A stretch of 59,929 nucleotides of DNA, from positions 1 through 59,929 of the forward strand of contig JAGOUR010000005.1 of assembly GCA_018061145.1 (NCBI GenBank). The letters run 5' to 3'. The number at the start of each line of letters is the position of its first letter. Positions within the stretch are counted from its first letter, which is position 1. The notes under the pieces are model-generated. The model was not told where the DNA came from, searched no databases, and saw nothing but the letters and a program-made list of their open reading frames with translations. Origin of the DNA: Minisyncoccota bacterium (lineage in GTDB: Bacteria > Patescibacteriota > Minisyncoccia > Phycocordibacterales > UBA9973). The position numbers and the translations under genes are program-made. This document shows, piece after piece, positions 1-59,929 of this stretch.

Positions 1-127
1 TCGCCAGTGCGTGGGGCTTTCTCCGAGCGTACGCTTTAGTTTCGCTTCACCACGCACGCGGAGCGTGCGAAGTCATTACCTCACTTTGTTTTGGAAATAG
101 GTGCGAGTTTGGTACAATAGAGACACC

Positions 128-922
128 GTGAAAGTAACTATTCTATATGAAGATAATGATTTGGTTGTGGTAGATAAGCCCTCAGGTATTTCTGTGCACA
201 ACGATGGGAAAAATAAAGATGAGACACTGGCTGATTGGTTTATAAATCAATACCCAGGATCAAAAGATGTAGGGGAGCCATTGATGGTAGACGCAAAAGG
301 TGGGGAGAGACGTGCGATCATGCGCCCAGGCATCGTACACCGTCTCGACCGCGAAACTTCAGGAGTGATCATCTTGGCAAAGAATCAGGAATCTTTTTTG
401 TTTCTAAAAGATCAATTCAAGAATCATACTATTGAGAAAGTTTACCGAGCTTTTGTTTATGGTTATGTAGCAGATCCCAATGCCTCACTCTTGAATGGCA
501 AGATGGGTGTAATCAATGCCCCGATAGGGAGATCTCCCGGAGACGTGCGTATGTGGACTGCAGGGCGTGGTGCCCGGGATCCTATACGTGAAGCCAAGAC
601 TGGGTATGTAGTCCTGTCTAGATTTACAGATACGCAAGATGAGATGGAGATCAAAGACAACAGTCATCAATTCTCTTATCTGGAGCTTTACCCAAAAACT
701 GGCCGCACCCACCAGCTCCGTGTACATCTACGATATATAAACCACCCGATTATCTCAGATCCAATATACCGAGGTAAGAAAGAAAAATCTCTAGGTTTTG
801 ACAGACTGGCCCTACATGCAAAATCTATTAAATTCATGCTCCTCTCAGGGCAAGAAATAGAAGTCGAGGCTCCATTACCTACGGATTTCGTAAAAGTTAT
901 CAATAATCATCAATTAAAATAG
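128..922 (+). CDS. RluA/RluD-family RNA pseudouridine synthase
   Basis: Motifs VVVDKPSG, RPGIVHRLDRETSG (catalytic Asp), TGRTHQLRVH, LALHA. Start moved to GTG 128, which follows TGG-TACAAT (113-118). Confidence 0.92.
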   Translation: MKVTILYEDNDLVVVDKPSGISVHNDGKNKDETLADWFINQYPGSKDVGEPLMVDAKGGERRAIMRPGIVHRLDRETSGVIILAKNQESFLFLKDQFKNHTIEKVYRAFVYGYVADPNASLLNGKMGVINAPIGRSPGDVRMWTAGRGARDPIREAKTGYVVLSRFTDTQDEMEIKDNSHQFSYLELYPKTGRTHQLRVHLRYINHPIISDPIYRGKKEKSLGFDRLALHAKSIKFMLLSGQEIEVEAPLPTDFVKVINNHQLK

Positions 923-964
923 AAAATCTTGCTTAAAACATTTTCTTATGCTATATTAACGCCT

Positions 965-1366
965 ATGGAAAAAACCACAATGAAATTAACTCCAGTAGAT
1001 ATCGAAGCTCGCAAAAAGCTTGATTTCAAGGCAGGTGATACTGTTAAGGTCTGGTCAAAAATTTTAGAAAAAGGAAAAGTTCGTCTTCAGGCTTTTGAGG
1101 GTCTAGTTTTGGCTCGCAAGCATGGCGCTGAGATTGGTGCTACATTTACAGTACGTAAAGTTGCTTCAACTGTCGGAGTAGAAAGAATCTTTCCTCTATA
1201 TTCTCCAAATATCGACAAGATTGAGATTATCAAACGCTCAAAGACACGCCGAAGTAAGCTATACTTCATCCGCACAAAGGCTGTTAAAGAAGTTAAGAAA
1301 CGTCTAAAGAGTATCACTCTTTCAAAAGAGGAATCAACAAACACAGAAGCAGAATCTGCTGAATAA
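965..1366 (+). CDS. rplS: 50S ribosomal protein L19
   Basis: FKAGDTVKV...RLQAFEGLVLAR...TFTVRKVASTVGVERIFP...RRSKLYFIR. ATG 965 follows promoter TTGCTT(929-934)-17-TATATT(952-957). Confidence 0.97.
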   Translation: MEKTTMKLTPVDIEARKKLDFKAGDTVKVWSKILEKGKVRLQAFEGLVLARKHGAEIGATFTVRKVASTVGVERIFPLYSPNIDKIEIIKRSKTRRSKLYFIRTKAVKEVKKRLKSITLSKEESTNTEAESAE

Positions 1367-1403
1367 AAAATAAAACCACCCATTGGGTGGTTTTATTTTT
1401 TTA
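1362..1403. terminator. Bidirectional intrinsic terminator
   Basis: AAAACCACCC-ATT-GGGTGGTTTT hairpin with A and T tracts just after the rplS stop. Confidence 0.85.
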
Positions 1404-1449
1404 TTGAAAAAAAGACCTAAATCTGTTATGCTCACTCTTGTAAGTGTTT

Positions 1450-1531
1450 GCCCGGGTGTTGAAATTGGTAGACAAGCACCCTTGAGGTGGGTGTGTCGTA
1501 AGATGTGCTGGTTCGAGTCCAGTCCCGGGCA
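1450..1531 (+). tRNA. tRNA-Leu(GAG)
   Basis: Acceptor GCCCGGG/CCCGGGC, D-loop TGGTAGAC, anticodon arm CACCC-TTGAGGT-GGGTG, long variable arm, T-loop GTTCGAGTC. CCA not encoded. Confidence 0.95.
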
Positions 1532-1533
1532 CA

Positions 1534-2103
1534 ATGATATTTTTTTCTATAATTATTTATCTTTTCACAGCTATTGTCATAGTCTTGTTTATCTTGGCGT
1601 GCATGTGGGCTATGTCCTTTATAAAGACAGACACACCATTTATCCGTACACCTAGGAGTGTGTTGCCTTATGTGTTGAAGGCTCTGGAATTAAAAGATGA
1701 TTCAGTCGTCTACGATCTGGGTTCTGGTGATGCACGGTTGTTGTATTTCCTCAAAAAGAATAAACCACAAGCGAGATTTGTCGGATTGGAAAAATTTAGT
1801 TTCCCGTACGTTCTTTCTGTCGCTAGAAAATATATAAATAAAATAAATGGTATCGACGGCGTAAAAATAATTAAAAAAGATTTTTATGATTACAATTTTA
1901 GTGATGCCACTCATCTAGTTATGTATCTTTATCCAAATGTGATGGATGATATTTTAAAAAAGTTTGATGAAGAGATAAAAGAGGGGACTATCCTCGTGTC
2001 TGTGGCTTTTAAGTTTACAAACAAGCAACCGATTGCCGAGATTGATATGGAAAGAGAGGGTGATTATACAAATGCTCGAAAATTATATATCTATAGATTT
2101 TAA
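1534..2103 (+). CDS. Membrane-anchored class I SAM-dependent methyltransferase
   Basis: N-terminal hydrophobic helix, PFIRTP, VVYDLGSGDAR motif I, KKDFYD, HLVMYL. Confidence 0.85.
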   Translation: MIFFSIIIYLFTAIVIVLFILACMWAMSFIKTDTPFIRTPRSVLPYVLKALELKDDSVVYDLGSGDARLLYFLKKNKPQARFVGLEKFSFPYVLSVARKYINKINGIDGVKIIKKDFYDYNFSDATHLVMYLYPNVMDDILKKFDEEIKEGTILVSVAFKFTNKQPIAEIDMEREGDYTNARKLYIYRF

Positions 2104-2136
2104 TTTGTAGATGTTTGTGTGATATAATTTACCTAT

Positions 2137-3930
2137 ATGATTACTCTTGATCTTGTAGAGTTTATTGAGAAAGAAGAAAAGAATGGTACACCTCGTGAGA
2201 AAATAAAATCCGAGCTACTTTCTGCTGGGTGGCTAGCAGAAGATATCGAAGAAGGTTTTCAGAAGGTTGCTCCGGCTTTTGTGGTGCCCAAGACCGTAGA
2301 ACCTGTTGCTCCTAAAATACAGACTACTTTTACTCCGGCCCTAAGCGCATCCCCAGCTGAACCAAAGGTGGATATTGTTGTCCCGGCAGAAATAAAAAAT
2401 CCAGAACCAGAAAAAATATCTGAGGTAAAACCAGTAGAACCAACACAACCAGTGCAACCAACCCCTTCAGTGCAAACAGTAGCTCCAATTGTTAAAAATA
2501 TCGAACCTCAAATTTCAGTAGCTCCTATTGTGGAGCCCGTTCCTGTTTCTGCGCCTGCTCCCGAACTCGTATCAACACCAGAAGTAAAAATAGATTCTAA
2601 TATTGAGCCAGAAACTCCAAAGATAGATCCATATAGGGAAGTGGTAAAAGAAGAAAAGCCCATCGAGAACAGCTTCTCTGCTTCTGTGCCACCATCTAAT
2701 CTTCCAAAAGTTTGGACCCCTTCAAATATCCCCATAATCTCTACAGAGAACACAGAAGTTATTCCTAGATTGATTCCAAAAAAAGTAGAGCCCGTAATCC
2801 CTCCAAAATCTGTACTACCACCAGTGCGTACACCAGAGAGAAAAGCAGAACTTGCAAAAGTTTACCAAAAGCCACCAGTCGCCCCTGTGGAGAACAATAT
2901 AGTGCCCCCTATGACGAGTGCCCCTGTGTCTGCTCCTGTGGGGTCTGTGTCATCTCCAGCGCCTATTTCAAGTATGCCTACTAGCCCAGCTCCAGTATCC
3001 ATGCCAGCAAGCCCTGTAGTAGAGATAAATCCTACGCCCGCTGTTTCTGTGCCACCAGTTGTAAATATCGCTCCTGCCACACCGGCTCCGTCTGGCAAGC
3101 CACCTTATATGGTTTTTGCAAAACAAGAATTATCAAAACCTGCACCTGGCCCAGCTTCTTCTCCGGTGTCATCACCGGCATCGTATTCTCCGAACAGTGC
3201 AGTCACTTCATCTTTCACTCGAGATTCAAAGAATTTTGTTTTTGAAGAAAAGAAGCCCGGGGTTCCAAGATTCATCGTAGGAGTTTTTATTTTTGTTGCG
3301 ATTGCTTGTATTTTTGGTGGGGTGGCTTTTGCTTACATGACTGGGCTGATAGATATTCCTTTTTTGCCAAAGATTAATCAGACAGCTGTAACTGCAAAAT
3401 ATATCGACCCAATAATAAATGAACAAAATTCAAATCAGCAAAATAATACGAACTTGGAAGTAGGTAATGTTACTAATTCTTTTGTGTTTGATGAGTCTGG
3501 TCAGACAGAAGGGTCTGGTAGTACAGATGTTCTTGTTCCTCCTGGTCCCGCTGTAGACATCGAAGCCTTAAAGACAAAAGACAAAAAAGTAGAAGAAATT
3601 ATTTCAAATATTGAACTTCAGATTTATAAAAAGTATGCATTGAATAAAAACCTGTATGGCACCAAGTCAAACCTCAAAGGCAGTTGTGTCGACCCAGAAA
3701 AAGATTCTCTTTTCTATACTGACCCTAATGATATGAATACAAACACTATCTCGTTTTTCTTGGGTAAAATATTTGATAATACGGATGGAGAGGGTTCTTG
3801 CTACTCTACAACTAAAGCTTGGGCTATGTCATTTCCATTGGCATCAGAGACTGGTAGCTATGTCTGCGTAGATAGTACAAATAAAAAGATCACTACAAAA
3901 ATCGCCTTATCTGGAACTGTATGCAAATAA
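2137..3930 (+). CDS. Pro/Val/Ser-rich bitopic membrane protein with Cys-containing C-terminal domain
   Basis: Small N-terminal helical domain, ~330-aa Pro-rich low-complexity tract, one TM helix (FIVGVFIFVAIACIFGGVAFAY), C-terminal ...YVCVDST...C domain. Confidence 0.75.
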   Translation: MITLDLVEFIEKEEKNGTPREKIKSELLSAGWLAEDIEEGFQKVAPAFVVPKTVEPVAPKIQTTFTPALSASPAEPKVDIVVPAEIKNPEPEKISEVKPVEPTQPVQPTPSVQTVAPIVKNIEPQISVAPIVEPVPVSAPAPELVSTPEVKIDSNIEPETPKIDPYREVVKEEKPIENSFSASVPPSNLPKVWTPSNIPIISTENTEVIPRLIPKKVEPVIPPKSVLPPVRTPERKAELAKVYQKPPVAPVENNIVPPMTSAPVSAPVGSVSSPAPISSMPTSPAPVSMPASPVVEINPTPAVSVPPVVNIAPATPAPSGKPPYMVFAKQELSKPAPGPASSPVSSPASYSPNSAVTSSFTRDSKNFVFEEKKPGVPRFIVGVFIFVAIACIFGGVAFAYMTGLIDIPFLPKINQTAVTAKYIDPIINEQNSNQQNNTNLEVGNVTNSFVFDESGQTEGSGSTDVLVPPGPAVDIEALKTKDKKVEEIISNIELQIYKKYALNKNLYGTKSNLKGSCVDPEKDSLFYTDPNDMNTNTISFFLGKIFDNTDGEGSCYSTTKAWAMSFPLASETGSYVCVDSTNKKITTKIALSGTVCK

Positions 3931-4349
3931 ACCTAGAATTGATTATCTCTATAATATTCGTCATACTCGGGATCTCGGGCTTCCTCGTAGCTTTCTATAT
4001 TTATAGAAAAAAGAGTGAAAAGAAAAAATTGATTTGCCCAGCTAGGACAGATTGTGAGCTTGTCACGAATAGTGATTATTCTGTGGTTGGACCTTTCCGC
4101 GTGGAAGTTCTAGGTTTGGTATATTATATATTTATCACATCAGCCTATCTGTTTGTAAATTTTTATCTTGTGTGGACACCTTTTATAAATGAGCTATTTA
4201 TTGTGATATCTGGCATGTCTGTGCTATTCTCTGTCTATCTTTTGTTTATTCAAAGCTTTCTGATTAAACAGTGGTGTGTGTGGTGTATATCATCTGCATT
4301 GATATCTATCCTTATGTTTTTATTAGCTTTTTATCGTCTATATATCTAA
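3921..4349 (+). CDS. Vitamin K epoxide reductase (VKOR) family disulfide-bond formation protein
   Basis: TM helices, loop pair CPARTDC..VTNSDYS, active-site WCVWC. Confidence 0.88.
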   Translation: MQINLELIISIIFVILGISGFLVAFYIYRKKSEKKKLICPARTDCELVTNSDYSVVGPFRVEVLGLVYYIFITSAYLFVNFYLVWTPFINELFIVISGMSVLFSVYLLFIQSFLIKQWCVWCISSALISILMFLLAFYRLYI

Positions 4350-4350
4350 T

Positions 4351-4905
4351 ATGCTTTATACAAGAAAAGGGGACAACGGCACAACGAAAACTTTTGGTTG
4401 CGACCAGAGAATCTCCAAGAGTTCAAATATAGCAGAGGCCCTAGGTACACTCGATGAGATTAATTCTTTTCTAGGTGTATGCAAAGTAAAGAGTTCCGGT
4501 GCTGGATTTAAAGTTCCTACAGGTGAACTTTTTGAAAAAGTTGTACACGATGTACAGCAGAATCTTTTTATAGTACAAGCTGAACTCGCAGGTAGTGATA
4601 TGACGATAAGTGAAGATAAAGTAAAGGCAGTTGAAAACTATGTAGATACTATAGAAAAAGAATTGCCACCAATAAAATCTTTTTTTATTTCTGGGGGTAC
4701 AGAATTGGCGGCATTTTTTGATGTCGCTCGTACTATTTCACGCAGAGCAGAGAGGAGAGTGATAGGTGTGGCGGATGAGGGGAATGTAAAAGTGGGGGAT
4801 TATACAAAAGCGTATCTAAACCGACTTTCTTCACTACTTTATGCACTAGCTAGACTTTCTAACCACTTTTCTGGTATAAATGAGGAACCTCCTACTTATA
4901 AGTAG
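4351..4905 (+). CDS. PduO-type ATP:cob(I)alamin adenosyltransferase
   Basis: YTRKGDNGTT, ALGTLDEINSFLG, ARTISRRAERR, YLNRLSSLLYALAR. Confidence 0.93.
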   Translation: MLYTRKGDNGTTKTFGCDQRISKSSNIAEALGTLDEINSFLGVCKVKSSGAGFKVPTGELFEKVVHDVQQNLFIVQAELAGSDMTISEDKVKAVENYVDTIEKELPPIKSFFISGGTELAAFFDVARTISRRAERRVIGVADEGNVKVGDYTKAYLNRLSSLLYALARLSNHFSGINEEPPTYK

Positions 4906-4917
4906 GATTGTATATAT

Positions 4918-4990
4918 GGGGATTATGGTGTAACGGTTAACACTGAGGTTTGTGGAACCTTCGATCTGGGTTCGATTCCCAGTAGTCCCC
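4918..4990 (+). tRNA. tRNA-His(GTG)
   Basis: G-1 plus GGGATTA/TAGTCCC acceptor and C73, anticodon arm GAGGT-TTGTGGA-ACCTT, T-loop GGTTCGATTCC. Confidence 0.95.
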
Positions 4991-5300
4991 CAATAGAAAA
5001 AACGTCTTTCGAGACGTTTTTTCTATTGGGTGACTAAGCAAGCAAACTGCTTTGCTTGCGTCTGGGTGAGCTCGGGATGGGACCCGAGCGCAAGGCTCAT
5101 TGAGAGATTTTTTGTAAAAAATATCCAATGAGTGGACAGTTCCTGTAAGGAATCGAAAGACTTTTCTGTGTTTTGTTTACAAAACCAGAAAAGTACCTGC
5201 CGATGTAATCGGCGATAAGCGTACTCGCGGTCCCAGTGCATTAAATGCAAAAGGTATACTGTCCATGTAATGGAAGATATCCCAGTGTCTGGGAATCCAA
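4983..5300. ncRNA. Highly structured non-coding element overlapping and partly antisense to the tRNA-His 3' end
   Basis: 25-bp inverted repeat (1 mismatch) with TTCG loop, at least 7 further hairpins, and long-range pairs TGGACAGT/ACTGTCCA and TACCT/AGGTA. Confidence 0.5.
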
Positions 5301-5324
5301 ACACTTTTCTGGTATATTTAATTT

Positions 5325-5921
5325 ATGAAAAATCTAGAAAGTTTTATTAAAACTGATCCTGAAAATATTTCAATCAAACAGAAAGCTTGGGATGATATGA
5401 AACAGAATATTTTAAAGTCAGCATCTGAATTTGAGAATGAAAAAATGGAAGAGGGTGTTATGGATACAGTCGTGGTTATGAATCTCCTGGGTGTAAATAC
5501 TATGGAATCTTGTGAAGGGCATGTAGAAAAAGAAAAGCCATATCCTAGTGTTATATTCGGATCAAAAAAACATTCTCAATTCTACTCAAAAGAATCAAAC
5601 GAAATAAATACAAAATATAGAAATGTTAAGGGTGATAGTCCTGAGTATCGTGAACTTCTCGAATCAATAAAAGAAGAATCTTCAAATCTAAAAAACAAGG
5701 TTCAAATTTTATTGGATGAATTCTATTCCGGAAAAGAATGGTCACCTTACCACTACGGCATCTCGGTCTTTACAAAAGATTCAATGTACAGCCTAGCTCC
5801 AGTAGGGCTGGAAAATACTGAGAATAATTCTATTGAAAATAAAAGAACTATCTTGGATTTATCCAGAAAAGAGATGGATGATTTTACAGAATTTTTAAAA
5901 AATAAATACTTTAAAGAATAA
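5325..5921 (+). CDS. Hypothetical protein with G..T.ESCEGH motif
   Basis: 198-aa ORF after TGG-TATATT-6nt-ATG, followed by terminator CCCCTCC/GGAGGGG (~5926-5953). Confidence 0.7.
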   Translation: MKNLESFIKTDPENISIKQKAWDDMKQNILKSASEFENEKMEEGVMDTVVVMNLLGVNTMESCEGHVEKEKPYPSVIFGSKKHSQFYSKESNEINTKYRNVKGDSPEYRELLESIKEESSNLKNKVQILLDEFYSGKEWSPYHYGISVFTKDSMYSLAPVGLENTENNSIENKRTILDLSRKEMDDFTEFLKNKYFKE

Positions 5922-5970
5922 TAATAAAACCCCTCCAAACAGGAGGGGTTTTATTTGATATACTATGTGT

Positions 5971-6501
5971 ATGAGTACATATTTTATAACTGGCACCAGT
6001 GGTTCTGGTAAAACAACATTAATGAATTCACTCAAAGGAAAATTACCCACCGGCTCTTTTCGTGTTTATGATTTTGATGAAATTGGTGTGCCTGAAAATG
6101 CAGATAAAAAATGGAGAGAAGAATCAACTGACAAATGGATACAAATTTCAAATGAGAATGAGAAAAATAAAATCTCTACAGTTATATGTGGAGTTAGTGC
6201 TCCTTCTGAAATTTTAAATTCACCAAGTTTGAATAAAGATACAGATTTAGTTTTTGGTATTTTGCACGCAGATGATGAGGTAATTAAAAGTAGATTAAAA
6301 GAAAGAGGATGGAATGATCAATTGATTCAGGATAATTTAAACTGGGCTCATCACTTAGAAAAAGAAGTCCTGTCTCAACCTACGCATTATGTTTTTGAAA
6401 GTTCTTCTTCTTTGAGCGCCGAGGAACTGGCAGATGGTTTTGTAAAATTTATAAATACTCCAGAAGAGTTAAAAATAAGTAACGAAATAAAAATAAAATA
6501 A
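5971..6501 (+). CDS. P-loop small-molecule/nucleotide kinase (AAA_18/33-like)
   Basis: ITGTSGSGKTT Walker A, YDFDE, IKSRLKERG lid. ATG 5971 lies 6 nt after TGA-TATACT. Confidence 0.8.
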   Translation: MSTYFITGTSGSGKTTLMNSLKGKLPTGSFRVYDFDEIGVPENADKKWREESTDKWIQISNENEKNKISTVICGVSAPSEILNSPSLNKDTDLVFGILHADDEVIKSRLKERGWNDQLIQDNLNWAHHLEKEVLSQPTHYVFESSSSLSAEELADGFVKFINTPEELKISNEIKIK

Positions 6502-6504
6502 TTT

Positions 6505-7404
6505 ATGTCCACAGTAAAAACAAAAATTGATCAGAGTCTAGTCCTTTCTTTTCTAAGAGAAAATTTTGATGCAGAAATAAAAGAATTAGAATTCCTAAAA
6601 GGAGGGGAGTCCTCACAGGCTTTTGCTTTTAATTCAAAGGGTATGGACCTAGTAGCTCGGGTGAATAAGGGCGCGCGTAGTTTTTATAAAGACGAATATG
6701 CTTCAAAGTATTTTACAAAGAGCACCTTGCCAATCCCCGAAATAATAGAAACTGTAAAATTTGATGATATTCACTTTCTTTGTATTTCAAAGAAAGCTCT
6801 TGGCGCGACTATCAATCTGCTGAATGAAGATGAATATCAAAAAATCTTACCCGAACTACTCGAGATATTGGGGGAAATAAGTTCTACTGATATTGGCGAT
6901 TCAAATGGCTTTGGTAAATGGAACAATGACGGGGTGGGGGAATTCGAGACTTGGAAAGAATTTGTACTATCTGTGGGGTCACATTTAGATAAAGATAAAT
7001 TATTTGAAAATTCAATTCTAGAGAAAGATGTTTGGGTTAAGATATATTCTAAAATAGAAGAACTTGCTGAAATGTGTCCAGAGGAGAGATATTTAGTCCA
7101 CGCAGATTACGGTGGCAATAATGTGGTCTCTGATAAGGAGAATATCACAGGAATTCTTGATTGGGGTGAATCTATGTATGGAGACTTTATTTACGACGTA
7201 GCATGGCTATCGTTTTGGTCAGTTAGAAATGACCCAAACAAAAACGCAGAGCAAGCCTATCGAGATATGAATTTAGAAAATTTTGAAGAGCGACTGCTGT
7301 GCTACAAACTTCGAATAGGATTAGGTTCGCTCGCATTCTTTGCCTACTCCGAACAAAAAGATAAATATGATTCAATAAAAGAAAGAACTCTAAATCTGTT
7401 ATAA
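6505..7404 (+). CDS. Aminoglycoside phosphotransferase (APH/choline kinase-like) family protein
   Basis: GGESSQAF, LVHADYGGNNV (Brenner motif), GILDWGESMYGDFIYDVA. Confidence 0.85.
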   Translation: MSTVKTKIDQSLVLSFLRENFDAEIKELEFLKGGESSQAFAFNSKGMDLVARVNKGARSFYKDEYASKYFTKSTLPIPEIIETVKFDDIHFLCISKKALGATINLLNEDEYQKILPELLEILGEISSTDIGDSNGFGKWNNDGVGEFETWKEFVLSVGSHLDKDKLFENSILEKDVWVKIYSKIEELAEMCPEERYLVHADYGGNNVVSDKENITGILDWGESMYGDFIYDVAWLSFWSVRNDPNKNAEQAYRDMNLENFEERLLCYKLRIGLGSLAFFAYSEQKDKYDSIKERTLNLL

Positions 7405-7411
7405 TCAGTTA

Positions 7412-9151
7412 ATGATCCAAGACGAGGCATTGCAAATACTAAAGACTGGGGCCAATGTTTTCCTGACGGGGGAGCCTGGTGCCGGCAAGACACATACGAT
7501 AAATGAGTATGTGTCTTATTTGCGTTCTCGGGGTGTAGAGGTGGCTATCACTGCATCCACAGGTATAGCAGCTACACATATTGGCGGGATGACTATCCAC
7601 TCATGGAGTGGTATCGGTATTCGTAAATCTCTGACTAAATACGATCTGGATAAAATATCGACTAGTGAATATGTCACACGTCGTGTGAGTAAAGCAAAAG
7701 TCCTGGTGATAGACGAGGTGTCTATGCTAGGACCAAATACTATCGATATGGTGGATGCAGTATGTAGGGAAGTGCGACGTAGCACCGAGGCCTTTGGTGG
7801 ACTGCAGGTAATATTTGTCGGAGATTTTTTCCAACTACCGCCGATTACAAAGAGAGATATTTTAAATACAAAAGTTCCAGAGGATGACTACAATCAGGAC
7901 GCACTATTTGAAGCGAAGCCTTTAGGTATATTTGCATATGAATCTGAATCTTGGGCCAGAGCTCAGCCTATCACTTGCTACCTATCCGAGCAGTATCGCC
8001 AAGATGATGATACATTTTTGTCTATACTATCTTCTATCCGGTCCAATACTTTTGATGAAGATATGTTTGAGCACCTCGAAGCTCGTAGGGTAGAGGTAGG
8101 AAAAACATCTGCAAAAATGCTAAAGCTTTTTTCTCGCAATGTGGATGTGGACAGCGTGAATAATGCAATGCTGGAGAAAATAAAAGAAGAAAAAGAATTC
8201 TACCGTATGGTAGGTACTGGGAGGGATATCATAGTCGAGACACTCAAGAAGGGATGTCTGTCCCCAGACACACTAGTGCTCAAGCTCGGTGCGGAGGTGA
8301 TGTGCACAAAGAATAATCAAAAGGAGGGATATGTGAATGGTACCCTCGGTACTATCGTCGGCTTTGCATCGGGGACTCGCTATCCTATAGTTGAATCTCG
8401 TAATGGAAAAAAGTTTACAGTTGAACCTGCAGAGTGGGCCCTAGAGGAGAATGGAAAAGTGAGGGCAAGTATATCCCAGATACCGCTACGCCTGGCGTGG
8501 GCTATCACTGTGCACAAGAGTCAGGGTATGAGTCTGGACGAGGCTGTGATGGACCTTTCTGATGTATTTGAATATGGTCAGGGATACGTGGCACTCTCTC
8601 GCGTGCGCAGGCTCTCCGGCCTGCACCTGCTCGGTTGGAATAGGCGAGCATTTGAAGTTCACCCACAGATATTCTCCCAAGATCAGATATTCAAAGAGCA
8701 ATCAAGTGCTGCAGAAATAGAATTTTCAAAATTACCCAAAAATGAATTACAAAAAATGCATGACAATTTTATCCGTGCATCCGGAGGAGTAGTAAACCCC
8801 AGCCCGGATTTTCAGAAAAAAGTAAAAGATAAAAAAGGATCAAAAGTAGATACAAAAGAATTGACTCTAGATATGTGGAATGAAGGGCGCGATATAGTAG
8901 AGATTGCAAAGCTCCGTAAATTAAAAGAAAGTACAATTTTTACTCACATAGAAGAATTAGTGGAAGATGAAAAGATTCCAATAGGGGAGCTATCTAGGAT
9001 CCTAGATAAAAAGACAGACAAAGCTCTGCCTGCTATACACAAGGCTTTTCACAAGCTCGACACCCGATCACTGTCTGCAGTATTTGAGCATTTTGATGGA
9101 AAATATTCATATGATGAATTGCGGTTGGCTAGATTGTTGCTTGGAGAATAG
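7412..9151 (+). CDS. PIF1/RecD-like SF1B DNA helicase with C-terminal HTH
   Basis: GEPGAGKT, TASTGIAA, IDEVSM, GDFFQLPP, AITVHKSQG, YVALSR. C-terminal EIAKLRKLKESTIFTHI HTH. Confidence 0.92.
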   Translation: MIQDEALQILKTGANVFLTGEPGAGKTHTINEYVSYLRSRGVEVAITASTGIAATHIGGMTIHSWSGIGIRKSLTKYDLDKISTSEYVTRRVSKAKVLVIDEVSMLGPNTIDMVDAVCREVRRSTEAFGGLQVIFVGDFFQLPPITKRDILNTKVPEDDYNQDALFEAKPLGIFAYESESWARAQPITCYLSEQYRQDDDTFLSILSSIRSNTFDEDMFEHLEARRVEVGKTSAKMLKLFSRNVDVDSVNNAMLEKIKEEKEFYRMVGTGRDIIVETLKKGCLSPDTLVLKLGAEVMCTKNNQKEGYVNGTLGTIVGFASGTRYPIVESRNGKKFTVEPAEWALEENGKVRASISQIPLRLAWAITVHKSQGMSLDEAVMDLSDVFEYGQGYVALSRVRRLSGLHLLGWNRRAFEVHPQIFSQDQIFKEQSSAAEIEFSKLPKNELQKMHDNFIRASGGVVNPSPDFQKKVKDKKGSKVDTKELTLDMWNEGRDIVEIAKLRKLKESTIFTHIEELVEDEKIPIGELSRILDKKTDKALPAIHKAFHKLDTRSLSAVFEHFDGKYSYDELRLARLLLGE

Positions 9152-9231
9152 AGCATTAGAAAGCAGGCTTGCTTTTTTTACGGCTATATAGTAAAGTGTT
9201 CCTACTGGTCTTTACGACCTATTTTAAATAT

Positions 9232-9657
9232 ATGCCTACAATGAATCAATTGGTTCGCAAGAGCCGTACAATAATAAAAAGAAAATCAAAGGCCGTAGCT
9301 CTCGCTCGCGGTTTTAATGCGCTTAAAAATAAGCCAGTTTATTACCCAGCCCCATTCAAGCGTGGTGTTTGTACAAAAGTAACAACTACTACTCCTAAAA
9401 AGCCTAACTCTGCTCTCCGAAAGATCGCCCGTGTACGTCTTACAAATGGTATGGAAGTTACAGCTTATATCCCAGGTGAAGGTCACAACCTCCAAGAACA
9501 CTCTGTAGTTATGCTACGTGGTGGTCGTGTAAAAGACTTGATCGGAGTACGTTACCACATAGTTCGTGGACGTCTCGATGCTACTGGAGTTGAGAAACGT
9601 CGAAAAGCAAGAAGTAAGTATGGTAACAAGCGTCCAAAGGCTGGAGCTAAGAAATAA
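9232..9657 (+). CDS. rpsL: 30S ribosomal protein S12
   Basis: [38 protein letters not shown]. Confidence 0.98.
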
Positions 9658-9662
9658 AATTT

Positions 9663-10133
9663 ATGCGAAGAAAAGTAAAAAATCGAAATATTGTTGAACC
9701 AGATATCGTTTATAACTCACAAAAGCTTGGAAAGTTCATAAACAATGTTATGTGGGACGGAAAGAAGGAGACTTCAAGAAAGATTGTATACGGTGCCTTT
9801 GATATCATCAAAGAAAAGACTGGTAATCCAAATCCTCTAGAAGTTTTCGATACTGCAATCAAAAATGCAGGTCCTCTAGTAGAGGTTCGCTCACGTCGTA
9901 TCGGTGGTGCAAACTACCAGGTTCCTCGTGAAGTACGCCCAGACCGCCGCACATCACTAGCTATGAGATGGATAATCACAGCAGCTCGTGGAAAGAAAGG
10001 TGCAGCAATGGCAGAAAAGCTAGCTGAAGAGATAATCCTTGCTTCAAAGAACGAAGGTATCGCTATCAAGAAGCGTGATGATACTCACAAGATGGCAGAA
10101 TCAAACAAGGCGTTCGCTCACTTTGCTTGGTAA
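9663..10133 (+). CDS. rpsG: 30S ribosomal protein S7
   Basis: [30 protein letters not shown]. Follows rpsL. Confidence 0.98.
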
Positions 10134-10278
10134 ACCCGAACACTCATATTGCTATAGTTGCAATGTGGGTGTTTTCGTTTGTGTGGCACAGATAGTAATA
10201 TTGAAAAATAATCTTATTTAAAATAGTAAATATAATATTGCAACAAAAACACAATAGCAATATGAGTGTGCGGGTAAA
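10131..10278. mobile_element. MITE-like unit 1 (20-bp TIRs, TAAA flanking direct repeats)
   Basis: TAAA-CCCGAACACTCATATTGCTA ... TAGCAATATGAGTGTGCGGG-TAAA. TIRs 19/20 complementary. Confidence 0.65.
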
Positions 10279-10343
10279 TCCCGAATTGTGTCTTTTATAT
10301 TGAAAAAGCAGAATAACGGCAAATTAAGTGTGCGGGTAAATCC

Positions 10344-10490
10344 TAAACCCAGACACTCATTTTGTCATAGTTGCAGTTTGTATTTTCATTATTTAACAAT
10401 AAAGGCTCAAGGTTTAATCTATTTTTAAATGTAAGAGAGAGTATCTTTGGGCAACAAAAAATACAATGACAGAATGAGTGTATGGGTAAA
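10344..10490. mobile_element. MITE-like unit 2 (21-bp TIRs, TAAA flanking direct repeats)
   Basis: TAAA-CCCAGACACTCATTTTGTCAT ... ATGACAGAATGAGTGTATGGG-TAAA. TIRs 19/21 complementary. Confidence 0.65.
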
Positions 10491-10745
10491 TCAACCCAGA
10501 CTTCTTTTTATTCTGTCTTTTAAAAATCTCCTAGCATTGCCTCTAAGTTTAAGTGACTGCTCTCTTTCTCGGGCATCTTTTTCGTCTTTATAGGCTTCAT
10601 AGTATACAAGTTCAAATGGTGTCCTGAATTGAGTAGAAAAAGATTTTCCGGTTTGGTGTTCATCGAATCTTCGCTTTAGGTTATTGGTACTTCCAATGTA
10701 TAGTTCAGCATCTTTTTTGCTTTTTAATACGTATACATAAAACAT
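10491..10745 (-). CDS. Small standalone GIY-YIG nuclease
   Basis: MFYVYVLKS..LYIGSTNNLKRRFDEH..YYEAY..AREREQSLK. ATG 10745 lies 6 nt after TGT-TATTAT. Confidence 0.9.
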   Translation of the reverse strand: MFYVYVLKSKKDAELYIGSTNNLKRRFDEHQTGKSFSTQFRTPFELVYYEAYKDEKDAREREQSLKLRGNARRFLKDRIKRSLG

Positions 10746-10872
10746 GTATAAATAATAACACATAAGATTCTCCCCGAAAGGGGAGTTTTGTTATTTTGAC
10801 AAACATTGATATATATGTTATTTTTAGTAAAATTCTATTTATTTAAAAACAAAAAAGAAGGAGAAAAAAAGA

Positions 10873-11766
10873 ATGAAAAAGTCGCTTATTTTATTGAGTC
10901 TTATGGGGCTCTTGCTGAGTTTTACTGTTGTAAAGCTTCAAAACACCTTACCTGATCGGATTGTTGAGTATGGTCATATACTCGGTTATCAAAAAAATTT
11001 TGAAGAGAAAGATTACGGTATTGATTTACCCAAAACTTTCTATGATCCTAAGATTGCAAAGATTTTATCTGATAGTTTTTTGGTTAACAATCCTGTTCTC
11101 TTGCTTAAGATTCAGGCGTTTGCCTTGAAGTCAGAGCAAGAAAGCTACACATCTAATAAATGGAATGTAAGTGTAGCGTACGGTATGATGCCATTTTGTG
11201 GAGGTACCTGGGAACATGCAACCTTAAGTTTTTTTCAAAATGAAGCAAAGAAGTATGTTGTATCCAAACTTATTAGAGATAGGGTGTCTCAGGTAAAATT
11301 GTACAACTGGGCAAAGCCGACCATTATCGCCGCTTGGGTTTCCAAGAAAGATAATTTTCAAGCTGTTGATATGTTTGCCGTTTGGAAAGCAAATCAGTAT
11401 CTTGTTCAATATGATTATCGTTCTGAATCATTGCGTGAAAAAGTTATCGTACCTATTAAGTATCGTTATGGGCAAAACAATGAATTTGAAAGTGAGTTAC
11501 GTCTAACGTATACTTGCTTGGATTGGAAAAATAACGAAGACGATGATGCAAAATTGTACGCTTTTTGGCATCGCAGGATTAAAGAACATCAAAAAACAGG
11601 AAGTGGATTTTCATTGGCAGATGCTAAGTATTGGAATCAAATTGCATTTAACGACATGTTTAAAAATGCAACTACTCCAGCAAAAGCATTATTTGATTCG
11701 TGGAAAAAAATGTGGCTAAAAGATCACACTAACCCTACGAAAGAAATGATCTTTGCTCAAAAGTAA
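10873..11766 (+). CDS. Hypothetical secreted/membrane-anchored protein
   Basis: 297-aa ORF with MKK plus hydrophobic N-terminus, SD-like AAGGAG upstream, TTGACA at 10796, terminator at ~11786-11816. Confidence 0.7.
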   Translation: MKKSLILLSLMGLLLSFTVVKLQNTLPDRIVEYGHILGYQKNFEEKDYGIDLPKTFYDPKIAKILSDSFLVNNPVLLLKIQAFALKSEQESYTSNKWNVSVAYGMMPFCGGTWEHATLSFFQNEAKKYVVSKLIRDRVSQVKLYNWAKPTIIAAWVSKKDNFQAVDMFAVWKANQYLVQYDYRSESLREKVIVPIKYRYGQNNEFESELRLTYTCLDWKNNEDDDAKLYAFWHRRIKEHQKTGSGFSLADAKYWNQIAFNDMFKNATTPAKALFDSWKKMWLKDHTNPTKEMIFAQK

Positions 11767-11818
11767 TTTCGTTCATTTTTTAAATAAAAACACTTACCAA
11801 AAGGTAGGTGTTTTTTTG

Positions 11819-11847
11819 TTGCAAAATTAGCCTATTTGTTGTATATT
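11819..11847 (+). promoter_or_regulatory. Sigma70-type promoter of fusA
   Basis: TTGCAA-17 nt-TATATT directly after the upstream terminator. Confidence 0.6.
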
Positions 11848-11898
11848 CTAGGGACAAATGCCTTACGGGGTTTTTTATTTTATTAATAAGAATTATAT

Positions 11899-11928
11899 CC
11901 ACCTTCGCGAAAGCTACGGCGGGACAAG
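11899..11928. repeat. REP-like GC-rich hairpin in fusA leader
   Basis: CCACCTTCGCGAAAGCTACGGCGGGACAAG: GC-GAAA-GC tetraloop stem in AT-rich context, ending 3 nt before the ATG. Confidence 0.4.
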
Positions 11929-11931
11929 TAT

Positions 11932-14073
11932 ATGGAAAGAGATTATCCTTTAGAAAAAGTTAGAAATATAGGTATTATTGCCCACATCGATGCGGGTAAG
12001 ACTACAACAACAGAACGTGTATTGTTTTACACTGGTGTGTCACACAAGATAGGTGAGGTGCACGATGGGGAGACAACAACAGACTGGATGGAACAAGAGC
12101 GCGAGCGTGGTATCACTATCACATCTGCTGCTGTTACTTGTTTCTGGACACCGACATATGCACTGACAGACAAGACAAAGAAGCACCGTTTTAACATTAT
12201 CGATACACCAGGACACATCGACTTTACTGTAGAAGTAAAAAGATCACTGCGCGTACTCGATGGTGCAGTAGTTGTGTTCGATGGAGTGGCTGGAGTAGAG
12301 CCACAATCTGAAACTAACTGGCGCTATGCTGACGAGGCAAATGTGCCACGTATCTGTTTCGTAAACAAGCTTGACCGTACAGGCGCATCTTTTGAGCACT
12401 CATACAAAACTATCCTAGAGAGACTTACTAAAAAAGCTATCCGTATGCAAATCCCAATCGGTCTTGAAGAAAAGCACGAAGGTGTGATTGACCTATTGAA
12501 GATGAAGGCTTACTACTTTGAAGGGGAGATGGGTAACAAAGTTATCGAAAAAGAAATCCCAGAAGAATACAAGGCAGAAGCAGAAAAGTACCACGCAGAA
12601 CTAGTAGAAAAGATCGTCGAACAAGATGATCAGATTATGAGTGACTACTTTGAAGGAAAAGTTCCAGATGTTGAGACTCTAAAGAAGCTAATGCGTAAGG
12701 CTGTCATTGCCAACGATGTATTCCCAGTATTCGCAGGATCAGCTCTAAAAAACAAGGGAGTTCAACTAGTGCTCGACGCAGTTGTTGACTATCTACCAGC
12801 TCCTATCGACATTCCTCCTATCACAGGTATCGATCCAAATACAGATGAGCCACTAGTGCGCAAGGCTTCAGATGCTGAACCATTCTCAGCCCTAGCATTC
12901 AAAATCGCTACTGACCCATTCGTAGGACAGATCATATTCTTCCGTGTATATTCTGGATCTATCACTGCAGGTTCATACGTGTACAACCCTCGTACAAGAA
13001 ATAAAGAACGTATCGGACGAATCTTGCGTATGCATGCCAATGATCGTGAAGAGGTGAAGAAGGTATATGCTGGAGAAATCGCAGCAGCAGTAGGATTGAA
13101 AGATACTATCACTTCAGACACTCTATGTGATGAGAATGCGCCAGCAGAGCTAGTACGTATCATCTTCCCAGAGCCAGTTATCTCTCTACGTGTAGAGCCA
13201 AAGACAAAGGCAGACCAAGAGAAAATGGGTATGGCGCTAAACCGTCTCGCTCAAGAAGATCCGACATTCAAGGTAAGTACTGATCAGGAAACAAATGAGA
13301 CAATCATCGCAGGTATGGGAGAGCTCCACCTGGAAATCATCGTAGATCGTATGAAGCGTGAATTCGCTGTCGAGACAAATGTAGGTAAGCCACAGGTTGC
13401 ATATCGTGAGACAATCACAGGTACAGCAGATGTAGAAGGCAAGTACATCAAGCAATCAGGAGGACGTGGAAACTACGGTCACGTAAAGATCAAGATCAAG
13501 CCTATGGATATGAGTGTAGATCCAAATGATCTTCCAAAGAACGTAAAACGTGAAAAAGGATTTGAGTTCGTAAACACAATCAAAGGAGGTGCTATTCCAC
13601 AAGAATACATCCCAGCTTGTGAAAAAGGATTCAAAGAAGGTCTCGATCGTGGAGTTCTCGCAGGATTCAAGATGGAGAATGTGTCTGTCGAGCTATGGGA
13701 TGGAAGTTACCACGATGTGGACTCAAACGAAATGGCCTTCAAGATCGCAGCCTCTATGGCAATCCAAGATGCATGTAAGATGGCTCGCCCTGTGATCCTA
13801 GAACCTATGATGAATGTTGAAGTTGTTACTCCAGATAAATTCATGGGAGATGTGACAGGAAGTCTATCTTCAAAGCGTGGACTAATTGAAGGTATGGAAC
13901 AACGTGGTATGAACCAAGCAGTGAAAGCTGTCGTTCCACTATCTGAAATGTTCGGTTACATGACAACTCTACGTTCTATGACAGAAGGTCGCGCAGGATT
14001 CACTATGGAATTCCTACGTTACGACATAGTTCCACAAAATGTGGCTACAACAATAATAGAATCTAGAAAGTAG
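11932..14073 (+). CDS. fusA: Elongation factor G
   Basis: [44 protein letters not shown]. Confidence 0.99.
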
Positions 14074-14149
14074 ATTATATTATTGTTCGCCCGTCCGACT
14101 ACTGTCGGATTAGGGCTACAACTATCATCGAATCAAGAAAATAATTCTA

Positions 14150-14180
14150 AACAAAAACCACCCATTGGGTGGTTTTTGTT
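14150..14180. terminator. Bidirectional intrinsic terminator after fusA
   Basis: AACAAAAACCACCC-ATT-GGGTGGTTTTTGTT. Confidence 0.85.
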
Positions 14181-14220
14181 ATGTATTGTGTAAATCATCT
14201 GGAAATGTATACTTATATTT

Positions 14221-15894
14221 ATGAGCCCAGAAACGAGAGCGTGCGTGAATTGCAAAGGGGAGTTCGTAATTGAACCAGAGGATTTTGTGTTCTATGAGAG
14301 GATGAAAGTCCCAGCTCCACATGTATGTCCTGATTGCAGGTTTAAAATGAGGGCTGTATGGAGGAATGAAATGTCTCTTTATACTGGGGTGCAGTGCGGT
14401 CTATGTGATAAATCTATCATTTCTATGTATAATCCAAAATCTGGATTTACTGTGTATTGCAATAGTTGCTATAGAGGGGATGGGTGGGATTCTCGCGAAT
14501 ATTCTGCGGATTATAATTTTTCTCGACCGTTTTTTGACCAGCTAAAAGATTTAATAAAAAAAGTACCAAAGAATTCCTTGTATAGTACTACTGGAGTAGG
14601 GCAGAGCGTGAATAGTGACTATACTAACTGCGGCGGAGGCTTAAAGAATTGCTCCCTTTGCTTTAATTCTTCTATTCTTGAAGATTCTATGTACACAAGA
14701 GGGGCTACTTATTCTAGTAATTTAATCGATTCGTATTTTTGTAAAAAAGTAGAAAATTGTTATGAATGTATAAATGTTCATAATAGTGTGGGAGTTAGAC
14801 ACGGACAGAATAGCGTAAACTGTATGGACTGTACATTTATAGAGAATTGTTCAAATTTGAACAATTGTATTGGCTGTGTAAATTTACGAAATAAAAGTTT
14901 CCATATTCTAAATAAAGAATATTCAAAGGAAGAATATTTTGAGATCTTAAATAAGATTAATTCTTCATATGTGGAATTTGTGAAATTTAAAGAAGAGTTT
15001 GAAAAACTAAGACTAGACCACCCTCATAGAGCAAATGAAAATATTAAAATTCAGGATTGTATCGGTGATTATATTTCTGAATCTAAAAATGTACATTATT
15101 CTTTTGAGATTATAAATGGAGAAGATTCAAAGTGGAATTTTTCTAGTCGAGAAATGAAGGATTGTTACGGAACAGTAGGGTATGGGATAAAATCAGAATT
15201 ACTTCTCGAGTGTACTTCTACAGGCTATGTGTCCAGAGGTATAGGGTGCTGGGCTTGTGAGATCGGATCTGATCTTGAGTATTCTATTTCTTGTTTTCCT
15301 AACAATAAAAATCTGATTGGATGTGATTCACTGAAGAATTCTCAGTATTGTATTCTTAATAAACAGTATTCAAAAGATGAATACGAAAAAATTCGAGACC
15401 ATATAATAAATGAATTAAAAGAAAAGAATTTATATGGATTGATGATGCCTCCAGATCTTGCACCTTTTGCCTACAACGAGACCATAGCCCAAGACAATAT
15501 GCCTATGAGCAGAGTTGATGCACTATCTCTAGGCTTTCGCTGGGAGGATGATATCCAGATTACAAAAGGCAAGGAGACATTGACCCCAGAGAGTATTCCA
15601 GACAATATAGATGATGTATCTGATGATATAAAGGGCGAAGTGCTCCGGTGTGTAGAATGTACTAGAAACTACAAAATAACCGAAGCTGAATTGTTATTCT
15701 ACCGCAAGATGAAATTGCCGATTCCTAGGTACTGTTTTTATTGTAGACACAAAGATAGATTGAACCGTCGTGGTCCGTATAAATTCTGGAATAGAAAATG
15801 TGATTTTTGCGGAGATGGTATCACTACTACCTACTCCCCAGATAGACCAGAAAAAGTGTATTGTGAGAAGTGTTATCAAAAAGAAGTATTGTAA
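14221..15894 (+). CDS. Cys-rich Zn-ribbon/repeat protein, paralog 1
   Basis: CVNC..CPDC, CGLC..CNSC, repeated NCxxCxxLxNKxY blocks, C-terminal CVEC..CFYC, CDFC..CEKCYQKEVL. Confidence 0.8.
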   Translation: MSPETRACVNCKGEFVIEPEDFVFYERMKVPAPHVCPDCRFKMRAVWRNEMSLYTGVQCGLCDKSIISMYNPKSGFTVYCNSCYRGDGWDSREYSADYNFSRPFFDQLKDLIKKVPKNSLYSTTGVGQSVNSDYTNCGGGLKNCSLCFNSSILEDSMYTRGATYSSNLIDSYFCKKVENCYECINVHNSVGVRHGQNSVNCMDCTFIENCSNLNNCIGCVNLRNKSFHILNKEYSKEEYFEILNKINSSYVEFVKFKEEFEKLRLDHPHRANENIKIQDCIGDYISESKNVHYSFEIINGEDSKWNFSSREMKDCYGTVGYGIKSELLLECTSTGYVSRGIGCWACEIGSDLEYSISCFPNNKNLIGCDSLKNSQYCILNKQYSKDEYEKIRDHIINELKEKNLYGLMMPPDLAPFAYNETIAQDNMPMSRVDALSLGFRWEDDIQITKGKETLTPESIPDNIDDVSDDIKGEVLRCVECTRNYKITEAELLFYRKMKLPIPRYCFYCRHKDRLNRRGPYKFWNRKCDFCGDGITTTYSPDRPEKVYCEKCYQKEVL

Positions 15895-15898
15895 AAAT

Positions 15899-17680
15899 AT
15901 GGAAACAAAAAACTGCCACCCCAAAGGAAAGAGTACTTCCTACGGGGCAGGAAACTGTAAAGAGAATTTTAACATCACACCCGATGATTTTTCCTTCTAT
16001 GAGAAAATAGGTGTCCCAGCCCCGACCTTTTGCCCAGAGTGTAGAATGCAGAGACGTCTAGCATGGAGAAATGAGAGAGGTCTGTACTTTCGAAAGAATG
16101 ACAAGCCTGGCTCCGAAGAAAAAATGATCTCTACTTACCCTGAGAGTATTCCTGTTTCCTCTTACGACAATACTTATTGGTGGAGTGATAGTTGGGATGC
16201 TATATCTTTTGGTTGCGAATATGATTTATCTCGAGATTTCTTTTCTCAGTATAAAGATCTTTTATATAGAACACCCCTGATTTCTTTTTTTGATAGCAAG
16301 GGTGTAAATAATCAATTTTGTAATTATATTACTGAGAGTAAAAATAATTATATGCTTTCTGCTGTTTGGACATGTGAAGATTCTATGTATTCAAACAGGA
16401 TATCATTTTGTCAGAATACAGTAGATTCATATATCAGCCACAAGCTAGATTTCTCGTACGAGGATATTTATTGTGGGGATTCGTCTCGATTGTTTTATAG
16501 CGAGAACTCATATAACTGTGTAAATTCATATTTTCTTTTTGACTGTAGGAATTGTACTGATTGTTTTATGTGTAATAGTTTGAGAAATAAATCTTATTGC
16601 ATAAACAATATTCAATACTCAAAAGATGAATATAAAGAAAAAATTAAAGAATTTAATTTGAGTAGTTATGCATCAATTCAAAATCATAAGGCATCATTTG
16701 AGTTATTAAAGAAAAATGCCATTAGGAAATACGCCCAGCTTACCAACTGTGTAAATGTGGTGGGGGATAATATGCAAAATGCAAAAGATGCATATTATTC
16801 TTTTGATCTGCCAGGGGGTGTCGAGAATATCAAATATTGTAACTGGGGGACTTTTGGATTGAAGGATTCATACGATGTCGGCCCTGGTGCAGGTGGAAAG
16901 TCAGAACTTACTTATGAGGGTATTAGTATCGGTGTAGCTAATAGTAATGTAAAATTTAGTGTCGTCGTCTGGAATTCTACTAATGTGGAGTATTCGTTTA
17001 ATTGCTATTCGTGCAATAATTGTTTTGGTTGTGTGAGTTTGAAAAATAAAAATTATTGTATATTAAACAAGCAATATGAAAAAGATGAATATTTTGAGTT
17101 GCTAGGCAGAATAAAAAAACAAATGAATGAAATCCCTTACCGTGACAGCATGGGGAATATCTATAAATATGGAGAATTTTTCCCTTTAGAGATTGCTCCT
17201 TATGCTTATAATGATACTGTTGCAGGGGACTTTTTCCCTTTGAGTGAAAATGATTTAGTTCAGAAAAATTTTCAATATATACCAAAAGTAAATAAACAAT
17301 ACAATATTACTGTTAAGTTTTCTGACTTGCCTGATTCAATCATTGATGTAAATGATTCTATCCTGAGTGAGATTGTAGAATGTAAAAATACAAACAATGA
17401 TAAGTATGTAACTTGCACCAAAGCTTATAAACTGAATGAAGCAGAAGTTTCTTTCTACAAGAGGCTCGGTATTCCACTGCCTCGAGTTTGTTATAGTTGT
17501 CGTCATGCGGACAGATTGTCAAAACGTAATCCAATGAAGCTTTGGCACCGTCAGTGTATGTGTAATTTAGATAACCATGATCACGCAGGGCAGTGTGAGG
17601 TAGAGTTTGAAACCAGCTACTCCCCAGACAGACCTGAAAAAGTGTATTGTGAGAAATGTTATCAAAAAGAAGTCTTGTAA
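15899..17680 (+). CDS. Cys-rich Zn-ribbon/repeat protein, paralog 2
   Basis: Same architecture. ATG 15899 lies 4 nt after the paralog 1 stop. First CxxC is interrupted by an 11-aa insertion. Confidence 0.8.
   Translation: METKNCHPKGKSTSYGAGNCKENFNITPDDFSFYEKIGVPAPTFCPECRMQRRLAWRNERGLYFRKNDKPGSEEKMISTYPESIPVSSYDNTYWWSDSWDAISFGCEYDLSRDFFSQYKDLLYRTPLISFFDSKGVNNQFCNYITESKNNYMLSAVWTCEDSMYSNRISFCQNTVDSYISHKLDFSYEDIYCGDSSRLFYSENSYNCVNSYFLFDCRNCTDCFMCNSLRNKSYCINNIQYSKDEYKEKIKEFNLSSYASIQNHKASFELLKKNAIRKYAQLTNCVNVVGDNMQNAKDAYYSFDLPGGVENIKYCNWGTFGLKDSYDVGPGAGGKSELTYEGISIGVANSNVKFSVVVWNSTNVEYSFNCYSCNNCFGCVSLKNKNYCILNKQYEKDEYFELLGRIKKQMNEIPYRDSMGNIYKYGEFFPLEIAPYAYNDTVAGDFFPLSENDLVQKNFQYIPKVNKQYNITVKFSDLPDSIIDVNDSILSEIVECKNTNNDKYVTCTKAYKLNEAEVSFYKRLGIPLPRVCYSCRHADRLSKRNPMKLWHRQCMCNLDNHDHAGQCEVEFETSYSPDRPEKVYCEKCYQKEVL
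15919..15951. repeat. 33-nt in-frame palindromic insertion
   Basis: CCCC-AA-AGGAA-AGAGTAC-TTCCT-AC-GGGG-CAGG. Removing it restores TGC CAA AAC TGT (CQNC), as in the paralogs. Confidence 0.65.
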
Positions 17681-17684
17681 AAAT

Positions 17685-19403
17685 ATGGAACATCAAACAG
17701 AAAACAAAGTGTGTCAGAATTGCAAAGGGGATTTCACTATCGATCCAGAGGATTTTGTGTTCTATGACAAGATCAAAGTCCCAGCACCTACATTCTGCTC
17801 AGAGTGTAGAATGATCAGGAGAATGATGTGGAGGAACAGTAGATCACTTCATCGAAGAGAATGTTTTATGTGCAAAAAATCATTGATCAGCATGTATTCT
17901 GATTCAGCTCCAATTAGTTGTTCTGATTGCTGGAATGGCACACAGAGAGATCCTTTTTCTAATGGAAAAGATTATGATTTTTCTCGTTCATTTTTTGATC
18001 AACTTAAAGAGCTTTTTGCTGTTTCTCCAAGATTTTTCTCATACCAATTTGGTACACTAGTGAATTCAGATTTTACTAACTTTTCAAAGGACAACAAGAA
18101 TGCTTATCTGTCGTATTCAGTTACGGATTGCGAAGATGTGATGTATTCAGAGACAATAGATAAATCAAAAAATAGTATGGATTGTTATGCCACCCAGAAA
18201 GCCGACGGCTGTTCATACAATGTGGATTGTGAGGGTAATTATAATACTCATTTTGCTGTGAAGTCTCAGAACTGTATTGATTCATACTTTGTTTATGATT
18301 GCTCAAATTGCCAGAATTGTTACCTGTCTTCAAACCTAAGGAATCAGCAATATTATTTTAAAAATCAGAAATTATCTAAAGAGGCTTATCAGGAAGCTAT
18401 TAGAGAATATAACCTAGGTAGTTATTCTGGTTTTGAAAAATCAAAAAAAGAATTCAATGAATTAATTTTAAATAATACTATTCATAAGTATGCTTTTATC
18501 TATTCAGCTCAAGATGTAACAGGGGATTATATTCACCATGCAAAGAATATAAAGAAATGTTTTGATACTAATGATGCTGAAAATATTGCTTATAGTGTTA
18601 GAGCCATTGAAGTGAAGGATTCATATGATCTAGGGGGTACTGGTTTTAAGGCTGAACTTATTTATGAATCAATGGCTGCAACTGCTAATACTGCTCGGGA
18701 TTTTTTCTGTTACTTAACTATCCAGGGCTGCACCGAGTGTGAGTATTCTTTAATTTTAAGAAATTGCACAAATTGTTTTGCTTGTGTGGGATTGATAAAT
18801 GCTAAATATTGTATTTTTAATAAACAATACACAAAGGAAGAATATGAAATTCTTGTTCCCCAAATAAAACAGCACATGATGGATATGCCATATGTAGACA
18901 AGAAGGGAAGAGTTTTTAGGTATGGAGAATTTTTCCCTTATGATATGTCTCCGTTTGGATACAACGAAACAAATGCCCATGACTTTTTCCAAAAGACAAA
19001 AGAGATGGCCATTGAAAGTGGTTTTAAATGGAAGGATAGAATAAAGAGAGAGTATGCTGTTACTAAACAGTCTCGAGATTTACCTGATCATATTGATGAA
19101 GTTGATGATAGTATTCTAGATGAAACGATATCTTGCCCGAATGATGGTAGTCCAGACTCACAATGTACTACTGCATTTAAAATCGTGCCGAACGAATTAA
19201 TGTTTTATAGACAAAAGAAATTACCATTACCTAGGTATTGTCCAAACTGCCGTCACTACGACAGATTAAAATATCGTAATTCAATGAAATTATATAAACG
19301 GGAATGTTCAAACGACTGCGGAACTATTTTCGAAACTACATACTCCCCAGACAGGCCTGAAAAAGTATTTTGCGAGAAGTGTTATCAAAAAGAAGTGTTG
19401 TAA
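17685..19403 (+). CDS. Cys-rich Zn-ribbon/repeat protein, paralog 3
   Basis: CQNCKGDF..VPAPTFCSECR start and PEKVFCEKCYQKEVL end. ATG 17685 lies 4 nt after the paralog 2 stop. Confidence 0.8.
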   Translation: MEHQTENKVCQNCKGDFTIDPEDFVFYDKIKVPAPTFCSECRMIRRMMWRNSRSLHRRECFMCKKSLISMYSDSAPISCSDCWNGTQRDPFSNGKDYDFSRSFFDQLKELFAVSPRFFSYQFGTLVNSDFTNFSKDNKNAYLSYSVTDCEDVMYSETIDKSKNSMDCYATQKADGCSYNVDCEGNYNTHFAVKSQNCIDSYFVYDCSNCQNCYLSSNLRNQQYYFKNQKLSKEAYQEAIREYNLGSYSGFEKSKKEFNELILNNTIHKYAFIYSAQDVTGDYIHHAKNIKKCFDTNDAENIAYSVRAIEVKDSYDLGGTGFKAELIYESMAATANTARDFFCYLTIQGCTECEYSLILRNCTNCFACVGLINAKYCIFNKQYTKEEYEILVPQIKQHMMDMPYVDKKGRVFRYGEFFPYDMSPFGYNETNAHDFFQKTKEMAIESGFKWKDRIKREYAVTKQSRDLPDHIDEVDDSILDETISCPNDGSPDSQCTTAFKIVPNELMFYRQKKLPLPRYCPNCRHYDRLKYRNSMKLYKRECSNDCGTIFETTYSPDRPEKVFCEKCYQKEVL

Positions 19404-19472
19404 GTTCATACTCAATTTATGCTATCGCACATGTTGAGTATAAGTTTTTATTTTAGGATGAGGTGAAATAAT

Positions 19473-19949
19473 ATGGAAGAAATTAATAATATAAAACCTA
19501 CACAAGTAATGACCCTCTGTATTCTCCGTAAGGGAGATGATCTTTTGTTGGGTATGAAGAAGATTCTCTTTGGTGTAGGAAAATATAATGGCTACGGTGG
19601 CAAAGTAGAACCAGGGGAGAGTGTGGAGCAGGCACTCGTGCGCGAGATGAAAGAGGAGTCAGGACTTGATCTGCTGAGATACGAGCTCCGTGGTGTGGCT
19701 AAATTTGAGTTTCCCGATTCTATAAGGGAAGTTCATATATATGAAGGCTTGGATTGTACAGGAGTTCTAGTTGAGAGTAACGAGATGATTCCATACTGGT
19801 TCCATATAGATAAAATCCCTTTTGAGAAGATGTGGAAATCTGATAAATATTGGTTCCCATTTTTTCTAAATAGAGAATATTTTGAAGGTGGTGCTATTTT
19901 TGATGAAAATTACAATCTGCTGTCTTGCAAAATAGAAAAAATTGGGTAA
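19473..19949 (+). CDS. Nudix hydrolase, MTH1/8-oxo-dGTPase-like
   Basis: GGKVEPGESVEQALVREMKEESG Nudix box and IPFEKMWKSDKYWFP (MTH1-type C-terminus). Confidence 0.88.
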   Translation: MEEINNIKPTQVMTLCILRKGDDLLLGMKKILFGVGKYNGYGGKVEPGESVEQALVREMKEESGLDLLRYELRGVAKFEFPDSIREVHIYEGLDCTGVLVESNEMIPYWFHIDKIPFEKMWKSDKYWFPFFLNREYFEGGAIFDENYNLLSCKIEKIG

Positions 19950-20093
19950 AAAACTACAAAAAATGAAATTTTTTGTAGTTTTTTAGTTTTTATAAATTTT
20001 TCTGAAAATAACTTCTGTTTTAATGCTCTGTCAGGGATGCAGTTGACGACGGGGTAAGTGTCCGACATAGTGCTTTTTTGCCTGTTTTGGGTA

Positions 20094-20122
20094 TTGGCAT
20101 GGTTTTGGTCGGGCGGTATAAT
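20094..20122 (+). promoter_or_regulatory. Sigma70-type promoter of nrdJ
   Basis: TTGGCA-17 nt-TATAAT. Confidence 0.6.
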
Positions 20123-20172
20123 AATAGTCCAAAGTATCGGAGGATACATTATTATTAATTTTTTATAAAAAT

Positions 20173-22542
20173 ATGCCATCAAAAAAGAAAGTAGTTAAGG
20201 CTGCAAAAAAAGTGAAAGTGGTCGCGAAAAAAGTAGAGGTTGTAGAGAAAGTAGAAGCAACTCCTGTTAAAAAAACAGAAATAAAAATAAAGAATAATTT
20301 TATTAAAAGCGTTCAACGTCGTGATGGATCAACTGTTCCATTTGATATTGAAAAAATTACGAATGCTATTAATAAAGCTATGCTTGCGGCAGGAGAAGGC
20401 TCTATCGAAGAGGCTCATCTAGTGGCTAGTCGTGTATTGATGGACATGATCAAGATCGCAAAGAAGTACAAAAACTTTGTACCTACAGTAGAGGGTATCC
20501 AGGATAGTGTAGAGCAGGAGCTCATGCTCTCCGATTATGTAAAGACTTCAAAGCACTACATCCTATACCGTGAAGAACGTGCTCGTCTCCGATCACACAG
20601 CATGTCTGTTCCTCCGCATGTGAAGCAACTCGCAGATGAAAGTAAAAAATATTTCAGGAATCCACTTTCTGAATTCGTGTATTACCGTACTTATGCAAAA
20701 TGGATCGAAGAGCAGGGTAGACGTGAGACATGGATCGAGACAGTAGATCGCTATATGTCATTCATGAAGGGGAAGCTTGGAGATATGTTATCTGTAGATG
20801 AATATGCAGAAGTGCGCGAAGGAATTCTCAGGCAAGAAGCAATGCCATCAATGCGCCTGCTTCAGTTCGCAGGTCCTGCAGCAGAGAAGACAAATGTATG
20901 TGCATACAACTGTTCATTTATCGCACCGTCAAAACTTCAAGATTTTGGTGAGATAGTCTACATCTCTATGTGTGGTACTGGAGTAGGATTCTCTGTGGAG
21001 AGTCAGAACATTCAATCTCTTCCTCAGATCAAAACTCAGACAGGAAAAAAGCAGTCTACATACGTGGTTCCTGATACAAAAGAGGGTTGGGCAGACGCAC
21101 TCGTATTTGGTATGAAGACATGGTTCAACGGAGAGGATGTTGATTTCGATTTTTCTCTATTGCGTCCTTCTGGTGCACGTCTCAAGATCATGGGAGGCAA
21201 GAGCTCTGGTCCAAAACCATTGATAGACCTACTCGGATTTACTCGTGAGAGAATTCTGCGCCGCCAAGGCCGACATCTTCGCAATATCGATGCGCACGAT
21301 ATCATCTGTAAAATAGGTGAGTGTGTAGTGTCTGGAGGTGTACGTCGTTCTGCACTTATCTCACTATCAGATCTAGATGATCAGGACATGCGTGATGCAA
21401 AGAATGGTCAATTTTGGAACAATGAAGGCCAGAGAATGCTCGCAAATAACTCTGCTGTATACAATACAAAACCTACAGAAACAGAATTCCTAAGAGAGTG
21501 GATTGCACTTATGGAGTCAGGTACAGGAGAGCGTGGAATATTTAATCGTGGATCACTATATACATCACTACCAAAGAGGCGAGTAGAAAAGTCCCGTGAC
21601 TTTATCGGAGAGATGGGTACAAACCCTTGTGGGGAGATTATCCTCCGCTCAAAACAGTTCTGCAATCTTTCAGAAGTTGTAGCCCGTGCAGAAGATACAG
21701 AGAAGACTTTGATGAAGAAGATCCGTATCGCTACAATTCTAGGAACATACCAATCAACACTTACAAAATTCGGGTACCTTTCAAAGGAATGGAAGGAGAA
21801 TTGTGACGAGGAGAGACTCCTAGGGGTTTCAGTTACTGGTCAGTGGGATTCGACTTTGGCGCGTGATGCAAAGATGCTAGAAAAGCTCCGCCTAGAAGCT
21901 ATCCGTATAAACAAGATTTATGCAAAGAAATTTGGTGTTAGTGAATCTACTTGCATCACAGCCGTGAAGCCTTCTGGTACTGTATCTCAGACTGTGGATT
22001 GTGCATCTGGTATGCACCCACGTCATGCTCCGTACTATATCCGTCGTGTTCGTATCTCTGCTACAGACTCACTATTCAAAATGATGAAGGACCAAGGTGT
22101 GCCATATCATGCAGAGGTGGGGCAGAATGCAGAAGATGCAAATACTTTTGTTCTAGAATTCCCAATGAAAGCCCCAGATGGTGCGATATGTAAAGATGAT
22201 ATATCTGCTATTGATCAGCTAGAGCACTGGAAGGTTGTAAAGGTAAACTATACAGAGCACAACCCATCTGTGACTATATCAGTGGGGGAGAATGAATGGA
22301 TCAAAGTAGCACACTGGCTATATCAGAACTGGGACATCGTAGGTGGACTGTCCTTCCTACCACGTTCAAATCATGTGTACCAGCTAGCTCCATATGAGGC
22401 GATAACAAAAGAGACATTTGAACAGCTGGCAAGTCGCATGCCTGACTTTGATTTCTCAAAGATCGTGACTTATGAACTACGCGATGAGACTGAGGTAAAG
22501 AAAGAGTTGGCTTGTGTTGCAGGAGTTTGCGATATTGTGTAA
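20173..22542 (+). CDS. nrdJ: Class II (adenosylcobalamin-dependent) ribonucleotide reductase, RTPR type, with ATP cone
   Basis: ATP cone (VQRRDGSTVPFD..IQDSVE), RRETW, YNCSF, GGVRRSALI, GTNPCGEI, KPSGTVSQ, C-terminal ACVAGVC. Confidence 0.92.
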   Translation: MPSKKKVVKAAKKVKVVAKKVEVVEKVEATPVKKTEIKIKNNFIKSVQRRDGSTVPFDIEKITNAINKAMLAAGEGSIEEAHLVASRVLMDMIKIAKKYKNFVPTVEGIQDSVEQELMLSDYVKTSKHYILYREERARLRSHSMSVPPHVKQLADESKKYFRNPLSEFVYYRTYAKWIEEQGRRETWIETVDRYMSFMKGKLGDMLSVDEYAEVREGILRQEAMPSMRLLQFAGPAAEKTNVCAYNCSFIAPSKLQDFGEIVYISMCGTGVGFSVESQNIQSLPQIKTQTGKKQSTYVVPDTKEGWADALVFGMKTWFNGEDVDFDFSLLRPSGARLKIMGGKSSGPKPLIDLLGFTRERILRRQGRHLRNIDAHDIICKIGECVVSGGVRRSALISLSDLDDQDMRDAKNGQFWNNEGQRMLANNSAVYNTKPTETEFLREWIALMESGTGERGIFNRGSLYTSLPKRRVEKSRDFIGEMGTNPCGEIILRSKQFCNLSEVVARAEDTEKTLMKKIRIATILGTYQSTLTKFGYLSKEWKENCDEERLLGVSVTGQWDSTLARDAKMLEKLRLEAIRINKIYAKKFGVSESTCITAVKPSGTVSQTVDCASGMHPRHAPYYIRRVRISATDSLFKMMKDQGVPYHAEVGQNAEDANTFVLEFPMKAPDGAICKDDISAIDQLEHWKVVKVNYTEHNPSVTISVGENEWIKVAHWLYQNWDIVGGLSFLPRSNHVYQLAPYEAITKETFEQLASRMPDFDFSKIVTYELRDETEVKKELACVAGVCDIV

Positions 22543-22558
22543 GATAAAAAAACTTATG

Positions 22559-22680
22559 ATCCCGTTAGAAGTCATGCATGTTATTCTAGCTACGGATTTT
22601 ATTTGAAGAAATTAGTTATATTCGAGTTTATTAGTTAAATTATGTACGATACTCTAAAGAGTATCTACTTCTAACGGGAT
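22559..22680. mobile_element. Short inverted-repeat (MITE/REP-like) element
   Basis: Perfect 14-bp IR ATCCCGTTAGAAGT (22559-22572) / ACTTCTAACGGGAT (22667-22680), with an inner GATACTCT-AA-AGAGTATC hairpin. Confidence 0.6.
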
Positions 22681-23200
22681 GAAAAAAAATCCGATAAAAT
22701 ATACTACTTTGTTTATAGTGGGGCTAGTTGTTAGACTGTTGCCATTTAGAGCTCCAAATCTGGAGCCTCTGATGGCTATGGTTATGCCGTTGTCTCGTAC
22801 ATACGGTAGATTGTATTCATTCCTCTTTGGGTTTTTGTCTGTGGCTGTGTACGACATGTTTACAGTAGGATTTGGTGTATGGACACTATTTGCAGGTATT
22901 GCCTATGGATTAGTTGGTCTTGCTGCCTCTTTCTATTTCCAGAATCGTACAGGATGGAAGAACTATGCTAAATTCGCATTCTTCGCGACGATAGTATTTG
23001 ATGTCGTTACAGGTCTATCTATGGGTCCACTATTCTTTGGGCAGTCATTCATGGCGGCAATAGTAGGTCAGATACCATTCACGGCCATTCATTTGCTTTC
23101 AAATGTATCCTTTGCTATAGTTCTATCACCAATGATTGAAAGATGGGTAGAAAAGGAAAGTACCGTAGTCGCCATCATTCCCGAGGTTGTCAGAGTGTAA
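22679..23200 (+). CDS. ECF-type S-component, probable cobalamin substrate (CbrT-like)
   Basis: ~6 TM helices, RLLPFRAPNLEP..G..D..GFGVWT..YG pattern, located between nrdJ and a B12 riboswitch. Confidence 0.7.
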   Translation: MKKNPIKYTTLFIVGLVVRLLPFRAPNLEPLMAMVMPLSRTYGRLYSFLFGFLSVAVYDMFTVGFGVWTLFAGIAYGLVGLAASFYFQNRTGWKNYAKFAFFATIVFDVVTGLSMGPLFFGQSFMAAIVGQIPFTAIHLLSNVSFAIVLSPMIERWVEKESTVVAIIPEVVRV

Positions 23201-23207
23201 TTCATTT

Positions 23208-23307
23208 AAAATTTAAGTTTATATGTTTGGAAGTGAGGTCATATTCCTCCACTGTGCCGCAACGGTAAAGCTCGCAAGAGACAAGTCCGATCTTAATATA
23301 TAAATTG
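23208..23307 (+). ncRNA. Cobalamin riboswitch aptamer
   Basis: GGAA-GTGAGG-TCATATT-CCTC-CAC-TGTGCCGCAACGGT-AA...AAGTCCGA matches the B12-box core. Closing stem AAGTTTATAT/ATATAAATT. Confidence 0.8.
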
Positions 23308-23345
23308 TTCACCCGAGCAGGAAATCTCTTTGTAAAAAAGGATAT

Positions 23346-23373
23346 AAAAACTTCTGCCCGTGCAGGAGTTTTT
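23346..23373 (+). terminator. Riboswitch expression-platform terminator
   Basis: AAAAACTTCTGC-CCGT-GCAGGAGTTTTT, ending 25 nt before the downstream ATG. Confidence 0.7.
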
Positions 23374-23398
23374 ATTATTTAATATGCATTAAATTATT

Positions 23399-23920
23399 AT
23401 GAAAAATAAATATATTAAAATATTTTTGTTCGCTGTCCTGGCTGTGCTGTTTATTGCTTTCTTTTATCAATATTCTAAAAAAGTTATCAATTCTGAATCA
23501 GTAGTGAATACTACACCTAAAATAGAGGCCCCAAAGCTAGTACCGAGAAAAACTGAAAGTTCCAAAAAAGTTACTTCTAAAATTTCAGAAGTAAAAGAAA
23601 TAATTCCAGAAGTAGATACGAATAAGATAAGTATTAAAATAATAGTCGAAGACAAGGTATACGAATCGAGGGCATCAGAAGGGATGAGTATATACCAATC
23701 AATGGTAGATCTATCTACTCAGAATAAAAATTTTACTTTTACGTCAAAAGACTATAGTGGTATGGGTATGTTCGTAGATAGTATTAATGGTGTACAAGGT
23801 AATGAGGGTAAATATTGGGTGTATTATTTAAATGACAAAAAAGCATCTGTGGGTATATCCAAGAATTTTTTGAAAGAGGGTGATACTGTGCGATGGGAGA
23901 GAGAAGGTTTTATTAATTAA
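23399..23920 (+). CDS. Membrane-anchored DUF4430 / transcobalamin beta-domain-like protein
   Basis: N-terminal TM, YSGMGMFVDSINGVQ..KYWVYYLNDKKASVGISKNFLKEGDTVRW pattern. Confidence 0.8.
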   Translation: MKNKYIKIFLFAVLAVLFIAFFYQYSKKVINSESVVNTTPKIEAPKLVPRKTESSKKVTSKISEVKEIIPEVDTNKISIKIIVEDKVYESRASEGMSIYQSMVDLSTQNKNFTFTSKDYSGMGMFVDSINGVQGNEGKYWVYYLNDKKASVGISKNFLKEGDTVRWEREGFIN

Positions 23921-23972
23921 AGGATATGAATCCTGTTGTAATCTGTGATCGCAATTAAATATAAATAATAAT

Positions 23973-26018
23973 ATGAAAAAAAATATATTTTCTATCTTAA
24001 TAATACTCGGTTTTATTTTCTCAGGATTTTTTGTATATGCAGAAGATTCTAATCCGACAGATCAAAATACTGGAAATCCGCAAGTAGAAGAGACTCAGAA
24101 TCCAACATCAGCCCCACTAGAAGAGCAGTCTCCGGTACAAGAAATTCCTACAGAAGAACAGCCTCCGGTAGAGCAAAATCAAGCTGAAGAACCTGCACCA
24201 ATTTTGTATGAAAATATATTTATTCGTAATGGTGCGGATGTTGTGTATAGTGGGGATATTGCTCTACCTCCAGAAGGGAATATAGATATACTAGATAATG
24301 TGGGAGTATCCCACTCTGTGAATTCTCGTAGTGTGCTCGGTGTGCTATACACTCTCGATCAAACAGAAGATTCTTTCTCACTTTCTAGTCTGCAGTACTA
24401 TGATTCTTTTTCTTCTTTTTATTTGAAATGTTTAAATACAAATTCATCCGGAGAAGCGTGTGATAATTGGCAGTATGTAGTAGGAGGTGCTAGTCCTTGG
24501 ACAAGTATCGATGCAACTATTCTCTCAGGAGGAGAAAATATTGGTTTGTATTTTGGTAGTCCATACAAGGTAGACTTAGATACTAATACAATCACAACTA
24601 CTGGGTTCATAACTGCACAGGCAAAATCTTATAATTACACAGACGATACATGGGTGGTGCGTACAGGTGTGCATATCGGCATAACCCAGACAAATCCGCA
24701 TGACCCATGGAGCCCAACCGTAATATCAACTACGTCTGTAGATGATATTGGTAGAGCGGATCTTTCTTTCTCAATTCCCGGTACCTACAATATAGGAGTA
24801 TCAGAGGATTATTATTTCCCATCTTATTCTGTTTCTGTCGCGGAGTCTGTATCTTCCGGGGGTTCAAATAGTGCTCCTGTTGTAGTAGCTTTTTCAAAAG
24901 AAAATGCAGTAGCTTTTTTAAATGCCAATAAAAAATCAGATGGGTCTCTGGGTGCATCATTGTATACGGACTGGGGGGCTGTCGCTATCGGATCTACTGG
25001 TGACTCAGCTCTGATTGAAAGCATCGCTGTATATCTAACATCAAATAATTTTACATCAAGCACTGTGACTGACAATGAGCGCCATGCGATGGCCCTGATG
25101 TCCCTCGGCATAAATCCATACAGTGGGACAAGCGTAGATTATATCTCAAAAATTGTAGGAAAATTTGATGGAGTCCAGATAGGGGATGTGAACCTGGATA
25201 ATGATGATATCTTTGGTCTAATTGTTTTGAAAAAAGCTGGGTATTCATATAAAGATGAGATAGTCGCCAATACTATTGATTTTATAAAAACTAAACAATA
25301 CCCAAATGGGTCTTGGGATAATAGTGCCGATATGACATCTGCTGCGATAATGGCACTGTCTCCTTTTAAAAATAAAAATGGAGTCTCAGATTATATAGAC
25401 AAAGCTTATATTTATCTAACCAGCAATCAATCTTCTGATGGGCGTATAGGTGACAATGTATCTTCTACAAGCTGGGCTATACAGGCACTATCACTCGGAT
25501 CTGAATTTTCATCTGCTTTGTCCAATGCTAGAAATTATGTATCATCACAGCAGAAAAGTGATGGCGGTGTGGGTGATATAGGTAGTGACGTAGATTCACG
25601 TGTCTGGGCTACATCTTATGCACTAACAGCAGAATCACTCAAATCATGGATAGACATACTGTCTGACTTTGAGAAGCCTGCAGTCACAGAAATAGTAAAA
25701 ACTTCAGGTGAAGATAATGTGGAAATTATTCCTGCTGTTATCATTCCTATTGTTCAAGAAAAAATTGTACCGATTACTCCAGTCATCCAAGAAACTAAAA
25801 AAGAAATAAAAAAAGAAGAAGTAAAAAAACAAAATAAAGAAGTAAAAAAGATAACACCTGTCGTTAGGAATGATATTGTGGATAGTCCTGTGCCATCAAA
25901 AAATAACCTAGTAGCAAGTGCGAGTTCTGCGCCGTTTGTATCTAAAATACCCGCAATCACAAGGGTTGTGTGGCATAATATTACAACATTTTTTGGTTTA
26001 ATTTTTAATTTCTTTTAA
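23973..26018 (+). CDS. Secreted protein with DUF4430-like domain and prenyltransferase/squalene-cyclase (alpha/alpha barrel) repeats
   Basis: Signal peptide, Q/E/P linker, NWQYVVGG..GENIGLYF, repeats FL..NKKSDGS, FI..KQYPNGSW, YL..NQSSDG, YV..QQKSDGG, K/E-rich tail. Confidence 0.72.
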   Translation: MKKNIFSILIILGFIFSGFFVYAEDSNPTDQNTGNPQVEETQNPTSAPLEEQSPVQEIPTEEQPPVEQNQAEEPAPILYENIFIRNGADVVYSGDIALPPEGNIDILDNVGVSHSVNSRSVLGVLYTLDQTEDSFSLSSLQYYDSFSSFYLKCLNTNSSGEACDNWQYVVGGASPWTSIDATILSGGENIGLYFGSPYKVDLDTNTITTTGFITAQAKSYNYTDDTWVVRTGVHIGITQTNPHDPWSPTVISTTSVDDIGRADLSFSIPGTYNIGVSEDYYFPSYSVSVAESVSSGGSNSAPVVVAFSKENAVAFLNANKKSDGSLGASLYTDWGAVAIGSTGDSALIESIAVYLTSNNFTSSTVTDNERHAMALMSLGINPYSGTSVDYISKIVGKFDGVQIGDVNLDNDDIFGLIVLKKAGYSYKDEIVANTIDFIKTKQYPNGSWDNSADMTSAAIMALSPFKNKNGVSDYIDKAYIYLTSNQSSDGRIGDNVSSTSWAIQALSLGSEFSSALSNARNYVSSQQKSDGGVGDIGSDVDSRVWATSYALTAESLKSWIDILSDFEKPAVTEIVKTSGEDNVEIIPAVIIPIVQEKIVPITPVIQETKKEIKKEEVKKQNKEVKKITPVVRNDIVDSPVPSKNNLVASASSAPFVSKIPAITRVVWHNITTFFGLIFNFF

Positions 26019-26044
26019 ATCTATCATTTTGGTATAATTAACTT

Positions 26045-26632
26045 ATGTTTAAAACAAAACAAAATATATTCATCGTGTCTGTTGTCGCTATTATTATATT
26101 GATTATGGGTGTTGGTTTTATTGTTGAAAAGACTGCAAAACCTGGAAAGTATGATGCTTTTGCACAAGCTCTCAAATCTGAGGGTGCAGTATTCTACGGT
26201 GCATTCTGGTGTCCGCATTGTCAGGCTACAAAAGCTCTTTTTGGTAGTTCTAAAAAGTATGTACCGTATGTAGAATGTTCTACTCCTGATTCACGGGGTC
26301 AGACAAATGAGTGCAAGGCTAATAAAGTAGAGAGTTACCCGTCTTGGACATTCAAGAATGGTATAACATTGAAATCTTCCGACCCAAAGCCTCTTGCTTG
26401 TGCTCCTAGTCCTACTGGGGCAAAGATTGAGGGGGAGCCTGCTGTCTGTGCAAATATACATTCAGAGTACGCAAAAGTTTGGGTATTTTCAAATTATAAA
26501 TTCTCAATAAAGTCAGAAAAAGATCCAGTTCAAAATGGTGATGTTTGGAATTTTGATAGCAGTGCTATGGCTGTAGGTGAGATACCACTTGAATTTTTGG
26601 CCGAACAGATAAAGTTTACTCTACCTCAATAA
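26045..26632 (+). CDS. Membrane-anchored thioredoxin/DsbA-like oxidoreductase
   Basis: YGAFWCPHC active site, YVECS, cis-Pro loop SYPSW. Confidence 0.85.
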   Translation: MFKTKQNIFIVSVVAIIILIMGVGFIVEKTAKPGKYDAFAQALKSEGAVFYGAFWCPHCQATKALFGSSKKYVPYVECSTPDSRGQTNECKANKVESYPSWTFKNGITLKSSDPKPLACAPSPTGAKIEGEPAVCANIHSEYAKVWVFSNYKFSIKSEKDPVQNGDVWNFDSSAMAVGEIPLEFLAEQIKFTLPQ

Positions 26633-26633
26633 T

Positions 26634-27179
26634 ATGCCTACTTACGTACCTACATTGAATTATATATTGTCTCTAGGGACGATTTTCATACAGCTTTTTT
26701 GCTTTACTATTTTTGGAGCACTTTTGTTTTTTAGAAAAAAAGATAATGTGTTTTTGAAATTTTTGCACGACTACACATTTATAATTGGATTCCTAACTGC
26801 ATTTGGTGCTATGGCAATTAGTTTATTCTATTCAAATGTGATTGGATTTCCAGCCTGTGAATTGTGTTGGATGCAGAGAATATTTATCTATCCACAAGTT
26901 ATTCTTTTTGGTATGGAGCTCTGGAAGAGGGAGAAGGTGATAGTGGACTACGCACTAGTTCTCGCATTTATAGGCAGTATAATATCACTATTCCATATAT
27001 ATGTAGAACATGGAGGAGCGTCAAATCTCGCTTGTGCTACGGGTAGTGCTACCGAGGTGTCATGCGCAGTACGATATGTATATGAATTCTCTTATGTATC
27101 TATCCCTGTTATGGCGCTGTCTATGGGGGTATTCTTGATGTTGATACTTTGGAATTATAAATACATCTCAAGAGCATAA
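26634..27179 (+). CDS. DsbB/BdbC-family disulfide bond formation protein
   Basis: PACELCWMQRIFIYP, second Cys pair (LAC..VSC), 4-5 TM helices. Confidence 0.88.
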   Translation: MPTYVPTLNYILSLGTIFIQLFCFTIFGALLFFRKKDNVFLKFLHDYTFIIGFLTAFGAMAISLFYSNVIGFPACELCWMQRIFIYPQVILFGMELWKREKVIVDYALVLAFIGSIISLFHIYVEHGGASNLACATGSATEVSCAVRYVYEFSYVSIPVMALSMGVFLMLILWNYKYISRA

Positions 27180-27210
27180 AAAAACTCACCCATCCGGGTG
27201 AGTTTTTTTT
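27179..27210. terminator. Intrinsic terminator
   Basis: AAAAAACTCACCC-ATCC-GGGTGAGTTTTTTTT. Confidence 0.8.
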
Positions 27211-27243
27211 GCGTAGTGTTTAATTTTGTGATACAGTAGAACA

Positions 27244-28470
27244 ATGTTTAAAAATAAAATTTTGATCACAATTTTCCTTACTGTATTTATTGACTTGCTC
27301 GGGGTGGGCATACTGATCCCGGTTATTCCTCAGTTATTTGCTAATCCATTCTCATCGGAATACATGCTTCCATTTGGCACGTCTCTTAATCAGGGATATA
27401 TGTTACTAGGGCTATTGATTGCTGTGTATCCAATCGGTCAATTCCTAGCTACTCCTATACTCGGACAGTTGTCTGATAAATACGGCAGAAGGAAAATTCT
27501 CAGTATTGCACTTTTGGGGACGGCCCTGTCTTATGTATTGTTCGCTATTGCAATCATCACAAAAAATATCCCACTATTATTTGCTTCAAGATTTTTTGAC
27601 GGTATCACCGGTGGAAATATATCTATAGCACAGGCTATGATAGGGGATGTATCAAGTCCAGAGAATCGTGCAAAAAACTTTGGTATGCTTGGTGCGGCAT
27701 TTGGCCTTGGATTTATCTTCGGGCCATACATAGGAGGCAAGCTTTCTGATCCATCAATCGTGTCTTGGTTTAGTGCCGCTGTACCATTTTACTTTGCCGC
27801 ATTTTTGGCATTTATAAATATGCTGTCTGTACTGTTCCTAGTTCCTGAGACCAATAAAAATCTACGCAGAGAAGAACTGACTTGGGGTAAATCAATATCA
27901 AATATAAAGCGCGCAATGCAGATGAAGGGGATGAGTGTGCTGTTTGCTACAAACTTTTTATTCTTTGGAGGATTTACATTTTTCACTACTTTCTTTGGGG
28001 TATTTTTAATTAATAAATTTTCTTTTACTCAGGGAAATATCGGAGATTTTTTTGCATACGTAGGCCTATGGAGTGTATTTACTCAGGCAGTACTCACTCG
28101 GGCTTTTTCAAAAAGATTTAGTGAATATCAGATACTTAGTTATTCGATGATGGGTGCAGGTGTTATGATTCTCGCATATTTCTTGCCACAGTATTCTTGG
28201 CAATTATTATTGATCCCTCCATTCTTTTCTATATGTACAGGATTGACTATGGCCAATGTAAATAGTCTACTCTCAAAATCTGCACCAGCCGATCAAAGAG
28301 GGGAAATCATGGGAATCAGTTCTTCTGTGCAGGCCCTAGCCCAAGCTATCCCTGCAGTACTCTCAGGATTCATCGCTGCAGCGCTGGCCTCTACTACACC
28401 ACTACTAATAGCTGCGATAACTATAGTCATATCGGGCTTAGTATTTCGATTCTTGTATAAAAGAGTCTAA
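27244..28470 (+). CDS. MFS drug:H+ antiporter, TetA/DHA1-like
   Basis: FIDLLGVGILIPVIP, GQLSDKYGRR motif A, RFFDGITGGN, GAAFGLGFIFGPYIGG, 12 TM helices. Confidence 0.9.
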   Translation: MFKNKILITIFLTVFIDLLGVGILIPVIPQLFANPFSSEYMLPFGTSLNQGYMLLGLLIAVYPIGQFLATPILGQLSDKYGRRKILSIALLGTALSYVLFAIAIITKNIPLLFASRFFDGITGGNISIAQAMIGDVSSPENRAKNFGMLGAAFGLGFIFGPYIGGKLSDPSIVSWFSAAVPFYFAAFLAFINMLSVLFLVPETNKNLRREELTWGKSISNIKRAMQMKGMSVLFATNFLFFGGFTFFTTFFGVFLINKFSFTQGNIGDFFAYVGLWSVFTQAVLTRAFSKRFSEYQILSYSMMGAGVMILAYFLPQYSWQLLLIPPFFSICTGLTMANVNSLLSKSAPADQRGEIMGISSSVQALAQAIPAVLSGFIAAALASTTPLLIAAITIVISGLVFRFLYKRV

Positions 28471-28486
28471 AATGTATAATTAAAGT

Positions 28487-30235
28487 ATGAATAAAGAAGT
28501 GCGTCAATGCCAGAACTGCAAGGAGGATTTCACTATAGAAACCGAGGATTTTGTGTTTTATGACAAGATAAAAGTCCCACCGCCTACATTTTGCCCGGAG
28601 TGCAGGTGTATTCGACGCATGATTCACCGTAATGAAAGACACTTATTCCGGAGGACTTGTGATGTTACTGGTAAAAGTATTATTTCTATTTACCCACCAG
28701 AATCTCCATACACAGTTTGTGATAAGGATTATTATTTTTCAGATGCTTTTGACCCATTTAAATACGGATCGGTTTATAATCCTGATTTAAAATTTTTTGA
28801 GCAGTTTTATGAATTTGCAAAAAAAGTCCCACTCACATCTTTATTTGTTAGAATTTCAGAAAAATGTGAGTACAATCAGGATATGAGTAATTCGTCGAAT
28901 TGCTACCTCTGTTTTAGAACACACGATTCTCAAAATATGTTTTATACATATCGAGGGAATAAATCAAATAATTGTTTTGATTGTTTTCAAGCTGTTATTT
29001 CCTCTGAATTCCTGTATGAATGTGTCGATGTATCTACTTGTAATAATAGTCGGTTTTTAAGTTCTTGTGAAAAATGTTCTGATTCAGCTTTTCTGTATAA
29101 CTGTACTGGTTGTGTTGATTGTTTTATGTGTACTGATCAGAGGAATAAACAATGTTATTTTAAAAACCAGCAATACTCCAGAGAAGAATATAAGAAGATA
29201 ATTGATTCATATAACCTTTCTACTTATGAGGGGCAGAAAAAAGCCTTGTCTGAATTTGAAGAATTTTTAAAACAAAAACCAAGAAAAAATTTAACAATAA
29301 TCCGTTCAGACAATGTAACAGGTGATAATATCACTGATTCCAAGGATGCCAAATATGTTTTTAATGTAAAATCCTTGCAAAACTGTTCATATATTTGGGA
29401 CTCATTTAGATTTACTGATTCAATGGATACATATTCTGGTGCTGGGTCTGAGTTGTTATATGAGACTACTGCTACAACTGCCCATAGTAGCAACTGTCGT
29501 TTTTGCGTCAGGGTTCATGAAGGGTCTCGTGACTGTGAGTATAGTTGGTTTCTCCAAAATTGTTCAAGTTGTTTTGGTTGTATTGGGCTTAAGAATCAGG
29601 AATATTGTATTTTTAATGTTAAATACAATAAAGATGAGTACGAAGAACTTGTCGGTAGAATTAAAAATAAGATGCTAGAAGATCGTGAATACGGCGAATT
29701 CTTCCCAGCTTATACTTCACCGTTCGCTTATAATAATACAGTAGCCCATGAATTTTTCCCCATGGCCAAAGAGACTGCTCTTGAGGCGGGTTTTGGTTGG
29801 AAAGATTTAGAAGATAAGAATTATGTTGCTAACGTTGATTCTGTTGATTTGCCGGGTGATATTTCTAATGTTGGTGATGATATTTTAAATCAGATAATTT
29901 CTTGTTCACATAAAGGGGGGTGTGGGCATGGTTGCACTAAGGCATTTAAAATTGTGGCTGATGAACTTTCTTTTTATCGAAATAAAAAAATACCAGTACC
30001 GCATGAATGTCCTAACTGCAGGCATTATCGCAGATTAGAAACTCGTAATCCGACAATGCTACGTGATACAAAATGTATGTGTGAGGGTGATGGAGTATGT
30101 AATGATGTCTATAAAAATACTATTCCTCATGAGCATGGGGCTGGTCCTTGTGGTAAAAAATTGCAAACATCAATAAGAGAAGATAGTAATTTCATAGTTT
30201 ATTGTGATAGTTGTTATAAAAAAGAAGTATTTTAA
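28487..30235 (+). CDS. Cys-rich Zn-ribbon/repeat protein, paralog 4
   Basis: CQNCKEDF..VPPPTFCPECR start and VYCDSCYKKEVF end. Confidence 0.8.
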   Translation: MNKEVRQCQNCKEDFTIETEDFVFYDKIKVPPPTFCPECRCIRRMIHRNERHLFRRTCDVTGKSIISIYPPESPYTVCDKDYYFSDAFDPFKYGSVYNPDLKFFEQFYEFAKKVPLTSLFVRISEKCEYNQDMSNSSNCYLCFRTHDSQNMFYTYRGNKSNNCFDCFQAVISSEFLYECVDVSTCNNSRFLSSCEKCSDSAFLYNCTGCVDCFMCTDQRNKQCYFKNQQYSREEYKKIIDSYNLSTYEGQKKALSEFEEFLKQKPRKNLTIIRSDNVTGDNITDSKDAKYVFNVKSLQNCSYIWDSFRFTDSMDTYSGAGSELLYETTATTAHSSNCRFCVRVHEGSRDCEYSWFLQNCSSCFGCIGLKNQEYCIFNVKYNKDEYEELVGRIKNKMLEDREYGEFFPAYTSPFAYNNTVAHEFFPMAKETALEAGFGWKDLEDKNYVANVDSVDLPGDISNVGDDILNQIISCSHKGGCGHGCTKAFKIVADELSFYRNKKIPVPHECPNCRHYRRLETRNPTMLRDTKCMCEGDGVCNDVYKNTIPHEHGAGPCGKKLQTSIREDSNFIVYCDSCYKKEVF

Positions 30236-30237
30236 GC

Positions 30238-31962
30238 ATGGAGAATCAATCAGAAAAAAGAATATGCCAGAATTGTAAAGGGGAATTCACCATTGAATCT
30301 GAGGATTTTGCGTTTTATGACAAGATAAAAGTCCCACCGCCTACATTTTGCTCTGACTGCAGGTTGCAGCGTCGACTCTCTTTTCGCAATACCCACTCTC
30401 TTTATAAAAGAAAAGATTCTTTCAATGGTAAAGATATTCTTTCCATATATTCACCAGATAAAAAATTAGTAGTTATTGATCAAAAAGATTGGTGGAAGGA
30501 TGGGTGGGATCCTTTTGATTATGGTGTAGATTATGATTTTTCGAAATCTTTCTTCTCTCAGTGGAAAGAATTGAGAGATACTGTTCCTCTACAAAGTTTA
30601 TCCAATTCCAAGGCTGTAAATAGTGAGTATTGTAATGTTGCTGAAGAAAGTTATGATTGCTATCTTATTTCTGCTTCTTGGAAATGCGAGAGAGTTATGT
30701 ATTCTGATTCAATACATATAATAAAAGATTCAATGGATCTTCATGTTGTATTTAGGTCTGAATTTTGTTATGCAGATGTTTCTTGTGCTGATTCGTATAG
30801 ATTGTTTTATAGCCAAGATTCATATGCGTGCACAGATTCATACTTTTTATACGATTGCCGTGGGTGCACTGATTGTTTTATGAGCTCTAATCTGCGAAAT
30901 AAGAGCTATGTATTCAAAAATGAACAGCTATCTAAAGAAGCATATAAAGAAAAAATTAAAGAATTAAACTTGGGAAGTTTTACCGAAATTCAAGAATTTA
31001 AAAAAGAATTTAATGATATGAAGCTAAATTCAGTTCATCGATTTGCCCAAATTTTGAATTCCTATAATGTTACTGGCGATAATGTCGATCATGCAAAAAA
31101 TTGCTCGTATTGTTTTAATGTTACTGATGGGCTTGAAGATTGTAAAAATATTTTTTGGGGTGGCATGAAAGCAAAAGAAGTATTTGATAGTGGTCCTGGA
31201 GTAGGGGATGGTCAGCTTATGTATGAAGTGTTCGATACTGGTATTGGAGCTTTTAAAAATCTTTTTACAAGTGTTGTCTACAATAGTATAGATGTAGAAT
31301 ATTCATTTAATTGTTATAACTGCTCTTATTGCTTCGGTTGTTTGGGTTTACGGAATAAAAAATTTTGTATTTTGAATAAGCAATATACGAAAGAGGAGTA
31401 CGAAGATATTTTACCCAAAATAAAAAAACATATGAGCGGTATGCCGTATGTTGATAATCAAGGCAGGATTTACAAGTATGGAGAATTTTTCCCAGTTGAA
31501 TTGTCTCCGTTTTGTTACAACGAAACAGTTGCTCAAGAATATTTTCATTTATCAAAAGAGCAAGCAATATCTCAAGGTTTTTTATGGAAAGATAAAGAGG
31601 TGCGTTCTTATATGCCTACAATTAATTCCGCAGATTTACCTGACGACATACAAGACGCTTCAGAAGATATTTTAAATGATATTATTCTATGTGGTCATAA
31701 AGGGGAATGTGCCGACAGGTGTACCTCTGCCTTTAAAGTAACGAGAGACGAACTATCTTTTTACAAGAGGTTTGATATACCGATTCCTCGTTTATGCTAC
31801 GGATGTAGATTTGCTCAATATTTTAAAATGAGAAATCCTTTAAAGCTCTGGAACAGAAAATGCATGCACGAAGGTTGTGATAATGAATTCCAGACTAGCT
31901 ACGCCCCAGATCGCCCAGAGATTATTTATTGTGAAAAGTGTTATCAGCAGGAAGTGATTTAA
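30238..31962 (+). CDS. Cys-rich Zn-ribbon/repeat protein, paralog 5
   Basis: CQNCKGEF..VPPPTFCSDCR start and PEIIYCEKCYQQEVI end. Starts 2 nt after paralog 4. Confidence 0.8.
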   Translation: MENQSEKRICQNCKGEFTIESEDFAFYDKIKVPPPTFCSDCRLQRRLSFRNTHSLYKRKDSFNGKDILSIYSPDKKLVVIDQKDWWKDGWDPFDYGVDYDFSKSFFSQWKELRDTVPLQSLSNSKAVNSEYCNVAEESYDCYLISASWKCERVMYSDSIHIIKDSMDLHVVFRSEFCYADVSCADSYRLFYSQDSYACTDSYFLYDCRGCTDCFMSSNLRNKSYVFKNEQLSKEAYKEKIKELNLGSFTEIQEFKKEFNDMKLNSVHRFAQILNSYNVTGDNVDHAKNCSYCFNVTDGLEDCKNIFWGGMKAKEVFDSGPGVGDGQLMYEVFDTGIGAFKNLFTSVVYNSIDVEYSFNCYNCSYCFGCLGLRNKKFCILNKQYTKEEYEDILPKIKKHMSGMPYVDNQGRIYKYGEFFPVELSPFCYNETVAQEYFHLSKEQAISQGFLWKDKEVRSYMPTINSADLPDDIQDASEDILNDIILCGHKGECADRCTSAFKVTRDELSFYKRFDIPIPRLCYGCRFAQYFKMRNPLKLWNRKCMHEGCDNEFQTSYAPDRPEIIYCEKCYQQEVI

Positions 31963-32011
31963 TTATTACTAACATTAAATATCGCGTCGATAGTATGTGA
32001 TTTTAAAAAAT

Positions 32012-32440
32012 ATGATCATAGATAAAATAAATAAAGATTTAGAAGGTACAGTGTTTGTATACACTACATGCAGGGATAGGGATGAGGCTCGAGATCTGGC
32101 CCGATCTGCTGTGGAGAATCATATGGCAGTGTGTGGAGATTTTTGGTCTGTCGAGTCAGTGTATCCATGGCATGGAGTACTCGAAGACGTAGACCAATAC
32201 ATGCTGATGCTAACTACAAGTAGGGAATTATCTGAAAAATTAACTATTTTTCTTGGTGAACTGCATTCTTATGATGTGCCAATGTTTGTATCTACAAATA
32301 CTATCTACACTAGTGAGCTGTATAGATTATGGATGCAGAGAACCCTGGAAGAAAAAGGTAAGTTTATAACGCCTGACGAAGAAAGTAAAAAAGAAAAATA
32401 TGAAGGGGAGGGTGGTTATCACCCGGGGAAGTTAAAATAA
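32012..32440 (+). CDS. cutA: CutA1-family divalent cation tolerance protein with charged C-terminal extension
   Basis: VYTTCRDRDEARDLAR..VESVYPWHG..E..HSYDVP. Confidence 0.8.
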   Translation: MIIDKINKDLEGTVFVYTTCRDRDEARDLARSAVENHMAVCGDFWSVESVYPWHGVLEDVDQYMLMLTTSRELSEKLTIFLGELHSYDVPMFVSTNTIYTSELYRLWMQRTLEEKGKFITPDEESKKEKYEGEGGYHPGKLK

Positions 32441-32505
32441 AAAACATCTCGATCTTGGGTCGAGATGTTTTTTATTGGTTCAAACATTGAGTGCTATGAT
32501 ATAAT

Positions 32506-34269
32506 ATGCGTATGTATATTAGCGACACTAAAATATTGGATCTGATACGTGATTCAGGATTGGTTACAAAAACTGATTTTGAAACTGCTTATAAAAAATC
32601 TCTAGAAAAGAAGCAGTCTATTGGAGAGATATTAGTTTCTATGGGTAATTTGACGGAAAAAGATTGGATGAATATGCAGGCTCAGGCCCTGGGTATTCCA
32701 TATGTATCACTTAAGAATATAAAAATTTCCCCAGAAGTGTTGACCTTGATCCCAGAGCCTATTGCGAGAAACAATAATATTATTGCCTATAAAAATGGTC
32801 CGGATTCTCTAGAAGTGGCCATGCTAGATGTGGCCAATCTGACTGTTATTGATTTTATAAAGAAAAAGATTGGGCTTCGAATTTTGCCTCGCCTGACAGA
32901 TAGTGACTCTATCAAGAGCGCATTGTCTCAATATAAAAAGAGTTTACAGGCAGACTTTGAAGATATAATCAAAAAAGAGAGCGTAGAAGCTTCAAAGAGT
33001 AATACGGGAGGTTCTCCTGATTCGGAAAAGACTGAGAAGGAATTGCGCGAGCTAGTAGAAGATCTCCCTATAATAAAGATTGTAGATACTCTAATCTCCC
33101 ATGCCATACTACAAGGTGCTTCTGATGTGCATATCGAGCCCTGTGAAGACTCATTACTGATTCGTTACCGTATTGACGGAATTCTTCACGATGCGATGGT
33201 CTTGCCAAAGGATATGGCTCCAGGTATAACTGCTCGTATAAAAGTATTGTCTAACTTAAAATTGGATGAAAAGAGATTGCCTCAAGATGGAAGATTCAAG
33301 GTGGAAAATGAACAAGGGAGAGTCTCGTTCCGTGTGTCTACACTACCTACATACTTTGGAGAAAAAACTGTGATCCGTATTCTCAGAGAAAATGCAAAAG
33401 GATTTACCCTAGAAGGTCTGGGATTTCACGGTGAAGCATTGGAGAAAATACATGATGGTATGAAGCAGAGAACGGGTATGTTGCTATGTGCTGGACCTAC
33501 TGGATCCGGTAAGACAACTACTCTGTATACAATGTTAGACATATTAAATACTCCTGATGTGAATATTTCTACAGTAGAGGATCCTATCGAGTATCAGATG
33601 GCTCGCATAAATCAGACTCAGACTAAATCTGAAATTGGTTTAACTTTTGCAAATGGATTGCGTACGCTACTCCGTCAGGATCCAGATATAATAATGGTAG
33701 GAGAGATTCGTGATGGAGAGACTGCGTCACTGGCTGTTAACGCAGCTCTGACTGGTCACCTTGTACTATCTACTATCCATACTAACTCTGCCGCAGGAGC
33801 CATCCCTCGTATCGTAGATATGGGAGTAGAGCCATTTTTGATTGTATCTACAGTAAAAACGGTGATCGCACAGCGTCTTGTTCGTAGATTGTCAGAGGGT
33901 AAAGAACAATACTTTTTAAATGAAAATGAAAAACAGGCTATGGCGCGTATGATAGATATGGATAAAATGCTCTCTATCTTGAAAAAGGAAAATATCATAA
34001 AAGGGGATGCTACTTGGGATCAAGTTCCTTTTTATAGACCTAAAATTACTGAAGAGAATAAAGAAGGGTATAAAGGTAGAATAGGTATACATGAAGTATT
34101 GAAAGTATCTTTGCCAATCAAAGAGTTAATATTAAAAGGCGCCCCTGCGGATGAAATTGAAAAGCAAGCAAAAAGTGAGGGTATGATGACTATGCTCGAG
34201 GATGGTATTTTTCTAGCTGTTCAAGGTGTGACAACTACAGAAGAGGTTCTCCGTGTTGTTTCCGAATAA
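32506..34269 (+). CDS. Type IV pilus / T2SS assembly ATPase (PilB/GspE)
   Basis: ASDVHIEP, RLPQDGR, GPTGSGKTTT, TVEDPIE, LRQDPDIIMVGEIRD, STIHTN. ATG 32512 is an alternative start. Confidence 0.93.
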   Translation: MRMYISDTKILDLIRDSGLVTKTDFETAYKKSLEKKQSIGEILVSMGNLTEKDWMNMQAQALGIPYVSLKNIKISPEVLTLIPEPIARNNNIIAYKNGPDSLEVAMLDVANLTVIDFIKKKIGLRILPRLTDSDSIKSALSQYKKSLQADFEDIIKKESVEASKSNTGGSPDSEKTEKELRELVEDLPIIKIVDTLISHAILQGASDVHIEPCEDSLLIRYRIDGILHDAMVLPKDMAPGITARIKVLSNLKLDEKRLPQDGRFKVENEQGRVSFRVSTLPTYFGEKTVIRILRENAKGFTLEGLGFHGEALEKIHDGMKQRTGMLLCAGPTGSGKTTTLYTMLDILNTPDVNISTVEDPIEYQMARINQTQTKSEIGLTFANGLRTLLRQDPDIIMVGEIRDGETASLAVNAALTGHLVLSTIHTNSAAGAIPRIVDMGVEPFLIVSTVKTVIAQRLVRRLSEGKEQYFLNENEKQAMARMIDMDKMLSILKKENIIKGDATWDQVPFYRPKITEENKEGYKGRIGIHEVLKVSLPIKELILKGAPADEIEKQAKSEGMMTMLEDGIFLAVQGVTTTEEVLRVVSE

Positions 34270-34270
34270 T

Positions 34271-35485
34271 ATGAAATTTAATTACGTATCTCAAAATAAA
34301 ATAGGTGAGATTCACAAGGGTTCCATAGAGGCATCCGATAGTATTTTGGCTGCTAGACAAATCCGTGATATGAATGAGACTCCACTTTCAATACAGGAGT
34401 CGAACGATAAGAGTTTTTGGTTTTGGCTCTCTCATGTCAGTTTTGGAGGTATCGGCTTAGAAGAACGTATTATGTTTACTAAAAATTTATCAGGGATGCT
34501 CCAGGCTGGATTATCATTGGCTCGATCTCTTGCTGTACTAGAAAAACAAACTCAGAATTATCAATACAAAAAAGTTTTACAGACGCTATCAGAGACTATC
34601 AGTAAGGGAGGGTCTTTGTCTGATGGTATGAAAAAATTTCCGGACACTTTTTCTTCATTGTTCGTCTCTATGGTTCGTGCGGGGGAGGAGTCAGGGTCTG
34701 TCCCAAAAGCCCTAGTTGAAGTTGGTACAAATCTACAAAAAACTTATGCTCTTAATAAGAAGATAAAAGGAGCGCTTATGTACCCCGGGATTATTTTTTC
34801 GGCGATGATTTTAATTGGTGTGCTGATGCTGGTATTCGTCGTGCCTACTCTAACAAAGACTTTTGCAGATGTGGGCGCCGAGCTTCCTGCTTCTACAAAA
34901 TTCGTAATATGGATGTCGGACACTGTTAGTAATCACTTGATTCTATTTTTGGGCTTTATATCCGGAATACTTAGTCTTATTTATTTTATGACTACTTTTG
35001 ATTCTACAAAAAAGATCCTTGATTTTATTATTATAAAATTGCCAGTTATTGGTTCTATCGTTCAAGAGATGAATGCTGCGCGCACAACACGCACACTAGC
35101 ATCGCTCTTGTCTTCAGGGGTAAACATGTCAAAAGCTCTAGAGATTACAAAAGAAGTTCTTCAGAATGTTTACTACAAGAATGTTATCGACAAAGGTATT
35201 GTCTGCATCGAAAAAGGAATACCCCTATCTTCTGTCTTTAAAGAGCGGAACGATCTTTATCCTGTGATGGTGGGCGAGATGATAGAAGTGGGTGAAGAGA
35301 CTGGTAATCTTTCTAATATGATGCTCGACATTGCTTCGTTTTACGAAGGTGAAGTTGATTCCAAGACTAAAGATCTTTCCACTATAATAGAGCCTATACT
35401 CATGGTATTTATAGGTGCGGCTGTTGGTTTTTTTGCTGTATCTATGTTGCAGCCAATGTACTCTATATTAGACACAATTCAATAA
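34271..35485 (+). CDS. Type IV pilus platform protein (PilC/GspF)
   Basis: Two GspF repeats (MVRAGEESG, MIEVGEETG), ALMYP, IIEPILM. Confidence 0.92.
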   Translation: MKFNYVSQNKIGEIHKGSIEASDSILAARQIRDMNETPLSIQESNDKSFWFWLSHVSFGGIGLEERIMFTKNLSGMLQAGLSLARSLAVLEKQTQNYQYKKVLQTLSETISKGGSLSDGMKKFPDTFSSLFVSMVRAGEESGSVPKALVEVGTNLQKTYALNKKIKGALMYPGIIFSAMILIGVLMLVFVVPTLTKTFADVGAELPASTKFVIWMSDTVSNHLILFLGFISGILSLIYFMTTFDSTKKILDFIIIKLPVIGSIVQEMNAARTTRTLASLLSSGVNMSKALEITKEVLQNVYYKNVIDKGIVCIEKGIPLSSVFKERNDLYPVMVGEMIEVGEETGNLSNMMLDIASFYEGEVDSKTKDLSTIIEPILMVFIGAAVGFFAVSMLQPMYSILDTIQ

Positions 35486-35486
35486 T

Positions 35487-35966
35487 ATGAAAAAAAATAA
35501 TTACAATAAGGGTATAGGTATAATTGAGATATTGATATCAATAGCGATAATGGCTGTTATCGCGGCTGTTGTAGTGCCTTCTTTGTCTAGCTTCAAGAAT
35601 CATCAAGTTCTGGTTAATACAGCAGAAGACGTCGTGTCTCTTTTAAATAAAGCTCGTATGGAAACACTAGCTTCAAAGAATTCAAATTACTACAGTGTTC
35701 ACTTTGAAACAAATAGGGCCGTGCTGTTCACTGGGAGTGTATTTAATAGTGGTGATTCAAATAACTATGTTGTAAATTTTGATAGCTCTATTTCTATTCC
35801 ATCTAGTGGTGGGATCAATCTAACTGGTGGTGGGGCAAATGTAACATTTACAAGACTGACTGGAGATACAAATCAAAATGGGAATATCGTGCTACAATTA
35901 AATAGTGACAATAATCAAAAAAAGATTATCACTATTAAAAAAACAGGAGTTTCTTCATCAAATTAA
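35487..35966 (+). CDS. Type IV prepilin-like (minor pilin, FimT/GspH-like)
   Basis: KG|IGIIE class III signal followed by a hydrophobic helix. Confidence 0.8.
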   Translation: MKKNNYNKGIGIIEILISIAIMAVIAAVVVPSLSSFKNHQVLVNTAEDVVSLLNKARMETLASKNSNYYSVHFETNRAVLFTGSVFNSGDSNNYVVNFDSSISIPSSGGINLTGGGANVTFTRLTGDTNQNGNIVLQLNSDNNQKKIITIKKTGVSSSN

Positions 35967-35968
35967 AA

Positions 35969-36463
35969 ATGTTTAATATTTTTTTAAAAAATAAATACAA
36001 TTATGGTTCAGCTCTTGTTGAGGTGATGGTGGCTTGTTCCATATTTTCGATTTTATCTTTTAGTTTAATCTCTGCCACCAATAAAGGTATAAATCTTTCA
36101 AATGTAGCACTCAGACAAGTGCAGGCTAGTTTCCTTCTCGAAGAGGGTGCAGAGAGTGTAAAAATAATACGAGATAATAATTGGTCAAACATCTCTGGTT
36201 TTAGTAATAATACCAATTATTACACATCTTTTAATACCAGTAATAATACGGTGTCACTATCTACAACCCCCAATACTATCGATAATTTTTTTACGAGAAC
36301 AATTGTATTTTCTACTGTATCTCGAGATTCCAATGACGACATTGCTACGTCTGGGACTGTTGACTCCGGCACCAAGAAGGTGACCGTCACTGTATCTTGG
36401 CCTTCCGGAGGAGTCACTCTCTCAAAGAGTTTGTCTTTTTATGTTGCTAATATTTTTAATTAA
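35969..36463 (+). CDS. Type IV prepilin-like (minor pilin, PilV-like)
   Basis: YG|SALVEVM signal, EEGAESVK, KKVTVTVSW. Confidence 0.8.
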   Translation: MFNIFLKNKYNYGSALVEVMVACSIFSILSFSLISATNKGINLSNVALRQVQASFLLEEGAESVKIIRDNNWSNISGFSNNTNYYTSFNTSNNTVSLSTTPNTIDNFFTRTIVFSTVSRDSNDDIATSGTVDSGTKKVTVTVSWPSGGVTLSKSLSFYVANIFN

Positions 36464-36985
36464 ATGACCAATAATTTAAAAAAATTCAATAAGGGTTTCT
36501 CTTTGATAGAAATTTTAATTTATGTTGGTATTTTTAGTATTATATCTATCGCTGTTATCACTTCATCTGTGGTAGTTATTTCTTCTTTTAGTAAAACCCG
36601 TGACATACGCAATATACTAGAAACTGGTAATGTTGTTTTTGAGAGGATGACTCGTGAGATCAGGCAATCATCTGGTGTAGATACTTCCAATAGTGTACTG
36701 GGTAGTAGCCCTGGGTCTTTGCAGTTGAATAGCACAGATGAATCAGGGAACGCTCGAACAGTAAAATTTATAATAGAGAATGGGTCCTTGAATCTATATC
36801 AAAATGGTGCTCTTGTAGATAATTTACTCGGATCAGATGTCTCAGTTTCCAGTTTGATATTTAGGCGTATCGTAACTACAGCGGGAGAAGCCGTAAAGAT
36901 AGAAATGACTGTAGTAAATACAAATACTCAAAACATAATACCCCGCAATTTTAATAGTACTATAATATTAAGAGGTGGGTATTAA
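36464..36985 (+). CDS. Type IV prepilin-like (minor pilin, PilW-like)
   Basis: KG|FSLIEIL signal, ERMTREIRQ. Confidence 0.85.
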   Translation: MTNNLKKFNKGFSLIEILIYVGIFSIISIAVITSSVVVISSFSKTRDIRNILETGNVVFERMTREIRQSSGVDTSNSVLGSSPGSLQLNSTDESGNARTVKFIIENGSLNLYQNGALVDNLLGSDVSVSSLIFRRIVTTAGEAVKIEMTVVNTNTQNIIPRNFNSTIILRGGY

Positions 36986-36991
36986 AATAAG

Positions 36992-38782
36992 ATGATAAAT
37001 TATAAATTACAAATTAAATATAAAAAAGGGCATAGGGGGGCAGCGACACTGGTACTCGTTTTCTTTTTTATGTTTATTAGTATTACTATTTTGATAGGGA
37101 TAGTTACGCCCGTCGTGAGAGAGTTTAAGATTGCTTCAAATGTTATAACTTCCAGGCAGTCTTATTTTGCTTCTGAGTCGGGGATTGAAGATGCCATATA
37201 TCGTATAAAAAACAATAAACAGATTGGGGCTAGTGAGACAATAGTCCTGGGAAGTTCTACTGCCACGACAACTATAAATAGCATCACTGCCAATAAAAAA
37301 GAGATTAGCTCTCTGGGGGATAGTGGGTCACTGCAAAGAAAGAATAACATTAGCTTAACGACTTCACCTGGCTTATCTTTTAGTTATGGGGCTCAAGTTG
37401 GCGGCGGCGGGTTATTCCTGGGGAATGGTGTACAAGTAGAGAGTGGGGACATATATGTCAGCGGTAATCTGACCGCTCAAAGTGTGAGTGTTCATGGCAA
37501 TATCTATGCTGCAAGTCCAGTCCCAGCTCCAGCTCATGTCTCAAATATAGGCGCGAGCACTCCACCATCAAGTGTGATATTGGGCTACAGTCCCAAGGAA
37601 GATTTTGCTCAGAGTTTTACTACTACTGGGAGCGGTGTCTTGAAAAGAGTGTCTCTGTACATGAAGACGAATCAGTCTGCTGGTAATTTTACTGTGAGTG
37701 TCGTTAACAACAACAATGGTTCACCTGGAACAACCACACTAGCTACTTGGACAACTCCGCAGAATAGTTTCGGCACTATGAGCGATTTTGGATGGGTTAA
37801 TGCAGATTTTGCTACTACACCAACACTATTGGCAAATACAAAATATTGGATTGTTTTTAATAATGCCACATCTCAGTGGAATCATCATACTCTAGGTCTA
37901 ACCTCCGGCGGAGAGGGTAAGGTCAGATCAAATGACGGTAGTGCTTGGGTTGCTAATTCACCTGCTTCTACTGGATACTATAAAGTATTTTTAGATAGAG
38001 TTCCTTCTTATATTCAGGGGGAGTCTTATGGGTCTATTAATCTAGAGGGTAATGCTTATGCAGAGACGGTTGGAGGTGTAAATGTAAATAGTAATTATAA
38101 TCTATACTGCCAAGCCGGTAGAAATAATAAAAATTGTGTGACTACACCAGAAGCATCTTCAAACCCTCCGCCACTATCTTTTCCCGTGACAAACGAATTC
38201 ATCGATTCATGGAAAGAACAGGCAACTGCAGGAGGAGTCACTAATGGCAGTGTGAATATCAACTGGTCTGGGGGATCTCTTGGTCCACGAAAAATAGTAG
38301 GAGATCTTATTATTACTTCTGGTACATTGACTATCAATGGCCCTGTATATGTTACAGGTAAGATACAAGTAAGTAATGGTGGAAAAATACAGTTAGCTTC
38401 TAGTTTTGGGGTGAATGATGGGATAATGATCTCTGATGGGCCTATATATGTATACGGCGGAGCTAGTGTTCGTGGTTCTGGTAATTCTAATAGTTTCCTA
38501 GTTCTCGTTACCACTAGTAGTACAATCCATTCCGGATCTATAAGCAACAAAGAACAATTTGCTGGCTATCTTGATAACGGTGGAGACGTAGACGCATTCT
38601 ATGCACCTAATGGAGAGATATGGGTGGCTGGTGGCTCAGAGCTCAATACTGTGGTGTCTTATCAAATGGCTATTACAAACGGTGCAAAGATTAATTTCAA
38701 ATCAGCCTTGTCTAGTCTAGGTTTTCAGTCTTCGAGCGCGAGTGGTTCTTGGAGCCTAGCCTCTTGGAAAGAGTCTCAGTAG
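36992..38782 (+). CDS. PilX-like minor pilin fused to a large beta-rich putative adhesin region
   Basis: RG|AATLV signal without Glu5, QSYFASESGIEDA (PilX N-terminal motif), then ~450 aa of G/S/N/T-rich beta sequence. Confidence 0.72.
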   Translation: MINYKLQIKYKKGHRGAATLVLVFFFMFISITILIGIVTPVVREFKIASNVITSRQSYFASESGIEDAIYRIKNNKQIGASETIVLGSSTATTTINSITANKKEISSLGDSGSLQRKNNISLTTSPGLSFSYGAQVGGGGLFLGNGVQVESGDIYVSGNLTAQSVSVHGNIYAASPVPAPAHVSNIGASTPPSSVILGYSPKEDFAQSFTTTGSGVLKRVSLYMKTNQSAGNFTVSVVNNNNGSPGTTTLATWTTPQNSFGTMSDFGWVNADFATTPTLLANTKYWIVFNNATSQWNHHTLGLTSGGEGKVRSNDGSAWVANSPASTGYYKVFLDRVPSYIQGESYGSINLEGNAYAETVGGVNVNSNYNLYCQAGRNNKNCVTTPEASSNPPPLSFPVTNEFIDSWKEQATAGGVTNGSVNINWSGGSLGPRKIVGDLIITSGTLTINGPVYVTGKIQVSNGGKIQLASSFGVNDGIMISDGPIYVYGGASVRGSGNSNSFLVLVTTSSTIHSGSISNKEQFAGYLDNGGDVDAFYAPNGEIWVAGGSELNTVVSYQMAITNGAKINFKSALSSLGFQSSSASGSWSLASWKESQ

Positions 38783-38811
38783 AAACGACTTAATTGTGCT
38801 ATAATAGATAA

Positions 38812-39573
38812 ATGGCTCAAAAACTTATAATTGCTAACTGGAAGATGAATCCTCAAACTCAAAAGGATTCTGACAAGATTTCAAATGAAATCTCAAGTGC
38901 TATTAAAAATTTTAAAAATAGTATTACTGTTATCTGTCCACCATTTCCATTCATATCTAATCTTAAATTAAAAAATAAAAAAATATTTATTGGAGTACAA
39001 AATATTTCCTCTGAATCTGAGGGTGCTTATACTGGCGAAGTATCAGCCAAGATGGCAGGTAGTATCGGGGCCACTTATGCAATCATAGGTCACTCAGAGC
39101 GTCGAGCTATGGGTGAAGACAATGCTCTGGTAAATAAAAAAATACTATTATCCCTAAAGAATAAACTGACCCCAGTTTTGTGTGTAGGGGAGAAAGAGCG
39201 AGACCATAATGGTTTCTATCTGTCTTTTGTAAAAAATCAGATACATGAGTGTCTGTCTTCTGTGTCTAAATCTCAAATAAAAAATATTGTTATTGCCTAT
39301 GAACCAGTGTGGGCCATAGGATCTTCTGCTGTGCGAAATGCTGAAATTCCTGAATTTATTGAAATGAGTATTTTTATTAAAAAAGTTATATCTGATATGT
39401 ACGACATAAAAACTGCACATGGTATGCAAGTGTTGTACGGGGGGTCTGTTCACCCAGAAAATGCATTGTCTTTCTTGGTGGAGGGTAGTGCTGATGGTTT
39501 ATTAGTTGGCCGAGATAGTCTAAATCCAAAAAAGATTGTAAAAATAATATCTATTGCGGATCAAATAAAATAA
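38812..39573 (+). CDS. tpiA: Triosephosphate isomerase
   Basis: ANWKMN, GAYTGEVS, IIGHSERR, IAYEPVWAIG, LYGGSV. Confidence 0.97.
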   Translation: MAQKLIIANWKMNPQTQKDSDKISNEISSAIKNFKNSITVICPPFPFISNLKLKNKKIFIGVQNISSESEGAYTGEVSAKMAGSIGATYAIIGHSERRAMGEDNALVNKKILLSLKNKLTPVLCVGEKERDHNGFYLSFVKNQIHECLSSVSKSQIKNIVIAYEPVWAIGSSAVRNAEIPEFIEMSIFIKKVISDMYDIKTAHGMQVLYGGSVHPENALSFLVEGSADGLLVGRDSLNPKKIVKIISIADQIK

Positions 39574-39574
39574 A

Positions 39575-40699
39575 ATGAAATCAATTAAAGAAATCGAAAG
39601 TTTGAAGGGTAAGAAAGTTCTAGTAAGAGTGGATTTTAATGTGCCAATAAAGAACGGTAAAATAATCGATGACTTTAGGATACAAAAATCATTACCTACT
39701 ATTAACTTTCTTTTAAAAAAGGGAGCAATAGTTATATTGGTGGCTCACGCAGGGGATGATGGTAGTCAGAGCCTAGAATTGATAGCCAAGACTCTAAAGA
39801 AATATGTAAAGGAAGTTGTCTTTATAAAATCTAGTATCTTGTCAGACGAAACTGAAAATATAATAGCAGGATTGAAATCTGGCAGTGTGGTATTGCTCGA
39901 AAATATACGCCGTGAGGTGGGTGAAAAGAAAAATGATGTATCTTTTGCGCGTGGTTTGTCTCGGCTAGGAGATATCTATGTAAATGATGCATTTTCTGTA
40001 TCTCATCGTCCCCATGCATCTATCGTGTCACTACCTAAATTCTTGCCGAGTTTTGCTGGTCTGCAAATGATGGATGAAGTCCAGCATCTTTCTGTTGTAT
40101 TCAATGAGCCAAAGCATCCATTTTTATTTATTCTCGGAGGGGCAAAATTTGAGACAAAATTACCTTTGATTAAAAAATATTTGCCAATAGCCGACTCTCT
40201 GTTTATCGGAGGGGCTCTCGCAGATCAGGTATTTCGAGAGCAGGGGTATGAAGTAGGGCACTCTCTAGTAGAAGAAAAGAATTTTAATCTACCAAAATTA
40301 GTTAAGAATCCAAAAATAATCGTACCTACTGATGTATTGGTTACTGGTAGTGGCAAGCCACATTCAGTATCTGCGAACAAGGTTTCATCAGGAGAGACAA
40401 TTGTCGATTCAGGACCGATGACAATAGTAAAGATGGAAGAGGAAATTTCCAAAGCAAAACTGATCCTATGGAATGGACCACTTGGAAAATTGGAAGATGG
40501 TTTTGATGCCGGAACTAAATCTCTACTCAAAGCAATTGGAAAATCAAAAGCTATATCTATAATCGGTGGAGGGGATACGGTAGAAGTCATATCTAAATTT
40601 AAGATGGAAAAAGATTTTACTTTTGTATCGACCGGTGGCGGTGCTACTCTTGAATTCCTGGCCAAAGGTACACTCCCTGGAATCAAAGCTTTAAAGTAA
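39575..40699 (+). CDS. pgk: Phosphoglycerate kinase
   Basis: VRVDFNVP, LLENIR, YVNDAF, ILGGAK, IGGGDT, STGGGATLE. Confidence 0.97.
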   Translation: MKSIKEIESLKGKKVLVRVDFNVPIKNGKIIDDFRIQKSLPTINFLLKKGAIVILVAHAGDDGSQSLELIAKTLKKYVKEVVFIKSSILSDETENIIAGLKSGSVVLLENIRREVGEKKNDVSFARGLSRLGDIYVNDAFSVSHRPHASIVSLPKFLPSFAGLQMMDEVQHLSVVFNEPKHPFLFILGGAKFETKLPLIKKYLPIADSLFIGGALADQVFREQGYEVGHSLVEEKNFNLPKLVKNPKIIVPTDVLVTGSGKPHSVSANKVSSGETIVDSGPMTIVKMEEEISKAKLILWNGPLGKLEDGFDAGTKSLLKAIGKSKAISIIGGGDTVEVISKFKMEKDFTFVSTGGGATLEFLAKGTLPGIKALK

Positions 40700-40706
40700 T
40701 TATATA

Positions 40707-40740
40707 AAATAAAAAATGCCCTATAGGGCATTTTTTATTT
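40707..40740. terminator. Bidirectional terminator between convergent pgk and HIT genes
   Basis: Perfect 34-bp palindrome AAATAAAAAATGCCCTATAGGGCATTTTTTATTT. Confidence 0.85.
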
Positions 40741-41143
40741 GATCAAAAACTGATGCTATTTCATTTTCGTTGTATTGCTTACCATGCCAATGTTGGAATC
40801 CATCATTTTCATACCTAGGTATAATGTGTACGTGGGTATGAAAAATTACTTGTCCTGCCGCTATGTCATTATTCATGTGAATATTTACTCCGTCAGCCTT
40901 TAATTTTTCTTTGTGAGTGATTGCTATCTTTTTAGCCATGCAAAATATTTTACCAACTACTTCATCTGGAGTCTCATATAAATTTTTAAAGTGATTTTTG
41001 GAAATTACAAGCACATGCCCAATATTTACAGGATGTATGTCTAGGCAAACAAAAACATTCTCATCTTCGTATATTCTAGATGAAGGAATTTCATTGTTTA
41101 TAATCTTGCAAAATATACAGTTTTCCATCGTTTGTTCATTCAT
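40721..41143 (-). CDS. HIT family hydrolase (Hint-like)
   Basis: CIFCKII, DIHPVNIGHVLV, GQVIFHTHVHIIPR. Start inferred from TTGGCA-17-TATAAT-6-ATG. Confidence 0.93.
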   Translation of the reverse strand: MNEQTMENCIFCKIINNEIPSSRIYEDENVFVCLDIHPVNIGHVLVISKNHFKNLYETPDEVVGKIFCMAKKIAITHKEKLKADGVNIHMNNDIAAGQVIFHTHVHIIPRYENDGFQHWHGKQYNENEIASVFDQIKNAL

Positions 41144-41171
41144 AAAGATATTATATGTTACAATTGCTCTT

Positions 41172-42836
41172 ATGCCAAACCATGCTGAACTACTAGAGAT
41201 ACTATTGAAGAACAGAGGAATCAAGACTGAAGATTCTGATAAATTTCTCAATCCAAATTATGAGACTGATATATATGATCCGTATCTACTAAAAGATATG
41301 GAGCGTGCCTGCGTGCGAATATTTGAAGCAGTAGAAGCAAAAGAAAAAATAGTCGTTTACAGTGATTATGATTGCGATGGTATCCCTGCTGCTGTGATAA
41401 TGCACGATTTTTTTACAAAGATCGGATATGAGAATTTTCTAGTATATATACCAGACAGACACCTCGAAGGGTATGGTTTAAACAAAGAAGCTGTAGATGA
41501 ATTTATAAAGACAGAGGTAAAACTCGTGATTACTTTTGACCTAGGGATCACAGCAGTTGAAGAAGTAGCTACTGCTACGGCCAATGGTATAGATGTGATC
41601 ATAACAGACCACCACCTGCCTCATGAGCACATACCAAAGGCCTATGCGATTATCAATCCAAAACAGAGTGACTGTAGCTATCCAGATGATATGCTCTGCG
41701 GGGCAGGACTCGCATTCAAGCTCGTACAAGGATTAATAAAAAAATACGGAGAGTATTGGAGTATTCAAAATGGCTGGGAGAAATGGTTGCTCGATATGGC
41801 AGGACTCGCTACTATTGCTGATCAAGTGCCACTGCTGCATGAGAATAGGGTGCTGGCATATTATGGATTAAAAGTACTACAAAAAGCCCGAAGGCCAGGC
41901 CTCGCTGAATTGCTAAAGAAGGCAAATGTAGACCCAAAAAATATTATTGAAGATGATGTCGGTTTTACTATCGCACCAAAGCTCAATGCTGCCAGTCGCA
42001 TGGATAGTCCGATGCGTGCCTTCGAACTACTTTCAACTACAGATCTAGTTCAAGCAAAAACTCTAGCAACGCATTTAGATAAAATAAATACAGAGAGAAA
42101 GACTATCGTTGCGCATATTATGAAAGATGTGAAGCATAAAATGTCTGCCCGTGAAGAAAAAGAAATAATAGTAATTGGTAATCCTGATTGGCGAGTAGGA
42201 GTGCTCGGTCTCGTGGCCTCAAAGATCGCTGAAGAATACAAGAAGCCAGTCTTTGTCTGGGGACAAGAGGGTAGTGATACTATCCGTGGGTCTTGTCGTA
42301 CATGGGGGTCTGTAAATGTTGTCGAGCTGATGACAGGGCTACCTGATAATAGTCTGCTTGAATATGGTGGTCACGTGGGTGCAGGGGGATTTGCTGTCTC
42401 TCACACAGAGGTTCATTTCCTTGAAGAGAGATTAAATATTGTACACTCAAATATTATTTCAAATAAAACAGAAGGGGCAGAAGAAAATAATAATTCTTAT
42501 ATGATAGATGCATCAATCACACTCGATGATGTAAATAATGAGAATTATAAAATCATAGAAAAGATGGCACCGTTTGGGATGGGTAATCCAAAGCCAATTT
42601 TCAAATTTGAAAATATTCAAATCGCTGGATTAAAAGAATTTGGAAAAGAAAAAAATCATCTTGAACTTGTATTTTTAGATTCAAGACGACGAACAATTAA
42701 AGCTATCGCATTCTTTAAAACTCGCGAGACTTTTAAATTAAATGATGGGGATAGAATAAATCTCCTAGCTACCTTTGAAAAAAGCTTTTTTGCAGGGCGC
42801 ACAGAACTCCGTCTGCGTATTGTTGATATAGTTTAA
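41172..42836 (+). CDS. recJ: Single-stranded DNA exonuclease RecJ
   Basis: YSDYDCDG, DRHLEGYG, ITDHH, LCGAG, APKLNAASRM, GGHVGAGG, APFGMGNP. Confidence 0.95.
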   Translation: MPNHAELLEILLKNRGIKTEDSDKFLNPNYETDIYDPYLLKDMERACVRIFEAVEAKEKIVVYSDYDCDGIPAAVIMHDFFTKIGYENFLVYIPDRHLEGYGLNKEAVDEFIKTEVKLVITFDLGITAVEEVATATANGIDVIITDHHLPHEHIPKAYAIINPKQSDCSYPDDMLCGAGLAFKLVQGLIKKYGEYWSIQNGWEKWLLDMAGLATIADQVPLLHENRVLAYYGLKVLQKARRPGLAELLKKANVDPKNIIEDDVGFTIAPKLNAASRMDSPMRAFELLSTTDLVQAKTLATHLDKINTERKTIVAHIMKDVKHKMSAREEKEIIVIGNPDWRVGVLGLVASKIAEEYKKPVFVWGQEGSDTIRGSCRTWGSVNVVELMTGLPDNSLLEYGGHVGAGGFAVSHTEVHFLEERLNIVHSNIISNKTEGAEENNNSYMIDASITLDDVNNENYKIIEKMAPFGMGNPKPIFKFENIQIAGLKEFGKEKNHLELVFLDSRRRTIKAIAFFKTRETFKLNDGDRINLLATFEKSFFAGRTELRLRIVDIV

Positions 42837-42866
42837 TTGTGAGTATATTTCTGATACAATGCAATT

Positions 42867-43334
42867 ATGAAAAAAATTGATGTATATACAGACGGATCCT
42901 CACTAGGGAATCCTGGTCCTGGGGGGTATGGAGCTGTCATGGTGGAAGGGGATAAAATTGTATACGAGCTAGGTGGCTATGAAAAAGCTACTACTAACAA
43001 CAGAATGGAATTGAAAGGTGTGATTGAGACACTACACTATTTATCTAGTTTGAAAAGTTTCCCTGAGGTGAATATCTGTGCTGATTCCGCCTATGTACTA
43101 GGAGGGGTGAATTCTTGGGTTGCTAACTGGGAGCGCAATGGATGGAAGACAGCCAATAAAAAACCAGTCCTAAACCAGGATCTTTGGCAGGAGCTCATCG
43201 GCCTCGTACGAGGATATCAGGGAAAGCTTTCTTGGGAGAAAGTAAAAGGCCACAGTGGTCATATCTACAATGAACGCGCTGATCAAATAGCTACAAGTTT
43301 TTCAAGTACTGGCAAATGCGACTTAATAAAATAA
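42867..43334 (+). CDS. rnhA: Ribonuclease HI
   Basis: YTDGSSLGNPGPGGYG, TTNNRMEL, DSAYV, VKGHSG..NERADQIA. Confidence 0.96.
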   Translation: MKKIDVYTDGSSLGNPGPGGYGAVMVEGDKIVYELGGYEKATTNNRMELKGVIETLHYLSSLKSFPEVNICADSAYVLGGVNSWVANWERNGWKTANKKPVLNQDLWQELIGLVRGYQGKLSWEKVKGHSGHIYNERADQIATSFSSTGKCDLIK

Positions 43335-43410
43335 AAAGTAAATGTTTTGTGCGATGGCATAAAACATTTACTTTTTAGTAATCATTAAATTGGGTGGGTA
43401 AAGATACTTT

Positions 43411-44706
43411 ATGCCTAAAAAAGAAATTTTAATTATTGGAATTCTTTTGATGATTGGAATCATACGCTTTTTGTATTTTATACCTACTCCACCGAGTGGG
43501 TATTTTGATAGTGTAGGCAAGAAAGTTGAATTTCATGGAACGGTTGTAGATTTGCCAGATATGCGAACAAGTAATCAGAGGCTGATAGTAAAACCAAAAA
43601 GTTCAGAGACTAATATTTTGGTCGTAGCTCCAAATGATATTGACATAGAATACGGCGATGAAATATATGTTACAGGCAAACTTGAGACCCCAGAGAATTT
43701 TATCACCAATACAGGCAAGGAATTTAATTATGAGAGATATTTATCAAATAGAGATATTTATTTTATTGTGCAGTATGCACAGGTGGATGTGTTGTCACAC
43801 GACAATGGGTCTGTTGTAAAAAAATATTTATTTAAATTAAAAAAATCTTTTATGCAAAATATCAATCTTGCAATTAAAAGTCCGGAGAGCGATCTGGCTG
43901 GGGGCCTGCTTCTAGGCACAAAAGGGGACTTTGATGAGACTACTCGTAATGAATTTGTGACTACGGGCACGATACATATCATAGCTTTGTCCGGTTACAA
44001 TATCACTATCGTTGCTTCGTCGGTTATTCATTTATTCAATTTATTTTTTAGGAAAATTGTATCTACTGGATTAGGAGCCATAACAATAATATTATTTATA
44101 ATTATGGCTGGTAGTGGTGCGTCCGCTGTACGTTCTGGGGTGATGGCTTGTATCGCACTACTCGGACGTGCGCACGGCAGAGAGTACGATGCAGGTAGGG
44201 CATTGGTGGTGGCGGGTCTAGTAATGTTTGCTTATGACCCACGAATAATTACAGATATATCATTTCAGCTTTCATTCTTGGCTACTTTTGGGATACTCTA
44301 TATCACTCCACGTGTAATATCTTGGGTGTATTTTATCCCAGCGAGATTTGGCTTGCGGGAGATAGCGGGGACTACGATATCAGCACAGATCGCAGTGCTT
44401 CCATTGCTATTGTATGGCACAGGAGTTTTTTCCTTTGTGTCTTTTCCTGCGAATATTTTAATTTTACCTTTTATTCCGATTACAATGCTCGCTTCTTTTG
44501 TCTCTGGATTTGCTGGTTTTGTGAGTTTAGACTTTGCAATTTTATTTGGATATATAGCTTACATACCGCTTTATTATATTTTGAAAATTATTCACGTTTT
44601 CGCTTCTATCCCGCTAGCGAGTATCATAATTCATAATTTTTCAATTTGGATAACAATATTGTCCTATCTAATTATAGGATGGTGGATTTTTCGGCCCCAA
44701 AAATAG
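43411..44706 (+). CDS. comEC: ComEC/Rec2 competence DNA-uptake channel (no MBL domain)
   Basis: OB-like N-terminal domain, TGTIHIIALSGYNI, AVRSGVM, SFQLSFLAT, ANILILP. Confidence 0.92.
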   Translation: MPKKEILIIGILLMIGIIRFLYFIPTPPSGYFDSVGKKVEFHGTVVDLPDMRTSNQRLIVKPKSSETNILVVAPNDIDIEYGDEIYVTGKLETPENFITNTGKEFNYERYLSNRDIYFIVQYAQVDVLSHDNGSVVKKYLFKLKKSFMQNINLAIKSPESDLAGGLLLGTKGDFDETTRNEFVTTGTIHIIALSGYNITIVASSVIHLFNLFFRKIVSTGLGAITIILFIIMAGSGASAVRSGVMACIALLGRAHGREYDAGRALVVAGLVMFAYDPRIITDISFQLSFLATFGILYITPRVISWVYFIPARFGLREIAGTTISAQIAVLPLLLYGTGVFSFVSFPANILILPFIPITMLASFVSGFAGFVSLDFAILFGYIAYIPLYYILKIIHVFASIPLASIIIHNFSIWITILSYLIIGWWIFRPQK

Positions 44707-44724
44707 TTGTGCTATAATGCCTTT

Positions 44725-46581
44725 ATGATTCTAAACATTATTTCTAAAGTCCGAGGATGGACCCCTTTTGTCGCATTGGGGGCGCTCTTGCTGGTGCTTG
44801 TTTCTTATATTTTTAAAATAAATTTATTCGCCGAACAGTTATCTCTAGTCGTGTTGTGTATTTTTTCTGTTCCACTCTGGTATGAGATAATCTCGAATAT
44901 TGTACGTCGTAATTTTGGGGTGGATCTGGTCGCGGGGCTCGCTCTGGCTACATCACTTGTCTTTGGTGAATATTTACCAGGAGTGATAGTCCTTTTGATG
45001 TTATCAGGAGGTGAGGCACTAGAATCATACGCCATGAATCGTGCACGTCGTGCATTGTCTGATCTTTTGAATTTGATTCCACAAAAGACTCACGTTAAAA
45101 AAGAAAATGGTGTGATCGACGTAGATAGTAATGAAATAAAAATTAATGATCTTATCATCGTAAAAGCAGGAGAGATTGTACCCGCTGATGGTGTCGTTGA
45201 ACATGGAGAATCATACATTGATGAGTCTGTTATGACGGGTGAATCTGTGCCTGTTAAAAAAGAAACAGGCAGTGTCGTTCTGGCTGGTACAAAAAATACT
45301 GATTCTGCTATTGAGGTTCGTGTCACAAAAGAACTGGCTGATTCTAGGCTTCAGACGATAATCAATATGGTCCGCCAGGCTGAGGAGAACAAGGCCCCAT
45401 TTGTGCGTATGGCCGATCAGTATAGTGTTTATTTTACTATTTTTACTATTGTTATGGCAGGACTCGCATATTACTTTGGTGGGCCAATTCGAATGCTTGC
45501 CGTACTAGTGGTAGCAACACCGTGCCCATTGATACTAGCTACTCCTATTGCATTTATGTCTGGCATGAGTCGGGCCTCTCGTGCGGGTATAATCGTAAAA
45601 AATGGTGGAGCACTAGAATTATTATCACGTATTGATATGTGTGTCTTTGATAAGACTGGTACTATCACTATGGGTGTGCCGGCTATTCATGAGGTAAAGT
45701 CACTCTCAGGTATTTCATCCGACGAGATTATAAAAATATCTGCGTCATTAGACCAGCTGTCTGTGCACATCTTTGCAAGAGCCCTAGTGGATCATGCACA
45801 TGCTAATATTAATACTCATAAATTAATTTACCCAAATGATTTCAAGGAAGTATTCGGTGATGGGGTAGAGGGTTTGATTAATGGTGAAAAATATTATTTT
45901 GGTAAATTGGCATATTTGGTAAAAAATGGAATAAAAGTATCAGATGAATTAAATAAAGAATATATAAAAATTAGAAATGAAGGAGTAATCCCCGTGTATT
46001 TAGGTAAAGGAGGGGAACTATTAGGGGTGGTTGCTTTTCGAGATGAAGTCCGACCCGAGGCTCGAAAGGTATTTTCTGACCTGTCTACTCTCGGGGTAAA
46101 GCGATTTATGCTACTTTCTGGAGATAAAGAAAATGTTGCATCAGCTATTGCTTCTGATATGAAGATAAATGAATACAAAGCAGAGTGTCTTCCTGATGAG
46201 AAATTGATTGTGATTCGAGATCTTCAAAAGAGTGGTTTGAAGATAGCGATGATAGGTGACGGGGTAAACGACGCCCCAGCATTGGCTCAGTCTGATGCTG
46301 GTATTGCGCTGGGGTCTCATGGGGCTACTGCTGCATCAGAGAGTGCAGACATAGTCATAGTTTCTGGATCCATAGAAAAAGTGCCCGAAGCTTACAAAAT
46401 AGCTAGTCGTACTGTAAGGGTGGCTCGAGAAGGAATATTAATAGGTATAGGAATGTCTGTTGTGTGTATGTTCTTTTCTCTTGCTGGGTATCTGGAGCCT
46501 CTGTATGGGGCATTGATCCAAGAGGGTATAGATATAATCGTTATCCTCTATGCACTACGTGCAGGGCGTGATATTATATAG
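44725..46581 (+). CDS. Heavy-metal P1B-type ATPase (PCP/QEGID signature)
   Basis: TGES, ATPCPLILATP, DKTGT, SVH, GDGVNDAPAL, QEGID. No N-terminal metal-binding domain. Confidence 0.92.
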   Translation: MILNIISKVRGWTPFVALGALLLVLVSYIFKINLFAEQLSLVVLCIFSVPLWYEIISNIVRRNFGVDLVAGLALATSLVFGEYLPGVIVLLMLSGGEALESYAMNRARRALSDLLNLIPQKTHVKKENGVIDVDSNEIKINDLIIVKAGEIVPADGVVEHGESYIDESVMTGESVPVKKETGSVVLAGTKNTDSAIEVRVTKELADSRLQTIINMVRQAEENKAPFVRMADQYSVYFTIFTIVMAGLAYYFGGPIRMLAVLVVATPCPLILATPIAFMSGMSRASRAGIIVKNGGALELLSRIDMCVFDKTGTITMGVPAIHEVKSLSGISSDEIIKISASLDQLSVHIFARALVDHAHANINTHKLIYPNDFKEVFGDGVEGLINGEKYYFGKLAYLVKNGIKVSDELNKEYIKIRNEGVIPVYLGKGGELLGVVAFRDEVRPEARKVFSDLSTLGVKRFMLLSGDKENVASAIASDMKINEYKAECLPDEKLIVIRDLQKSGLKIAMIGDGVNDAPALAQSDAGIALGSHGATAASESADIVIVSGSIEKVPEAYKIASRTVRVAREGILIGIGMSVVCMFFSLAGYLEPLYGALIQEGIDIIVILYALRAGRDII

Positions 46582-46813
46582 ATATGGATACAATTTTTTC
46601 AAAAGTTTTACTCAAGATTAGCACTATCGGATATCTTTATTTTGCGATATTGGTTTTGATAGATATTATTTTGTGGAAGATACACCCAGTTCTCGGAATA
46701 TTGGGTGTCGCATTTACATTTGCTTTGTTGCTTGGATTTATCTAATTCCAAAATTACAGGGAAAATGCTACTATAATAAATATAGTAGCATTTTAATTTT
46801 AACTTTTAAGAAA

Positions 46814-47206
46814 ATGAAAAATATAAATACAATAATAACTTCTTTGTTGATTATCGGTGTGGTGTGTGGGGTGGGTTACTTTTTTATTAATAAAAATAAA
46901 AATATGGAAAAAATTGCAAAAAATGGTGATGTGTTGGTTATGAATTATACTGGATCTCTACAGGATGGAACTGTATTTGATTCAAATGTGGATCCAAGAT
47001 TTAATCATGTGGAGACTTTTGAGTTTAAGCTAGGTGCAGGTATGGTCATAGCAGGGTGGGATGAGGGTCTTGTCGGAATGAAAGTGGGGGAAAAGAAGAC
47101 TCTAACTATAGCACCAGAAAAGGCATACGGAGAAAACGGTGTACCCGGAATAATACCTCCAAATTCAACTCTAATATTTGAAGTAGAATTAGTTAATATA
47201 AAATAA
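46814..47206 (+). CDS. FKBP-type peptidyl-prolyl isomerase, membrane anchored
   Basis: YTGSLQDGTVFDS, VIAGWDEG, PEKAYG, IPPNSTLIFEVEL. Confidence 0.93.
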   Translation: MKNINTIITSLLIIGVVCGVGYFFINKNKNMEKIAKNGDVLVMNYTGSLQDGTVFDSNVDPRFNHVETFEFKLGAGMVIAGWDEGLVGMKVGEKKTLTIAPEKAYGENGVPGIIPPNSTLIFEVELVNIK

Positions 47207-47211
47207 ATTAA

Positions 47212-48714
47212 ATGGATCAAGATAAAATAAATAAAATTAAAAATATTATTAGTATTTTTTTGAGTAAAAAAAGATATTGGATGAGTGCAATAATAATCGT
47301 ACTTATCGCTCTTTCTTTTTTACTAAAAGATCCTACAAAGGGTATAGTCGTGGTAACTGTTGAAAACAAGACACTGACTCAGACCGTGCTCGCAACGGGG
47401 CAGGTGACTTCTAGTGTTGACCTGGGTTTATCTTTTAATAGTAATGGCAATGTGTCTTCTGTAAAGGTAAAGGTGGGAGACAAGGTGAAAAAAGGTGATA
47501 TTATTGCGACTCTAGAGCAGGGGTCTGTGGGTGCAGCGCTCACTTCTGCTAGGGGTTCTGTGGCTGCTGCAGAAGCGCGATATAAAAAGATCGTTGACGG
47601 TTATTCAAATGAGGAAATCGCGATAGCACAAATAAATCTTGAGAATACAAAAGCTACCCAAGAAGTTCTAGTAAGAAATGCCCTCAATAATTTATTGAGT
47701 TCATATCCAGAAGCAATACCAGTTGATTCTTCCAAAGATTATGTAGCACCTGTTATCTCTGGAAGTTATATTTTGGGTAAAGAAGGAACAATTAATTTGA
47801 AAGTTTATAATTCTTCAAATGGTAAGAGTTTTGATGTTTCTGGACTTACTACTGGATTTGGGCCTTTGAATGATGATGTAGCTTTGCCTATTGGGAATTC
47901 TGGTTTGTATATAAAACTACCAACTACTGGTACTGTAGAGAGCGCTGATTGGAAGATAGAGATACCAAATAAGAAGGCTTCAAATTATTTATCTAATTAT
48001 AATGCTTATCAATCTGCCCTGCAGACAAAGTCGGCTACTGTGTCATCTGCCGAAGCAGAGCTTGCTCTTAAGAAAGCTGTTGCTCGACCTGCTGACGTAG
48101 CGCTGGCGGAGGCTGATATACTACAGGCGAAAGGGACCCTTGAACAAGCTCAGGCAAATTATGAGAATACTATAATCCGGGCCCCAGCTGATGGTACGAT
48201 TACTTCTATCGATGTAAAAGTAGGCGAGCTGGCGACTGCTTCAAAGCAGGTTGTTATGTTGCAGGATGTAAGTAATCTTTATGTAAAGACAAAGATAAAT
48301 GAATCAAATATCGCAATTGTCGCTGTTGGTCAAAATGTGGCGGTGTCGTTTGATGCATTCCCAGGAGAATTCACTGGTAACGTGGTCCAGGTGGACCCTG
48401 CCGCAAAGATAGAAGACGGTATCGTAAACTATGAAATTAAAATTTCTATTAATGAAAAAAATGATACTATTCGTCCAGGCATGAATGCCGATGTAAGGAT
48501 TAATGCAGGGGAGAAGTCTAACGTGATGACCGTAGCAAAGGCTGGAGTAAAGAAAGACGATACGGGTAGTTATGTTGATCTAGTTATAAACAAGAAAAAT
48601 AAAAAATCAGTAAAGAAAAATGTAGTGACTGGGATGTCTGGTGATGGTGGTTTGATTGAGATACAGAGTGGGCTTGTCGCAGGTGATGAGATTATACTAT
48701 CTCGACCTGAATAA
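47212..48714 (+). CDS. Efflux membrane fusion / periplasmic adaptor protein (MacA-like)
   Basis: G.VSSVKVKVGDKVKKGD lipoyl half-motif, coiled coil, IRAPADGTI, IRPGMNA. Confidence 0.85.
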   Translation: MDQDKINKIKNIISIFLSKKRYWMSAIIIVLIALSFLLKDPTKGIVVVTVENKTLTQTVLATGQVTSSVDLGLSFNSNGNVSSVKVKVGDKVKKGDIIATLEQGSVGAALTSARGSVAAAEARYKKIVDGYSNEEIAIAQINLENTKATQEVLVRNALNNLLSSYPEAIPVDSSKDYVAPVISGSYILGKEGTINLKVYNSSNGKSFDVSGLTTGFGPLNDDVALPIGNSGLYIKLPTTGTVESADWKIEIPNKKASNYLSNYNAYQSALQTKSATVSSAEAELALKKAVARPADVALAEADILQAKGTLEQAQANYENTIIRAPADGTITSIDVKVGELATASKQVVMLQDVSNLYVKTKINESNIAIVAVGQNVAVSFDAFPGEFTGNVVQVDPAAKIEDGIVNYEIKISINEKNDTIRPGMNADVRINAGEKSNVMTVAKAGVKKDDTGSYVDLVINKKNKKSVKKNVVTGMSGDGGLIEIQSGLVAGDEIILSRPE

Positions 48715-48722
48715 TTTATTAA

Positions 48723-50000
48723 ATGGTGGATAATTTACAAAAAATAGAAAATTCTTTCAAGTTAAATGCCCGTGTCGGTTGGTTTTTGGCCAAGCGTGAT
48801 ATTCAGCGTGCAAACATATGGACTACAGGGTTGATCGTGCTTGTTATGACTCTGACATTTCTGAATCTGATTGTTGTGTCTGGTATCCTCGTGGGACTCA
48901 TCCAAGGATCCGAAGATGCGGCAAAAAAGTATGACATAGGGGATGTGCTGATATCACCATTCCTAAATCGTAGTGCCATAGATCAGACACCGCAGGTTGT
49001 AGATATTGTAAAAAATATTCCTGGTTATAAAAATCATACGGTTAGGTATTCTGGGTCTGCTCGTGTGGAATCTAATTATCGAGATACTGTGAAGCCCGGA
49101 GATAAACGTGACGGGGCAGGAGGATCTCTACTAGGAATTGATCCAATACAAGAAGAAAATTTTTCTGGAATTTCAAAATTTGTGACTCGAGGTTCATATT
49201 TAGGTCCTCAGGATGGAGATAGTGTACTGCTCGGCAAAAACCTACTCTATGAATTTACCCCGATTGAAGCTCCAGGATTCCAGACGCTCAAAAATGTTCA
49301 GATTGGATCAAGGGTTAAAATAACAGTAGGTAGTACTTCTCGCGAATATTTTGTAAAAGGTTTTATTCAGAGTAAGGTGGATTTTGATAGCTCTATCATT
49401 ATGATTGATTCAGAAGTGCGCAAACTTACGGGGCGTACAGACTTGAATGCTGCCACTATCGCAGTCCTATTAAAACCAGGGACAGATCCTGTTTTTGCAA
49501 AAAACTTTTTGATTGATTCTGGTGTAGGAGAATTTGCTCGTGTGCAAACTGCGGAAGAGGCTTTTCCTAAATTCCTAAAAGATATGAAGAGCACATTTTC
49601 TCTACTCGGTTCCATGATATCAGCTATAGGGCTCGTAGTTGCCTCTATCACTATCTTTATCGTGATATTCGTCAATGCTATAACTCGTCGTCGTTTTATT
49701 GGAATACTAAAGGGTATAGGTGTCCATAAAAAAGCCATACTTTATTCTTATATGTATCAGGCTTTTATATATGCGATACTTGGAATCATCATAGGTATGG
49801 TGCTCATATTCTTCTTTATAAAACCATATTTTACTGCCAACCCTATAAACTTCCCATTCTCTGACGGTATACTCGTGGCTACATTCCCGGGTGCATTGAT
49901 CCGAGCGGGAATACTACTAGTGACGACAATGATAGCAGGATTTATCCCAGCTCGTATGGTGATAAAACAAAATACCCTCAGTGCTATACTCGGAAGATAA
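48723..50000 (+). CDS. ABC transporter permease (MacB/FtsX-like)
   Basis: TM1, large extracellular loop, RRRFIGILKGIG, 3 C-terminal TM helices. Confidence 0.85.
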   Translation: MVDNLQKIENSFKLNARVGWFLAKRDIQRANIWTTGLIVLVMTLTFLNLIVVSGILVGLIQGSEDAAKKYDIGDVLISPFLNRSAIDQTPQVVDIVKNIPGYKNHTVRYSGSARVESNYRDTVKPGDKRDGAGGSLLGIDPIQEENFSGISKFVTRGSYLGPQDGDSVLLGKNLLYEFTPIEAPGFQTLKNVQIGSRVKITVGSTSREYFVKGFIQSKVDFDSSIIMIDSEVRKLTGRTDLNAATIAVLLKPGTDPVFAKNFLIDSGVGEFARVQTAEEAFPKFLKDMKSTFSLLGSMISAIGLVVASITIFIVIFVNAITRRRFIGILKGIGVHKKAILYSYMYQAFIYAILGIIIGMVLIFFFIKPYFTANPINFPFSDGILVATFPGALIRAGILLVTTMIAGFIPARMVIKQNTLSAILGR

Positions 50001-50021
50001 TAGTAAGATAATAAAAATAAA

Positions 50022-50702
50022 ATGCTTGAAGTAAAAAATTTAACAAAAAAATTTAAGAGTGGAGATCAAGAAGTGATCGCAGTAAATGATCTTTCTTTTG
50101 TGATAAAAGAAGGTCAGTTCGTGACTATCACTGGAAAGTCTGGATCTGGTAAATCTACTCTGATGTACCAGCTTGGTTTGCTCGACTTACCAAATAGTGG
50201 GACTATTCATATCGATGGTGCAGAACTAGTGAATATGCCAGAGGAGGATAGGACTATGGTTCGCCTGAATGATTTTGGTTACATATTCCAAGACTATGCG
50301 ATCTTGCCATCCCTCACAGCACTCGAGAATACACTACTACCACTTTTAATGCAGGGATATGATATGAAAGAGGCTGAAGAAAAAGCCAAGAAAGCATTGA
50401 TCAAGATTGGTCTGGGGGATAAGATGGGTAATCTTCCTAGTGAGCTTTCTGGTGGTCAGCAACAGCGCGTATCTATCGCTCGTGCTATATCACATGACCC
50501 AAAGATTATCTTTGCTGATGAGCCTACTGCGAATCTAGACTCTGAAACTTCTGCTTCTGTGATAAAAGCATTCCTAGAATTAAACAAAGAAGGGCAGACT
50601 ATCATCATGGTGACTCATGAAGAGGAGTATGCACAAATGGCTGACCGCACTATACACCTAGCTGACGGAAAAATAATGAGTGATAAATTGAATAAGAAAT
50701 AG
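50022..50702 (+). CDS. ABC transporter ATP-binding protein (LolD/MacB-like)
   Basis: GKSGSGKST, LSGGQQQRV, ADEPTANLD, VTHE. Confidence 0.95.
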   Translation: MLEVKNLTKKFKSGDQEVIAVNDLSFVIKEGQFVTITGKSGSGKSTLMYQLGLLDLPNSGTIHIDGAELVNMPEEDRTMVRLNDFGYIFQDYAILPSLTALENTLLPLLMQGYDMKEAEEKAKKALIKIGLGDKMGNLPSELSGGQQQRVSIARAISHDPKIIFADEPTANLDSETSASVIKAFLELNKEGQTIIMVTHEEEYAQMADRTIHLADGKIMSDKLNKK

Positions 50703-50765
50703 AAACACCCAAATCTTGGGTGTTTTTTTAAATTAGACTTTTTGCATATATGCTATAATGTATAT

Positions 50766-51539
50766 ATGGAAACATTAAAAAATAACAAGAAGTACGTCAT
50801 TATTGGATTAATAGTTTTAGCTATCATCTGTGTTCATTCATACGGTGGTAGGGGTATGATGGGTCGTTATGGTCAAGATGGAGTTCAAAATACTATCAGT
50901 GTATCTGCTGATGGAGAGGTGACTGCAGTGCCGGATATCGCAAGTATCAATTTTACTCTTTCAAAAGATGCAGCTACTTCAGGTACTGCCTCAAAGAACT
51001 TAAATGAGATAACTACAGCTGTATTGAATTATCTAAAAGAACAAAAGATTGCAGAAAAAGATATCAAAGCTGAGTATGGTGGAGTGAATCCAAAGTATTC
51101 AAATACACCTATCTACTGTGTGACAGTACCTTGTCCACAGCCTGAGTCAAAAATCACAGGATACACAGCAACACAATCTATCACAGTAAAAATCCGTGAT
51201 GTAGATACTGCAAATGATATCAAGACTGGTCTTTCAAAGATCGGTGTAGATATGATCAGTGGTCCTACATTTATGATCGATGATGAGCAAGCACTAAAAG
51301 ATACTGCTCGTGGCATAGCTATAAAGAATGCTCGTGAGAAGGCTGAGATACTAGCAAAGCAATTGGGAGTAAAGTTGGGTAAAGTCGCTAGCTTCTCTGA
51401 GAATGGAGGAGGATATCCTATTATGTATGCCAAGAGTTCTATGATGATGGATAGTGCGATGGGTGCAGCAGCTCCTGTACTACCAAAGGGGGAGAATAAA
51501 ATCACCTCAAATGTGACTATCACATATAGTATAAGATAG
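50766..51539 (+). CDS. SIMPL domain (DUF541) protein
   Basis: ISVSADGEV..PDIA, ITGYTATQSITV, AIKNAREKAE.LA..LGVKLG. Confidence 0.88.
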   Translation: METLKNNKKYVIIGLIVLAIICVHSYGGRGMMGRYGQDGVQNTISVSADGEVTAVPDIASINFTLSKDAATSGTASKNLNEITTAVLNYLKEQKIAEKDIKAEYGGVNPKYSNTPIYCVTVPCPQPESKITGYTATQSITVKIRDVDTANDIKTGLSKIGVDMISGPTFMIDDEQALKDTARGIAIKNAREKAEILAKQLGVKLGKVASFSENGGGYPIMYAKSSMMMDSAMGAAAPVLPKGENKITSNVTITYSIR

Positions 51540-51666
51540 ATATATAAAGAAAAAACCTCCTAAATGGAGGTTTTTTCTTTATATTGACTTTATGGGCCAA
51601 AAGGCGTATTATGTATTTACATACACCCGCGGGGTGTTTTTTAGTAAGAGTAATAATAGAGTCAAA

Positions 51667-51855
51667 ATGAAAAATTTAATCGAATATTTTAAAGAAACAA
51701 AGGCCGAAATAAAGAACGTAACATGGCCAAGTCGTACAAAAGCTGTATACGCTACAATAGCAGTCCTAGTCATATCAGTAGGGATAGCTTACTATCTAGG
51801 TCTTTTTGATTACTTGTTTGCGACAGGTTTGCAATGGTTGCTACTAAATAGATAA
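51667..51855 (+). CDS. secE: Preprotein translocase subunit SecE
   Basis: EIKNVTWPSR plus a single TM helix, directly upstream of nusG. Confidence 0.93.
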   Translation: MKNLIEYFKETKAEIKNVTWPSRTKAVYATIAVLVISVGIAYYLGLFDYLFATGLQWLLLNR

Positions 51856-51890
51856 TTATTATTAAATTTTTATAAATCTAATTTCGGATA

Positions 51891-51971
51891 GCGTCGCGAG
51901 GGTCGTGTCTAATAGACTTACACGACATGATTCCGCAGAATCAACTTACGCGACGTGATTCCGCTGAATCA
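51891..51971 (+). ncRNA. Putative structured cis-element in the secE-nusG spacer
   Basis: Two 28-nt tandem repeats, each with a TGATTC/GAATCA hairpin and each paired to its own upstream complement. Confidence 0.45.
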
Positions 51972-51973
51972 AT

Positions 51974-52522
51974 ATGGCAAAACAAGAATTAAAAGGAGAG
52001 CGCAATTGGTACGCAATCCACACATACGCCGGATACGAGAATGCAGTTTTGAGAAATCTAAAACAGCGTATCGACAGTCTGGGTATGAATGACAAGATAT
52101 TCAATGTTATCGTTCCTACTGAGAAGAAGATCAAGATCAAGGGTGGGAAGCGCGCAGAGGTAGAAGAAAAGGTTTATCCGGGTTATGTCCTAGTGGATAT
52201 GATCGTGGATGACAACTCTTGGTACGTAGTCCGCAATACTCCACGTGTCACAGGATTCGTAGGAGCAGGGGTGAACCCAGTTCCTCTTGAAAAATCTGAG
52301 GTGGATGCACTGTTCGGAAAGATGGATACAGAGAACAAGGCAAAGCACCAGATAGATTTATCTGTTGGCGAGATTGTACGCATCGGAGACGGCCCGTTCA
52401 AGGATCTAGAAGGCAAGGTAAGTGATGTAGATCATGAAAGAGGCAAGGTAAAGGTATTGGTTTCTATGTTCGGTAGAGAGACTCCAGTTGAATTAGACTT
52501 CCTACAGGTTAAAAAGTTCTAG
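51974..52522 (+). CDS. nusG: Transcription termination/antitermination factor NusG
   Basis: WYAIHTYAGYE, YPGYVLV, VRNTPRVTGFVG, KOW, MFGRETPVEL. Confidence 0.98.
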   Translation: MAKQELKGERNWYAIHTYAGYENAVLRNLKQRIDSLGMNDKIFNVIVPTEKKIKIKGGKRAEVEEKVYPGYVLVDMIVDDNSWYVVRNTPRVTGFVGAGVNPVPLEKSEVDALFGKMDTENKAKHQIDLSVGEIVRIGDGPFKDLEGKVSDVDHERGKVKVLVSMFGRETPVELDFLQVKKF

Positions 52523-52580
52523 CTTTACCTATAAGCATTTTTATGCTAAAGTAGACCTGTTACGCAAAAAGCTTCAAAAC

Positions 52581-52690
52581 ATTAAGAATTTTTAATTTAA
52601 AATTTTTAATTTTATAAATAATTTTATAATGTATTTATGTTTAAAAATTAGACATTTTTGCATTATTTAAAAATTACAAAATTAAGAATT
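52581..52690 (+). repeat. AT-rich low-complexity element in the rplK leader
   Basis: AATTTTTAATT...AAAATTACAAAATTA. A related copy lies on the minus strand at 55840-55960. Confidence 0.4.
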
Positions 52691-52700
52691 GTATGACTAT

Positions 52701-53126
52701 ATGGCAAAGAAAATTACAAAAAAGGTAAAACTACAAATTGCCGCTGCGAAAGCAACTCCAGCGCCACCATTAGGACCCGCACTCGGTCAGGCAGGTGTAA
52801 ACATCGCTGAATTCTGTCAAAAATTCAACGCTGCAACACAGGCAATGGCAGGTGATATCGTAGGTGTTAAGATCTCAGTTTTTGATGATCGTACATACGA
52901 ATTCACAGTCACAACTCCACCAGTAGCAGGATTGATATTCAAAGCTGCAGGTATAGAAAAGGGTTCAGGTAAGCCAAACACTTCAAAGGCAGGTAAGATC
53001 ACAAAGGCGCAAGTCCGTGAGATCGCAGAAAAGAAAATGCCAGACCTAAATGCTAAAAACATTGAAGGTGCTATGAAAATAGTAGAAGGTAGTGCTCGCT
53101 CAGCAGGAATCACAATCGTAGACTAA
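52701..53126 (+). CDS. rplK: 50S ribosomal protein L11
   Basis: [30 protein letters not shown]. Confidence 0.98.
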
Positions 53127-53140
53127 TCGTTTTATATATA

Positions 53141-53165
53141 AAAACACCCCGTATGGGGTGTTTTT
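53141..53165. terminator. Intrinsic terminator after rplK
   Basis: AAAACACCCC-GTAT-GGGGTGTTTT. Confidence 0.85.
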
Positions 53166-53220
53166 GTTTGGGTTGACTAATTGTGGGGGATTAGTAAGAT
53201 GAAAGAAAAACAATAAAATT

Positions 53221-54012
53221 ATGGCAAAAAATATTATAACCTTCGAAAATAGGGAATATTATCTTGAAAAGAAAATCAGATACTATGACCCCGAGCATAG
53301 ATTTGAAATTATGATGTATCGTTCCAATTTACTTTTTCATACCCGTAAAGTTTCTGCAATTGTAGATTTTTTAATTCCTGTTGCACAAGCGCATTATGAA
53401 AATTTTGATGTAAAATTGGCACGATTGATACCTATCTATCATGATGACAATGAACTCGTTAGTAAGCGGGGGGATGTCTCTCTGCAGTTGAAAATCCAGA
53501 TGGATGATGAACAAAGACTAGAATTGGATAAAGAAGAGATGCAAGCTATCAATATACTGTGTCGTGAGTATCCTAAAAAGATTGAAGGATATAAAACTAA
53601 GGAAATACTCATGCATGCATTACATAAAAATTCTCGAGAAGCTCAATTGGTTTCGTTTGCCGACAAACATGACGGGTGGTGTGAATCAATTCATGAAAAA
53701 CTTGCAGGGAATGATATATTTCTTGAACCTGTTATGAATTATCCAAAAGATTTTTTTATACCTCGGCGTGAAAAATTCCCTTTGATAAAGGATTTGTTTG
53801 ATTCAGAATTAGCACAAAAGAATCCATTTTTTCAGTTTTCTGTTTGGGATATGATGCAGTATTTCCAGAATGGAAGATTAAGAGCTACTCCTCATAATGA
53901 GGAGACTCTTAAAAGAAACAGTATGATACCTTCATATGAACAATGGAAGAAGATTGTTCTGTCACTGCCGAACGGGTTCAATGAACTCACCGTGCAAAAA
54001 GAATTTCATTAA
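53221..54012 (+). CDS. HD-domain phosphohydrolase-like protein
   Basis: H...YHDDNE...ADKHD motif spacing resembles YfbR/HD_3 enzymes. Confidence 0.6.
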   Translation: MAKNIITFENREYYLEKKIRYYDPEHRFEIMMYRSNLLFHTRKVSAIVDFLIPVAQAHYENFDVKLARLIPIYHDDNELVSKRGDVSLQLKIQMDDEQRLELDKEEMQAINILCREYPKKIEGYKTKEILMHALHKNSREAQLVSFADKHDGWCESIHEKLAGNDIFLEPVMNYPKDFFIPRREKFPLIKDLFDSELAQKNPFFQFSVWDMMQYFQNGRLRATPHNEETLKRNSMIPSYEQWKKIVLSLPNGFNELTVQKEFH

Positions 54013-54014
54013 AT

Positions 54015-54046
54015 AAAAAATCCTGGCCGGCTGGTCAGGATTTTTT
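54015..54046. terminator. Bidirectional terminator between convergent genes
   Basis: AAAAAATCCTGGCC-GGCT-GGTCAGGATTTTTT. Confidence 0.8.
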
Positions 54047-54055
54047 TGCGTCATA

Positions 54056-54643
54056 TTAAGCTTGGACTCGTTCTACGTATTCACCAGTCTCTGTATTTAT
54101 ACGGATTTTTTCGCCTGGGTTTAGGAATAGGGGGACATTGACTGTAGTACCATTTTCCAATACTGCGATCTTGTTTCCACCACTAGCTGTGGCACCCTTG
54201 ATAGTAGGAGGGCAATCTTTGATGATGAACTCCATCTTTACTGGGAGCTTGATGCTGATTATTTGCTCTTCATCATCTTCATTGTTCCATGAGATTGCAG
54301 TTGTATTTTCATTTGGTTGTAGATATTTGATCTGGTCACCGATGACACTCTCTGCTAATTGGAATCGGTCTTTTGGATTCTCTGGATCACAGAACCAGTA
54401 TTCACCCTTGTTTGCAAATAGAAATTTTACCTCTTTTTTACTAATCTCGGCCTCGTCTGCTTTGTCTGAGGCATGGAATGTAGTATTCCATGTGCGTCCA
54501 GAGAGTAGACTCTTGAGCTTTACTTGGTTCTGAGGTTTGCGCTGTTGAGTGCGGGCAACATGGTTGTCCACCACCAAACAAGGCTCCTCTTCGTGGATAA
54601 TAATCTTTCCTGTGCGTATATCGCTGTATTCTAGCATTGCCAT
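54056..54643 (-). CDS. efp: Elongation factor P
   Basis: DIRTGKII, VKLKSLLSG, LPVKME, PTIKGATA, LENGTTVNVPLF..GEKIRINTETGEY. Confidence 0.92.
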   Translation of the reverse strand: MAMLEYSDIRTGKIIIHEEEPCLVVDNHVARTQQRKPQNQVKLKSLLSGRTWNTTFHASDKADEAEISKKEVKFLFANKGEYWFCDPENPKDRFQLAESVIGDQIKYLQPNENTTAISWNNEDDEEQIISIKLPVKMEFIIKDCPPTIKGATASGGNKIAVLENGTTVNVPLFLNPGEKIRINTETGEYVERVQA

Positions 54644-54792
54644 AATGTTTTTATATTAGACAAATTCTTCAGAAAATGCAACCTTGTTCAACCCCCGCAT
54701 ATTTTTCTGCTGAAAAATTGCTTTTCTCGCGCCAGTCGCGCTGTGAAGAGGGTGTTCACAAGATTCATTTTCTTACGAATTTTTATTTTTAA

Positions 54793-55839
54793 TTATTCTC
54801 CTGCACTGGTTATCTGGATTTCATTGAATCGAGATTTGATCTCTTTGAGTAGGGCATCCGATACCTTTTTATTCTCACGTAGCCATACGCGAGTAGCATC
54901 GTATCCACGACCCATAGGAACCTTTTCACCTTCTTTATTTTTCATAGAGTATGATGCACCTGCTTTGTCGATCAATCCTAGTTTTTCACCTAATGCGATG
55001 ATTTCTCCTTCACGAGAAATACCTTCGCCATATAGTATGTCGAATTCTGTTTGTTTGAATGGGGCAGCTACTTTGTTCTTGACCACCTTTACTCGAGTAC
55101 GAGAGCCGACTACGTCTTCACCTTTTTTAATCTGGGCGATACGACGAATATCAAGACGTACAGATGTGTAGAATTTTAGAGCCTTTCCACCTGGAGTAGT
55201 CTCTGGGTTACCGAACATGATACCGATCTGCATACGGATCTGGTTGATGAATATCACGACTGTCTTGGAATGGGCAACAATTGCTGTGAGCTTTCTTAAT
55301 GCTTGGGACATTAGACGAGCCTGTTTACCTACGTGTGATTGACCCATGTCTCCCTCGATCTCATCCTTTGGAGTGAGCGCTGCGACAGAGTCGATGACGA
55401 TGACATCGATCTTTCCAGAGCGGATTAGGCTCTCTGTGATCTCTAGGCCCTGCTCTCCTGTATCTGGCTGAGAGATTAGGAGCTCATTTATCTTTACTCC
55501 GAGCTTTGCTGCATAATCTGGGTCCATAGCGTGTTCTGCGTCGATATACGCACATACACCGCCAGTTTTCTGGGCTTCTGCTACTACGTGTAGGGCAAGA
55601 GTAGTCTTACCAGATGACTCTGGTCCAAATATCTCGATGATACGTCCACGGGGTAGTCCACCGACGCCAAGTGCCATATCCAATCCCACTGAACCAGTGG
55701 ATATAGTATTCACATCTACCTTTGCTGTCTCTCCGAGTGTCATGATGGCACCTTCACCGAATTTAGTCTGGATAGATTTGATTGTATCTTCGATGGCACT
55801 GCCTGTTGTCTTTGGTTCTTTCTTTGCTTTCTTTTGCAT
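54793..55839 (-). CDS. recA: Recombinase RecA
   Basis: [45 protein letters not shown]. Confidence 0.99.
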
Positions 55840-55960
55840 AAAATTATAATTTTGTAATTTTATAATTTAAAAATTTTATAAATAATGTTTAAATGAATTA
55901 ATTTATTAAAACATTTGTTTATTATTTAAAAATTAAAAATTTGTAATTAAAAATTTTGTA
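55840..55960 (-). repeat. AT-rich low-complexity element in the recA leader
   Basis: Reverse complement shares AATTTTTAATT..AAATTTTTAATTTT and AAAATTACAAAATTA with 52581-52690. Confidence 0.4.
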
Positions 55961-56344
55961 TTACTTTTCTAATAATGCGACTTTTTGATTATCTTTGTAG
56001 ACTACTTGGAATTGCTTTTTTGAGGTATTACCGAATTTGTCTTGAGCTTCTATTGTGACAACACCCAGGCCATCTAGTAAGGCGATAGGCTCTTTGAATG
56101 TGCCGTCCTTGTCTATGAATATCTCTCTACCATTTAGACTGATATATATGGCATTCCTCGCATTTCCTTTTATGAAGGCAAGGGGGGATTCAGATGTTTT
56201 TTCTATCTCTGCCTTTACTTTGACTCCATTTATCACGACTCTCATCTTTGCATATGAATATACAGAGATAGATAGGAACAGAGCCATACATAGCCCTGTT
56301 CCGACCCACCACTTTACTGATCTTTTTTTGATAGTTGATGTCAT
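55961..56344 (-). CDS. Membrane-anchored Ig-like/beta-sandwich hypothetical protein
   Basis: N-terminal TM, IKGNARNA..ISLNG....IDKDGTF...L..G...TIEAQDKFGN pattern. Confidence 0.7.
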   Translation of the reverse strand: MTSTIKKRSVKWWVGTGLCMALFLSISVYSYAKMRVVINGVKVKAEIEKTSESPLAFIKGNARNAIYISLNGREIFIDKDGTFKEPIALLDGLGVVTIEAQDKFGNTSKKQFQVVYKDNQKVALLEK

Positions 56345-56345
56345 A

Positions 56346-58583
56346 TTAGATTTGTTCTTCGTTGCCTATATGATCGACTGGTCTTTCTAATACATCACGA
56401 GGCTTTGATCCATTGGCTGGACCAACTATACCTCTGTCTTCTAGCATATCTATCAGTTTTGCTGCACGGGCGTATCCTACCCCTAGTTTTCTCTGTAGGA
56501 ATGAAGTAGAGGCTTTTCCAGTTTCTATCACTATCTGCCTTGCGTCTTCATATAGGTCATCATCACCACCTTCGTCTGTCAGACTACCGTTGAATAAGTT
56601 GTTGCCATTTTCTATTGAACCTGAAAGCTCTATTGTATCTGGTAGCTCGTCCATGTATGCATCTTTTAGATACTCTACAACTTTCTTGACCTCATCTTCT
56701 GATATAAATGCTGATTGTAGACGCTCGGGCTGACTCATCTCTGCCCCTGCGTATAGCATATCTCCGGCACCTAGGAGTTTTTCAGCTCCTGCCTGGTCTA
56801 GAATTGTACGGGAGTCGATCTGAGAGGCTACTTGGAGAGCGATACGAGTAGGAACATTGGCCTTGATCAGACCTGTGATTACGTTTACAGATGGACGCTG
56901 AGTAGATAGTATGAGGTGTATACCGACAGCACGAGACATCTGAGCGAGGCGTACAATGCCACTCTCGAGCTCTCTTGGGTATGTCTGCATGATATCTGCC
57001 AACTCATCGATGATGATGACTATATACGGCATACGCTCCAATTCACCACTCTTGTCTTTGGCTAGTATATTCTCGTGATAACTAGTGATATCTTTAACTG
57101 AATGAGATTCTAGGATGTCATATCTTCGGTCCATCTCTTTTGCTGCCCATTTGAGGGCTAGGATCGTCTTCTTCGGGTCTGTGATTACTGGTGTGAGTAG
57201 GTGCGGGATCTTGTTATAAAGGGTGAGCTCTACACGCTTTGGGTCCACCATGATAAATCGCAAATCTTCAGGGCCATTTCTATATAGTAGAGATACGATG
57301 ACAGAGTGGATAGTGACGGACTTTCCTGAACCTGTAGTTCCGGCGATAAGGGCATGAGGCATCTTGGCTAGGTTTCCGAATAGGGCCTTGCCAGAGAGTC
57401 CTCGTCCTAGCGCGATCATCAGTGGCTTTGGTGCATTTTGGAATTTATCATCCGCTAGCAGTGTCGCCATTCCGACTGTTGATTTTGCTTTGTTTGGTAT
57501 CTCGATACCTACTAGAGATTTACCTGGGATAGGTGCCTCGATACGTATAGGGTGAGCAGCGAGAGATAGGGCCAAGTCATTTTGTAGTCCTACTATACGA
57601 GATAGCTTTACTCCCTGGGCCGGCTTTAGTGCGTATCTTGTGACTGTCGGACCGATGGTCACCTCGTCCATCTCTACTGGTATACCGAAGTTAAGAAGTG
57701 TCTTTTGAATGACATTCATGTTTGATTTCACATCTCCGACATTTGCCTTTCCGCTATCTTTTTCAAGAAGTGCTAGTGGTGGAGGAGTGTAAGCTTTCGA
57801 TACGAATTTTTTGGATTTTGGTAGAGGTTTTTCTATCAGCTCCATTTCTTCTTCTGTCTCCTCGTATTCTTCCTCGAGAGGTTTTGTCTTCTTTGCTGGT
57901 GTAGGGGATTCATCTTCTTTTTGTATATCTTCTGTTGTCTCCGCGTTGCCTTCTATTCGGATATCTTGCTTGAAGAATGCGACTATCTTGTCCCAGATTT
58001 GCATGAGGTTTGGACGCTCATCAAAGAGTACGAGAAGAGAAACAATCAGTACTGTCCCCAGCACCAAGATACCTCCGATCTCTCGGAATAATTTTATGAA
58101 AGGCCATGCGACGATACTACCTAGGTATCCACCCCAGACGAGATTTGTAGACTCTCCTGCGCCGTTAGCTGTGATGTCACAGATACCGAGAATAGAGAGT
58201 ATGAGAGTTGCCCCGACTACTGCGTGCAGAGTAGCAACTTCTGGTCTACCTCGTCTCATAAATGATACACCGAGCACTCCTAAAACTACGGGTAGTATGT
58301 AGTATCCGATACCTAGAAATGAACCCAATACTTGCATCAAGAAATCACCTGCGATGCCTCCTATATGAAAAATTGATAATACTATTAATATTGCGAAAAC
58401 AAAAAAAACTACACCCCAAATACTTTGTCGGGTTTCATCTTTTAGTTCGACTTTTCTGCGATGTTTTGATCCTTTTTTGGGTCCCGGTTTCCTCTTTCCG
58501 TTGCTAGAATTTCTGCGAATAGGAGCATCATCTTCGAATTCTTCATCGTCTTCAAATTCATCTTCAATATCTTTTTTTGCCAT
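56346..58583 (-). CDS. ftsK: DNA translocase FtsK/SpoIIIE
   Basis: 4-TM N-terminus, AGTTGSGKS, IIIDELAD, QRPSVNVITG, gamma domain ASTSFLQRKLGVGYARA. Confidence 0.97.
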   Translation of the reverse strand: MAKKDIEDEFEDDEEFEDDAPIRRNSSNGKRKPGPKKGSKHRRKVELKDETRQSIWGVVFFVFAILIVLSIFHIGGIAGDFLMQVLGSFLGIGYYILPVVLGVLGVSFMRRGRPEVATLHAVVGATLILSILGICDITANGAGESTNLVWGGYLGSIVAWPFIKLFREIGGILVLGTVLIVSLLVLFDERPNLMQIWDKIVAFFKQDIRIEGNAETTEDIQKEDESPTPAKKTKPLEEEYEETEEEMELIEKPLPKSKKFVSKAYTPPPLALLEKDSGKANVGDVKSNMNVIQKTLLNFGIPVEMDEVTIGPTVTRYALKPAQGVKLSRIVGLQNDLALSLAAHPIRIEAPIPGKSLVGIEIPNKAKSTVGMATLLADDKFQNAPKPLMIALGRGLSGKALFGNLAKMPHALIAGTTGSGKSVTIHSVIVSLLYRNGPEDLRFIMVDPKRVELTLYNKIPHLLTPVITDPKKTILALKWAAKEMDRRYDILESHSVKDITSYHENILAKDKSGELERMPYIVIIIDELADIMQTYPRELESGIVRLAQMSRAVGIHLILSTQRPSVNVITGLIKANVPTRIALQVASQIDSRTILDQAGAEKLLGAGDMLYAGAEMSQPERLQSAFISEDEVKKVVEYLKDAYMDELPDTIELSGSIENGNNLFNGSLTDEGGDDDLYEDARQIVIETGKASTSFLQRKLGVGYARAAKLIDMLEDRGIVGPANGSKPRDVLERPVDHIGNEEQI

Positions 58584-58668
58584 AAATTTATACCTTTATT
58601 ATATCATAAAAACAGTATCCATCTGCTATTTTCTGGTTGCTATTAGGGCTCCAAATCGCCCCATTTTT

Positions 58669-58697
58669 TAGTCCATAGTTCCTAGTTGCTAGAAACT
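58669..58697 (+). repeat. Heptamer-periodic TAG repeat upstream of the helical-bundle/HTH gene
   Basis: TAGTCCA TAGTTCC TAGTTGC TAGAAAC. Confidence 0.45.
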
Positions 58698-58762
58698 ATT
58701 TTAGGTGTATAATGGACACACAAAAAGACAGTATCTAGTATTATTTTTTTATAAAAAAGACA

Positions 58763-59641
58763 ATGAACGACCAAAAAGACAACCTAAAAAACAAAGAGAC
58801 AAATACCAAAAGTAAGTACACTGGTGACTTCGTCCGTAATGATAAAAATGTTGATAATAAAGATGTTTATGCTTTTGTCTTGAAAAAGACAGAGAAGCTA
58901 GTGGCAGCCCTTTATATGGTCACGGACTGTATGGATGCTGATGACGCCATAAAGATGAAGATGAGACTGCTGGGGGTAGATGTCCTATCTGCTGTACATA
59001 AAATACCTGTCCTTTCTCCCTCAGAAAAACATGCACACATTACATCTACTAGACTCGAGATAAATGAGATTGTATCTCTGGTGGACATATCTGCAACGAT
59101 CGGTTTTATCTCAGAGATGAATGCTAATATCTTGCGACGAGAGTTCAATGTTTTGATACACGAATTAGGGCTCCATCAGGGTAGGACCGGGGTCAAAAAT
59201 GAAGACAGTGACAGGTTTGAGAATCGTAAGATTTCAGAATTTATTTTGTCCGATGAAATGTTCAAGATCGATAAATCGGAGTCTCCATCCCTGGGTGTAA
59301 CTTCTCCAGAGTCTTTGGCTTTAATAGGACACAAAAAGACAGGATTATCTGCTGGGTTGAGTAACAGACTCAGCAATCTCCCTGCTAGGCTTAACGGACA
59401 GATAAAAGATAAAGGACACCTTGAGTTGTCTCAGCCAAAAGAAGACAGGTCTCAAAAAATAAAGGATATAATAAAGGACAAAGGAGGGGAGTTCGGTTTG
59501 TCTATAAAGGACATATCTGTGTCATTTTCTGAATGCTCAGAAAAGACAATCCAGCGCGAATTGAACACTCTCGTCTCTTTAGGACAGATCAAAAAAACAG
59601 GGGAGAAAAGATGGAGTAGATATCAGTCGATTAGTGGCTAG
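58763..59641 (+). CDS. Protein with N-terminal helical bundle and C-terminal winged HTH (DeoR-like)
   Basis: KKTEKLVAALYMVT..EINEIVSL..ISEMNANIL helices. C-terminal SIKDIS..CSEKTIQRELNTLV..GEKRWSRY wHTH. Confidence 0.7.
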   Translation: MNDQKDNLKNKETNTKSKYTGDFVRNDKNVDNKDVYAFVLKKTEKLVAALYMVTDCMDADDAIKMKMRLLGVDVLSAVHKIPVLSPSEKHAHITSTRLEINEIVSLVDISATIGFISEMNANILRREFNVLIHELGLHQGRTGVKNEDSDRFENRKISEFILSDEMFKIDKSESPSLGVTSPESLALIGHKKTGLSAGLSNRLSNLPARLNGQIKDKGHLELSQPKEDRSQKIKDIIKDKGGEFGLSIKDISVSFSECSEKTIQRELNTLVSLGQIKKTGEKRWSRYQSISG

Positions 59642-59651
59642 TAGCTAGGGG

Positions 59652-59758
59652 CTAGTCACTAGAAACTAACTACTAAAACCTAACCCCCTAGTCACTAGAA
59701 ACTAGCTACTAAAACCTAACCCCCTAGTAACTAGAAACTAACTACTAGAACCTGACCC
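59652..59758 (+). repeat. Tandem repeat, 36-bp unit x3, built from CTA-initiated heptamers
   Basis: CTAGTCACTAGAAACTAACTACTAAAACCTAACCCC at 59652, 59688 (1 mismatch) and 59724 (3 mismatches). No spacers. Confidence 0.9.
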
Positions 59759-59760
59759 AT

Positions 59761-59769
59761 TTATCCACA
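59761..59769 (+). promoter_or_regulatory. Single consensus DnaA box
   Basis: TTATCCACA. Confidence 0.4.
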
Positions 59770-59929
59770 GATATGCTTGATTTTGCTTGCATATATACAG
59801 AGGGGTGTTATATAATGGATGTACATCTAGTACTGGCTTTTTTGGCCAATATGTGCTAGTATGTAAGTAGCCCTCATACTTTAATGAGGGGCGATCATTG
59901 AAAACAAAATACCGTGCAATTTGATACCG

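Follow-up and report, generated by a model that had tools for sequence, protein, structure and literature searches.

The window, which is the whole stretch of DNA that was analysed (59,929 nt), carries a cluster of hairpin-forming units between rpsG and fusA. The rpsG gene (ribosomal protein S7; 9663–10133, + strand) was assigned from the open-reading-frame (ORF) list and from S7 homologues at 55–90% identity in 80 loci. It converges with a gene for an 84-aa, single-domain GIY-YIG protein (10491–10745, − strand), which has its stop codon at 10491–10493 and a homologue-supported ATG start that ends at 10745; an in-frame ATG further upstream, at 10763, would yield 90 aa. An intrinsic terminator (CTCCCCGAAAGGGGAG and a T-run; 10770–10785, + strand) is that of rpsG. 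In relatives, the rpsG stop codon is followed by a spacer of 7–45 nt and then by the same terminator, which in the window has been shifted ~636 bp downstream by an inserted block (10134–10769). The right boundary of this variable spacer is formed by fusA (EF-G; 11932–14073, + strand). A 297-aa ORF with a hydrophobic N-terminal segment (10873–11766, + strand) is variable cargo of the spacer; it has no match in Pfam, NCBIfam or PADLOC, and other carriers hold unrelated ORFs without a Pfam match at its position. The neighbours comprise an APH-family kinase, a PIF1-like helicase, rpsL, rpsG, the 297-aa ORF and fusA. A reading made earlier from the sequence alone had noted the lack of a transposase nearby, and indeed none was found in the ORF list or by Pfam within ~3.5 kb to the left or right. 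Among the neighbours of the examined loci, transposases of the Y1 or any other family are likewise absent.

Unit 1 belongs to a long type A (10131–10278, + strand) and spans 148 bp from TAAA to TAAA, with its core at 10135–10274 and its right TAAA at 10275–10278. Its left TAAA (10131–10134) includes the rpsG stop codon (TAA, 10131–10133). The foot of unit 1 is CCCGAACACTC / GAGTGTGCGGG, and its 25-nt arms (10134–10158 and 10251–10275) are 92% complementary. Three helices are recognised: an outer stem of 21 bp, an inner stem of 6 bp that is invariant (GTTGCA/TGCAAC) and a crossing helix of 7 bp (GTGTTTT/AAAACAC). A near-identical copy in another locus (L001) carries a compensatory change from G-C to A-T. 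Unit 2 is a variant of the long type A (10344–10490, + strand; 147 bp), with its core at 10348–10486 between TAAA sequences at 10344–10347 and 10487–10490. Its foot is CCCAGACACTC / GAGTGTATGGG and its arms (10347–10371 and 10463–10487) are 88% complementary. Compared with unit 1, the outer stem and the crossing helix exhibit compensatory changes, and the differences in the inner stem are complementary apart from a single G.T position in unit 2. The right TAAA of unit 2 directly adjoins the stop codon of the GIY-YIG gene. The sequence-only reading had described the two TAAA-flanked units, their lengths, their abutment on both genes and the compensatory differences of their terminal inverted repeats, and each of these observations is confirmed.

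Between the two units, the same reading had noted an orphan right end. A right end, AAGTGTGCGGGTAAA, does lie at 10326–10340, but it is not a bare end: 10280–10336 is an internally deleted copy of a second subtype. This type-B unit (10280–10340, + strand) comprises a CCCGAA left end, a deletion, a right half that ends in AAGTGTGCGGG, and a TAAA at 10337–10340. Positions 10288–10337 agree with the right half of the type-B unit in one other locus (L227) at 48/50 positions, and the comparison with a second locus (L166) gives 42/45. Across the 60-kb window, scans with the left-end and right-end patterns place every unit copy at this one locus (10131–10490). The right-end pattern has 7 matches against 1.3 expected, a number that 0 of 100 shuffles reach, and the left-end pattern has 4 against 0.19 expected. 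The region folds with z-scores of −7.2 (+ strand) and −6.7 (− strand). Two further candidates were rejected: a decayed unit just upstream of fusA (~11900–11931), whose alignments to type-B units are weak and gapped, and the likeness of the 3´ end of the GIY-YIG gene (AACCCAGACTTC) to the unit foot, which reflects conserved RSLG codons that are encoded differently in L001.

A family of units with one foot and many interiors

The units form a real family with common termini and covarying stems. Twenty-seven distinct units of 30 to 319 nt were collected, all of which have the conserved foot CCCGCACACT...AGTGTGCGGG (13–16 nt) around very different interiors. The interiors fall into mini-hairpins of 28–39 nt, three-way junctions of ~72 nt, units of ~140 nt in two subtypes, and units of ~300 nt in which the GIY-YIG ORF itself is the loop. 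In the short class, 97.5% of the cells at 29 pairs are paired and 12 pairs have changed on both sides; 0 of 500 shuffles reach this pairing, and slid controls stay at or below 48%. The long class is 98% paired, and in 8 of its pairs both partners have changed. The covarying stems include several pairs that are G.U on the strand shown. Among 120 metagenome matches to a 16-mer, a partner arm was present in 9 loci only and the remainder are attributable to chance; a scan of viral contigs for the hairpin pattern found none.

Direct repeats of 4 nt, T(A/T)(A/T)A, flank the units; they are perfect in 8 of 13 cases and have a single mismatch in the other 5. With respect to the polarity of the unit interior, these repeats occur in either orientation, which fits target-derived sequence; a clean single-copy target was not found in any filled/empty pair compared. 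The copies lie 0–4 nt from stop or start codons and leave the genes unbroken, as expected if stop-codon or TAAA sites were targeted without damage to genes. This proposal of the earlier reading stands for the position of the copies, but a siting at gene boundaries could also result from selection in compact genomes. Its description of the units as MITE-like may apply to the common termini, which are also found around the GIY-YIG ORF elsewhere, but fails for abundance and distribution: the units are low in copy number and are not dispersed, unlike classical MITEs. One to four units were found per locus, and two larger loci with 10-kb flanks (L243, 20 kb; L245, 15.7 kb) hold one unit each. A copy number this low is as compatible with a static cis element as with mobility.

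Linkage to the GIY-YIG gene, gain and loss

Every examined member of this GIY-YIG gene subfamily has the foot beside it, and the genomic contexts, four in number, are unrelated. Among rpsG loci, a foot with at most one mismatch occurs only in those that carry the subfamily (the window and L001–006), and 0 were found in 80 related rpsG loci without the gene (~0.87 Mb). The foot also brackets the ORF after a tyrosine-recombinase gene (L095–102), between secA and murB (L103–106) and after a VTT-domain gene (L240). Units lie on both sides of the gene in L001, L087, L095–102, L103–106, L179, L227, L233 and L240, and on its 3´ side only in the window, L005, L006, L243 and L245; one unit is always located between the convergent stops of rpsG and GIY-YIG. 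Solo units with no GIY-YIG gene in loci of 4.5–15 kb directly follow the stop codons of other genes, in organisms of 29–59% GC. The foot is invariant across such hosts and the interiors are replaced, which points to recognition by a protein and not to a generic stem. A GIY-YIG paralogue at 48% identity has its own, different inverted repeat, suggesting co-evolution of protein and repeat as in the Ssn/SRM pairs discussed below.

The 84-aa protein consists of the catalytic domain only (PF01541 over residues 7–77, E = 4e-18; Pfam). It has 431 homologues from Patescibacteria, mostly of 84 aa, and 6855 representative clusters match it at E ≤ 1e-3. Among 117 homologues, conservation of the motifs GIY, YIG, R, EH and E is 90% or higher. 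PADLOC defence models give weak partial matches to the GIY domain only, and NCBIfam models only sub-threshold ones. Identity of the GIY-YIG protein is flat (79–88%) as S7 identity ranges from 67 to 85%, and third-codon-position identity is 51–67% for GIY-YIG against 37–54% for S7. Flat identity may alternatively reflect strong constraint on a small protein instead of transfer. The synonymous sites of the gene are largely saturated, which indicates that it is old.

Several comparisons point to gain and loss of units. In L001, the loop of one unit encloses a mini-hairpin as a nested copy. Two loci that are 98.6% identical over 2.7 kb (L227 and L228) are distinguished by an indel of 38 nt, which contains a mini-hairpin and shows no clean duplication, and the right repeat has been lost in one of another pair (L239 and L240). 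Nested copies, this indel, the flank repeats, the solo copies, the cassette-free sites and a patchy distribution on the tree all agree in this respect. At cassette-free sites (L009, L017, L018 and L026), the rpsG TAA is separated from the fusA ATG by 8–10 nt. An RNA contig from run X27 joins position 10133 to 10770 through 24 nt and omits 10134–10769. The whole block of units and GIY-YIG gene is an insertion between rpsG and its terminator, an observation that the earlier reading did not contain. Metagenome contigs at 85% likeness, mostly from rpsG of other species, diverge exactly at the stop codon. Carriers occupy at least four separate positions on the EF-G tree, and one of them (L179) is sister to a non-carrier (L012). 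Different genomes share a type-B fragment at 96% identity, and this fragment is also present at an unrelated locus. The sequence-only reading had named the absence of other copies, of empty sites and of co-occurrence with GIY-YIG genes as evidence against itself; other copies, cassette-free sites and co-occurrence all exist. Its interpretation is supported in part: the data bear out the association and the structure, and a role of the nuclease in cleaving and mobilising the units is an inference.

Interpretation and rival explanations

Single-domain GIY-YIG Ssn nucleases, the first site-specific ssDNA endonucleases described, cut ssDNA beside flanking NTS/SRM hairpins (Chenal et al., Nat Commun 2025; PMC11893778). 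The best explanation, to which a probability of about 60% is assigned, is that the adjacent 84-aa GIY-YIG protein, read as an Ssn-like ssDNA nuclease specific for both structure and sequence, has the units as its cognate hairpin repeats, and that gene and repeats make up a small module of Patescibacteria, either selfish or semi-domesticated. By analogy with SsnA, the protein is predicted to be an active and specific nuclease, and this nuclease, rather than another enzyme, would drive the gain and loss of units. The recognised part would be the foot CCCGCACACT...AGTGTGCGGG, preceded by (T/A)AAA and followed by TAAA. The interior would be free to vary: it could be empty or hold two small hairpins, an AT-rich stretch of ~100 nt or the nuclease ORF. 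In DNA that becomes single-stranded during replication, transformation or repair, a unit would fold into a hairpin or a three-way junction, and the nuclease would bind the foot and nick beside it. Repair could then copy, delete or re-insert units at T(A/T)(A/T)A sites, which are frequent in AT-rich spacers and where genes stop. Recombination through rpsG and fusA, its highly conserved flanks, may carry the cassette from one lineage to another. Points that weigh against this explanation are the low copy number, the presence of a unit on only the 3´ side of the gene in many carriers, the lack of a match to the published SRM motif, the imperfect direct repeats in 5 of 13 cases and the absence of a clean duplication at the L227/L228 indel.

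It is conceivable, though on balance unlikely, that the 84-aa protein itself mobilises a previously unrecognised class of hairpin transposons. A hydrolytic nick beside the folded foot would then be followed by host repair or fold-back synthesis, which would finish excision and insertion at TAAA-type sites and leave 4-nt duplications, and the covarying interiors (three-way junction, pseudoknot-like) would travel as cargo that functions through its ssDNA or RNA structure. GIY-YIG enzymes act on DNA by hydrolysis, and strand transfer is not known for them, so a transposase role would be without precedent. If true, hydrolytic GIY-YIG mobilisation would constitute a third enzymatic route beside the DDE and HUH/Y1 transposases.

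A domesticated, immobile Ssn-like system is a rather improbable alternative. Here, the hairpins would be the sites at which the nuclease cuts ssDNA that is incoming or displaced, and it would thereby modulate transformation or recombination around the str operon, and the patchy distribution would result from an ancient insertion and many losses. The age of the gene, the purifying selection on its catalytic motifs and the conserved rpsG–fusA position in lineages at only 67–73% S7 identity are consistent with such a system, and SsnA of Neisseria restricts transforming DNA that carries the NTS (PMC11893778). Against immobility stand unit indels at the strain level, the near-identical type-B fragment at an unrelated locus, the presence of the element in several unrelated sites and the different carriage of the sister taxa L179 and L012.

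The likelihood is low that an unlinked enzyme (Y1/HUH, DDE or Xer-type) moves the units with GIY-YIG as frequent cargo, or that GIY-YIG is a free-standing homing-type endonuclease that spreads the cassette by break repair. Transposase activity is not known for GIY-YIG enzymes, loci with solo copies have no GIY-YIG gene, the L095–102 element adjoins a tyrosine-recombinase gene, and the patchy spread between conserved genes is as in free-standing GIY-YIG homing endonucleases. Against this, the surroundings of the window locus and of most other loci contain neither a transposase nor a recombinase, co-occurrence of the foot and the GIY-YIG subfamily is complete in the loci examined, and the 84-aa protein is devoid of the DNA-binding domain that homing endonucleases need; the separate repeat of the paralogue argues in the same direction.

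Least probable of all is that the units are static cis-acting structured RNAs (3´-UTR stabilisers, bidirectional terminators, RNase III sites of convergent transcripts or antisense regulators of the nuclease gene) that are inherited vertically with the cassette, their seeming mobility being ordinary indel turnover: the strong covariation with its G.U pairs, the constant unit between the convergent stops, the low copy number and the position upstream of the displaced terminator, which probably places the units in the rpsG transcript, would suit such elements, but the foot occurs on both sides of the ORF in three other contexts and in solo copies after unrelated genes, nested copies and 4-nt flanking repeats exist, and no Rfam family matches the units at its gathering threshold, the weak matches being to generic plant miRNA-precursor models (22–36 bits against thresholds of 74–140 bits). 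The RNA contigs placed on the region leave the units uncovered and speak neither for nor against such a role.

Comparison with known systems

Free-standing GIY-YIG homing endonucleases (Seg, in T4-like phages) likewise lie between highly conserved genes, are patchy and probably spread by recombination through their flanks. They have a large DNA-binding domain and no repeats, in contrast to the bare catalytic domain and hairpin units observed here. The IS200/IS605 elements and PATEs also depend on the recognition of subterminal ssDNA hairpins and insert beside a specific tetranucleotide with genes undamaged. These elements have a Y1 TnpA (often with TnpB), asymmetric ends and no duplication, whereas the ends here are symmetric and the flanks resemble 4-nt direct repeats. 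Correia elements, the NIMEs/dRS3 of Neisseria and bacterial MITEs share the unit size of 100–150 bp, terminal inverted repeats of ~25 bp, short A/T-rich duplications, positions adjacent to genes and possible mRNA hairpins. They are present in many dispersed copies, with termini from a DDE-type IS or a mobilising enzyme that is unknown, whereas the units here cluster by a nuclease gene and covary in the interior beyond the terminal repeats.

The REP/BIME or REPIN palindromes with their RAYT (TnpA-REP), known as REPtrons, are similar in layout: short extragenic palindromes form ssDNA hairpins, are inverted around a single-copy nuclease gene, occur in clusters and doublets, and are regarded as a domesticated mobile element. 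RAYT is a Y1 HUH transposase with covalent intermediates, in contrast to a hydrolytic GIY-YIG protein with no Y1 gene, and REPs number hundreds per genome and lack target duplications.

The closest known system is that of the Ssn nucleases, and the likeness suggests that the CPR system is its counterpart. For a candidate placement in clade cd10448 rather than UPF0213/cd10456 or another GIY-YIG clade, phmmer scores are a proxy that is suggestive only: they are 36–37 bits between the 84-aa protein and two SRM-flanked alphaproteobacterial proteins, compared with 29 and 18 bits for the UPF0213 structures 1zg2 and 1ywl. Both systems have a single-domain GIY-YIG protein (~85–95 aa, with ~90–100 aa as the size expected of Ssn; 84 aa here, with motifs intact), a gene set between inverted repeats that form hairpins and have a CCCGC/GCGGG core, a separate repeat for each protein lineage, an IS-like arrangement of repeat, gene and repeat, and repeats that lie outside genes. 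GIY-YIG homologues on alphaproteobacterial plasmids are flanked by canonical SRMs, and the expression HGTCWYN(0-2)YYVSBRHN(0-5)WNVSBRGN(0-2)RNCYNB finds 4–5 SRMs around the Azospirillum and Rhizobium homologues; the same expression has no match at the units of the window, L001, L007, L095, L103 and L240. The repeats here differ in lacking the conserved 5´ CGTCAT flank, in their length (28–143 nt, with long stems, three-way junctions or an ORF in the loop, against simple SRM hairpins of 20–50 nt) and in copy number (1–4 per locus against hundreds per genome).

The Ssn precedent, which the sequence-only reading did not take into account, makes the present locus less new (PMC11893778). The Ssn paper makes no mention of CPR/Patescibacteria hosts; it noted the NTS-ssnA-NTS layout as IS-like and left past or present mobility as a hypothesis (PMC11893778), to which the CPR loci add comparative evidence. 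New here is the evidence on insertion, on nesting and on direct repeats of 4 nt, and individual events are cleanly readable because the streamlined CPR genomes hold very few copies. The CPR loci also show the rpsG–fusA junction of the str operon to be an insertion hotspot in Paceibacteria. Beside the Ssn/SRM pairs, the CPR nuclease and its units would represent a new nuclease-substrate pair, much longer and with a clear conserved foot, which could serve ssDNA tools.

Layout of the locus and fold of the units

Downstream of rpsL (9169-9657) and rpsG (9663-10133), the window has a 357-bp spacer with the hairpin units and then the gene for an 84-aa GIY-YIG protein, which lies on the minus strand (start 10745, stop 10491-10493) and is convergent with rpsG. 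A canonical intrinsic terminator (10770-10785, plus strand), a 297-aa ORF without a family match (10873-11766) and fusA (11932-14073) lie beyond. The gene directly upstream of rpsL (7412-9151) encodes a PIF1-like helicase whose C-terminal domain is HTH_40, and an AdoCbl (cobalamin) riboswitch match at 23203-23330 scores 50.5 bits, with an Rfam gathering score of 50. The arms of unit 1 (10134-10158 and 10251-10275) are 92% complementary and those of unit 2 (10347-10371 and 10463-10487) are 88% complementary, with TAAA at each end of both units. The sequence-only reading had placed these units exactly to the base. It had also regarded the extra right end in the rpsG/GIY-YIG spacer (10326-10340) as an orphan; this end is really part of an internally deleted type-B unit, with 10288-10337 identical to a unit of comparison locus L227 at 48/50 positions. 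The end motifs occur in 7 matches versus 1.3 expected and in 4 versus 0.19 expected in the 59.9-kb window, counts that no shuffle reached, and no copy was found outside this locus. The unit region folds with z = -7.2 on the plus strand and -6.7 on the minus strand, and no Rfam family or tRNA that accounts for the units was found.

A systematic search of the window and the comparison loci from other genomes and metagenomes yielded 27 distinct units, in which one terminal inverted repeat, the foot, encloses many interiors. Mini-hairpins (28-39 nt), short units (~72 nt), single units of 95 and 103 nt, two long subtypes unrelated to each other (A and B, 137-143 nt) and units with the nuclease ORF as loop (297-319 nt) were observed; units 1 and 2 of the window are both type A. 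Seven distinct short units align as a three-way junction composed of a ~20 bp outer stem and two small hairpins. Pairing holds in 97.5% of cells across their 29 pairs, 12 of which have changed on both sides; 0/500 shuffles reached these values, and slid controls are 27–48% paired. In the alignment of seven type-A units, 98% of all cells are paired; common to these units are an outer stem of 21 bp, in which 7 pairs covary, a 6-bp helix that does not vary and a 7-bp helix that crosses it (alignment columns 36-42 with 115-121; window 10134-10275 and 10347-10487). The type-A blocks run in the order X-Y...X'-Y', and the GTTGCA/TGCAAC and GTGTTTT/AAAACAC helices therefore cross, which would correspond to a pseudoknot or to two alternative folds; the crossing helix contains one compensatory G-C to A-U change, in unit 2. 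The compensatory change proposed for the two window units is thus borne out by the short and type-A classes and reaches well beyond those two units. As judged from these alignments, unit structure is constrained beyond the terminal repeats alone. The covariation may reflect selection on the folded strand or a copying mechanism that regenerates palindromes.

Linkage of the units to one nuclease lineage

The GIY-YIG protein has 431 detectable homologues, most of exactly 84 aa, in Patescibacteria/Paceibacterota metagenome-assembled genomes and metagenomes, and its catalytic motifs are conserved; the wider family counts 6855 representatives at the 50%-identity cluster level. The closest homologues (80–89% identity) lie between rpsG and fusA, convergent with rpsG (L001-L006, L087-094, L108, L114, L179, L227-238, L243-246), and in these loci a unit with the common foot ACCCGCACACT...AGTGTGCGGGT begins right after the rpsG stop. 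By contrast, 80 species-representative related rpsG loci (S7 identity 55–90%, ~0.87 Mb) have neither this gene between rpsG and fusA nor a foot at ≤1 mismatch. The co-occurrence of units and GIY-YIG genes suggested earlier is confirmed; the units are a real, non-random feature, and their association with the gene is genuine.

Homologues at ~70% identity occupy unrelated contexts, where the ORF itself is enclosed by two arms of the same inverted repeat: 3´ of a tyrosine-recombinase gene (L095-102; TTTACCCGCACACTAACTTT - ORF - AAGTTAGTGTGCGGGTATA), 3´ of a VTT-domain gene (L240; AAAACCCGCACACTTACTTTT - ORF - AAAAGTAAGTGTGCGGGAAAA), and between secA and murB (L103-106; CTCTCACACTTAGATAT - ORF - ATATCTAAGTGTGCGAG). 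A paralogue encoded between rpmB and an M50 peptidase gene (48% identity; L007 4553-4807; L227 4593-4847) has an inverted repeat of another sequence, ...ATCCCGTTAGAGAT / ATCTCTAACGGGAT..., with 17-nt arms TGCAATCCCGTTAGAGAT / ATCTCTAACGGGATGCA, so that repeats seem to be specific to each protein lineage. L227 carries both the main locus and this paralogue, and thus two nuclease-repeat pairs inside 2.3 kb. A third, more distant GIY-YIG gene of 79 aa is present in L245 (922-1161), 9 kb from the rpsG-fusA copy on the same contig. A metagenome scan with the 16-nt right end returned chance matches for the most part and a partner arm at nine loci. Some of these are solo units without a GIY-YIG gene in the locus, located directly 3´ of the stop codon of a 569-aa gene (L166, L189, L196), between an S4-like gene and the gene that follows it in an organism of 59% GC (L173), and in organisms of 29% (L147) and 55% GC (L107).

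Evidence for gain and loss of units and of the cassette

Units differ between close relatives. Over 2.7 kb, L227 and L228 share 98.6% identity and are separated by a 38-nt indel holding a mini-hairpin, and in the pair L239/L240 one locus has lost the right repeat. In L001, a mini-hairpin is nested inside the loop of a short unit. Direct repeats of 4 nt, T(A/T)(A/T)A, flank the units, perfect in 8/13 and with one mismatch in 5/13. With unit interiors set to one polarity, the flanks read TAAA in some units and TTTA in others, as expected if they were target-derived; no filled/empty pair among those compared contains a clean single-copy target. The MITE-like family of the sequence-only reading is limited by copies that are few and local: carrier loci hold 1–4 units, all within ~1 kb of the nuclease gene, and no further unit was found in the rest of the 60-kb window or in the 10-kb flanks of two loci. 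Units lie 0–4 nt from stop and start codons, a placement that selection in compact genomes could explain as well as the proposed targeting of stop codons and TAAA; even so, a TAAA-type target alone would already strike TAA stop codons.

The cassette, comprising the units and the GIY-YIG block, is also variably present. Cassette-free sites exist in L009, L017, L018 and L026, where the rpsG TAA is followed by 8–10 AT-rich bases and the fusA ATG, and in many relatives a short spacer separates the rpsG stop from the same CTCCCCGAAAGGGGAG terminator. A contig from RNA-library run X27 matches the rpsG 3´ end at 62/63 positions, continues for 24 nt and then matches 10770-10797 at 27/28. Positions 10134-10769 are thus absent from that contig, so that the units and GIY-YIG block constitute an insertion between rpsG and its terminator. 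This metatranscriptome contig suggests a cassette-free relative in wastewater, and it demonstrates transcription of rpsG up to the terminator in this relative. The rpsG-fusA spacer spans 9 nt to 3.4 kb (window 10134-11931; L007-L086) and holds unrelated ORFs without Pfam match (window, 297 aa; L087, 162 aa; L227, 198 aa; L233, 95 aa; L007, three ORFs); judged from these contents, the junction is an insertion hotspot in Paceibacteria. In a neighbour-joining tree of EF-G, carriers occupy at least 4 separate positions amid non-carriers, with the non-carrier L012 as the sister of L179. GIY-YIG identity remains flat (79–88%), with S7 identities of 67–85% in the same genomes, and third-codon-position identity is 51–67% for GIY-YIG versus 37–54% for S7. 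The tree scatter and flat identity are compatible with transfer between lineages without proving it; strong constraint on a small protein is an alternative.

Proposed mechanism and relation to Ssn/SRM modules

The comparisons establish, at the sequence level, that the foot and the catalytic motifs are conserved, that unit structure covaries, that units are strictly linked to a single nuclease lineage and that they are polymorphic. By analogy with Ssn nucleases, we infer that the GIY-YIG protein recognises the foot when it is folded in ssDNA and introduces a nick next to it. More speculatively, host repair or fold-back priming would process the nicks into insertions, deletions and tandem or nested arrays, and the cassette would spread between lineages by recombination via the extremely conserved rpsG and fusA ends. 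In L095-102, a tyrosine-recombinase gene of 308 codons' product length (308 aa) has the repeat-GIY-repeat element at its 3´ end (~2900-3340; in L095, 2975-3271 plus ~70 nt downstream), and a diverged duplicate of the last 22 codons of that gene (VYTHITDKQLRDVHKKFHSKK*) follows the right repeat. A donor copy of the gene end seems to have come in together with the element, whose right junction would have formed at a microhomology (AGTGT...GTATAC). The duplicated codons fit arrival by recombination through flanking homology, which indirectly supports recombination-borne spread.

The closest known system is the Ssn/SRM module. Ssn are single-domain GIY-YIG proteins (~94 aa, CDD cd10448); in ssDNA they bind hairpin repeats termed NTS/SRM and cut next to them, and they are inactive on dsDNA and RNA. 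Their genes typically have repeats on their flanks, and an IS-like, REP/RAYT-like layout was pointed out and domestication proposed (Chenal et al. 2025, PMC11893778). That paper makes no mention of Patescibacteria, and our literature search on such modules found no other. Homologues on Azospirillum and Rhizobium plasmids score 36–37 bits against the window protein (for comparison, UPF0213 protein 1zg2, the solved structure with the highest score, reaches 29 bits) and are flanked by canonical NTS-like SRMs, CGTCATCCCCGCGAAGGCGGGGATCCAG. An Ssn-type gene lies between sufB and sufC in L241 (Azospirillum lipoferum plasmid AZO_p3, 1189-1482) and L242 (Rhizobium plasmid), with inverted doublets of CGTCATCCCCGCGAAGGCGGGGATCCAG on both sides; as in the CPR loci, it is inserted between conserved genes. 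The CPR repeats share the CCCGC/GCGGG core with SRMs, but they fail the published SRM pattern, have no oriented CGTCAT flank, are several times longer and include three-way junctions or the ORF itself in their interiors. We therefore class the CPR module as working like an Ssn/SRM module and as a putative member of the defined family, one defining feature of which, the SRM pattern, it does not show. The module is a variant, specific to CPR, of a kind of system that was described recently, and is not categorically new; it is mainly of value for its comparative evidence of unit gain and loss in modules of this kind.

What the first reader, a model, noticed from the sequence alone, without database searches (positions are those of the whole stretch)
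14221..31962. Five Cys-rich paralogs with near-identical DNA ends and divergent cores: a candidate recombination-diversified repertoire
Seen: two tandem arrays (14221-19403, three genes; 28487-31962, two genes) of 557-593-aa proteins. None has a signal peptide. Each has Zn-ribbon-like CxxC pairs at both ends and two internal blocks of Cys/Ser/Asn repeats ending in NCxxCxxLxNKxY..NxQYxKxEY. The central repeats differ heavily between copies, but the ends are conserved at DNA level. 28544-28594 vs 30301-30351 match 50/51, with all 17 third-codon positions identical and the single change non-synonymous. The gene1/2 and gene2/3 junctions (15831-15904 vs 17617-17690) match 70/74, including the same AAAT spacer and ATGGAA. 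Gene 1 and gene 3 share 23 identical nt in their 5' ends. Inference: the conserved caps act as recombination or gene-conversion handles that duplicate, delete or swap variable solenoid cores. That would give a receptor-like repertoire (for example phage or host sensing), loosely analogous to LRR or antigenic-variation cassettes. Caveat: the 4 junction mismatches are synonymous, so protein-level selection explains part of the conservation. I know of no established function for this family.
Basis: partly seen in the sequence, partly recalled or inferred. Interest (0 to 1): 0.82.

Follow-up and report, generated by a model that had tools for sequence, protein, structure and literature searches.

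The report
Cassette-like zinc-ribbon gene arrays in Paceibacteria
Five neighbouring genes of an unnamed protein family found in tiny symbiotic (CPR) bacteria share short, near-identical DNA 'caps', and close relatives show that recombination at these caps deletes and re-pairs the old, well-conserved gene cores, so strains carry different sets; what the proteins do is still unknown.

Summary
There are five same-strand paralogues (557-593 aa) with Cys4 zinc ribbons at both ends and an internally duplicated beta-solenoid core. The DNA matches of 50/51 and 70/74 are real.

The family has no annotation. It is large (about 2,200 clusters at 50% identity with E<=1e-30) and was found in Patescibacteria, in tandem arrays of up to 12 or more copies.

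At long evolutionary range the cores are not hypervariable:
- Each window gene has a closer relative in another genome (51-75% aa) than in its own array (35-48%).
- No co-resident pair exceeds 60% core identity.
- No core mosaics were found.
- dN/dS is 0.06-0.13.

At short range, in relatives with 90-99% identical flanks, the arrays differ, and the breakpoints I mapped on the 5' side lie in the N caps. The window has G1-G2-G3. Relatives carry capG1::coreG2-B, G1-X-B' or G1-X-Y. In one relative the second array is capG4::coreG5', with homology to the window ending at 28602, just past the flagged patch. Four cap types each occur on two or more cores.

So the caps are real substrates for homologous recombination (gene conversion, deletion, cap-core re-pairing). 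The 'receptor or sensing repertoire' idea is untested. An adaptive role is not yet separated from simple deletional decay.

The parts
14221..15894 (+). G1, family member (557 aa). First gene of array 1, after the fusA terminator.
   Evidence: Orthologues are 96% identical in L122 and L135, 87% in L133, and 47-60% in many species. dN/dS is 0.06.
15899..17680 (+). G2, family member (593 aa). Its N cap is the cap found on cores X and Y in relatives. Its core is the one fused to the G1 cap in L084/L137.
   Evidence: Against X, the cap is 0.92-0.94 nt identical and then drops to 0.3-0.65. The core is 100% identical to L084 gene A over about 750-900 nt.
17685..19403 (+). G3, family member (572 aa). 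In relatives this slot holds core B (50% aa identity) behind the same cap.
28487..30235 (+). G4, family member (582 aa), first gene of array 2.
   Evidence: Orthologues are 83.5% identical (L136) and 72% (L005). dN/dS is 0.07.
30238..31962 (+). G5, family member (574 aa). This is the protein whose structure was predicted.
   Evidence: orthologues 55-75% identical; pLDDT 84-86, pTM 0.86-0.90.
14221..14339 (+). N cap of G1: codons 1-40, first Cys4 zinc ribbon. It is a recombination breakpoint.
   Evidence: Homology of L084/L137 to G1 ends at 14339 and resumes at 15980 inside G2.
15899..16017 (+). N cap of G2, a recombination breakpoint. It carries a 33-nt insertion.
   Evidence: Homology of L122/L135 (93-94%) runs through G1 and the junction and ends at 16017.
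17685..17852 (+). N cap of G3, a recombination breakpoint.
   Evidence: Homology of L084/L137 ends at 17852. Gene B keeps 0.90-0.94 nt identity for about 35 codons only.
28487..28602 (+). N cap of G4, containing the 28544-28594 patch. It is a recombination breakpoint.
   Evidence: Homology of L137 (92%) ends at 28602 and a G5-type core follows. The patch matches G5 at 50/51 nt.
30238..30362 (+). N cap of G5, containing the 30301-30351 patch.
   Evidence: The other assembly of the same genome (L083) breaks at 30370.
15826..15904 (+). C tail of G1, then TAA, the AAAT spacer and ATGGAA of G2 (junction module).
   Evidence: The same junction is present in L122 and L135.
17612..17690 (+). C tail of G2, then TAA, the AAAT spacer and ATGGAA of G3 (junction module).
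   Evidence: 70/74 nt identical to the G1/G2 junction.
19335..19403 (+). C tail of G3, homogenised with the G1 and G2 tails.
   Evidence: 57-58/66 nt to G1 and G2 against 43-49/66 to G3 orthologues.
15917..15949 (+). 33-nt hairpin-forming insertion inside the first CxxC of G2. It turns CQNC into C-HPKGKSTSYGAG-NC.
   Evidence: alignment with L122; fold of -14.6 kcal/mol.
14150..14180 (+). Intrinsic-terminator-like hairpin between fusA and G1. It suggests that array 1 is its own transcription unit.
   Evidence: 14-pair stem followed by a T run.

Best explanation
The five genes belong to an uncharacterised family of soluble cytoplasmic proteins that was found in Patescibacteria.

Protein architecture, in order:
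- an N-terminal Cys4 zinc ribbon of the treble-clef type;
- an optional second Cys4 site;
- two copies of a beta-solenoid-plus-helix module, which arose by internal duplication;
- an alpha/beta region;
- two C-terminal Cys4 ribbons.

The cores are old and functionally distinct types, each under strong purifying selection (shown).

The first ~40-55 codons of each gene, and the last ~22 codons together with the stop, the 4-nt spacer and the next start, are similar enough between copies to act as direct repeats for ordinary homologous recombination. That the mechanism is RecA-type recombination is inferred. Three results follow:
(i) Short gene-conversion tracts homogenise the caps within a genome (shown).
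(ii) Cap-to-cap crossovers delete the intervening cores and leave an upstream cap fused to a downstream core (shown in relatives for both arrays).
(iii) The slots of an array hold different core types in closely related strains (shown). One core, G2, is 100% identical between lineages whose flanks have dS of 0.2-0.3, which suggests recent exchange between lineages (inferred).

I saw no recent duplication. Turnover is therefore mainly loss and re-pairing from an ancient pool, not birth of new copies.

Function is inferred with low confidence. The shared zinc-ribbon ends probably contact a common partner, and the paralogue-specific solenoid surfaces probably bind different targets. In many other genomes the arrays sit between two orphan VirD4/TraD-like ATPase genes inside the dnaK operon. 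One of those ATPases carries the same zf_Tbcl_2 finger. These ATPases are the best candidate partners.
For: Family size and array structure: (5,407 hits; 2,171 clusters at 50% identity with E<=1e-30; arrays of up to 12 copies).

Cores are ancient and stable:
- each window gene is closer to a gene in another genome.
- all three core segments of each gene agree on the orthogroup.
- 99% of 210 genes have a closer core in another genome, and no co-resident pair exceeds 0.6.
- no core mosaics.
- dN/dS of 0.06-0.13, against 0.02-0.05 for fusA, RNR and MFS.
- X has 54-58% identical orthologues in distant genomes.

Gene conversion at the caps:
- for the window.
-, family-wide: identical-DNA segments scoring >=40 occur in 13.4% of within-genome pairs against 1.5% of between-genome pairs, concentrated at codons 1-45, 366-440 and 545-574.
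- a co-resident paralogue is closer than the core orthologue at 30/155 N ends and 32/155 C ends, against 0/155 in core B.

Cap-located breakpoints and chimeras in close relatives.
- L084 and L137 are independent JGI and ENA (k141) assemblies that are 99.97% identical.
- X is 99.5% identical in two assemblies, L122 and L135.

Structure.

Genomic context. PMC12102498 reports about 2 orphan T4CP homologues per Patescibacteria genome.
Against: - All comparison sequences are metagenome assemblies. Repeats of 40-50 nt break contigs here (L083), and in principle they could mis-join them.
- The 'close relatives' are at dS 0.2-0.34, so they are not clonal, and the order of events cannot be reconstructed.
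- Only 4-5 haplotypes were sampled.
- The C-tail conservation is not significant at synonymous sites alone.
- The right-hand boundary of the G3/B replacement lies beyond the C tail, inside the nudix gene. Not every breakpoint is therefore in a cap.
- No T4CP-like gene or dnaK lies in this window, so the functional link is by association in other genomes only.
- There is no structural or sequence homologue of known function.
Confidence: 0.65

Rival explanations
1. Adaptive repertoire. Variation in cassette content between strains is maintained by frequency-dependent selection. The cores would act as sensors, immunity proteins or effectors in a conflict with phages, competing bacteria or the host cell. 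The caps would be kept similar because selection favours exchangeability.
For: - Array content differs among relatives with 90-99% identical flanks.
- One core is 100% identical across lineages whose flanks have dS 0.2-0.3, suggesting recent spread.
- Arrays of divergent paralogues with 5' and 3' homology blocks are typical of T7SS immunity loci (PMC9484751).
- CPR bacteria are episymbionts.
- The arrays are linked to VirD4-like ATPases in 43 of 83 loci.
Against: - Cores are under purifying selection as strong as in housekeeping genes and have stable orthologues across genera.
- No match to PADLOC defence models.
- The window's context is housekeeping: fusA, RNR, MFS, cutA.
- No toxin, secretion system or mobile-element gene is adjacent in the window.
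- The proteins are cytoplasmic and, at about 570 aa, much larger than typical immunity proteins.
Confidence: 0.25
2. Neutral deletional decay. A long ancestral array is being eroded independently in each lineage by recombination between direct repeats, as expected in reduced genomes. The chimeras and differing contents are by-products and form no functional 'repertoire'.
For: - There are no recent duplicates anywhere.
- Most cap-core combinations seen can be derived by nested cap-to-cap deletions from a larger array of the form G1-X-Y-..-G2-G3-B.
- Array length ranges from 1 to 12 or more copies.
Against: - The retained copies, chimeras included, keep intact reading frames and low dN/dS.
- The 100%-identical G2 core inside diverged flanks needs transfer, not just loss.
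- The G3/B replacement extends into nudix, which looks like an import by homologous recombination.
Confidence: 0.25
3. The similarity of the ends is only protein-level constraint on zinc ribbons plus AT-biased codon usage, with no recombination.
For: - The ends are the most conserved protein segments family-wide, also between genomes: aa identity 0.55-0.65 in both within-genome and between-genome pairs.
- The tail mismatches are all synonymous, and the tail is not significant on the synonymous run test.
Against: - A run of 19 identical codons between G4 and G5 has P=0.0007.
- The G4 patch matches its own orthologue at only 28/51 nt, against 50/51 to G5.
- The non-coding spacer is identical.
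- Within-genome pairs have about 9-fold more long identical segments than between-genome pairs.
- Relatives carry chimeras.
Confidence: 0.03
4. Assembly artefact. The chimeric genes and differing arrays in the relatives are mis-joins at the repeated caps in short-read metagenome assemblies.
For: - A second assembly of the same genome breaks exactly at family genes: L083 spans 18872-30370.
- G1 and G5 fragments sit at contig ends.
- The 100%-identical stretch of G2 could be strain collapse.
Against: - The exact repeats are <=40 nt, shorter than the final k of 141 in the ENA assembly.
- The H2 haplotype was recovered in JGI and ENA contigs of 86 and 258 kb that are 99.97% identical, and it is also deposited at NCBI.
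- X is 99.5% identical in two assemblies.
- A core swap would need two in-frame mis-joins that return to the same locus.
Confidence: 0.07

Closest known systems
Tandem T7SS immunity gene arrays (esaG in Staphylococcus aureus, tipC in Streptococcus), which evolve by homologous recombination through conserved blocks (Garrett et al. 2022, PMC9484751)
   Same: - Strings of non-identical tandem paralogues on one strand.
- Blocks of high DNA similarity at the 5' and 3' ends.
- Recombination between those blocks explains loss, expansion and chimeric genes among close strains.
   Different: - No sequence or fold relationship.
- The proteins here are about 570 aa with four zinc ribbons, not small immunity proteins.
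- No adjacent toxin or T7SS.
- The cores here are ancient orthogroups under strong purifying selection, and no recent duplicates were seen.
- The lineage is Patescibacteria.
zf_Tbcl / zf_Tbcl_2 treble-clef zinc fingers (Pfam PF13451, PF23477; NCBIfam TIGR04272 CxxC-x17-CxxC)
   Same: - The terminal domains have the CxxC...CxxC pattern and the F-x-P-x-RP-x-YC-x-x-C motif.
- 34 and 27 of 79 family members hit these models.
- Zinc binding by this domain is shown in M. mazei small proteins (PMC12704099).
   Different: - The window's own proteins score below the curated cut-offs.
- These models cover only about 40 aa at each end. The roughly 430-aa core matches nothing.
Left-handed beta-helix (hexapeptide-repeat) proteins such as LpxD, gamma-carbonic anhydrase and PglD
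   Same: - The predicted core has short strands at a 6-residue spacing (345-366 of G5).
- All the top, though non-significant, Foldseek hits are of this class.
   Different: - Foldseek E>=0.05 and TM 0.1-0.2.
- No Hexapep Pfam hit.
- No acyltransferase or carbonic-anhydrase active-site evidence.
- This is a resemblance in fold class only.
Antigenic-variation cassette systems (Neisseria pilE/pilS, Borrelia vlsE), from my own knowledge
   Same: Conserved flanks allow segments to be exchanged between variable cassettes.
   Different: - All copies here are complete genes with start codons, and the tight 2-4 nt spacing suggests they are co-transcribed.
- There is no single expression site and there are no silent partial copies.
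- The products are cytoplasmic.
- Variation is seen between strains, not shown within a clone.

Membership tests
zf_Tbcl / zf_Tbcl_2 (PF13451 / PF23477; TIGR04272) | Score above the curated gathering threshold of the model | tested here: not met
   Only G1 hits: zf_Tbcl_2 at 17.3 bits (cut-off 27), zf_Tbcl at 14.1 (cut-off 24), TIGR04272 at 14.6 (cut-off 36). Among 79 diverse family members, 34 and 27 hit at E<=0.05, with a best E of 1e-6.
zf_Tbcl / zf_Tbcl_2 (PF13451 / PF23477; TIGR04272) | Two CxxC pairs forming a Cys4 site, conserved across the family | tested here: met
   Cys at 10/13/38/41, 485/495/520/523 and 542/547/565/568 (G5 numbering) is present in 87-100% of 229 members.
zf_Tbcl / zf_Tbcl_2 (PF13451 / PF23477; TIGR04272) | Zinc binding | not testable with these tools
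   Shown only for M. mazei small proteins that carry the domain (PMC12704099).
Left-handed beta-helix / hexapeptide-repeat superfamily | Significant sequence (Pfam Hexapep) or structure match | tested here: not met
   No Hexapep hit. The best Foldseek PDB E-values are 0.049 and 0.17, with TM <=0.24.
LIM domain | Double zinc finger matched by profile | tested here: not met
   The 5-sequence profile hit CRP1 at E=1e-4. With the 79-sequence profile this faded to E=0.22. Only 3 of 79 members hit Pfam LIM.
Recombining tandem-paralogue arrays of the esaG/tipC type | Tandem non-identical paralogues with 5' and 3' DNA homology blocks | tested here: met
Recombining tandem-paralogue arrays of the esaG/tipC type | Chimeric genes and differences in copy content among close relatives, with breakpoints in the homology blocks | tested here: met
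   Breakpoints lie at 14339, 16017, 17852 and 28602. Four cap types each occur on two or more cores.
Recombining tandem-paralogue arrays of the esaG/tipC type | Homology to DUF600/EsaG or TipC, with an adjacent polymorphic toxin and T7SS | tested here: not met
   No such Pfam hits. The neighbours are fusA, nudix, RNR, MFS and cutA.
Antigenic-variation cassette systems | One expression locus plus silent partial cassettes, and a surface-exposed product | tested here: not met
   All five are full ORFs with ATG starts and 2-4 nt spacing. There is no signal peptide or TM segment.
Known anti-phage defence systems (PADLOC-DB 2.0) | Match to any defence protein model | tested here: not met
   No hits at E<=1 for any of the five proteins.

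The most novel reading that the evidence does not exclude
The family is a strain-variable set of substrates or specificity adaptors for the orphan, soluble VirD4/TraD-like ATPases of Paceibacteria. Those ATPases are encoded far from any virB4, and no function for them was found here. One of them shares the family's zf_Tbcl_2 finger. On this reading the family would be a major, so far unrecognised host-interaction or conflict module of CPR episymbionts. Its content would be reshuffled by cap-mediated recombination.
Probability: 0.15. Interest if true: 0.85.

Novelty: new variant of a known kind. Interest (0 to 1): 0.68.

Why it matters
CPR/Patescibacteria genomes are tiny. Even so, many spend 1-3% of their DNA on this unannotated family: up to 12 or more copies of about 1.75 kb each.

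A family that is all of the following is a strong candidate for something central to the episymbiotic lifestyle:
- found only in this lineage among the loci I sampled;
- under strong purifying selection;
- variable in content between strains through a defined recombination mechanism;
- genomically tied to orphan type-IV-coupling-protein-like ATPases and the Hsp70 operon.

The finding gives a concrete, testable handle on part of the 'dark' CPR proteome through zinc binding, ATPase interaction and array haplotypes in populations.

It also matters for method. The caps fragment short-read assemblies, so the family is probably under-counted in MAGs.

Tried and rejected
1. Annotation by Pfam, NCBIfam, PADLOC, PDB sequence search and Foldseek (PDB and BFVD) gave only weak terminal zinc-finger hits and non-significant hits to left-handed beta-helix proteins.

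2. My first conclusion was 'passive concerted evolution only, with no cassette exchange'. It rested on species-level comparisons. I dropped it when the metagenome scan turned up close relatives with different arrays.

3. The LIM-domain lead faded with a deeper profile (then).

4. Literature searches for a description of the family found nothing.

5. The exact-sequence contig look-up for G2 found no contig. The cluster look-up does list G2 as a member of the collection.

6. Programmed rearrangement (shufflon or DGR) was considered and rejected from the anatomy. All copies are direct repeats on one strand. The repeated parts are the conserved ends, not the variable parts. No recombinase or RT was seen among the annotated neighbours, although not every ORF in the window was scanned.

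7. The promoter scan was uninformative: 68 hits against 72 expected.


Full report
**What is in the window.** Five same-strand genes form two tandem arrays:
- G1, 14221-15894
- G2, 15899-17680
- G3, 17685-19403
- G4, 28487-30235
- G5, 30238-31962

An HMM built from the five finds no sixth copy in the window. The copies are 35-48% identical in protein. Array 1 follows a strong terminator-like hairpin after fusA (14150-14180), and its genes are 4 nt apart. Array 2 lies between an MFS transporter gene and cutA, and its genes are 2 nt apart. The surrounding genes are housekeeping: EF-G, NUDIX, class II RNR, DsbB, type IV pilus genes, RecJ and FtsK. Homologues and gene content place the organism in Patescibacteria, class Paceibacteria.

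**Check of the observation.**
- The 50/51 match has a single Val/Ala change.
- The 70/74 junction match includes TAA-AAAT-ATGGAA and has four synonymous mismatches.
- G1 and G3 share 23 exact nt.
- There is no hydrophobic segment.
- The two internal blocks are an internal duplication (E=1e-8).

I tested the matches against chance using synonymous sites only and the window's codon usage. The G4/G5 patch lies in a run of 19 identical codons (P=0.0007 over all pairs). The G1/G2/G3 tails are not significant on that test. However, they share derived states that each gene's own orthologues lack: YSPDRPEKV..QKEVL against YAPDRPEIV..QQEV. In nucleotides this is 57-60/66 among the three tails and 39-51/66 to orthologues.

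**What the protein is.** No curated family covers it. Only G1 gives weak, sub-threshold hits to the treble-clef zinc-finger models zf_Tbcl and zf_Tbcl_2. Of 79 diverse members, 34 and 27 hit those models.

Across 229 members, four Cys4 sites are conserved. The second site is lost in G2 and G5.

AlphaFold models of G5 are confident (pLDDT 84-86, pTM 0.86-0.90). They show these elements in order:
- an N-terminal ribbon;
- a lower-confidence repeat block;
- helices;
- a beta-solenoid with 6-residue strand spacing;
- helices;
- two C-terminal ribbons.

Foldseek finds nothing significant. The top hits are all left-handed beta-helix proteins, with E>=0.05. The CxxC-x17-CxxC domain binds zinc in Methanosarcina small proteins (PMC12704099).

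**Size and spread of the family.** There are 5,407 hits among the 90%-identity clusters. There are 2,171 clusters at 50% identity with E<=1e-30. Almost all hits that carry an organism name are Patescibacteria; the two exceptions, MAGs labelled Nanobdellota and Burkholderiales, were not checked.

In 83 loci I found 252 copies. Every one lies on the same strand as the gene the locus was fetched for. Arrays reach 12 copies within 22 kb.

**Long-range evolution: the cores are old and stable.**
- Each window gene has a closer relative elsewhere than in its own genome: G1 60%, G2 51%, G3 65%, G4 72%, G5 75%.
- All three core segments of each gene point to the same orthogroup.
- Of 210 genes that have a co-resident paralogue, 99% have a closer core in another genome (median 0.62 against 0.39). 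No co-resident pair exceeds 0.6, so there are no recent duplicates.
- Partners defined on core segment A stay at orthologue level in segment B (0/173 drop) and in segment C (2/173 drop, neither with a better donor).
- Between alleles, dN/dS is 0.06-0.13, similar to fusA, RNR and MFS at 0.02-0.05.

The heavy difference between copies is therefore ancient divergence, not diversification.

**The ends behave differently.**
- Within-genome pairs carry long identical DNA segments about 9 times more often than between-genome pairs (score >=40 in 13.4% against 1.5%). These segments sit at codons 1-45, 366-440 and 545-574.
- A co-resident paralogue is closer than the core orthologue at 30/155 N ends and 32/155 C ends. 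The figures for the cores are 0/155 in core B and 9/155 in core C.
- In the window, G4's patch matches G5 at 50/51 nt but matches its own 72% orthologue at only 28/51.

This is short-tract gene conversion.

**Short-range evolution: the decisive evidence.** A metagenome scan with G2, together with cluster and contig look-ups, found relatives whose flanks are 90-99% identical to the window (dS 0.19-0.34 in RNR and fusA).

Array 1 has four haplotypes:
- **H1 (the window):** G1-G2-G3.
- **H2 (L084 = L137; JGI and ENA k141 assemblies, 99.97% identical, also deposited at NCBI):** a 584-aa gene made of the G1 cap joined to the G2 core. It is followed by gene B, which has the G3 cap but a core only 50% identical to G3.
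- **H3 (L122):** G1 (96%) - X - B'.
- **H4 (L135):** G1 (96.6%) - X - Y.

X is 37-39% identical to every window copy, yet its first ~35 codons are 92-94% identical in DNA to G2's cap. Y carries the same cap, which is 98-100% identical to X's.

Homology to the window stops at 14339, 16017 and 17852, all inside N caps.

A G5-type core follows, 61% identical to G5.

The cap-core pairs observed are:
- capG1 with coreG1 or coreG2;
- capX with coreX, coreY or coreG2;
- capG3 with coreG3 or coreB;
- capG4 with coreG4 or coreG5'.

X and B have orthologues about 52-58% identical in distant genomes, so they belong to the same ancient pool.

The G2 core is 100% identical over about 750-900 nt between lineages whose flanks have diverged. 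This suggests recent exchange between lineages.

**How it most likely works.** The caps and junction modules are direct repeats long enough, and kept similar enough, for homologous recombination. The results are conversion patches, cap-to-cap deletions that leave in-frame chimeras, and slot replacement.

Most of the observed combinations can be derived by nested deletions from a longer ancestral array. The identical G2 core, and a divergent tract that extends into nudix, also point to imports between strains. I saw no evidence of duplication.

Whether the resulting variation is selected (a repertoire) or is deletional decay is open. I give each reading about 0.25 as the cause. The recombination mechanism itself holds under either.

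**Function.** Function is unknown.

In 43 of 83 loci the arrays are flanked by two soluble VirD4/TraD-like ATPase genes. A recurrent gene order is grpE-F-paaX-like-dnaK-Tlong-F..F-rsmE-Tshort-dnaJ. T-long carries a clear zf_Tbcl_2 finger.

I therefore favour, weakly, a modular binding or adaptor role linked to these ATPases. The window itself contains no such ATPase gene.

**Caveats.**
- All comparisons rest on metagenome assemblies.
- The caps break contigs: L083 is the same genome and ends at 18872 and 30370.
- Mis-joins are unlikely, because the exact repeats are <=40 nt and the haplotypes were recovered independently, but only long reads would settle it.
- Few haplotypes were sampled.

**Comparison with known systems and verdict.** At the DNA level the arrays behave like the esaG/tipC immunity arrays (PMC9484751), but they are not homologous to them and lack their toxin and T7SS context.

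They are not an antigenic-variation system, because all copies are complete genes and the products are cytoplasmic.

The protein family itself is undescribed, as far as the libraries and literature at hand show.

I rate it a new variant of a known kind, with interest 0.68.

Noticed in passing
L006, L010, L013, L016, L026, L028, L030, L032, L042, L048, L049, L056, L057, L060, L064, L066, L068, L074 and others (e.g. L057 7907-9961 and 13524-15080): In 43 of 83 loci the family arrays are flanked by two soluble VirD4/TraD-like ATPase genes of about 700 and 500 aa. The long one carries a zf_Tbcl_2 finger. They often lie inside the heat-shock operon, in the order grpE-F-paaX-like-dnaK-Tlong-F..F-rsmE-Tshort-dnaJ. 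Neither gene type is in the window.
   Followed up: partly
window 15917-15949: G2 carries a 33-nt insertion that can form a hairpin (-14.6 kcal/mol). It splits the first CxxC knuckle, turning CQNC into C-HPKGKSTSYGAG-NC, compared with the same cap on X and Y in relatives. It may disable the first zinc site of G2.
   Followed up: partly
window 16093-16840 vs L084 8141-8890: The G2 core is 100% identical between the window and a lineage whose flanking housekeeping genes have dS of 0.19-0.34. This suggests recent transfer of this cassette between lineages, or strain collapse during assembly.
   Followed up: partly
window 18872 and 30370 (ends of L083, GCA_017992635.1 JAGOOI010000022.1): A second assembly of the same genome is 100% identical but breaks inside G3 and just after the N patch of G5. 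Fragments of G1 and G5 also sit at contig ends. The caps fragment short-read assemblies, so copy numbers of this family in MAGs are probably underestimates.
   Followed up: yes
window 19359-19950 vs L084 11401-11990: The divergent tract around the G3/B replacement runs past the C tail, through the intergenic region and into the 5' half of the NUDIX gene (0.62-0.85 identity). Identity returns to 0.99 by about 19956. This recombination boundary is therefore outside the caps.
   Followed up: partly
P0262 (731 aa): One family member has an N-terminal GNAT acetyltransferase domain fused upstream of the full family architecture. It is the only domain fusion seen among 79 representatives.
   Followed up: no
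window G2, G5 and partly G4 (G5 residues 60-84): A second Cys4 site (C60/C63/C81/C84) is present in 61-83% of the family and in G1 and G3. It is lost in G2 and G5 and degenerate in G4.
   Followed up: no
window 20173-26018: A class II (B12-dependent) ribonucleotide reductase is followed by an ECF S-component-like membrane protein, a DUF4430 protein and a 681-aa secreted protein with a prenyltransferase/squalene-cyclase-like repeat. This may be a cobalamin-scavenging cluster.
   Followed up: no
L084 5668-7811 vs L137 5935-8079: In the JGI contig fusA is split into two ORFs (279 + 434 aa). It is intact (714 aa) in the 99.97%-identical ENA contig. This is probably a sequencing or assembly frameshift.
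   Followed up: no
window 7412-9151: A PIF1-like helicase with a C-terminal HTH_40 domain lies upstream of the rpsL-rpsG-fusA region. It is conserved in the relatives (L137 2771-4510).
   Followed up: no

Follow-up and report, generated by a model that had tools for sequence, protein, structure and literature searches.

The window, by which we mean the whole stretch of 59,929 nucleotides that was analyzed, carries one gene cluster that encodes a class II ribonucleotide reductase (RNR), a small membrane protein with the S-component fold and two transcobalamin-like surface proteins (Table 1). The host is a Patescibacteria (Parcubacteria) bacterium with a tiny genome. A preliminary description had listed nrdJ, an S-component gene, a riboswitch, a DUF4430 protein, a toroid protein and a PduO adenosyltransferase, and each of these was recovered in place.

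Table 1. Features of the cluster and associated genes
Feature	Position	Strand	Basis or remarks
PduO-type cob(I)alamin adenosyltransferase	4351..4905	+	PF01923 E=7e-44; TIGR00636 149 bits (cutoff 108)
Sigma-70-like promoter candidate, TTGGCA-17-TATAAT, upstream of nrdJ	20094..20122	+	best consensus match, 11/12 positions
nrdJ, class II adenosylcobalamin-dependent RNR, RTPR-like, N-terminal ATP-cone, 789 aa	20173..22542	+	Pfam/TIGRFAM matches
MITE-like insertion, ~120 nt, 13-bp terminal inverted repeats TCCCGTTAGAAGT / ACTTCTAACGGGA	22557..22682	+	repeats, empty sites, second copy
ECF S-component-fold membrane protein, 173 aa, candidate corrinoid importer	22679..23200	+	Pfam, AlphaFold/Foldseek, genomic context
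AdoCbl riboswitch aptamer, RF01482	23203..23330	+	50.5 bits (gathering score 50)
Intrinsic terminator, 14-bp stem (23344-23375), loop CCGT, U-tract; riboswitch expression platform	23344..23385	+	hairpin and U-tract
Membrane-anchored DUF4430/SLBB protein, 173 aa	23399..23920	+	PF14478 E=4e-13; N-terminal TM segment
Secreted, C-terminally anchored 681-aa protein	23973..26018	+	AlphaFold, family profiles
681-aa protein: signal peptide	aa 1-23
681-aa protein: disordered segment	aa 24-75
681-aa protein: divergent SLBB/DUF4430-like beta domain	aa 79-200, nt 24207-24572		invariant C153, C163, W166
681-aa protein: beta-sandwich (Ig-like)	aa 205-290, nt 24585-24842
681-aa protein: 12-helix alpha/alpha toroid	aa 305-562, nt 24885-25658
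681-aa protein: disordered stalk	aa 573-658
681-aa protein: TM helix	aa 661-680, nt 25953-26012
Membrane-anchored thioredoxin-like protein, CPHC motif, BdbD/DsbA-like	26045..26632	+	PF00085 20.6 bits, below gathering score; synteny
DsbB/BdbC-like disulfide oxidoreductase	26634..27179	+	PF02600 E=1.6e-11; NF002849 E=1.7e-24; synteny

The nrdJ product contains the ATP-cone (PF03477), RNR_Alpha (PF17975), B12-RNR insertion (PF21995) and RNR barrel (PF02867) domains, and it scores 290 bits against TIGR02505 (RTPR), below the cutoff of 340. Metatranscriptome fragments map to this gene, within RNA data that are sparse. Judging by its match to the consensus, the candidate promoter upstream of nrdJ may serve the entire unit. 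The MITE-like insertion between nrdJ and the S-component gene has a duplicated TGA at its borders, and the start codon of the S-component gene is restored by the last A of the element and the TG of the duplication; the predicted hairpin of the element has an energy of -37 kcal/mol (z = -3.9). The site is empty in two related loci (L006 and L007), and a second copy lies at the start of a different gene in a third (L087).

Gene order is kept across 80 Parcubacteria/Paceibacterota/Nomurabacteria loci in two arrangements, nrdJ-S-riboswitch-DUF4430-toroid-Trx-DsbB (arrangement A) and S-nrdJ-pduO-riboswitch-DUF4430-toroid (arrangement B). The pduO gene is part of the cluster in 23 loci, arrangement B being the form that includes it, and lies 15 kb upstream of the cluster in the window. 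In most relatives with arrangement A the toroid gene is followed by the thioredoxin-like gene.

Position and reach of the riboswitch

Our own covariance model matches at 23201-23335 and in 56 relatives. The alignment of the 56 homologous copies has 95% of its cells paired and 13 pairs changed on both sides, and its covariation score was reached by none of 500 shuffles. The riboswitch begins 3 nt past the S-component stop codon and is followed by the terminator, points absent from the preliminary description. It is on the coding strand in all 56 loci, and it lies directly upstream of the DUF4430 gene in 50 of the 53 where such a gene was matched; the remaining six of the 56 riboswitch loci hold copies cut by contig ends. 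It stands upstream of nrdJ or of the S-component gene in none of the 56. Apart from the hairpin that follows the aptamer, nrdJ and the S-component gene are followed by no strong terminator. Of 57 riboswitch copies, 43 have a hairpin plus U-tract, and the stem sequences differ among them: the terminator is conserved in structure and not in sequence. A weaker pairing that involves the invariant CCCGAGCAGGA motif may form in its place, which would make for a weak antiterminator.

Since the riboswitch and terminator are located 3' of the S-component gene and always before the DUF4430 gene, they appear therefore to gate the capture proteins only, and not nrdJ or the S-component gene. Transcription of these two genes would start upstream of nrdJ and, with enough intracellular AdoCbl, would stop at the terminator, while scarcity of AdoCbl would allow read-through into the capture genes. 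This anatomy suggests that low B12 turns on only the surface capture proteins.

The S-component and its possible energizing partner

The AlphaFold model of the S-component (pTM 0.78) was used in a Foldseek search, in which the top 16 matches were all ECF S-components (probability 1.0, TM ~0.6), and at the level of the model the fold is confirmed. By fold it stands closest to FolT, RibU and HmpT (the folate, riboflavin and HMP S-components), and the only above-threshold Pfam match is a marginal one to the riboflavin S-component model (PF07155, 27.4 bits for a gathering score of 26.7). The best PDB sequence match is 6FNP chain A ('Membrane protein', 182 aa; E=0.028, not significant), which we take to be CbrT; the family profile likewise misses CbrT (E=7.4). 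No similarity to BtuM was detectable in sequence, family profile or fold searches, and the family alignment has no invariant cysteine. The protein is a member of an undescribed small family.

It is genomic context alone that ties this family to B12. A B12-dependent RNR gene adjoins the S-component gene in 74 of the 80 loci, and in 73 of them the RNR is of the window type. At one locus (L077) the neighbors of the S-component gene are the other subtype of class II RNR and an adenosyltransferase of the BtuR/CobA type (E=5e-53), both of them non-orthologous to the usual partners. The other six loci place it beside unrelated genes such as those for a carbamoyltransferase or FolB. These six loci, the nearest folds, the riboflavin model, the failure of the profile to reach CbrT or BtuM and the location of the gene outside riboswitch control would all suit import of a non-corrinoid substrate (folate, riboflavin, a pyrimidine/nucleoside or a queuosine precursor), with the nrdJ adjacency reflecting nucleotide metabolism. 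We regard this as unlikely: the adjacency survives the swap of both RNR subtype and adenosyltransferase type, pduO joins the cluster in 23 loci, B12-regulated capture genes follow immediately downstream, and the substrate cannot be predicted from an S-component fold, CbrT itself having been assigned from a like context (PMC5997447). The preliminary description had read the protein as part of a B12 scavenging module, and clustering with a non-B12 family was to count against this. The protein does not cluster with the B12 families CbrT or BtuM, which comes close to that outcome, but we retain the reading because genomic context outweighs fold affinity.

The closest analogous cluster is nrdJ-cbrS-cbrT-pduO of Lactobacillus delbrueckii, for which Rodionov et al. 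reportedly made the earlier prediction in 2009. The B12 role of CbrT was assigned from this cluster and later confirmed, and ECF-CbrT is available as PDB 6FNP (Santos et al. 2018, PMC5997447). Both clusters join an S-component gene with class II RNR and PduO in a B12 auxotroph and invite the same guilt-by-association argument, but their S-components have no significant sequence relationship and the present cluster adds riboswitch-gated transcobalamin-like surface proteins. CbrT also requires an ECF module, whereas none is visible in the window cluster.

The preliminary description had reported that no ECF A/T module is present, and this holds for the window proteins scanned, among which no EcfT/CbiQ or EcfA was found and the sole ABC ATPase is part of an HlyD-FtsX-ABC set. 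It had added that the S-component may act alone, and it is only this clause that is opposed by the reading of the protein as an ordinary S-component of group II, docking on a shared module (EcfAA'T) whose genes lie in another part of the genome. The chances of this reading seem to us evenly balanced. Docking is the usual mode for most S-components, including CbrT (PMC5997447), and such modules are normally encoded far from S-component genes, the window being only 60 kb of the genome. On the other side, EcfT and EcfA were not seen in the sampled flanks of related loci either, and solitary S-components exist, namely BtuM and some BioY (PMC6072759). BtuM (PDB 6FFV; Rempel et al. 2018, PMC6072759) is a solitary S-component-like B12 transporter, and the window protein resembles it in being small, in having the S-component fold without a visible ECF module and in its proposed role in B12 import. 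What defines BtuM, however, is an invariant cobalt-ligating cysteine, and the present family lacks one.

The surface proteins and the overall reading

The folded parts of the 681-aa protein are modeled with pLDDT above 90. It was described earlier as part of a split receptor, which we do not uphold, for this one chain has both beta and alpha domains in the order beta, Ig-like, alpha. Mammalian transcobalamin, intrinsic factor and haptocorrin combine PF01122 with DUF4430 in the same two-module design of an alpha/alpha toroid and a beta-grasp SLBB domain, but the 681-aa protein has the reverse domain order, an Ig-like domain between the modules and a membrane anchor. Its N-terminal domain resembles DUF4430 weakly (hhalign E=0.011, probability 3.7%; BLASTP E=0.008), and 9 of 70 family members match DUF4430 in that domain, at the equivalent of window residues 159-195. 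The Cobalamin_bind model (PF01122) is matched by 40 of the 70 members (best E=1.8e-11) and by the window protein at 16.3 bits, below the cutoff of 25.

The toroid cannot be assigned to transcobalamin in particular: its matches to the repeats of squalene-hopene cyclase and to complement TED domains are at least as good. Nearly the whole family (68/70) matches SQHop_cyclase_C, the family profile reaches PDB squalene-hopene cyclase (E=2.4e-14) and not transcobalamin, and NCBI names the homologues 'terpene cyclase/mutase family protein'. That the protein is indeed an enzyme, a terpene cyclase/mutase or prenyltransferase, is nevertheless highly improbable, as S-x-D-M stands where class II cyclases carry the DxDD motif (with D453 invariant but the flanking acids missing), there is one toroid instead of two, and the chain has a signal peptide, a disordered stalk, a TM anchor and a fused SLBB domain under B12 riboswitch control.

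The 173-aa DUF4430 protein is an extra beta-only paralogue beside it, with a TM segment at about aa 5-24, a Lys/Ser/Glu-rich linker of roughly 50-80 aa and a transcobalamin-beta-like domain at aa 107-167 (Pfam match, nt 23717-23899). The top PDB match of its family profile is the transcobalamin beta domain (2BB6, 331-408), at a non-significant E=0.43.

Secreted or anchored proteins with SLBB fused to a toroid, in either domain order, and a second SLBB paralogue in the operon were described by Burroughs, Balaji, Iyer and Aravind in 2007 as predicted B12 scavengers of hosts without B12 synthesis (PMC1796856). Their examples stand beside CbiO/CbiQ (ECF A/T) genes in Firmicutes and archaea, whereas the Patescibacteria cluster has nrdJ, an orphan S-component and pduO, and its AdoCbl riboswitch is seen in more than 50 genomes. 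Among bacterial transcobalamin-like alpha/beta pairs, experiments are on record only for lsa1836-1840 of Lactobacillus sakei, and they point to heme, linking the operon to heme uptake (bioRxiv 10.1101/864751). That operon resembles ours in having an S-component, extracytoplasmic transcobalamin-like beta/alpha modules and a stand-alone beta protein, but its alpha-like Lsa1840 and beta-like Lsa1839 are truly split, where the window has alpha and beta in one chain plus an extra beta protein, and it contains ECF A/T genes. Capture of heme, or of another tetrapyrrole or cofactor, by the DUF4430 and toroid proteins, as proposed for Lsa1839/Lsa1840, would also fit a toroid that is not specifically transcobalamin-like in sequence or fold. 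We consider it quite improbable here, given that heme capture would hardly be expected to answer to an AdoCbl-class riboswitch with a terminator and that the cluster partners (NrdJ, PduO or BtuR) are B12-specific.

Our preferred reading is B12 capture. In the 681-aa protein, held on its long disordered stalk, the beta domain and toroid would clamp the corrinoid as transcobalamin does, and the membrane-proximal 173-aa protein may hand it on to the importer. The suggestions of the preliminary description that the corrinoids come from a host surface and that the S-component acts alone are speculative. The thioredoxin-like and DsbB-like proteins probably oxidize the secreted beta domain to make its conserved C153-C163 disulfide. 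The S-component would import the corrinoid, energized by an ECF module encoded elsewhere or by none, as with BtuM; PduO would then adenosylate it, and AdoCbl would serve dNTP synthesis by NrdJ and feed back on the riboswitch. The Bacteroides BtuJ/BtuH/BtuG-BtuB cobamide relay offers a functional analogy, with riboswitch-controlled surface B12 binders that feed a membrane transporter, although its proteins are unrelated (beta-propeller, DUF4465) and the system is outer-membrane and TonB-dependent (PMC13616437, PMC6143338, PMC8941943).

The chain of capture, import, adenosylation and use had been proposed in the preliminary description, and it gains support from the RNR adjacency, the in-cluster pduO genes, the L077 swap and the riboswitch position. 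The cluster is real, coherent and conserved, and varies a kind of system that had been predicted before in other bacteria; most of its design was foreseen in 2007 (PMC1796856), and it has parallels in the two Lactobacillus clusters. It is likely that the locus serves vitamin B12 (corrinoid) acquisition and use in a B12-auxotrophic Parcubacteria cell and that its genes form a single transcription unit with a checkpoint inside it.

Gene content and genomic context of the cluster

All of the parts that the preliminary description had listed (nrdJ, an S-component gene, a riboswitch, the genes for a DUF4430 protein and a 681-aa protein, and pduO) were recovered where it had placed them, and no EcfT or EcfA gene was identified among the scanned proteins of the 60-kb window, which agrees with the absence it had reported; on these two grounds its observation is confirmed. 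The sole ABC ATPase of the window is part of an HlyD-FtsX-ABC set, and the sampled flanks of the related loci contained no EcfT/EcfA/EcfA' module. NrdJ matches PF02867 with 27.1 bits (cutoff 23.9) and PF21995 with 37.7 bits (cutoff 27), so both the class II RNR barrel and the B12-specific insertion domain are present; it carries an extra ATP-cone and scores 290 bits against the RTPR model TIGR02505, under the cutoff of 340. Judged from the source names of near-identical proteins and loci, the window belongs to a Patescibacteria genome of the Parcubacteria/Paceibacterota/Nomurabacteria kind, and similar sequence is present in wastewater and freshwater metagenomes. We conclude that the cluster is real and coherent.

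Features of the B12 cluster and of its surroundings in the window
Feature	Position	Strand	Details
VKOR homologue	3921-4349		stops 2 nt 5' of pduO
PduO	4351-4905		E=7e-44
Cys-rich paralogue	14221-15894
Cys-rich paralogue	15770-17680		start approximate, ~15900
Cys-rich paralogue	17607-19403
nrdJ	20173-22542	+	ATP-cone, RNR_Alpha, B12-RNR insertion domain, RNR barrel
MITE-like element	22557-22682		~120 nt, 13-bp terminal inverted repeats
S-component	22679-23200	+	173-aa membrane protein
AdoCbl riboswitch	23203-23330	+	RF01482, 50.5 bits (gathering score 50)
Intrinsic terminator, strong	23344-23375	+	14 pairs and U-tract
DUF4430 protein	23399-23920	+	173 aa, N-terminal TM segment; PF14478 49.9 bits (gathering threshold 23.8), E=4e-13
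Secreted 681-aa protein	23973-26018	+
Thioredoxin-like protein	26045-26632	+	CPHC motif
DsbB/BdbC-like protein	26634-27179	+
Cys-rich paralogue	28487-30235
Cys-rich paralogue	30238-31962

It is the genomic context that carries the functional argument for a role of the S-component in B12 metabolism. The window-type nrdJ adjoins the S-component gene in 73 of the 80 related loci, with the order nrdJ-S-DUF4430-toroid-Trx-DsbB in closer relatives (arrangement A) and S-nrdJ-pduO, with or without the DUF4430 and toroid genes, in more distant ones (arrangement B). One related locus (L077:4702-8519) combines the same S-component family with a dimeric-type class II RNR (PF08471, PF02867 and TSCPD) and a BtuR/CobA-type adenosyltransferase (E=5e-53), so that both partners are swapped for non-orthologous equivalents and the S-component is retained. 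The B12 transporter CbrT, found in an nrdJ-cbrS-cbrT-pduO cluster, received its assignment from the same context reasoning as is used here, and its cobalamin transport was shown later (PMC5997447); the S-component of the window family likewise clusters with nrdJ and a corrinoid adenosyltransferase. Some relatives have a histidine-phosphatase (His_Phos_1) gene that separates pduO from the riboswitch or immediately precedes the S-component gene (L063:11583-12218, L082:12096-12728, L064:6203-6841). The products could be CobC (alpha-ribazole phosphatase), but phosphoglycerate mutase scores similarly, and both are far under their cutoffs.

The cluster is flanked on both sides by genes for Cys-rich paralogues, five in all and about 560-640 aa in length. 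Both termini of these proteins bear zinc-ribbon-like CxxC motifs, and every sequence terminates in ...SPDRPEKV[YF]CEKCYQKEVL; the two that were scanned against Pfam (15770-17680 and 17607-19403) matched no family, and about 25 related genomes have a homologue just 5' of nrdJ. An apparent ORF-free gap at 14073-15770 proved to be an artefact of ORF picking. The stop codons of 57 long ORFs in the window are TAA (44), TAG (12) and TGA (1); the length of these ORFs and their tight packing under table 11 mean that TGA is avoided and not visibly reassigned. The window encodes two separate disulfide-forming systems, the VKOR homologue and the Trx-like and DsbB/BdbC-like pair. This pair is kept after the toroid gene in most arrangement-A relatives.

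The S-component and its family

The S-component scores 27.4 bits against PF07155 (threshold 26.7) and falls below threshold for DUF6580, so that sequence evidence alone for this assignment is thin. An AlphaFold model built on 28 homologues reached a pTM of 0.78, and its best 16 Foldseek matches in the PDB are all ECF S-components (FolT, HmpT, RibU) with a probability of 1.0 and TM scores of 0.56-0.66, except 3p5n (probability 0.99, TM 0.40). On the predicted structure we consider the six-helix S-component fold settled.

The similarity to CbrT that the preliminary description had proposed to look for did not materialize. A PDB search with the single sequence found 6FNP chain A, presumably CbrT, at E=0.028; this lead was lost with the family profile, which dropped the chain to E=7.4, and CbrT is absent from the best 50 fold matches in Foldseek. 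BtuM gave no PDB match at E<=10 with either the single sequence or the family profile. BtuM is defined by an invariant cobalt-ligating cysteine (PMC6072759), and the alignment of 28 family members contains no invariant or near-invariant Cys. An exhaustive HMMER search of 1.84 billion proteins yielded only 277 representative clusters for the family, and most of its distant members lack a Pfam match or else grade into PF07155 or DUF6580. Because there is no significant match to CbrT or BtuM in these searches, the clusters are so few and the distant members mostly lack a Pfam family, the S-component belongs to an undescribed small S-component family.

The MITE-like element is inserted exactly at the start codon of the S-component gene. 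The target TGA is duplicated, the last A of the element and the duplicated TG rebuild the ATG, and the element forms a hairpin of -37 kcal/mol between nrdJ and the S-component gene. Three related loci (L005, L085, L086) carry it at the same site, and in L006 and L007, also relatives, the site is empty. On an unrelated 72-kb contig a diverged copy (L087:980-~1102) is likewise located at the start of another gene.

The riboswitch and the predicted control of the capture genes

In relatives RF01482 scored 60.3 and 50.4 bits, and a covariance model that we built from three Rfam-confirmed copies identified one riboswitch in each of 56 loci, always on the coding strand. It lies directly 5' of the DUF4430 gene, right after the S-component gene in arrangement A and after pduO in arrangement B, and none of the 56 loci has it 5' of nrdJ or of the S-component gene. 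Loci with a DUF4430 match have the riboswitch in 50 of 53 cases, the six riboswitch matches without a DUF4430 match are cut off by contig ends, and arrangement-B loci without DUF4430 also lack the riboswitch. Pairing is kept in 95% of cells across the 56 distinct copies, and 13 pairs are changed on both sides; the covariation score was reached by 0 of 500 shuffles and lies far above the slid controls. The placement of the riboswitch indicates that it would gate the capture genes only.

A hairpin and U-tract follow the riboswitch in 43 of 57 copies, with differing stem sequences, and no further strong terminator was found from the promoter-like site of nrdJ (20094-20122) to the riboswitch terminator. 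Antiterminator pairing of the invariant CCCGAGCAGGA motif with the 5' arm of the terminator is weak, at -3 to -11 kcal/mol compared with -7 to -30 kcal/mol for the terminator, and the terminator anatomy is only suggestive of ligand-dependent control by AdoCbl. The most economical reading would be a single transcription unit that contains an attenuator under AdoCbl control: the user (nrdJ) and the importer (the S-component) would always be transcribed, and the costly surface capture proteins would be made only at low AdoCbl. Promoter, read-through and antiterminator pairing are all predicted elements of this scheme. Among public RNA data, run X20 covers the cluster evenly and may contain DNA. 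Run X25, a wastewater metatranscriptome, has six fragments at 21552-22577; all of them fall within the 3' half of nrdJ and the riboswitch-gated genes have none, which is suggestive but far too sparse for interpretation.

The adjacency to nrdJ, the exchange of partners in L077 and the association of riboswitch and DUF4430 gene all speak for the capture, import and use of B12 that had been proposed from the sequence, and we consider this the most likely function of the cluster, with good though not full confidence.

The surface proteins and their relation to known systems

The 173-aa protein passes the gathering threshold for DUF4430, in line with its earlier designation. A search for its homologues gave only 5 matches and the family was therefore assembled from the loci; the best PDB match of this family, at E=0.43, is to the beta domain of transcobalamin (2BB6 331-408). 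In its AlphaFold model, with pLDDT above 90 in the folded parts, the 681-aa protein begins with a signal peptide and a segment that is disordered and acidic. Next come a beta-rich domain that includes one helix (aa 79-200), a beta-sandwich (aa 205-290) and an alpha/alpha toroid of 12 helices (aa 305-562), followed by a disordered stalk of 85 residues and a C-terminal TM helix. The N-terminal domain of the window protein has no direct Pfam match to DUF4430; 9 of 70 homologues match PF14478 there, in a region that corresponds to residues 159-195 of the window protein. This stretch is strongly conserved, and C153, C163 and W166 are invariant. The small protein aligned with this N-terminal domain in the same register (BLASTP E=0.008; hhalign E=0.011, probability only 3.7%), and BLASTP between the small and the big window protein gave nothing. 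The first domain of the big protein is probably a divergent SLBB/DUF4430 domain.

Among 70 family members the toroid matched SQHop_cyclase_C in 68, Cobalamin_bind in 40 (E<0.01; best E=1.8e-11) and the complement TED in 40. The expected transcobalamin alpha domain stayed below threshold in the window protein (PF01122, 16.3 bits, under 25), and the homologues P0130, P0147 and P0153 pass with 27.9, 26.3 and 25.4 bits. The family profile found squalene-hopene cyclase in the PDB and not transcobalamin. Whole-chain Foldseek of the 681-aa model against the PDB returned complement C3/TEP/alpha-2-macroglobulin and terpene cyclases, with transcobalamin absent from the best 50 matches, a result that informs on fold class only since reversed domain order penalises a sequential aligner. 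By these comparisons the toroid is a generic QW-repeat toroid. Homologues of the big protein (e.g. P0171, P0188, P0219, P0237) are named "terpene cyclase/mutase family protein" at NCBI. The catalytic DxDD motif of class II terpene cyclases is degenerate in the family (S-x-D-M, only D453 conserved), and the lack of an intact motif, together with secretion and the B12 riboswitch, argues against this identity; the name is probably misleading for these surface proteins, and we flag it as a likely database misnomer.

The idea of a split receptor was not borne out, because the big protein alone holds both beta and alpha modules, in the order beta, beta-sandwich, alpha, the reverse of transcobalamin (alpha N-terminal, beta C-terminal, clamping one cobalamin); the small protein is an extra, membrane-proximal, beta-only paralogue. 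Apparent fusions of the small and large genes in long ORFs of L026, L031 and L039 were dismissed, since these ORFs are interrupted by an internal stop and the two genes are only in frame with each other. The homologues P0141 and P0150, also considered as fusions, have tandem SLBB domains of the big-protein type. P0141, P0145 and P0150 (894-950 aa) carry two tandem SLBB/DUF4430 domains N-terminal to the toroid and other members an N-terminal Ig-like domain (PF16403), so the N-terminal region of the capture protein is modular and variable. The conserved Trx and DsbB genes may encode the oxidants of the two invariant cysteines of the big protein.

Burroughs et al. 2007 reported bacterial proteins in which a transcobalamin-like SLBB domain is joined to an alpha/alpha toroid, with either of the two coming first; the operon often encodes another SLBB paralogue, the organisms lack B12 synthesis, and B12 scavenging was the predicted role (PMC1796856). 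Their examples adjoin CbiO/CbiQ genes, whereas A/T genes were not found in the neighbourhood of the Patescibacteria cluster. An ECF operon of L. sakei encodes separate transcobalamin beta-like and alpha-like proteins with an experimental link to heme (bioRxiv 10.1101/864751), which makes heme a rival substrate for the surface proteins. For corrinoids, an AdoCbl riboswitch precedes the DUF4430 and toroid genes in more than 50 genomes, and for this reason we regard the cluster as the cleanest genomic evidence so far for corrinoid handling by bacterial DUF4430+toroid proteins. Bacteroides has an unrelated, riboswitch-controlled multiprotein surface relay (PMC13616437), and our literature search found no paper on the present CPR system. 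New here is the combination in Patescibacteria of a distinct S-component family, a riboswitch that is recorded in more than 50 genomes and confined to the capture genes, no neighbouring A/T genes and conserved Trx/DsbB genes. To our knowledge, the B12-scavenging prediction of 2007 has never been tested biochemically, and the single experimental study pointed to heme.

A bolder proposal, which we hold to be rather unlikely, is that the S-component represents a third, Patescibacteria-centred family of B12 importers, unrelated in sequence to CbrT and BtuM and free of an ECF module, fed by a stalked SLBB+toroid catcher through a membrane-proximal SLBB shuttle and deployed by an operon-internal AdoCbl attenuator under B12 starvation only. 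If true, an ECF-free importer and two-tier relay would give an ultra-small cell a minimal B12 economy that needs no ATPase. The S-component is a candidate for a new B12 transporter family, and the cluster should be of moderate interest, to specialists on B12 and on CPR bacteria. The genomes of Parcubacteria and of other CPR bacteria are tiny, and these organisms cannot make most cofactors. If the only RNR that they have needs AdoCbl, B12 supply limits their DNA synthesis, and the cluster would secure that supply.
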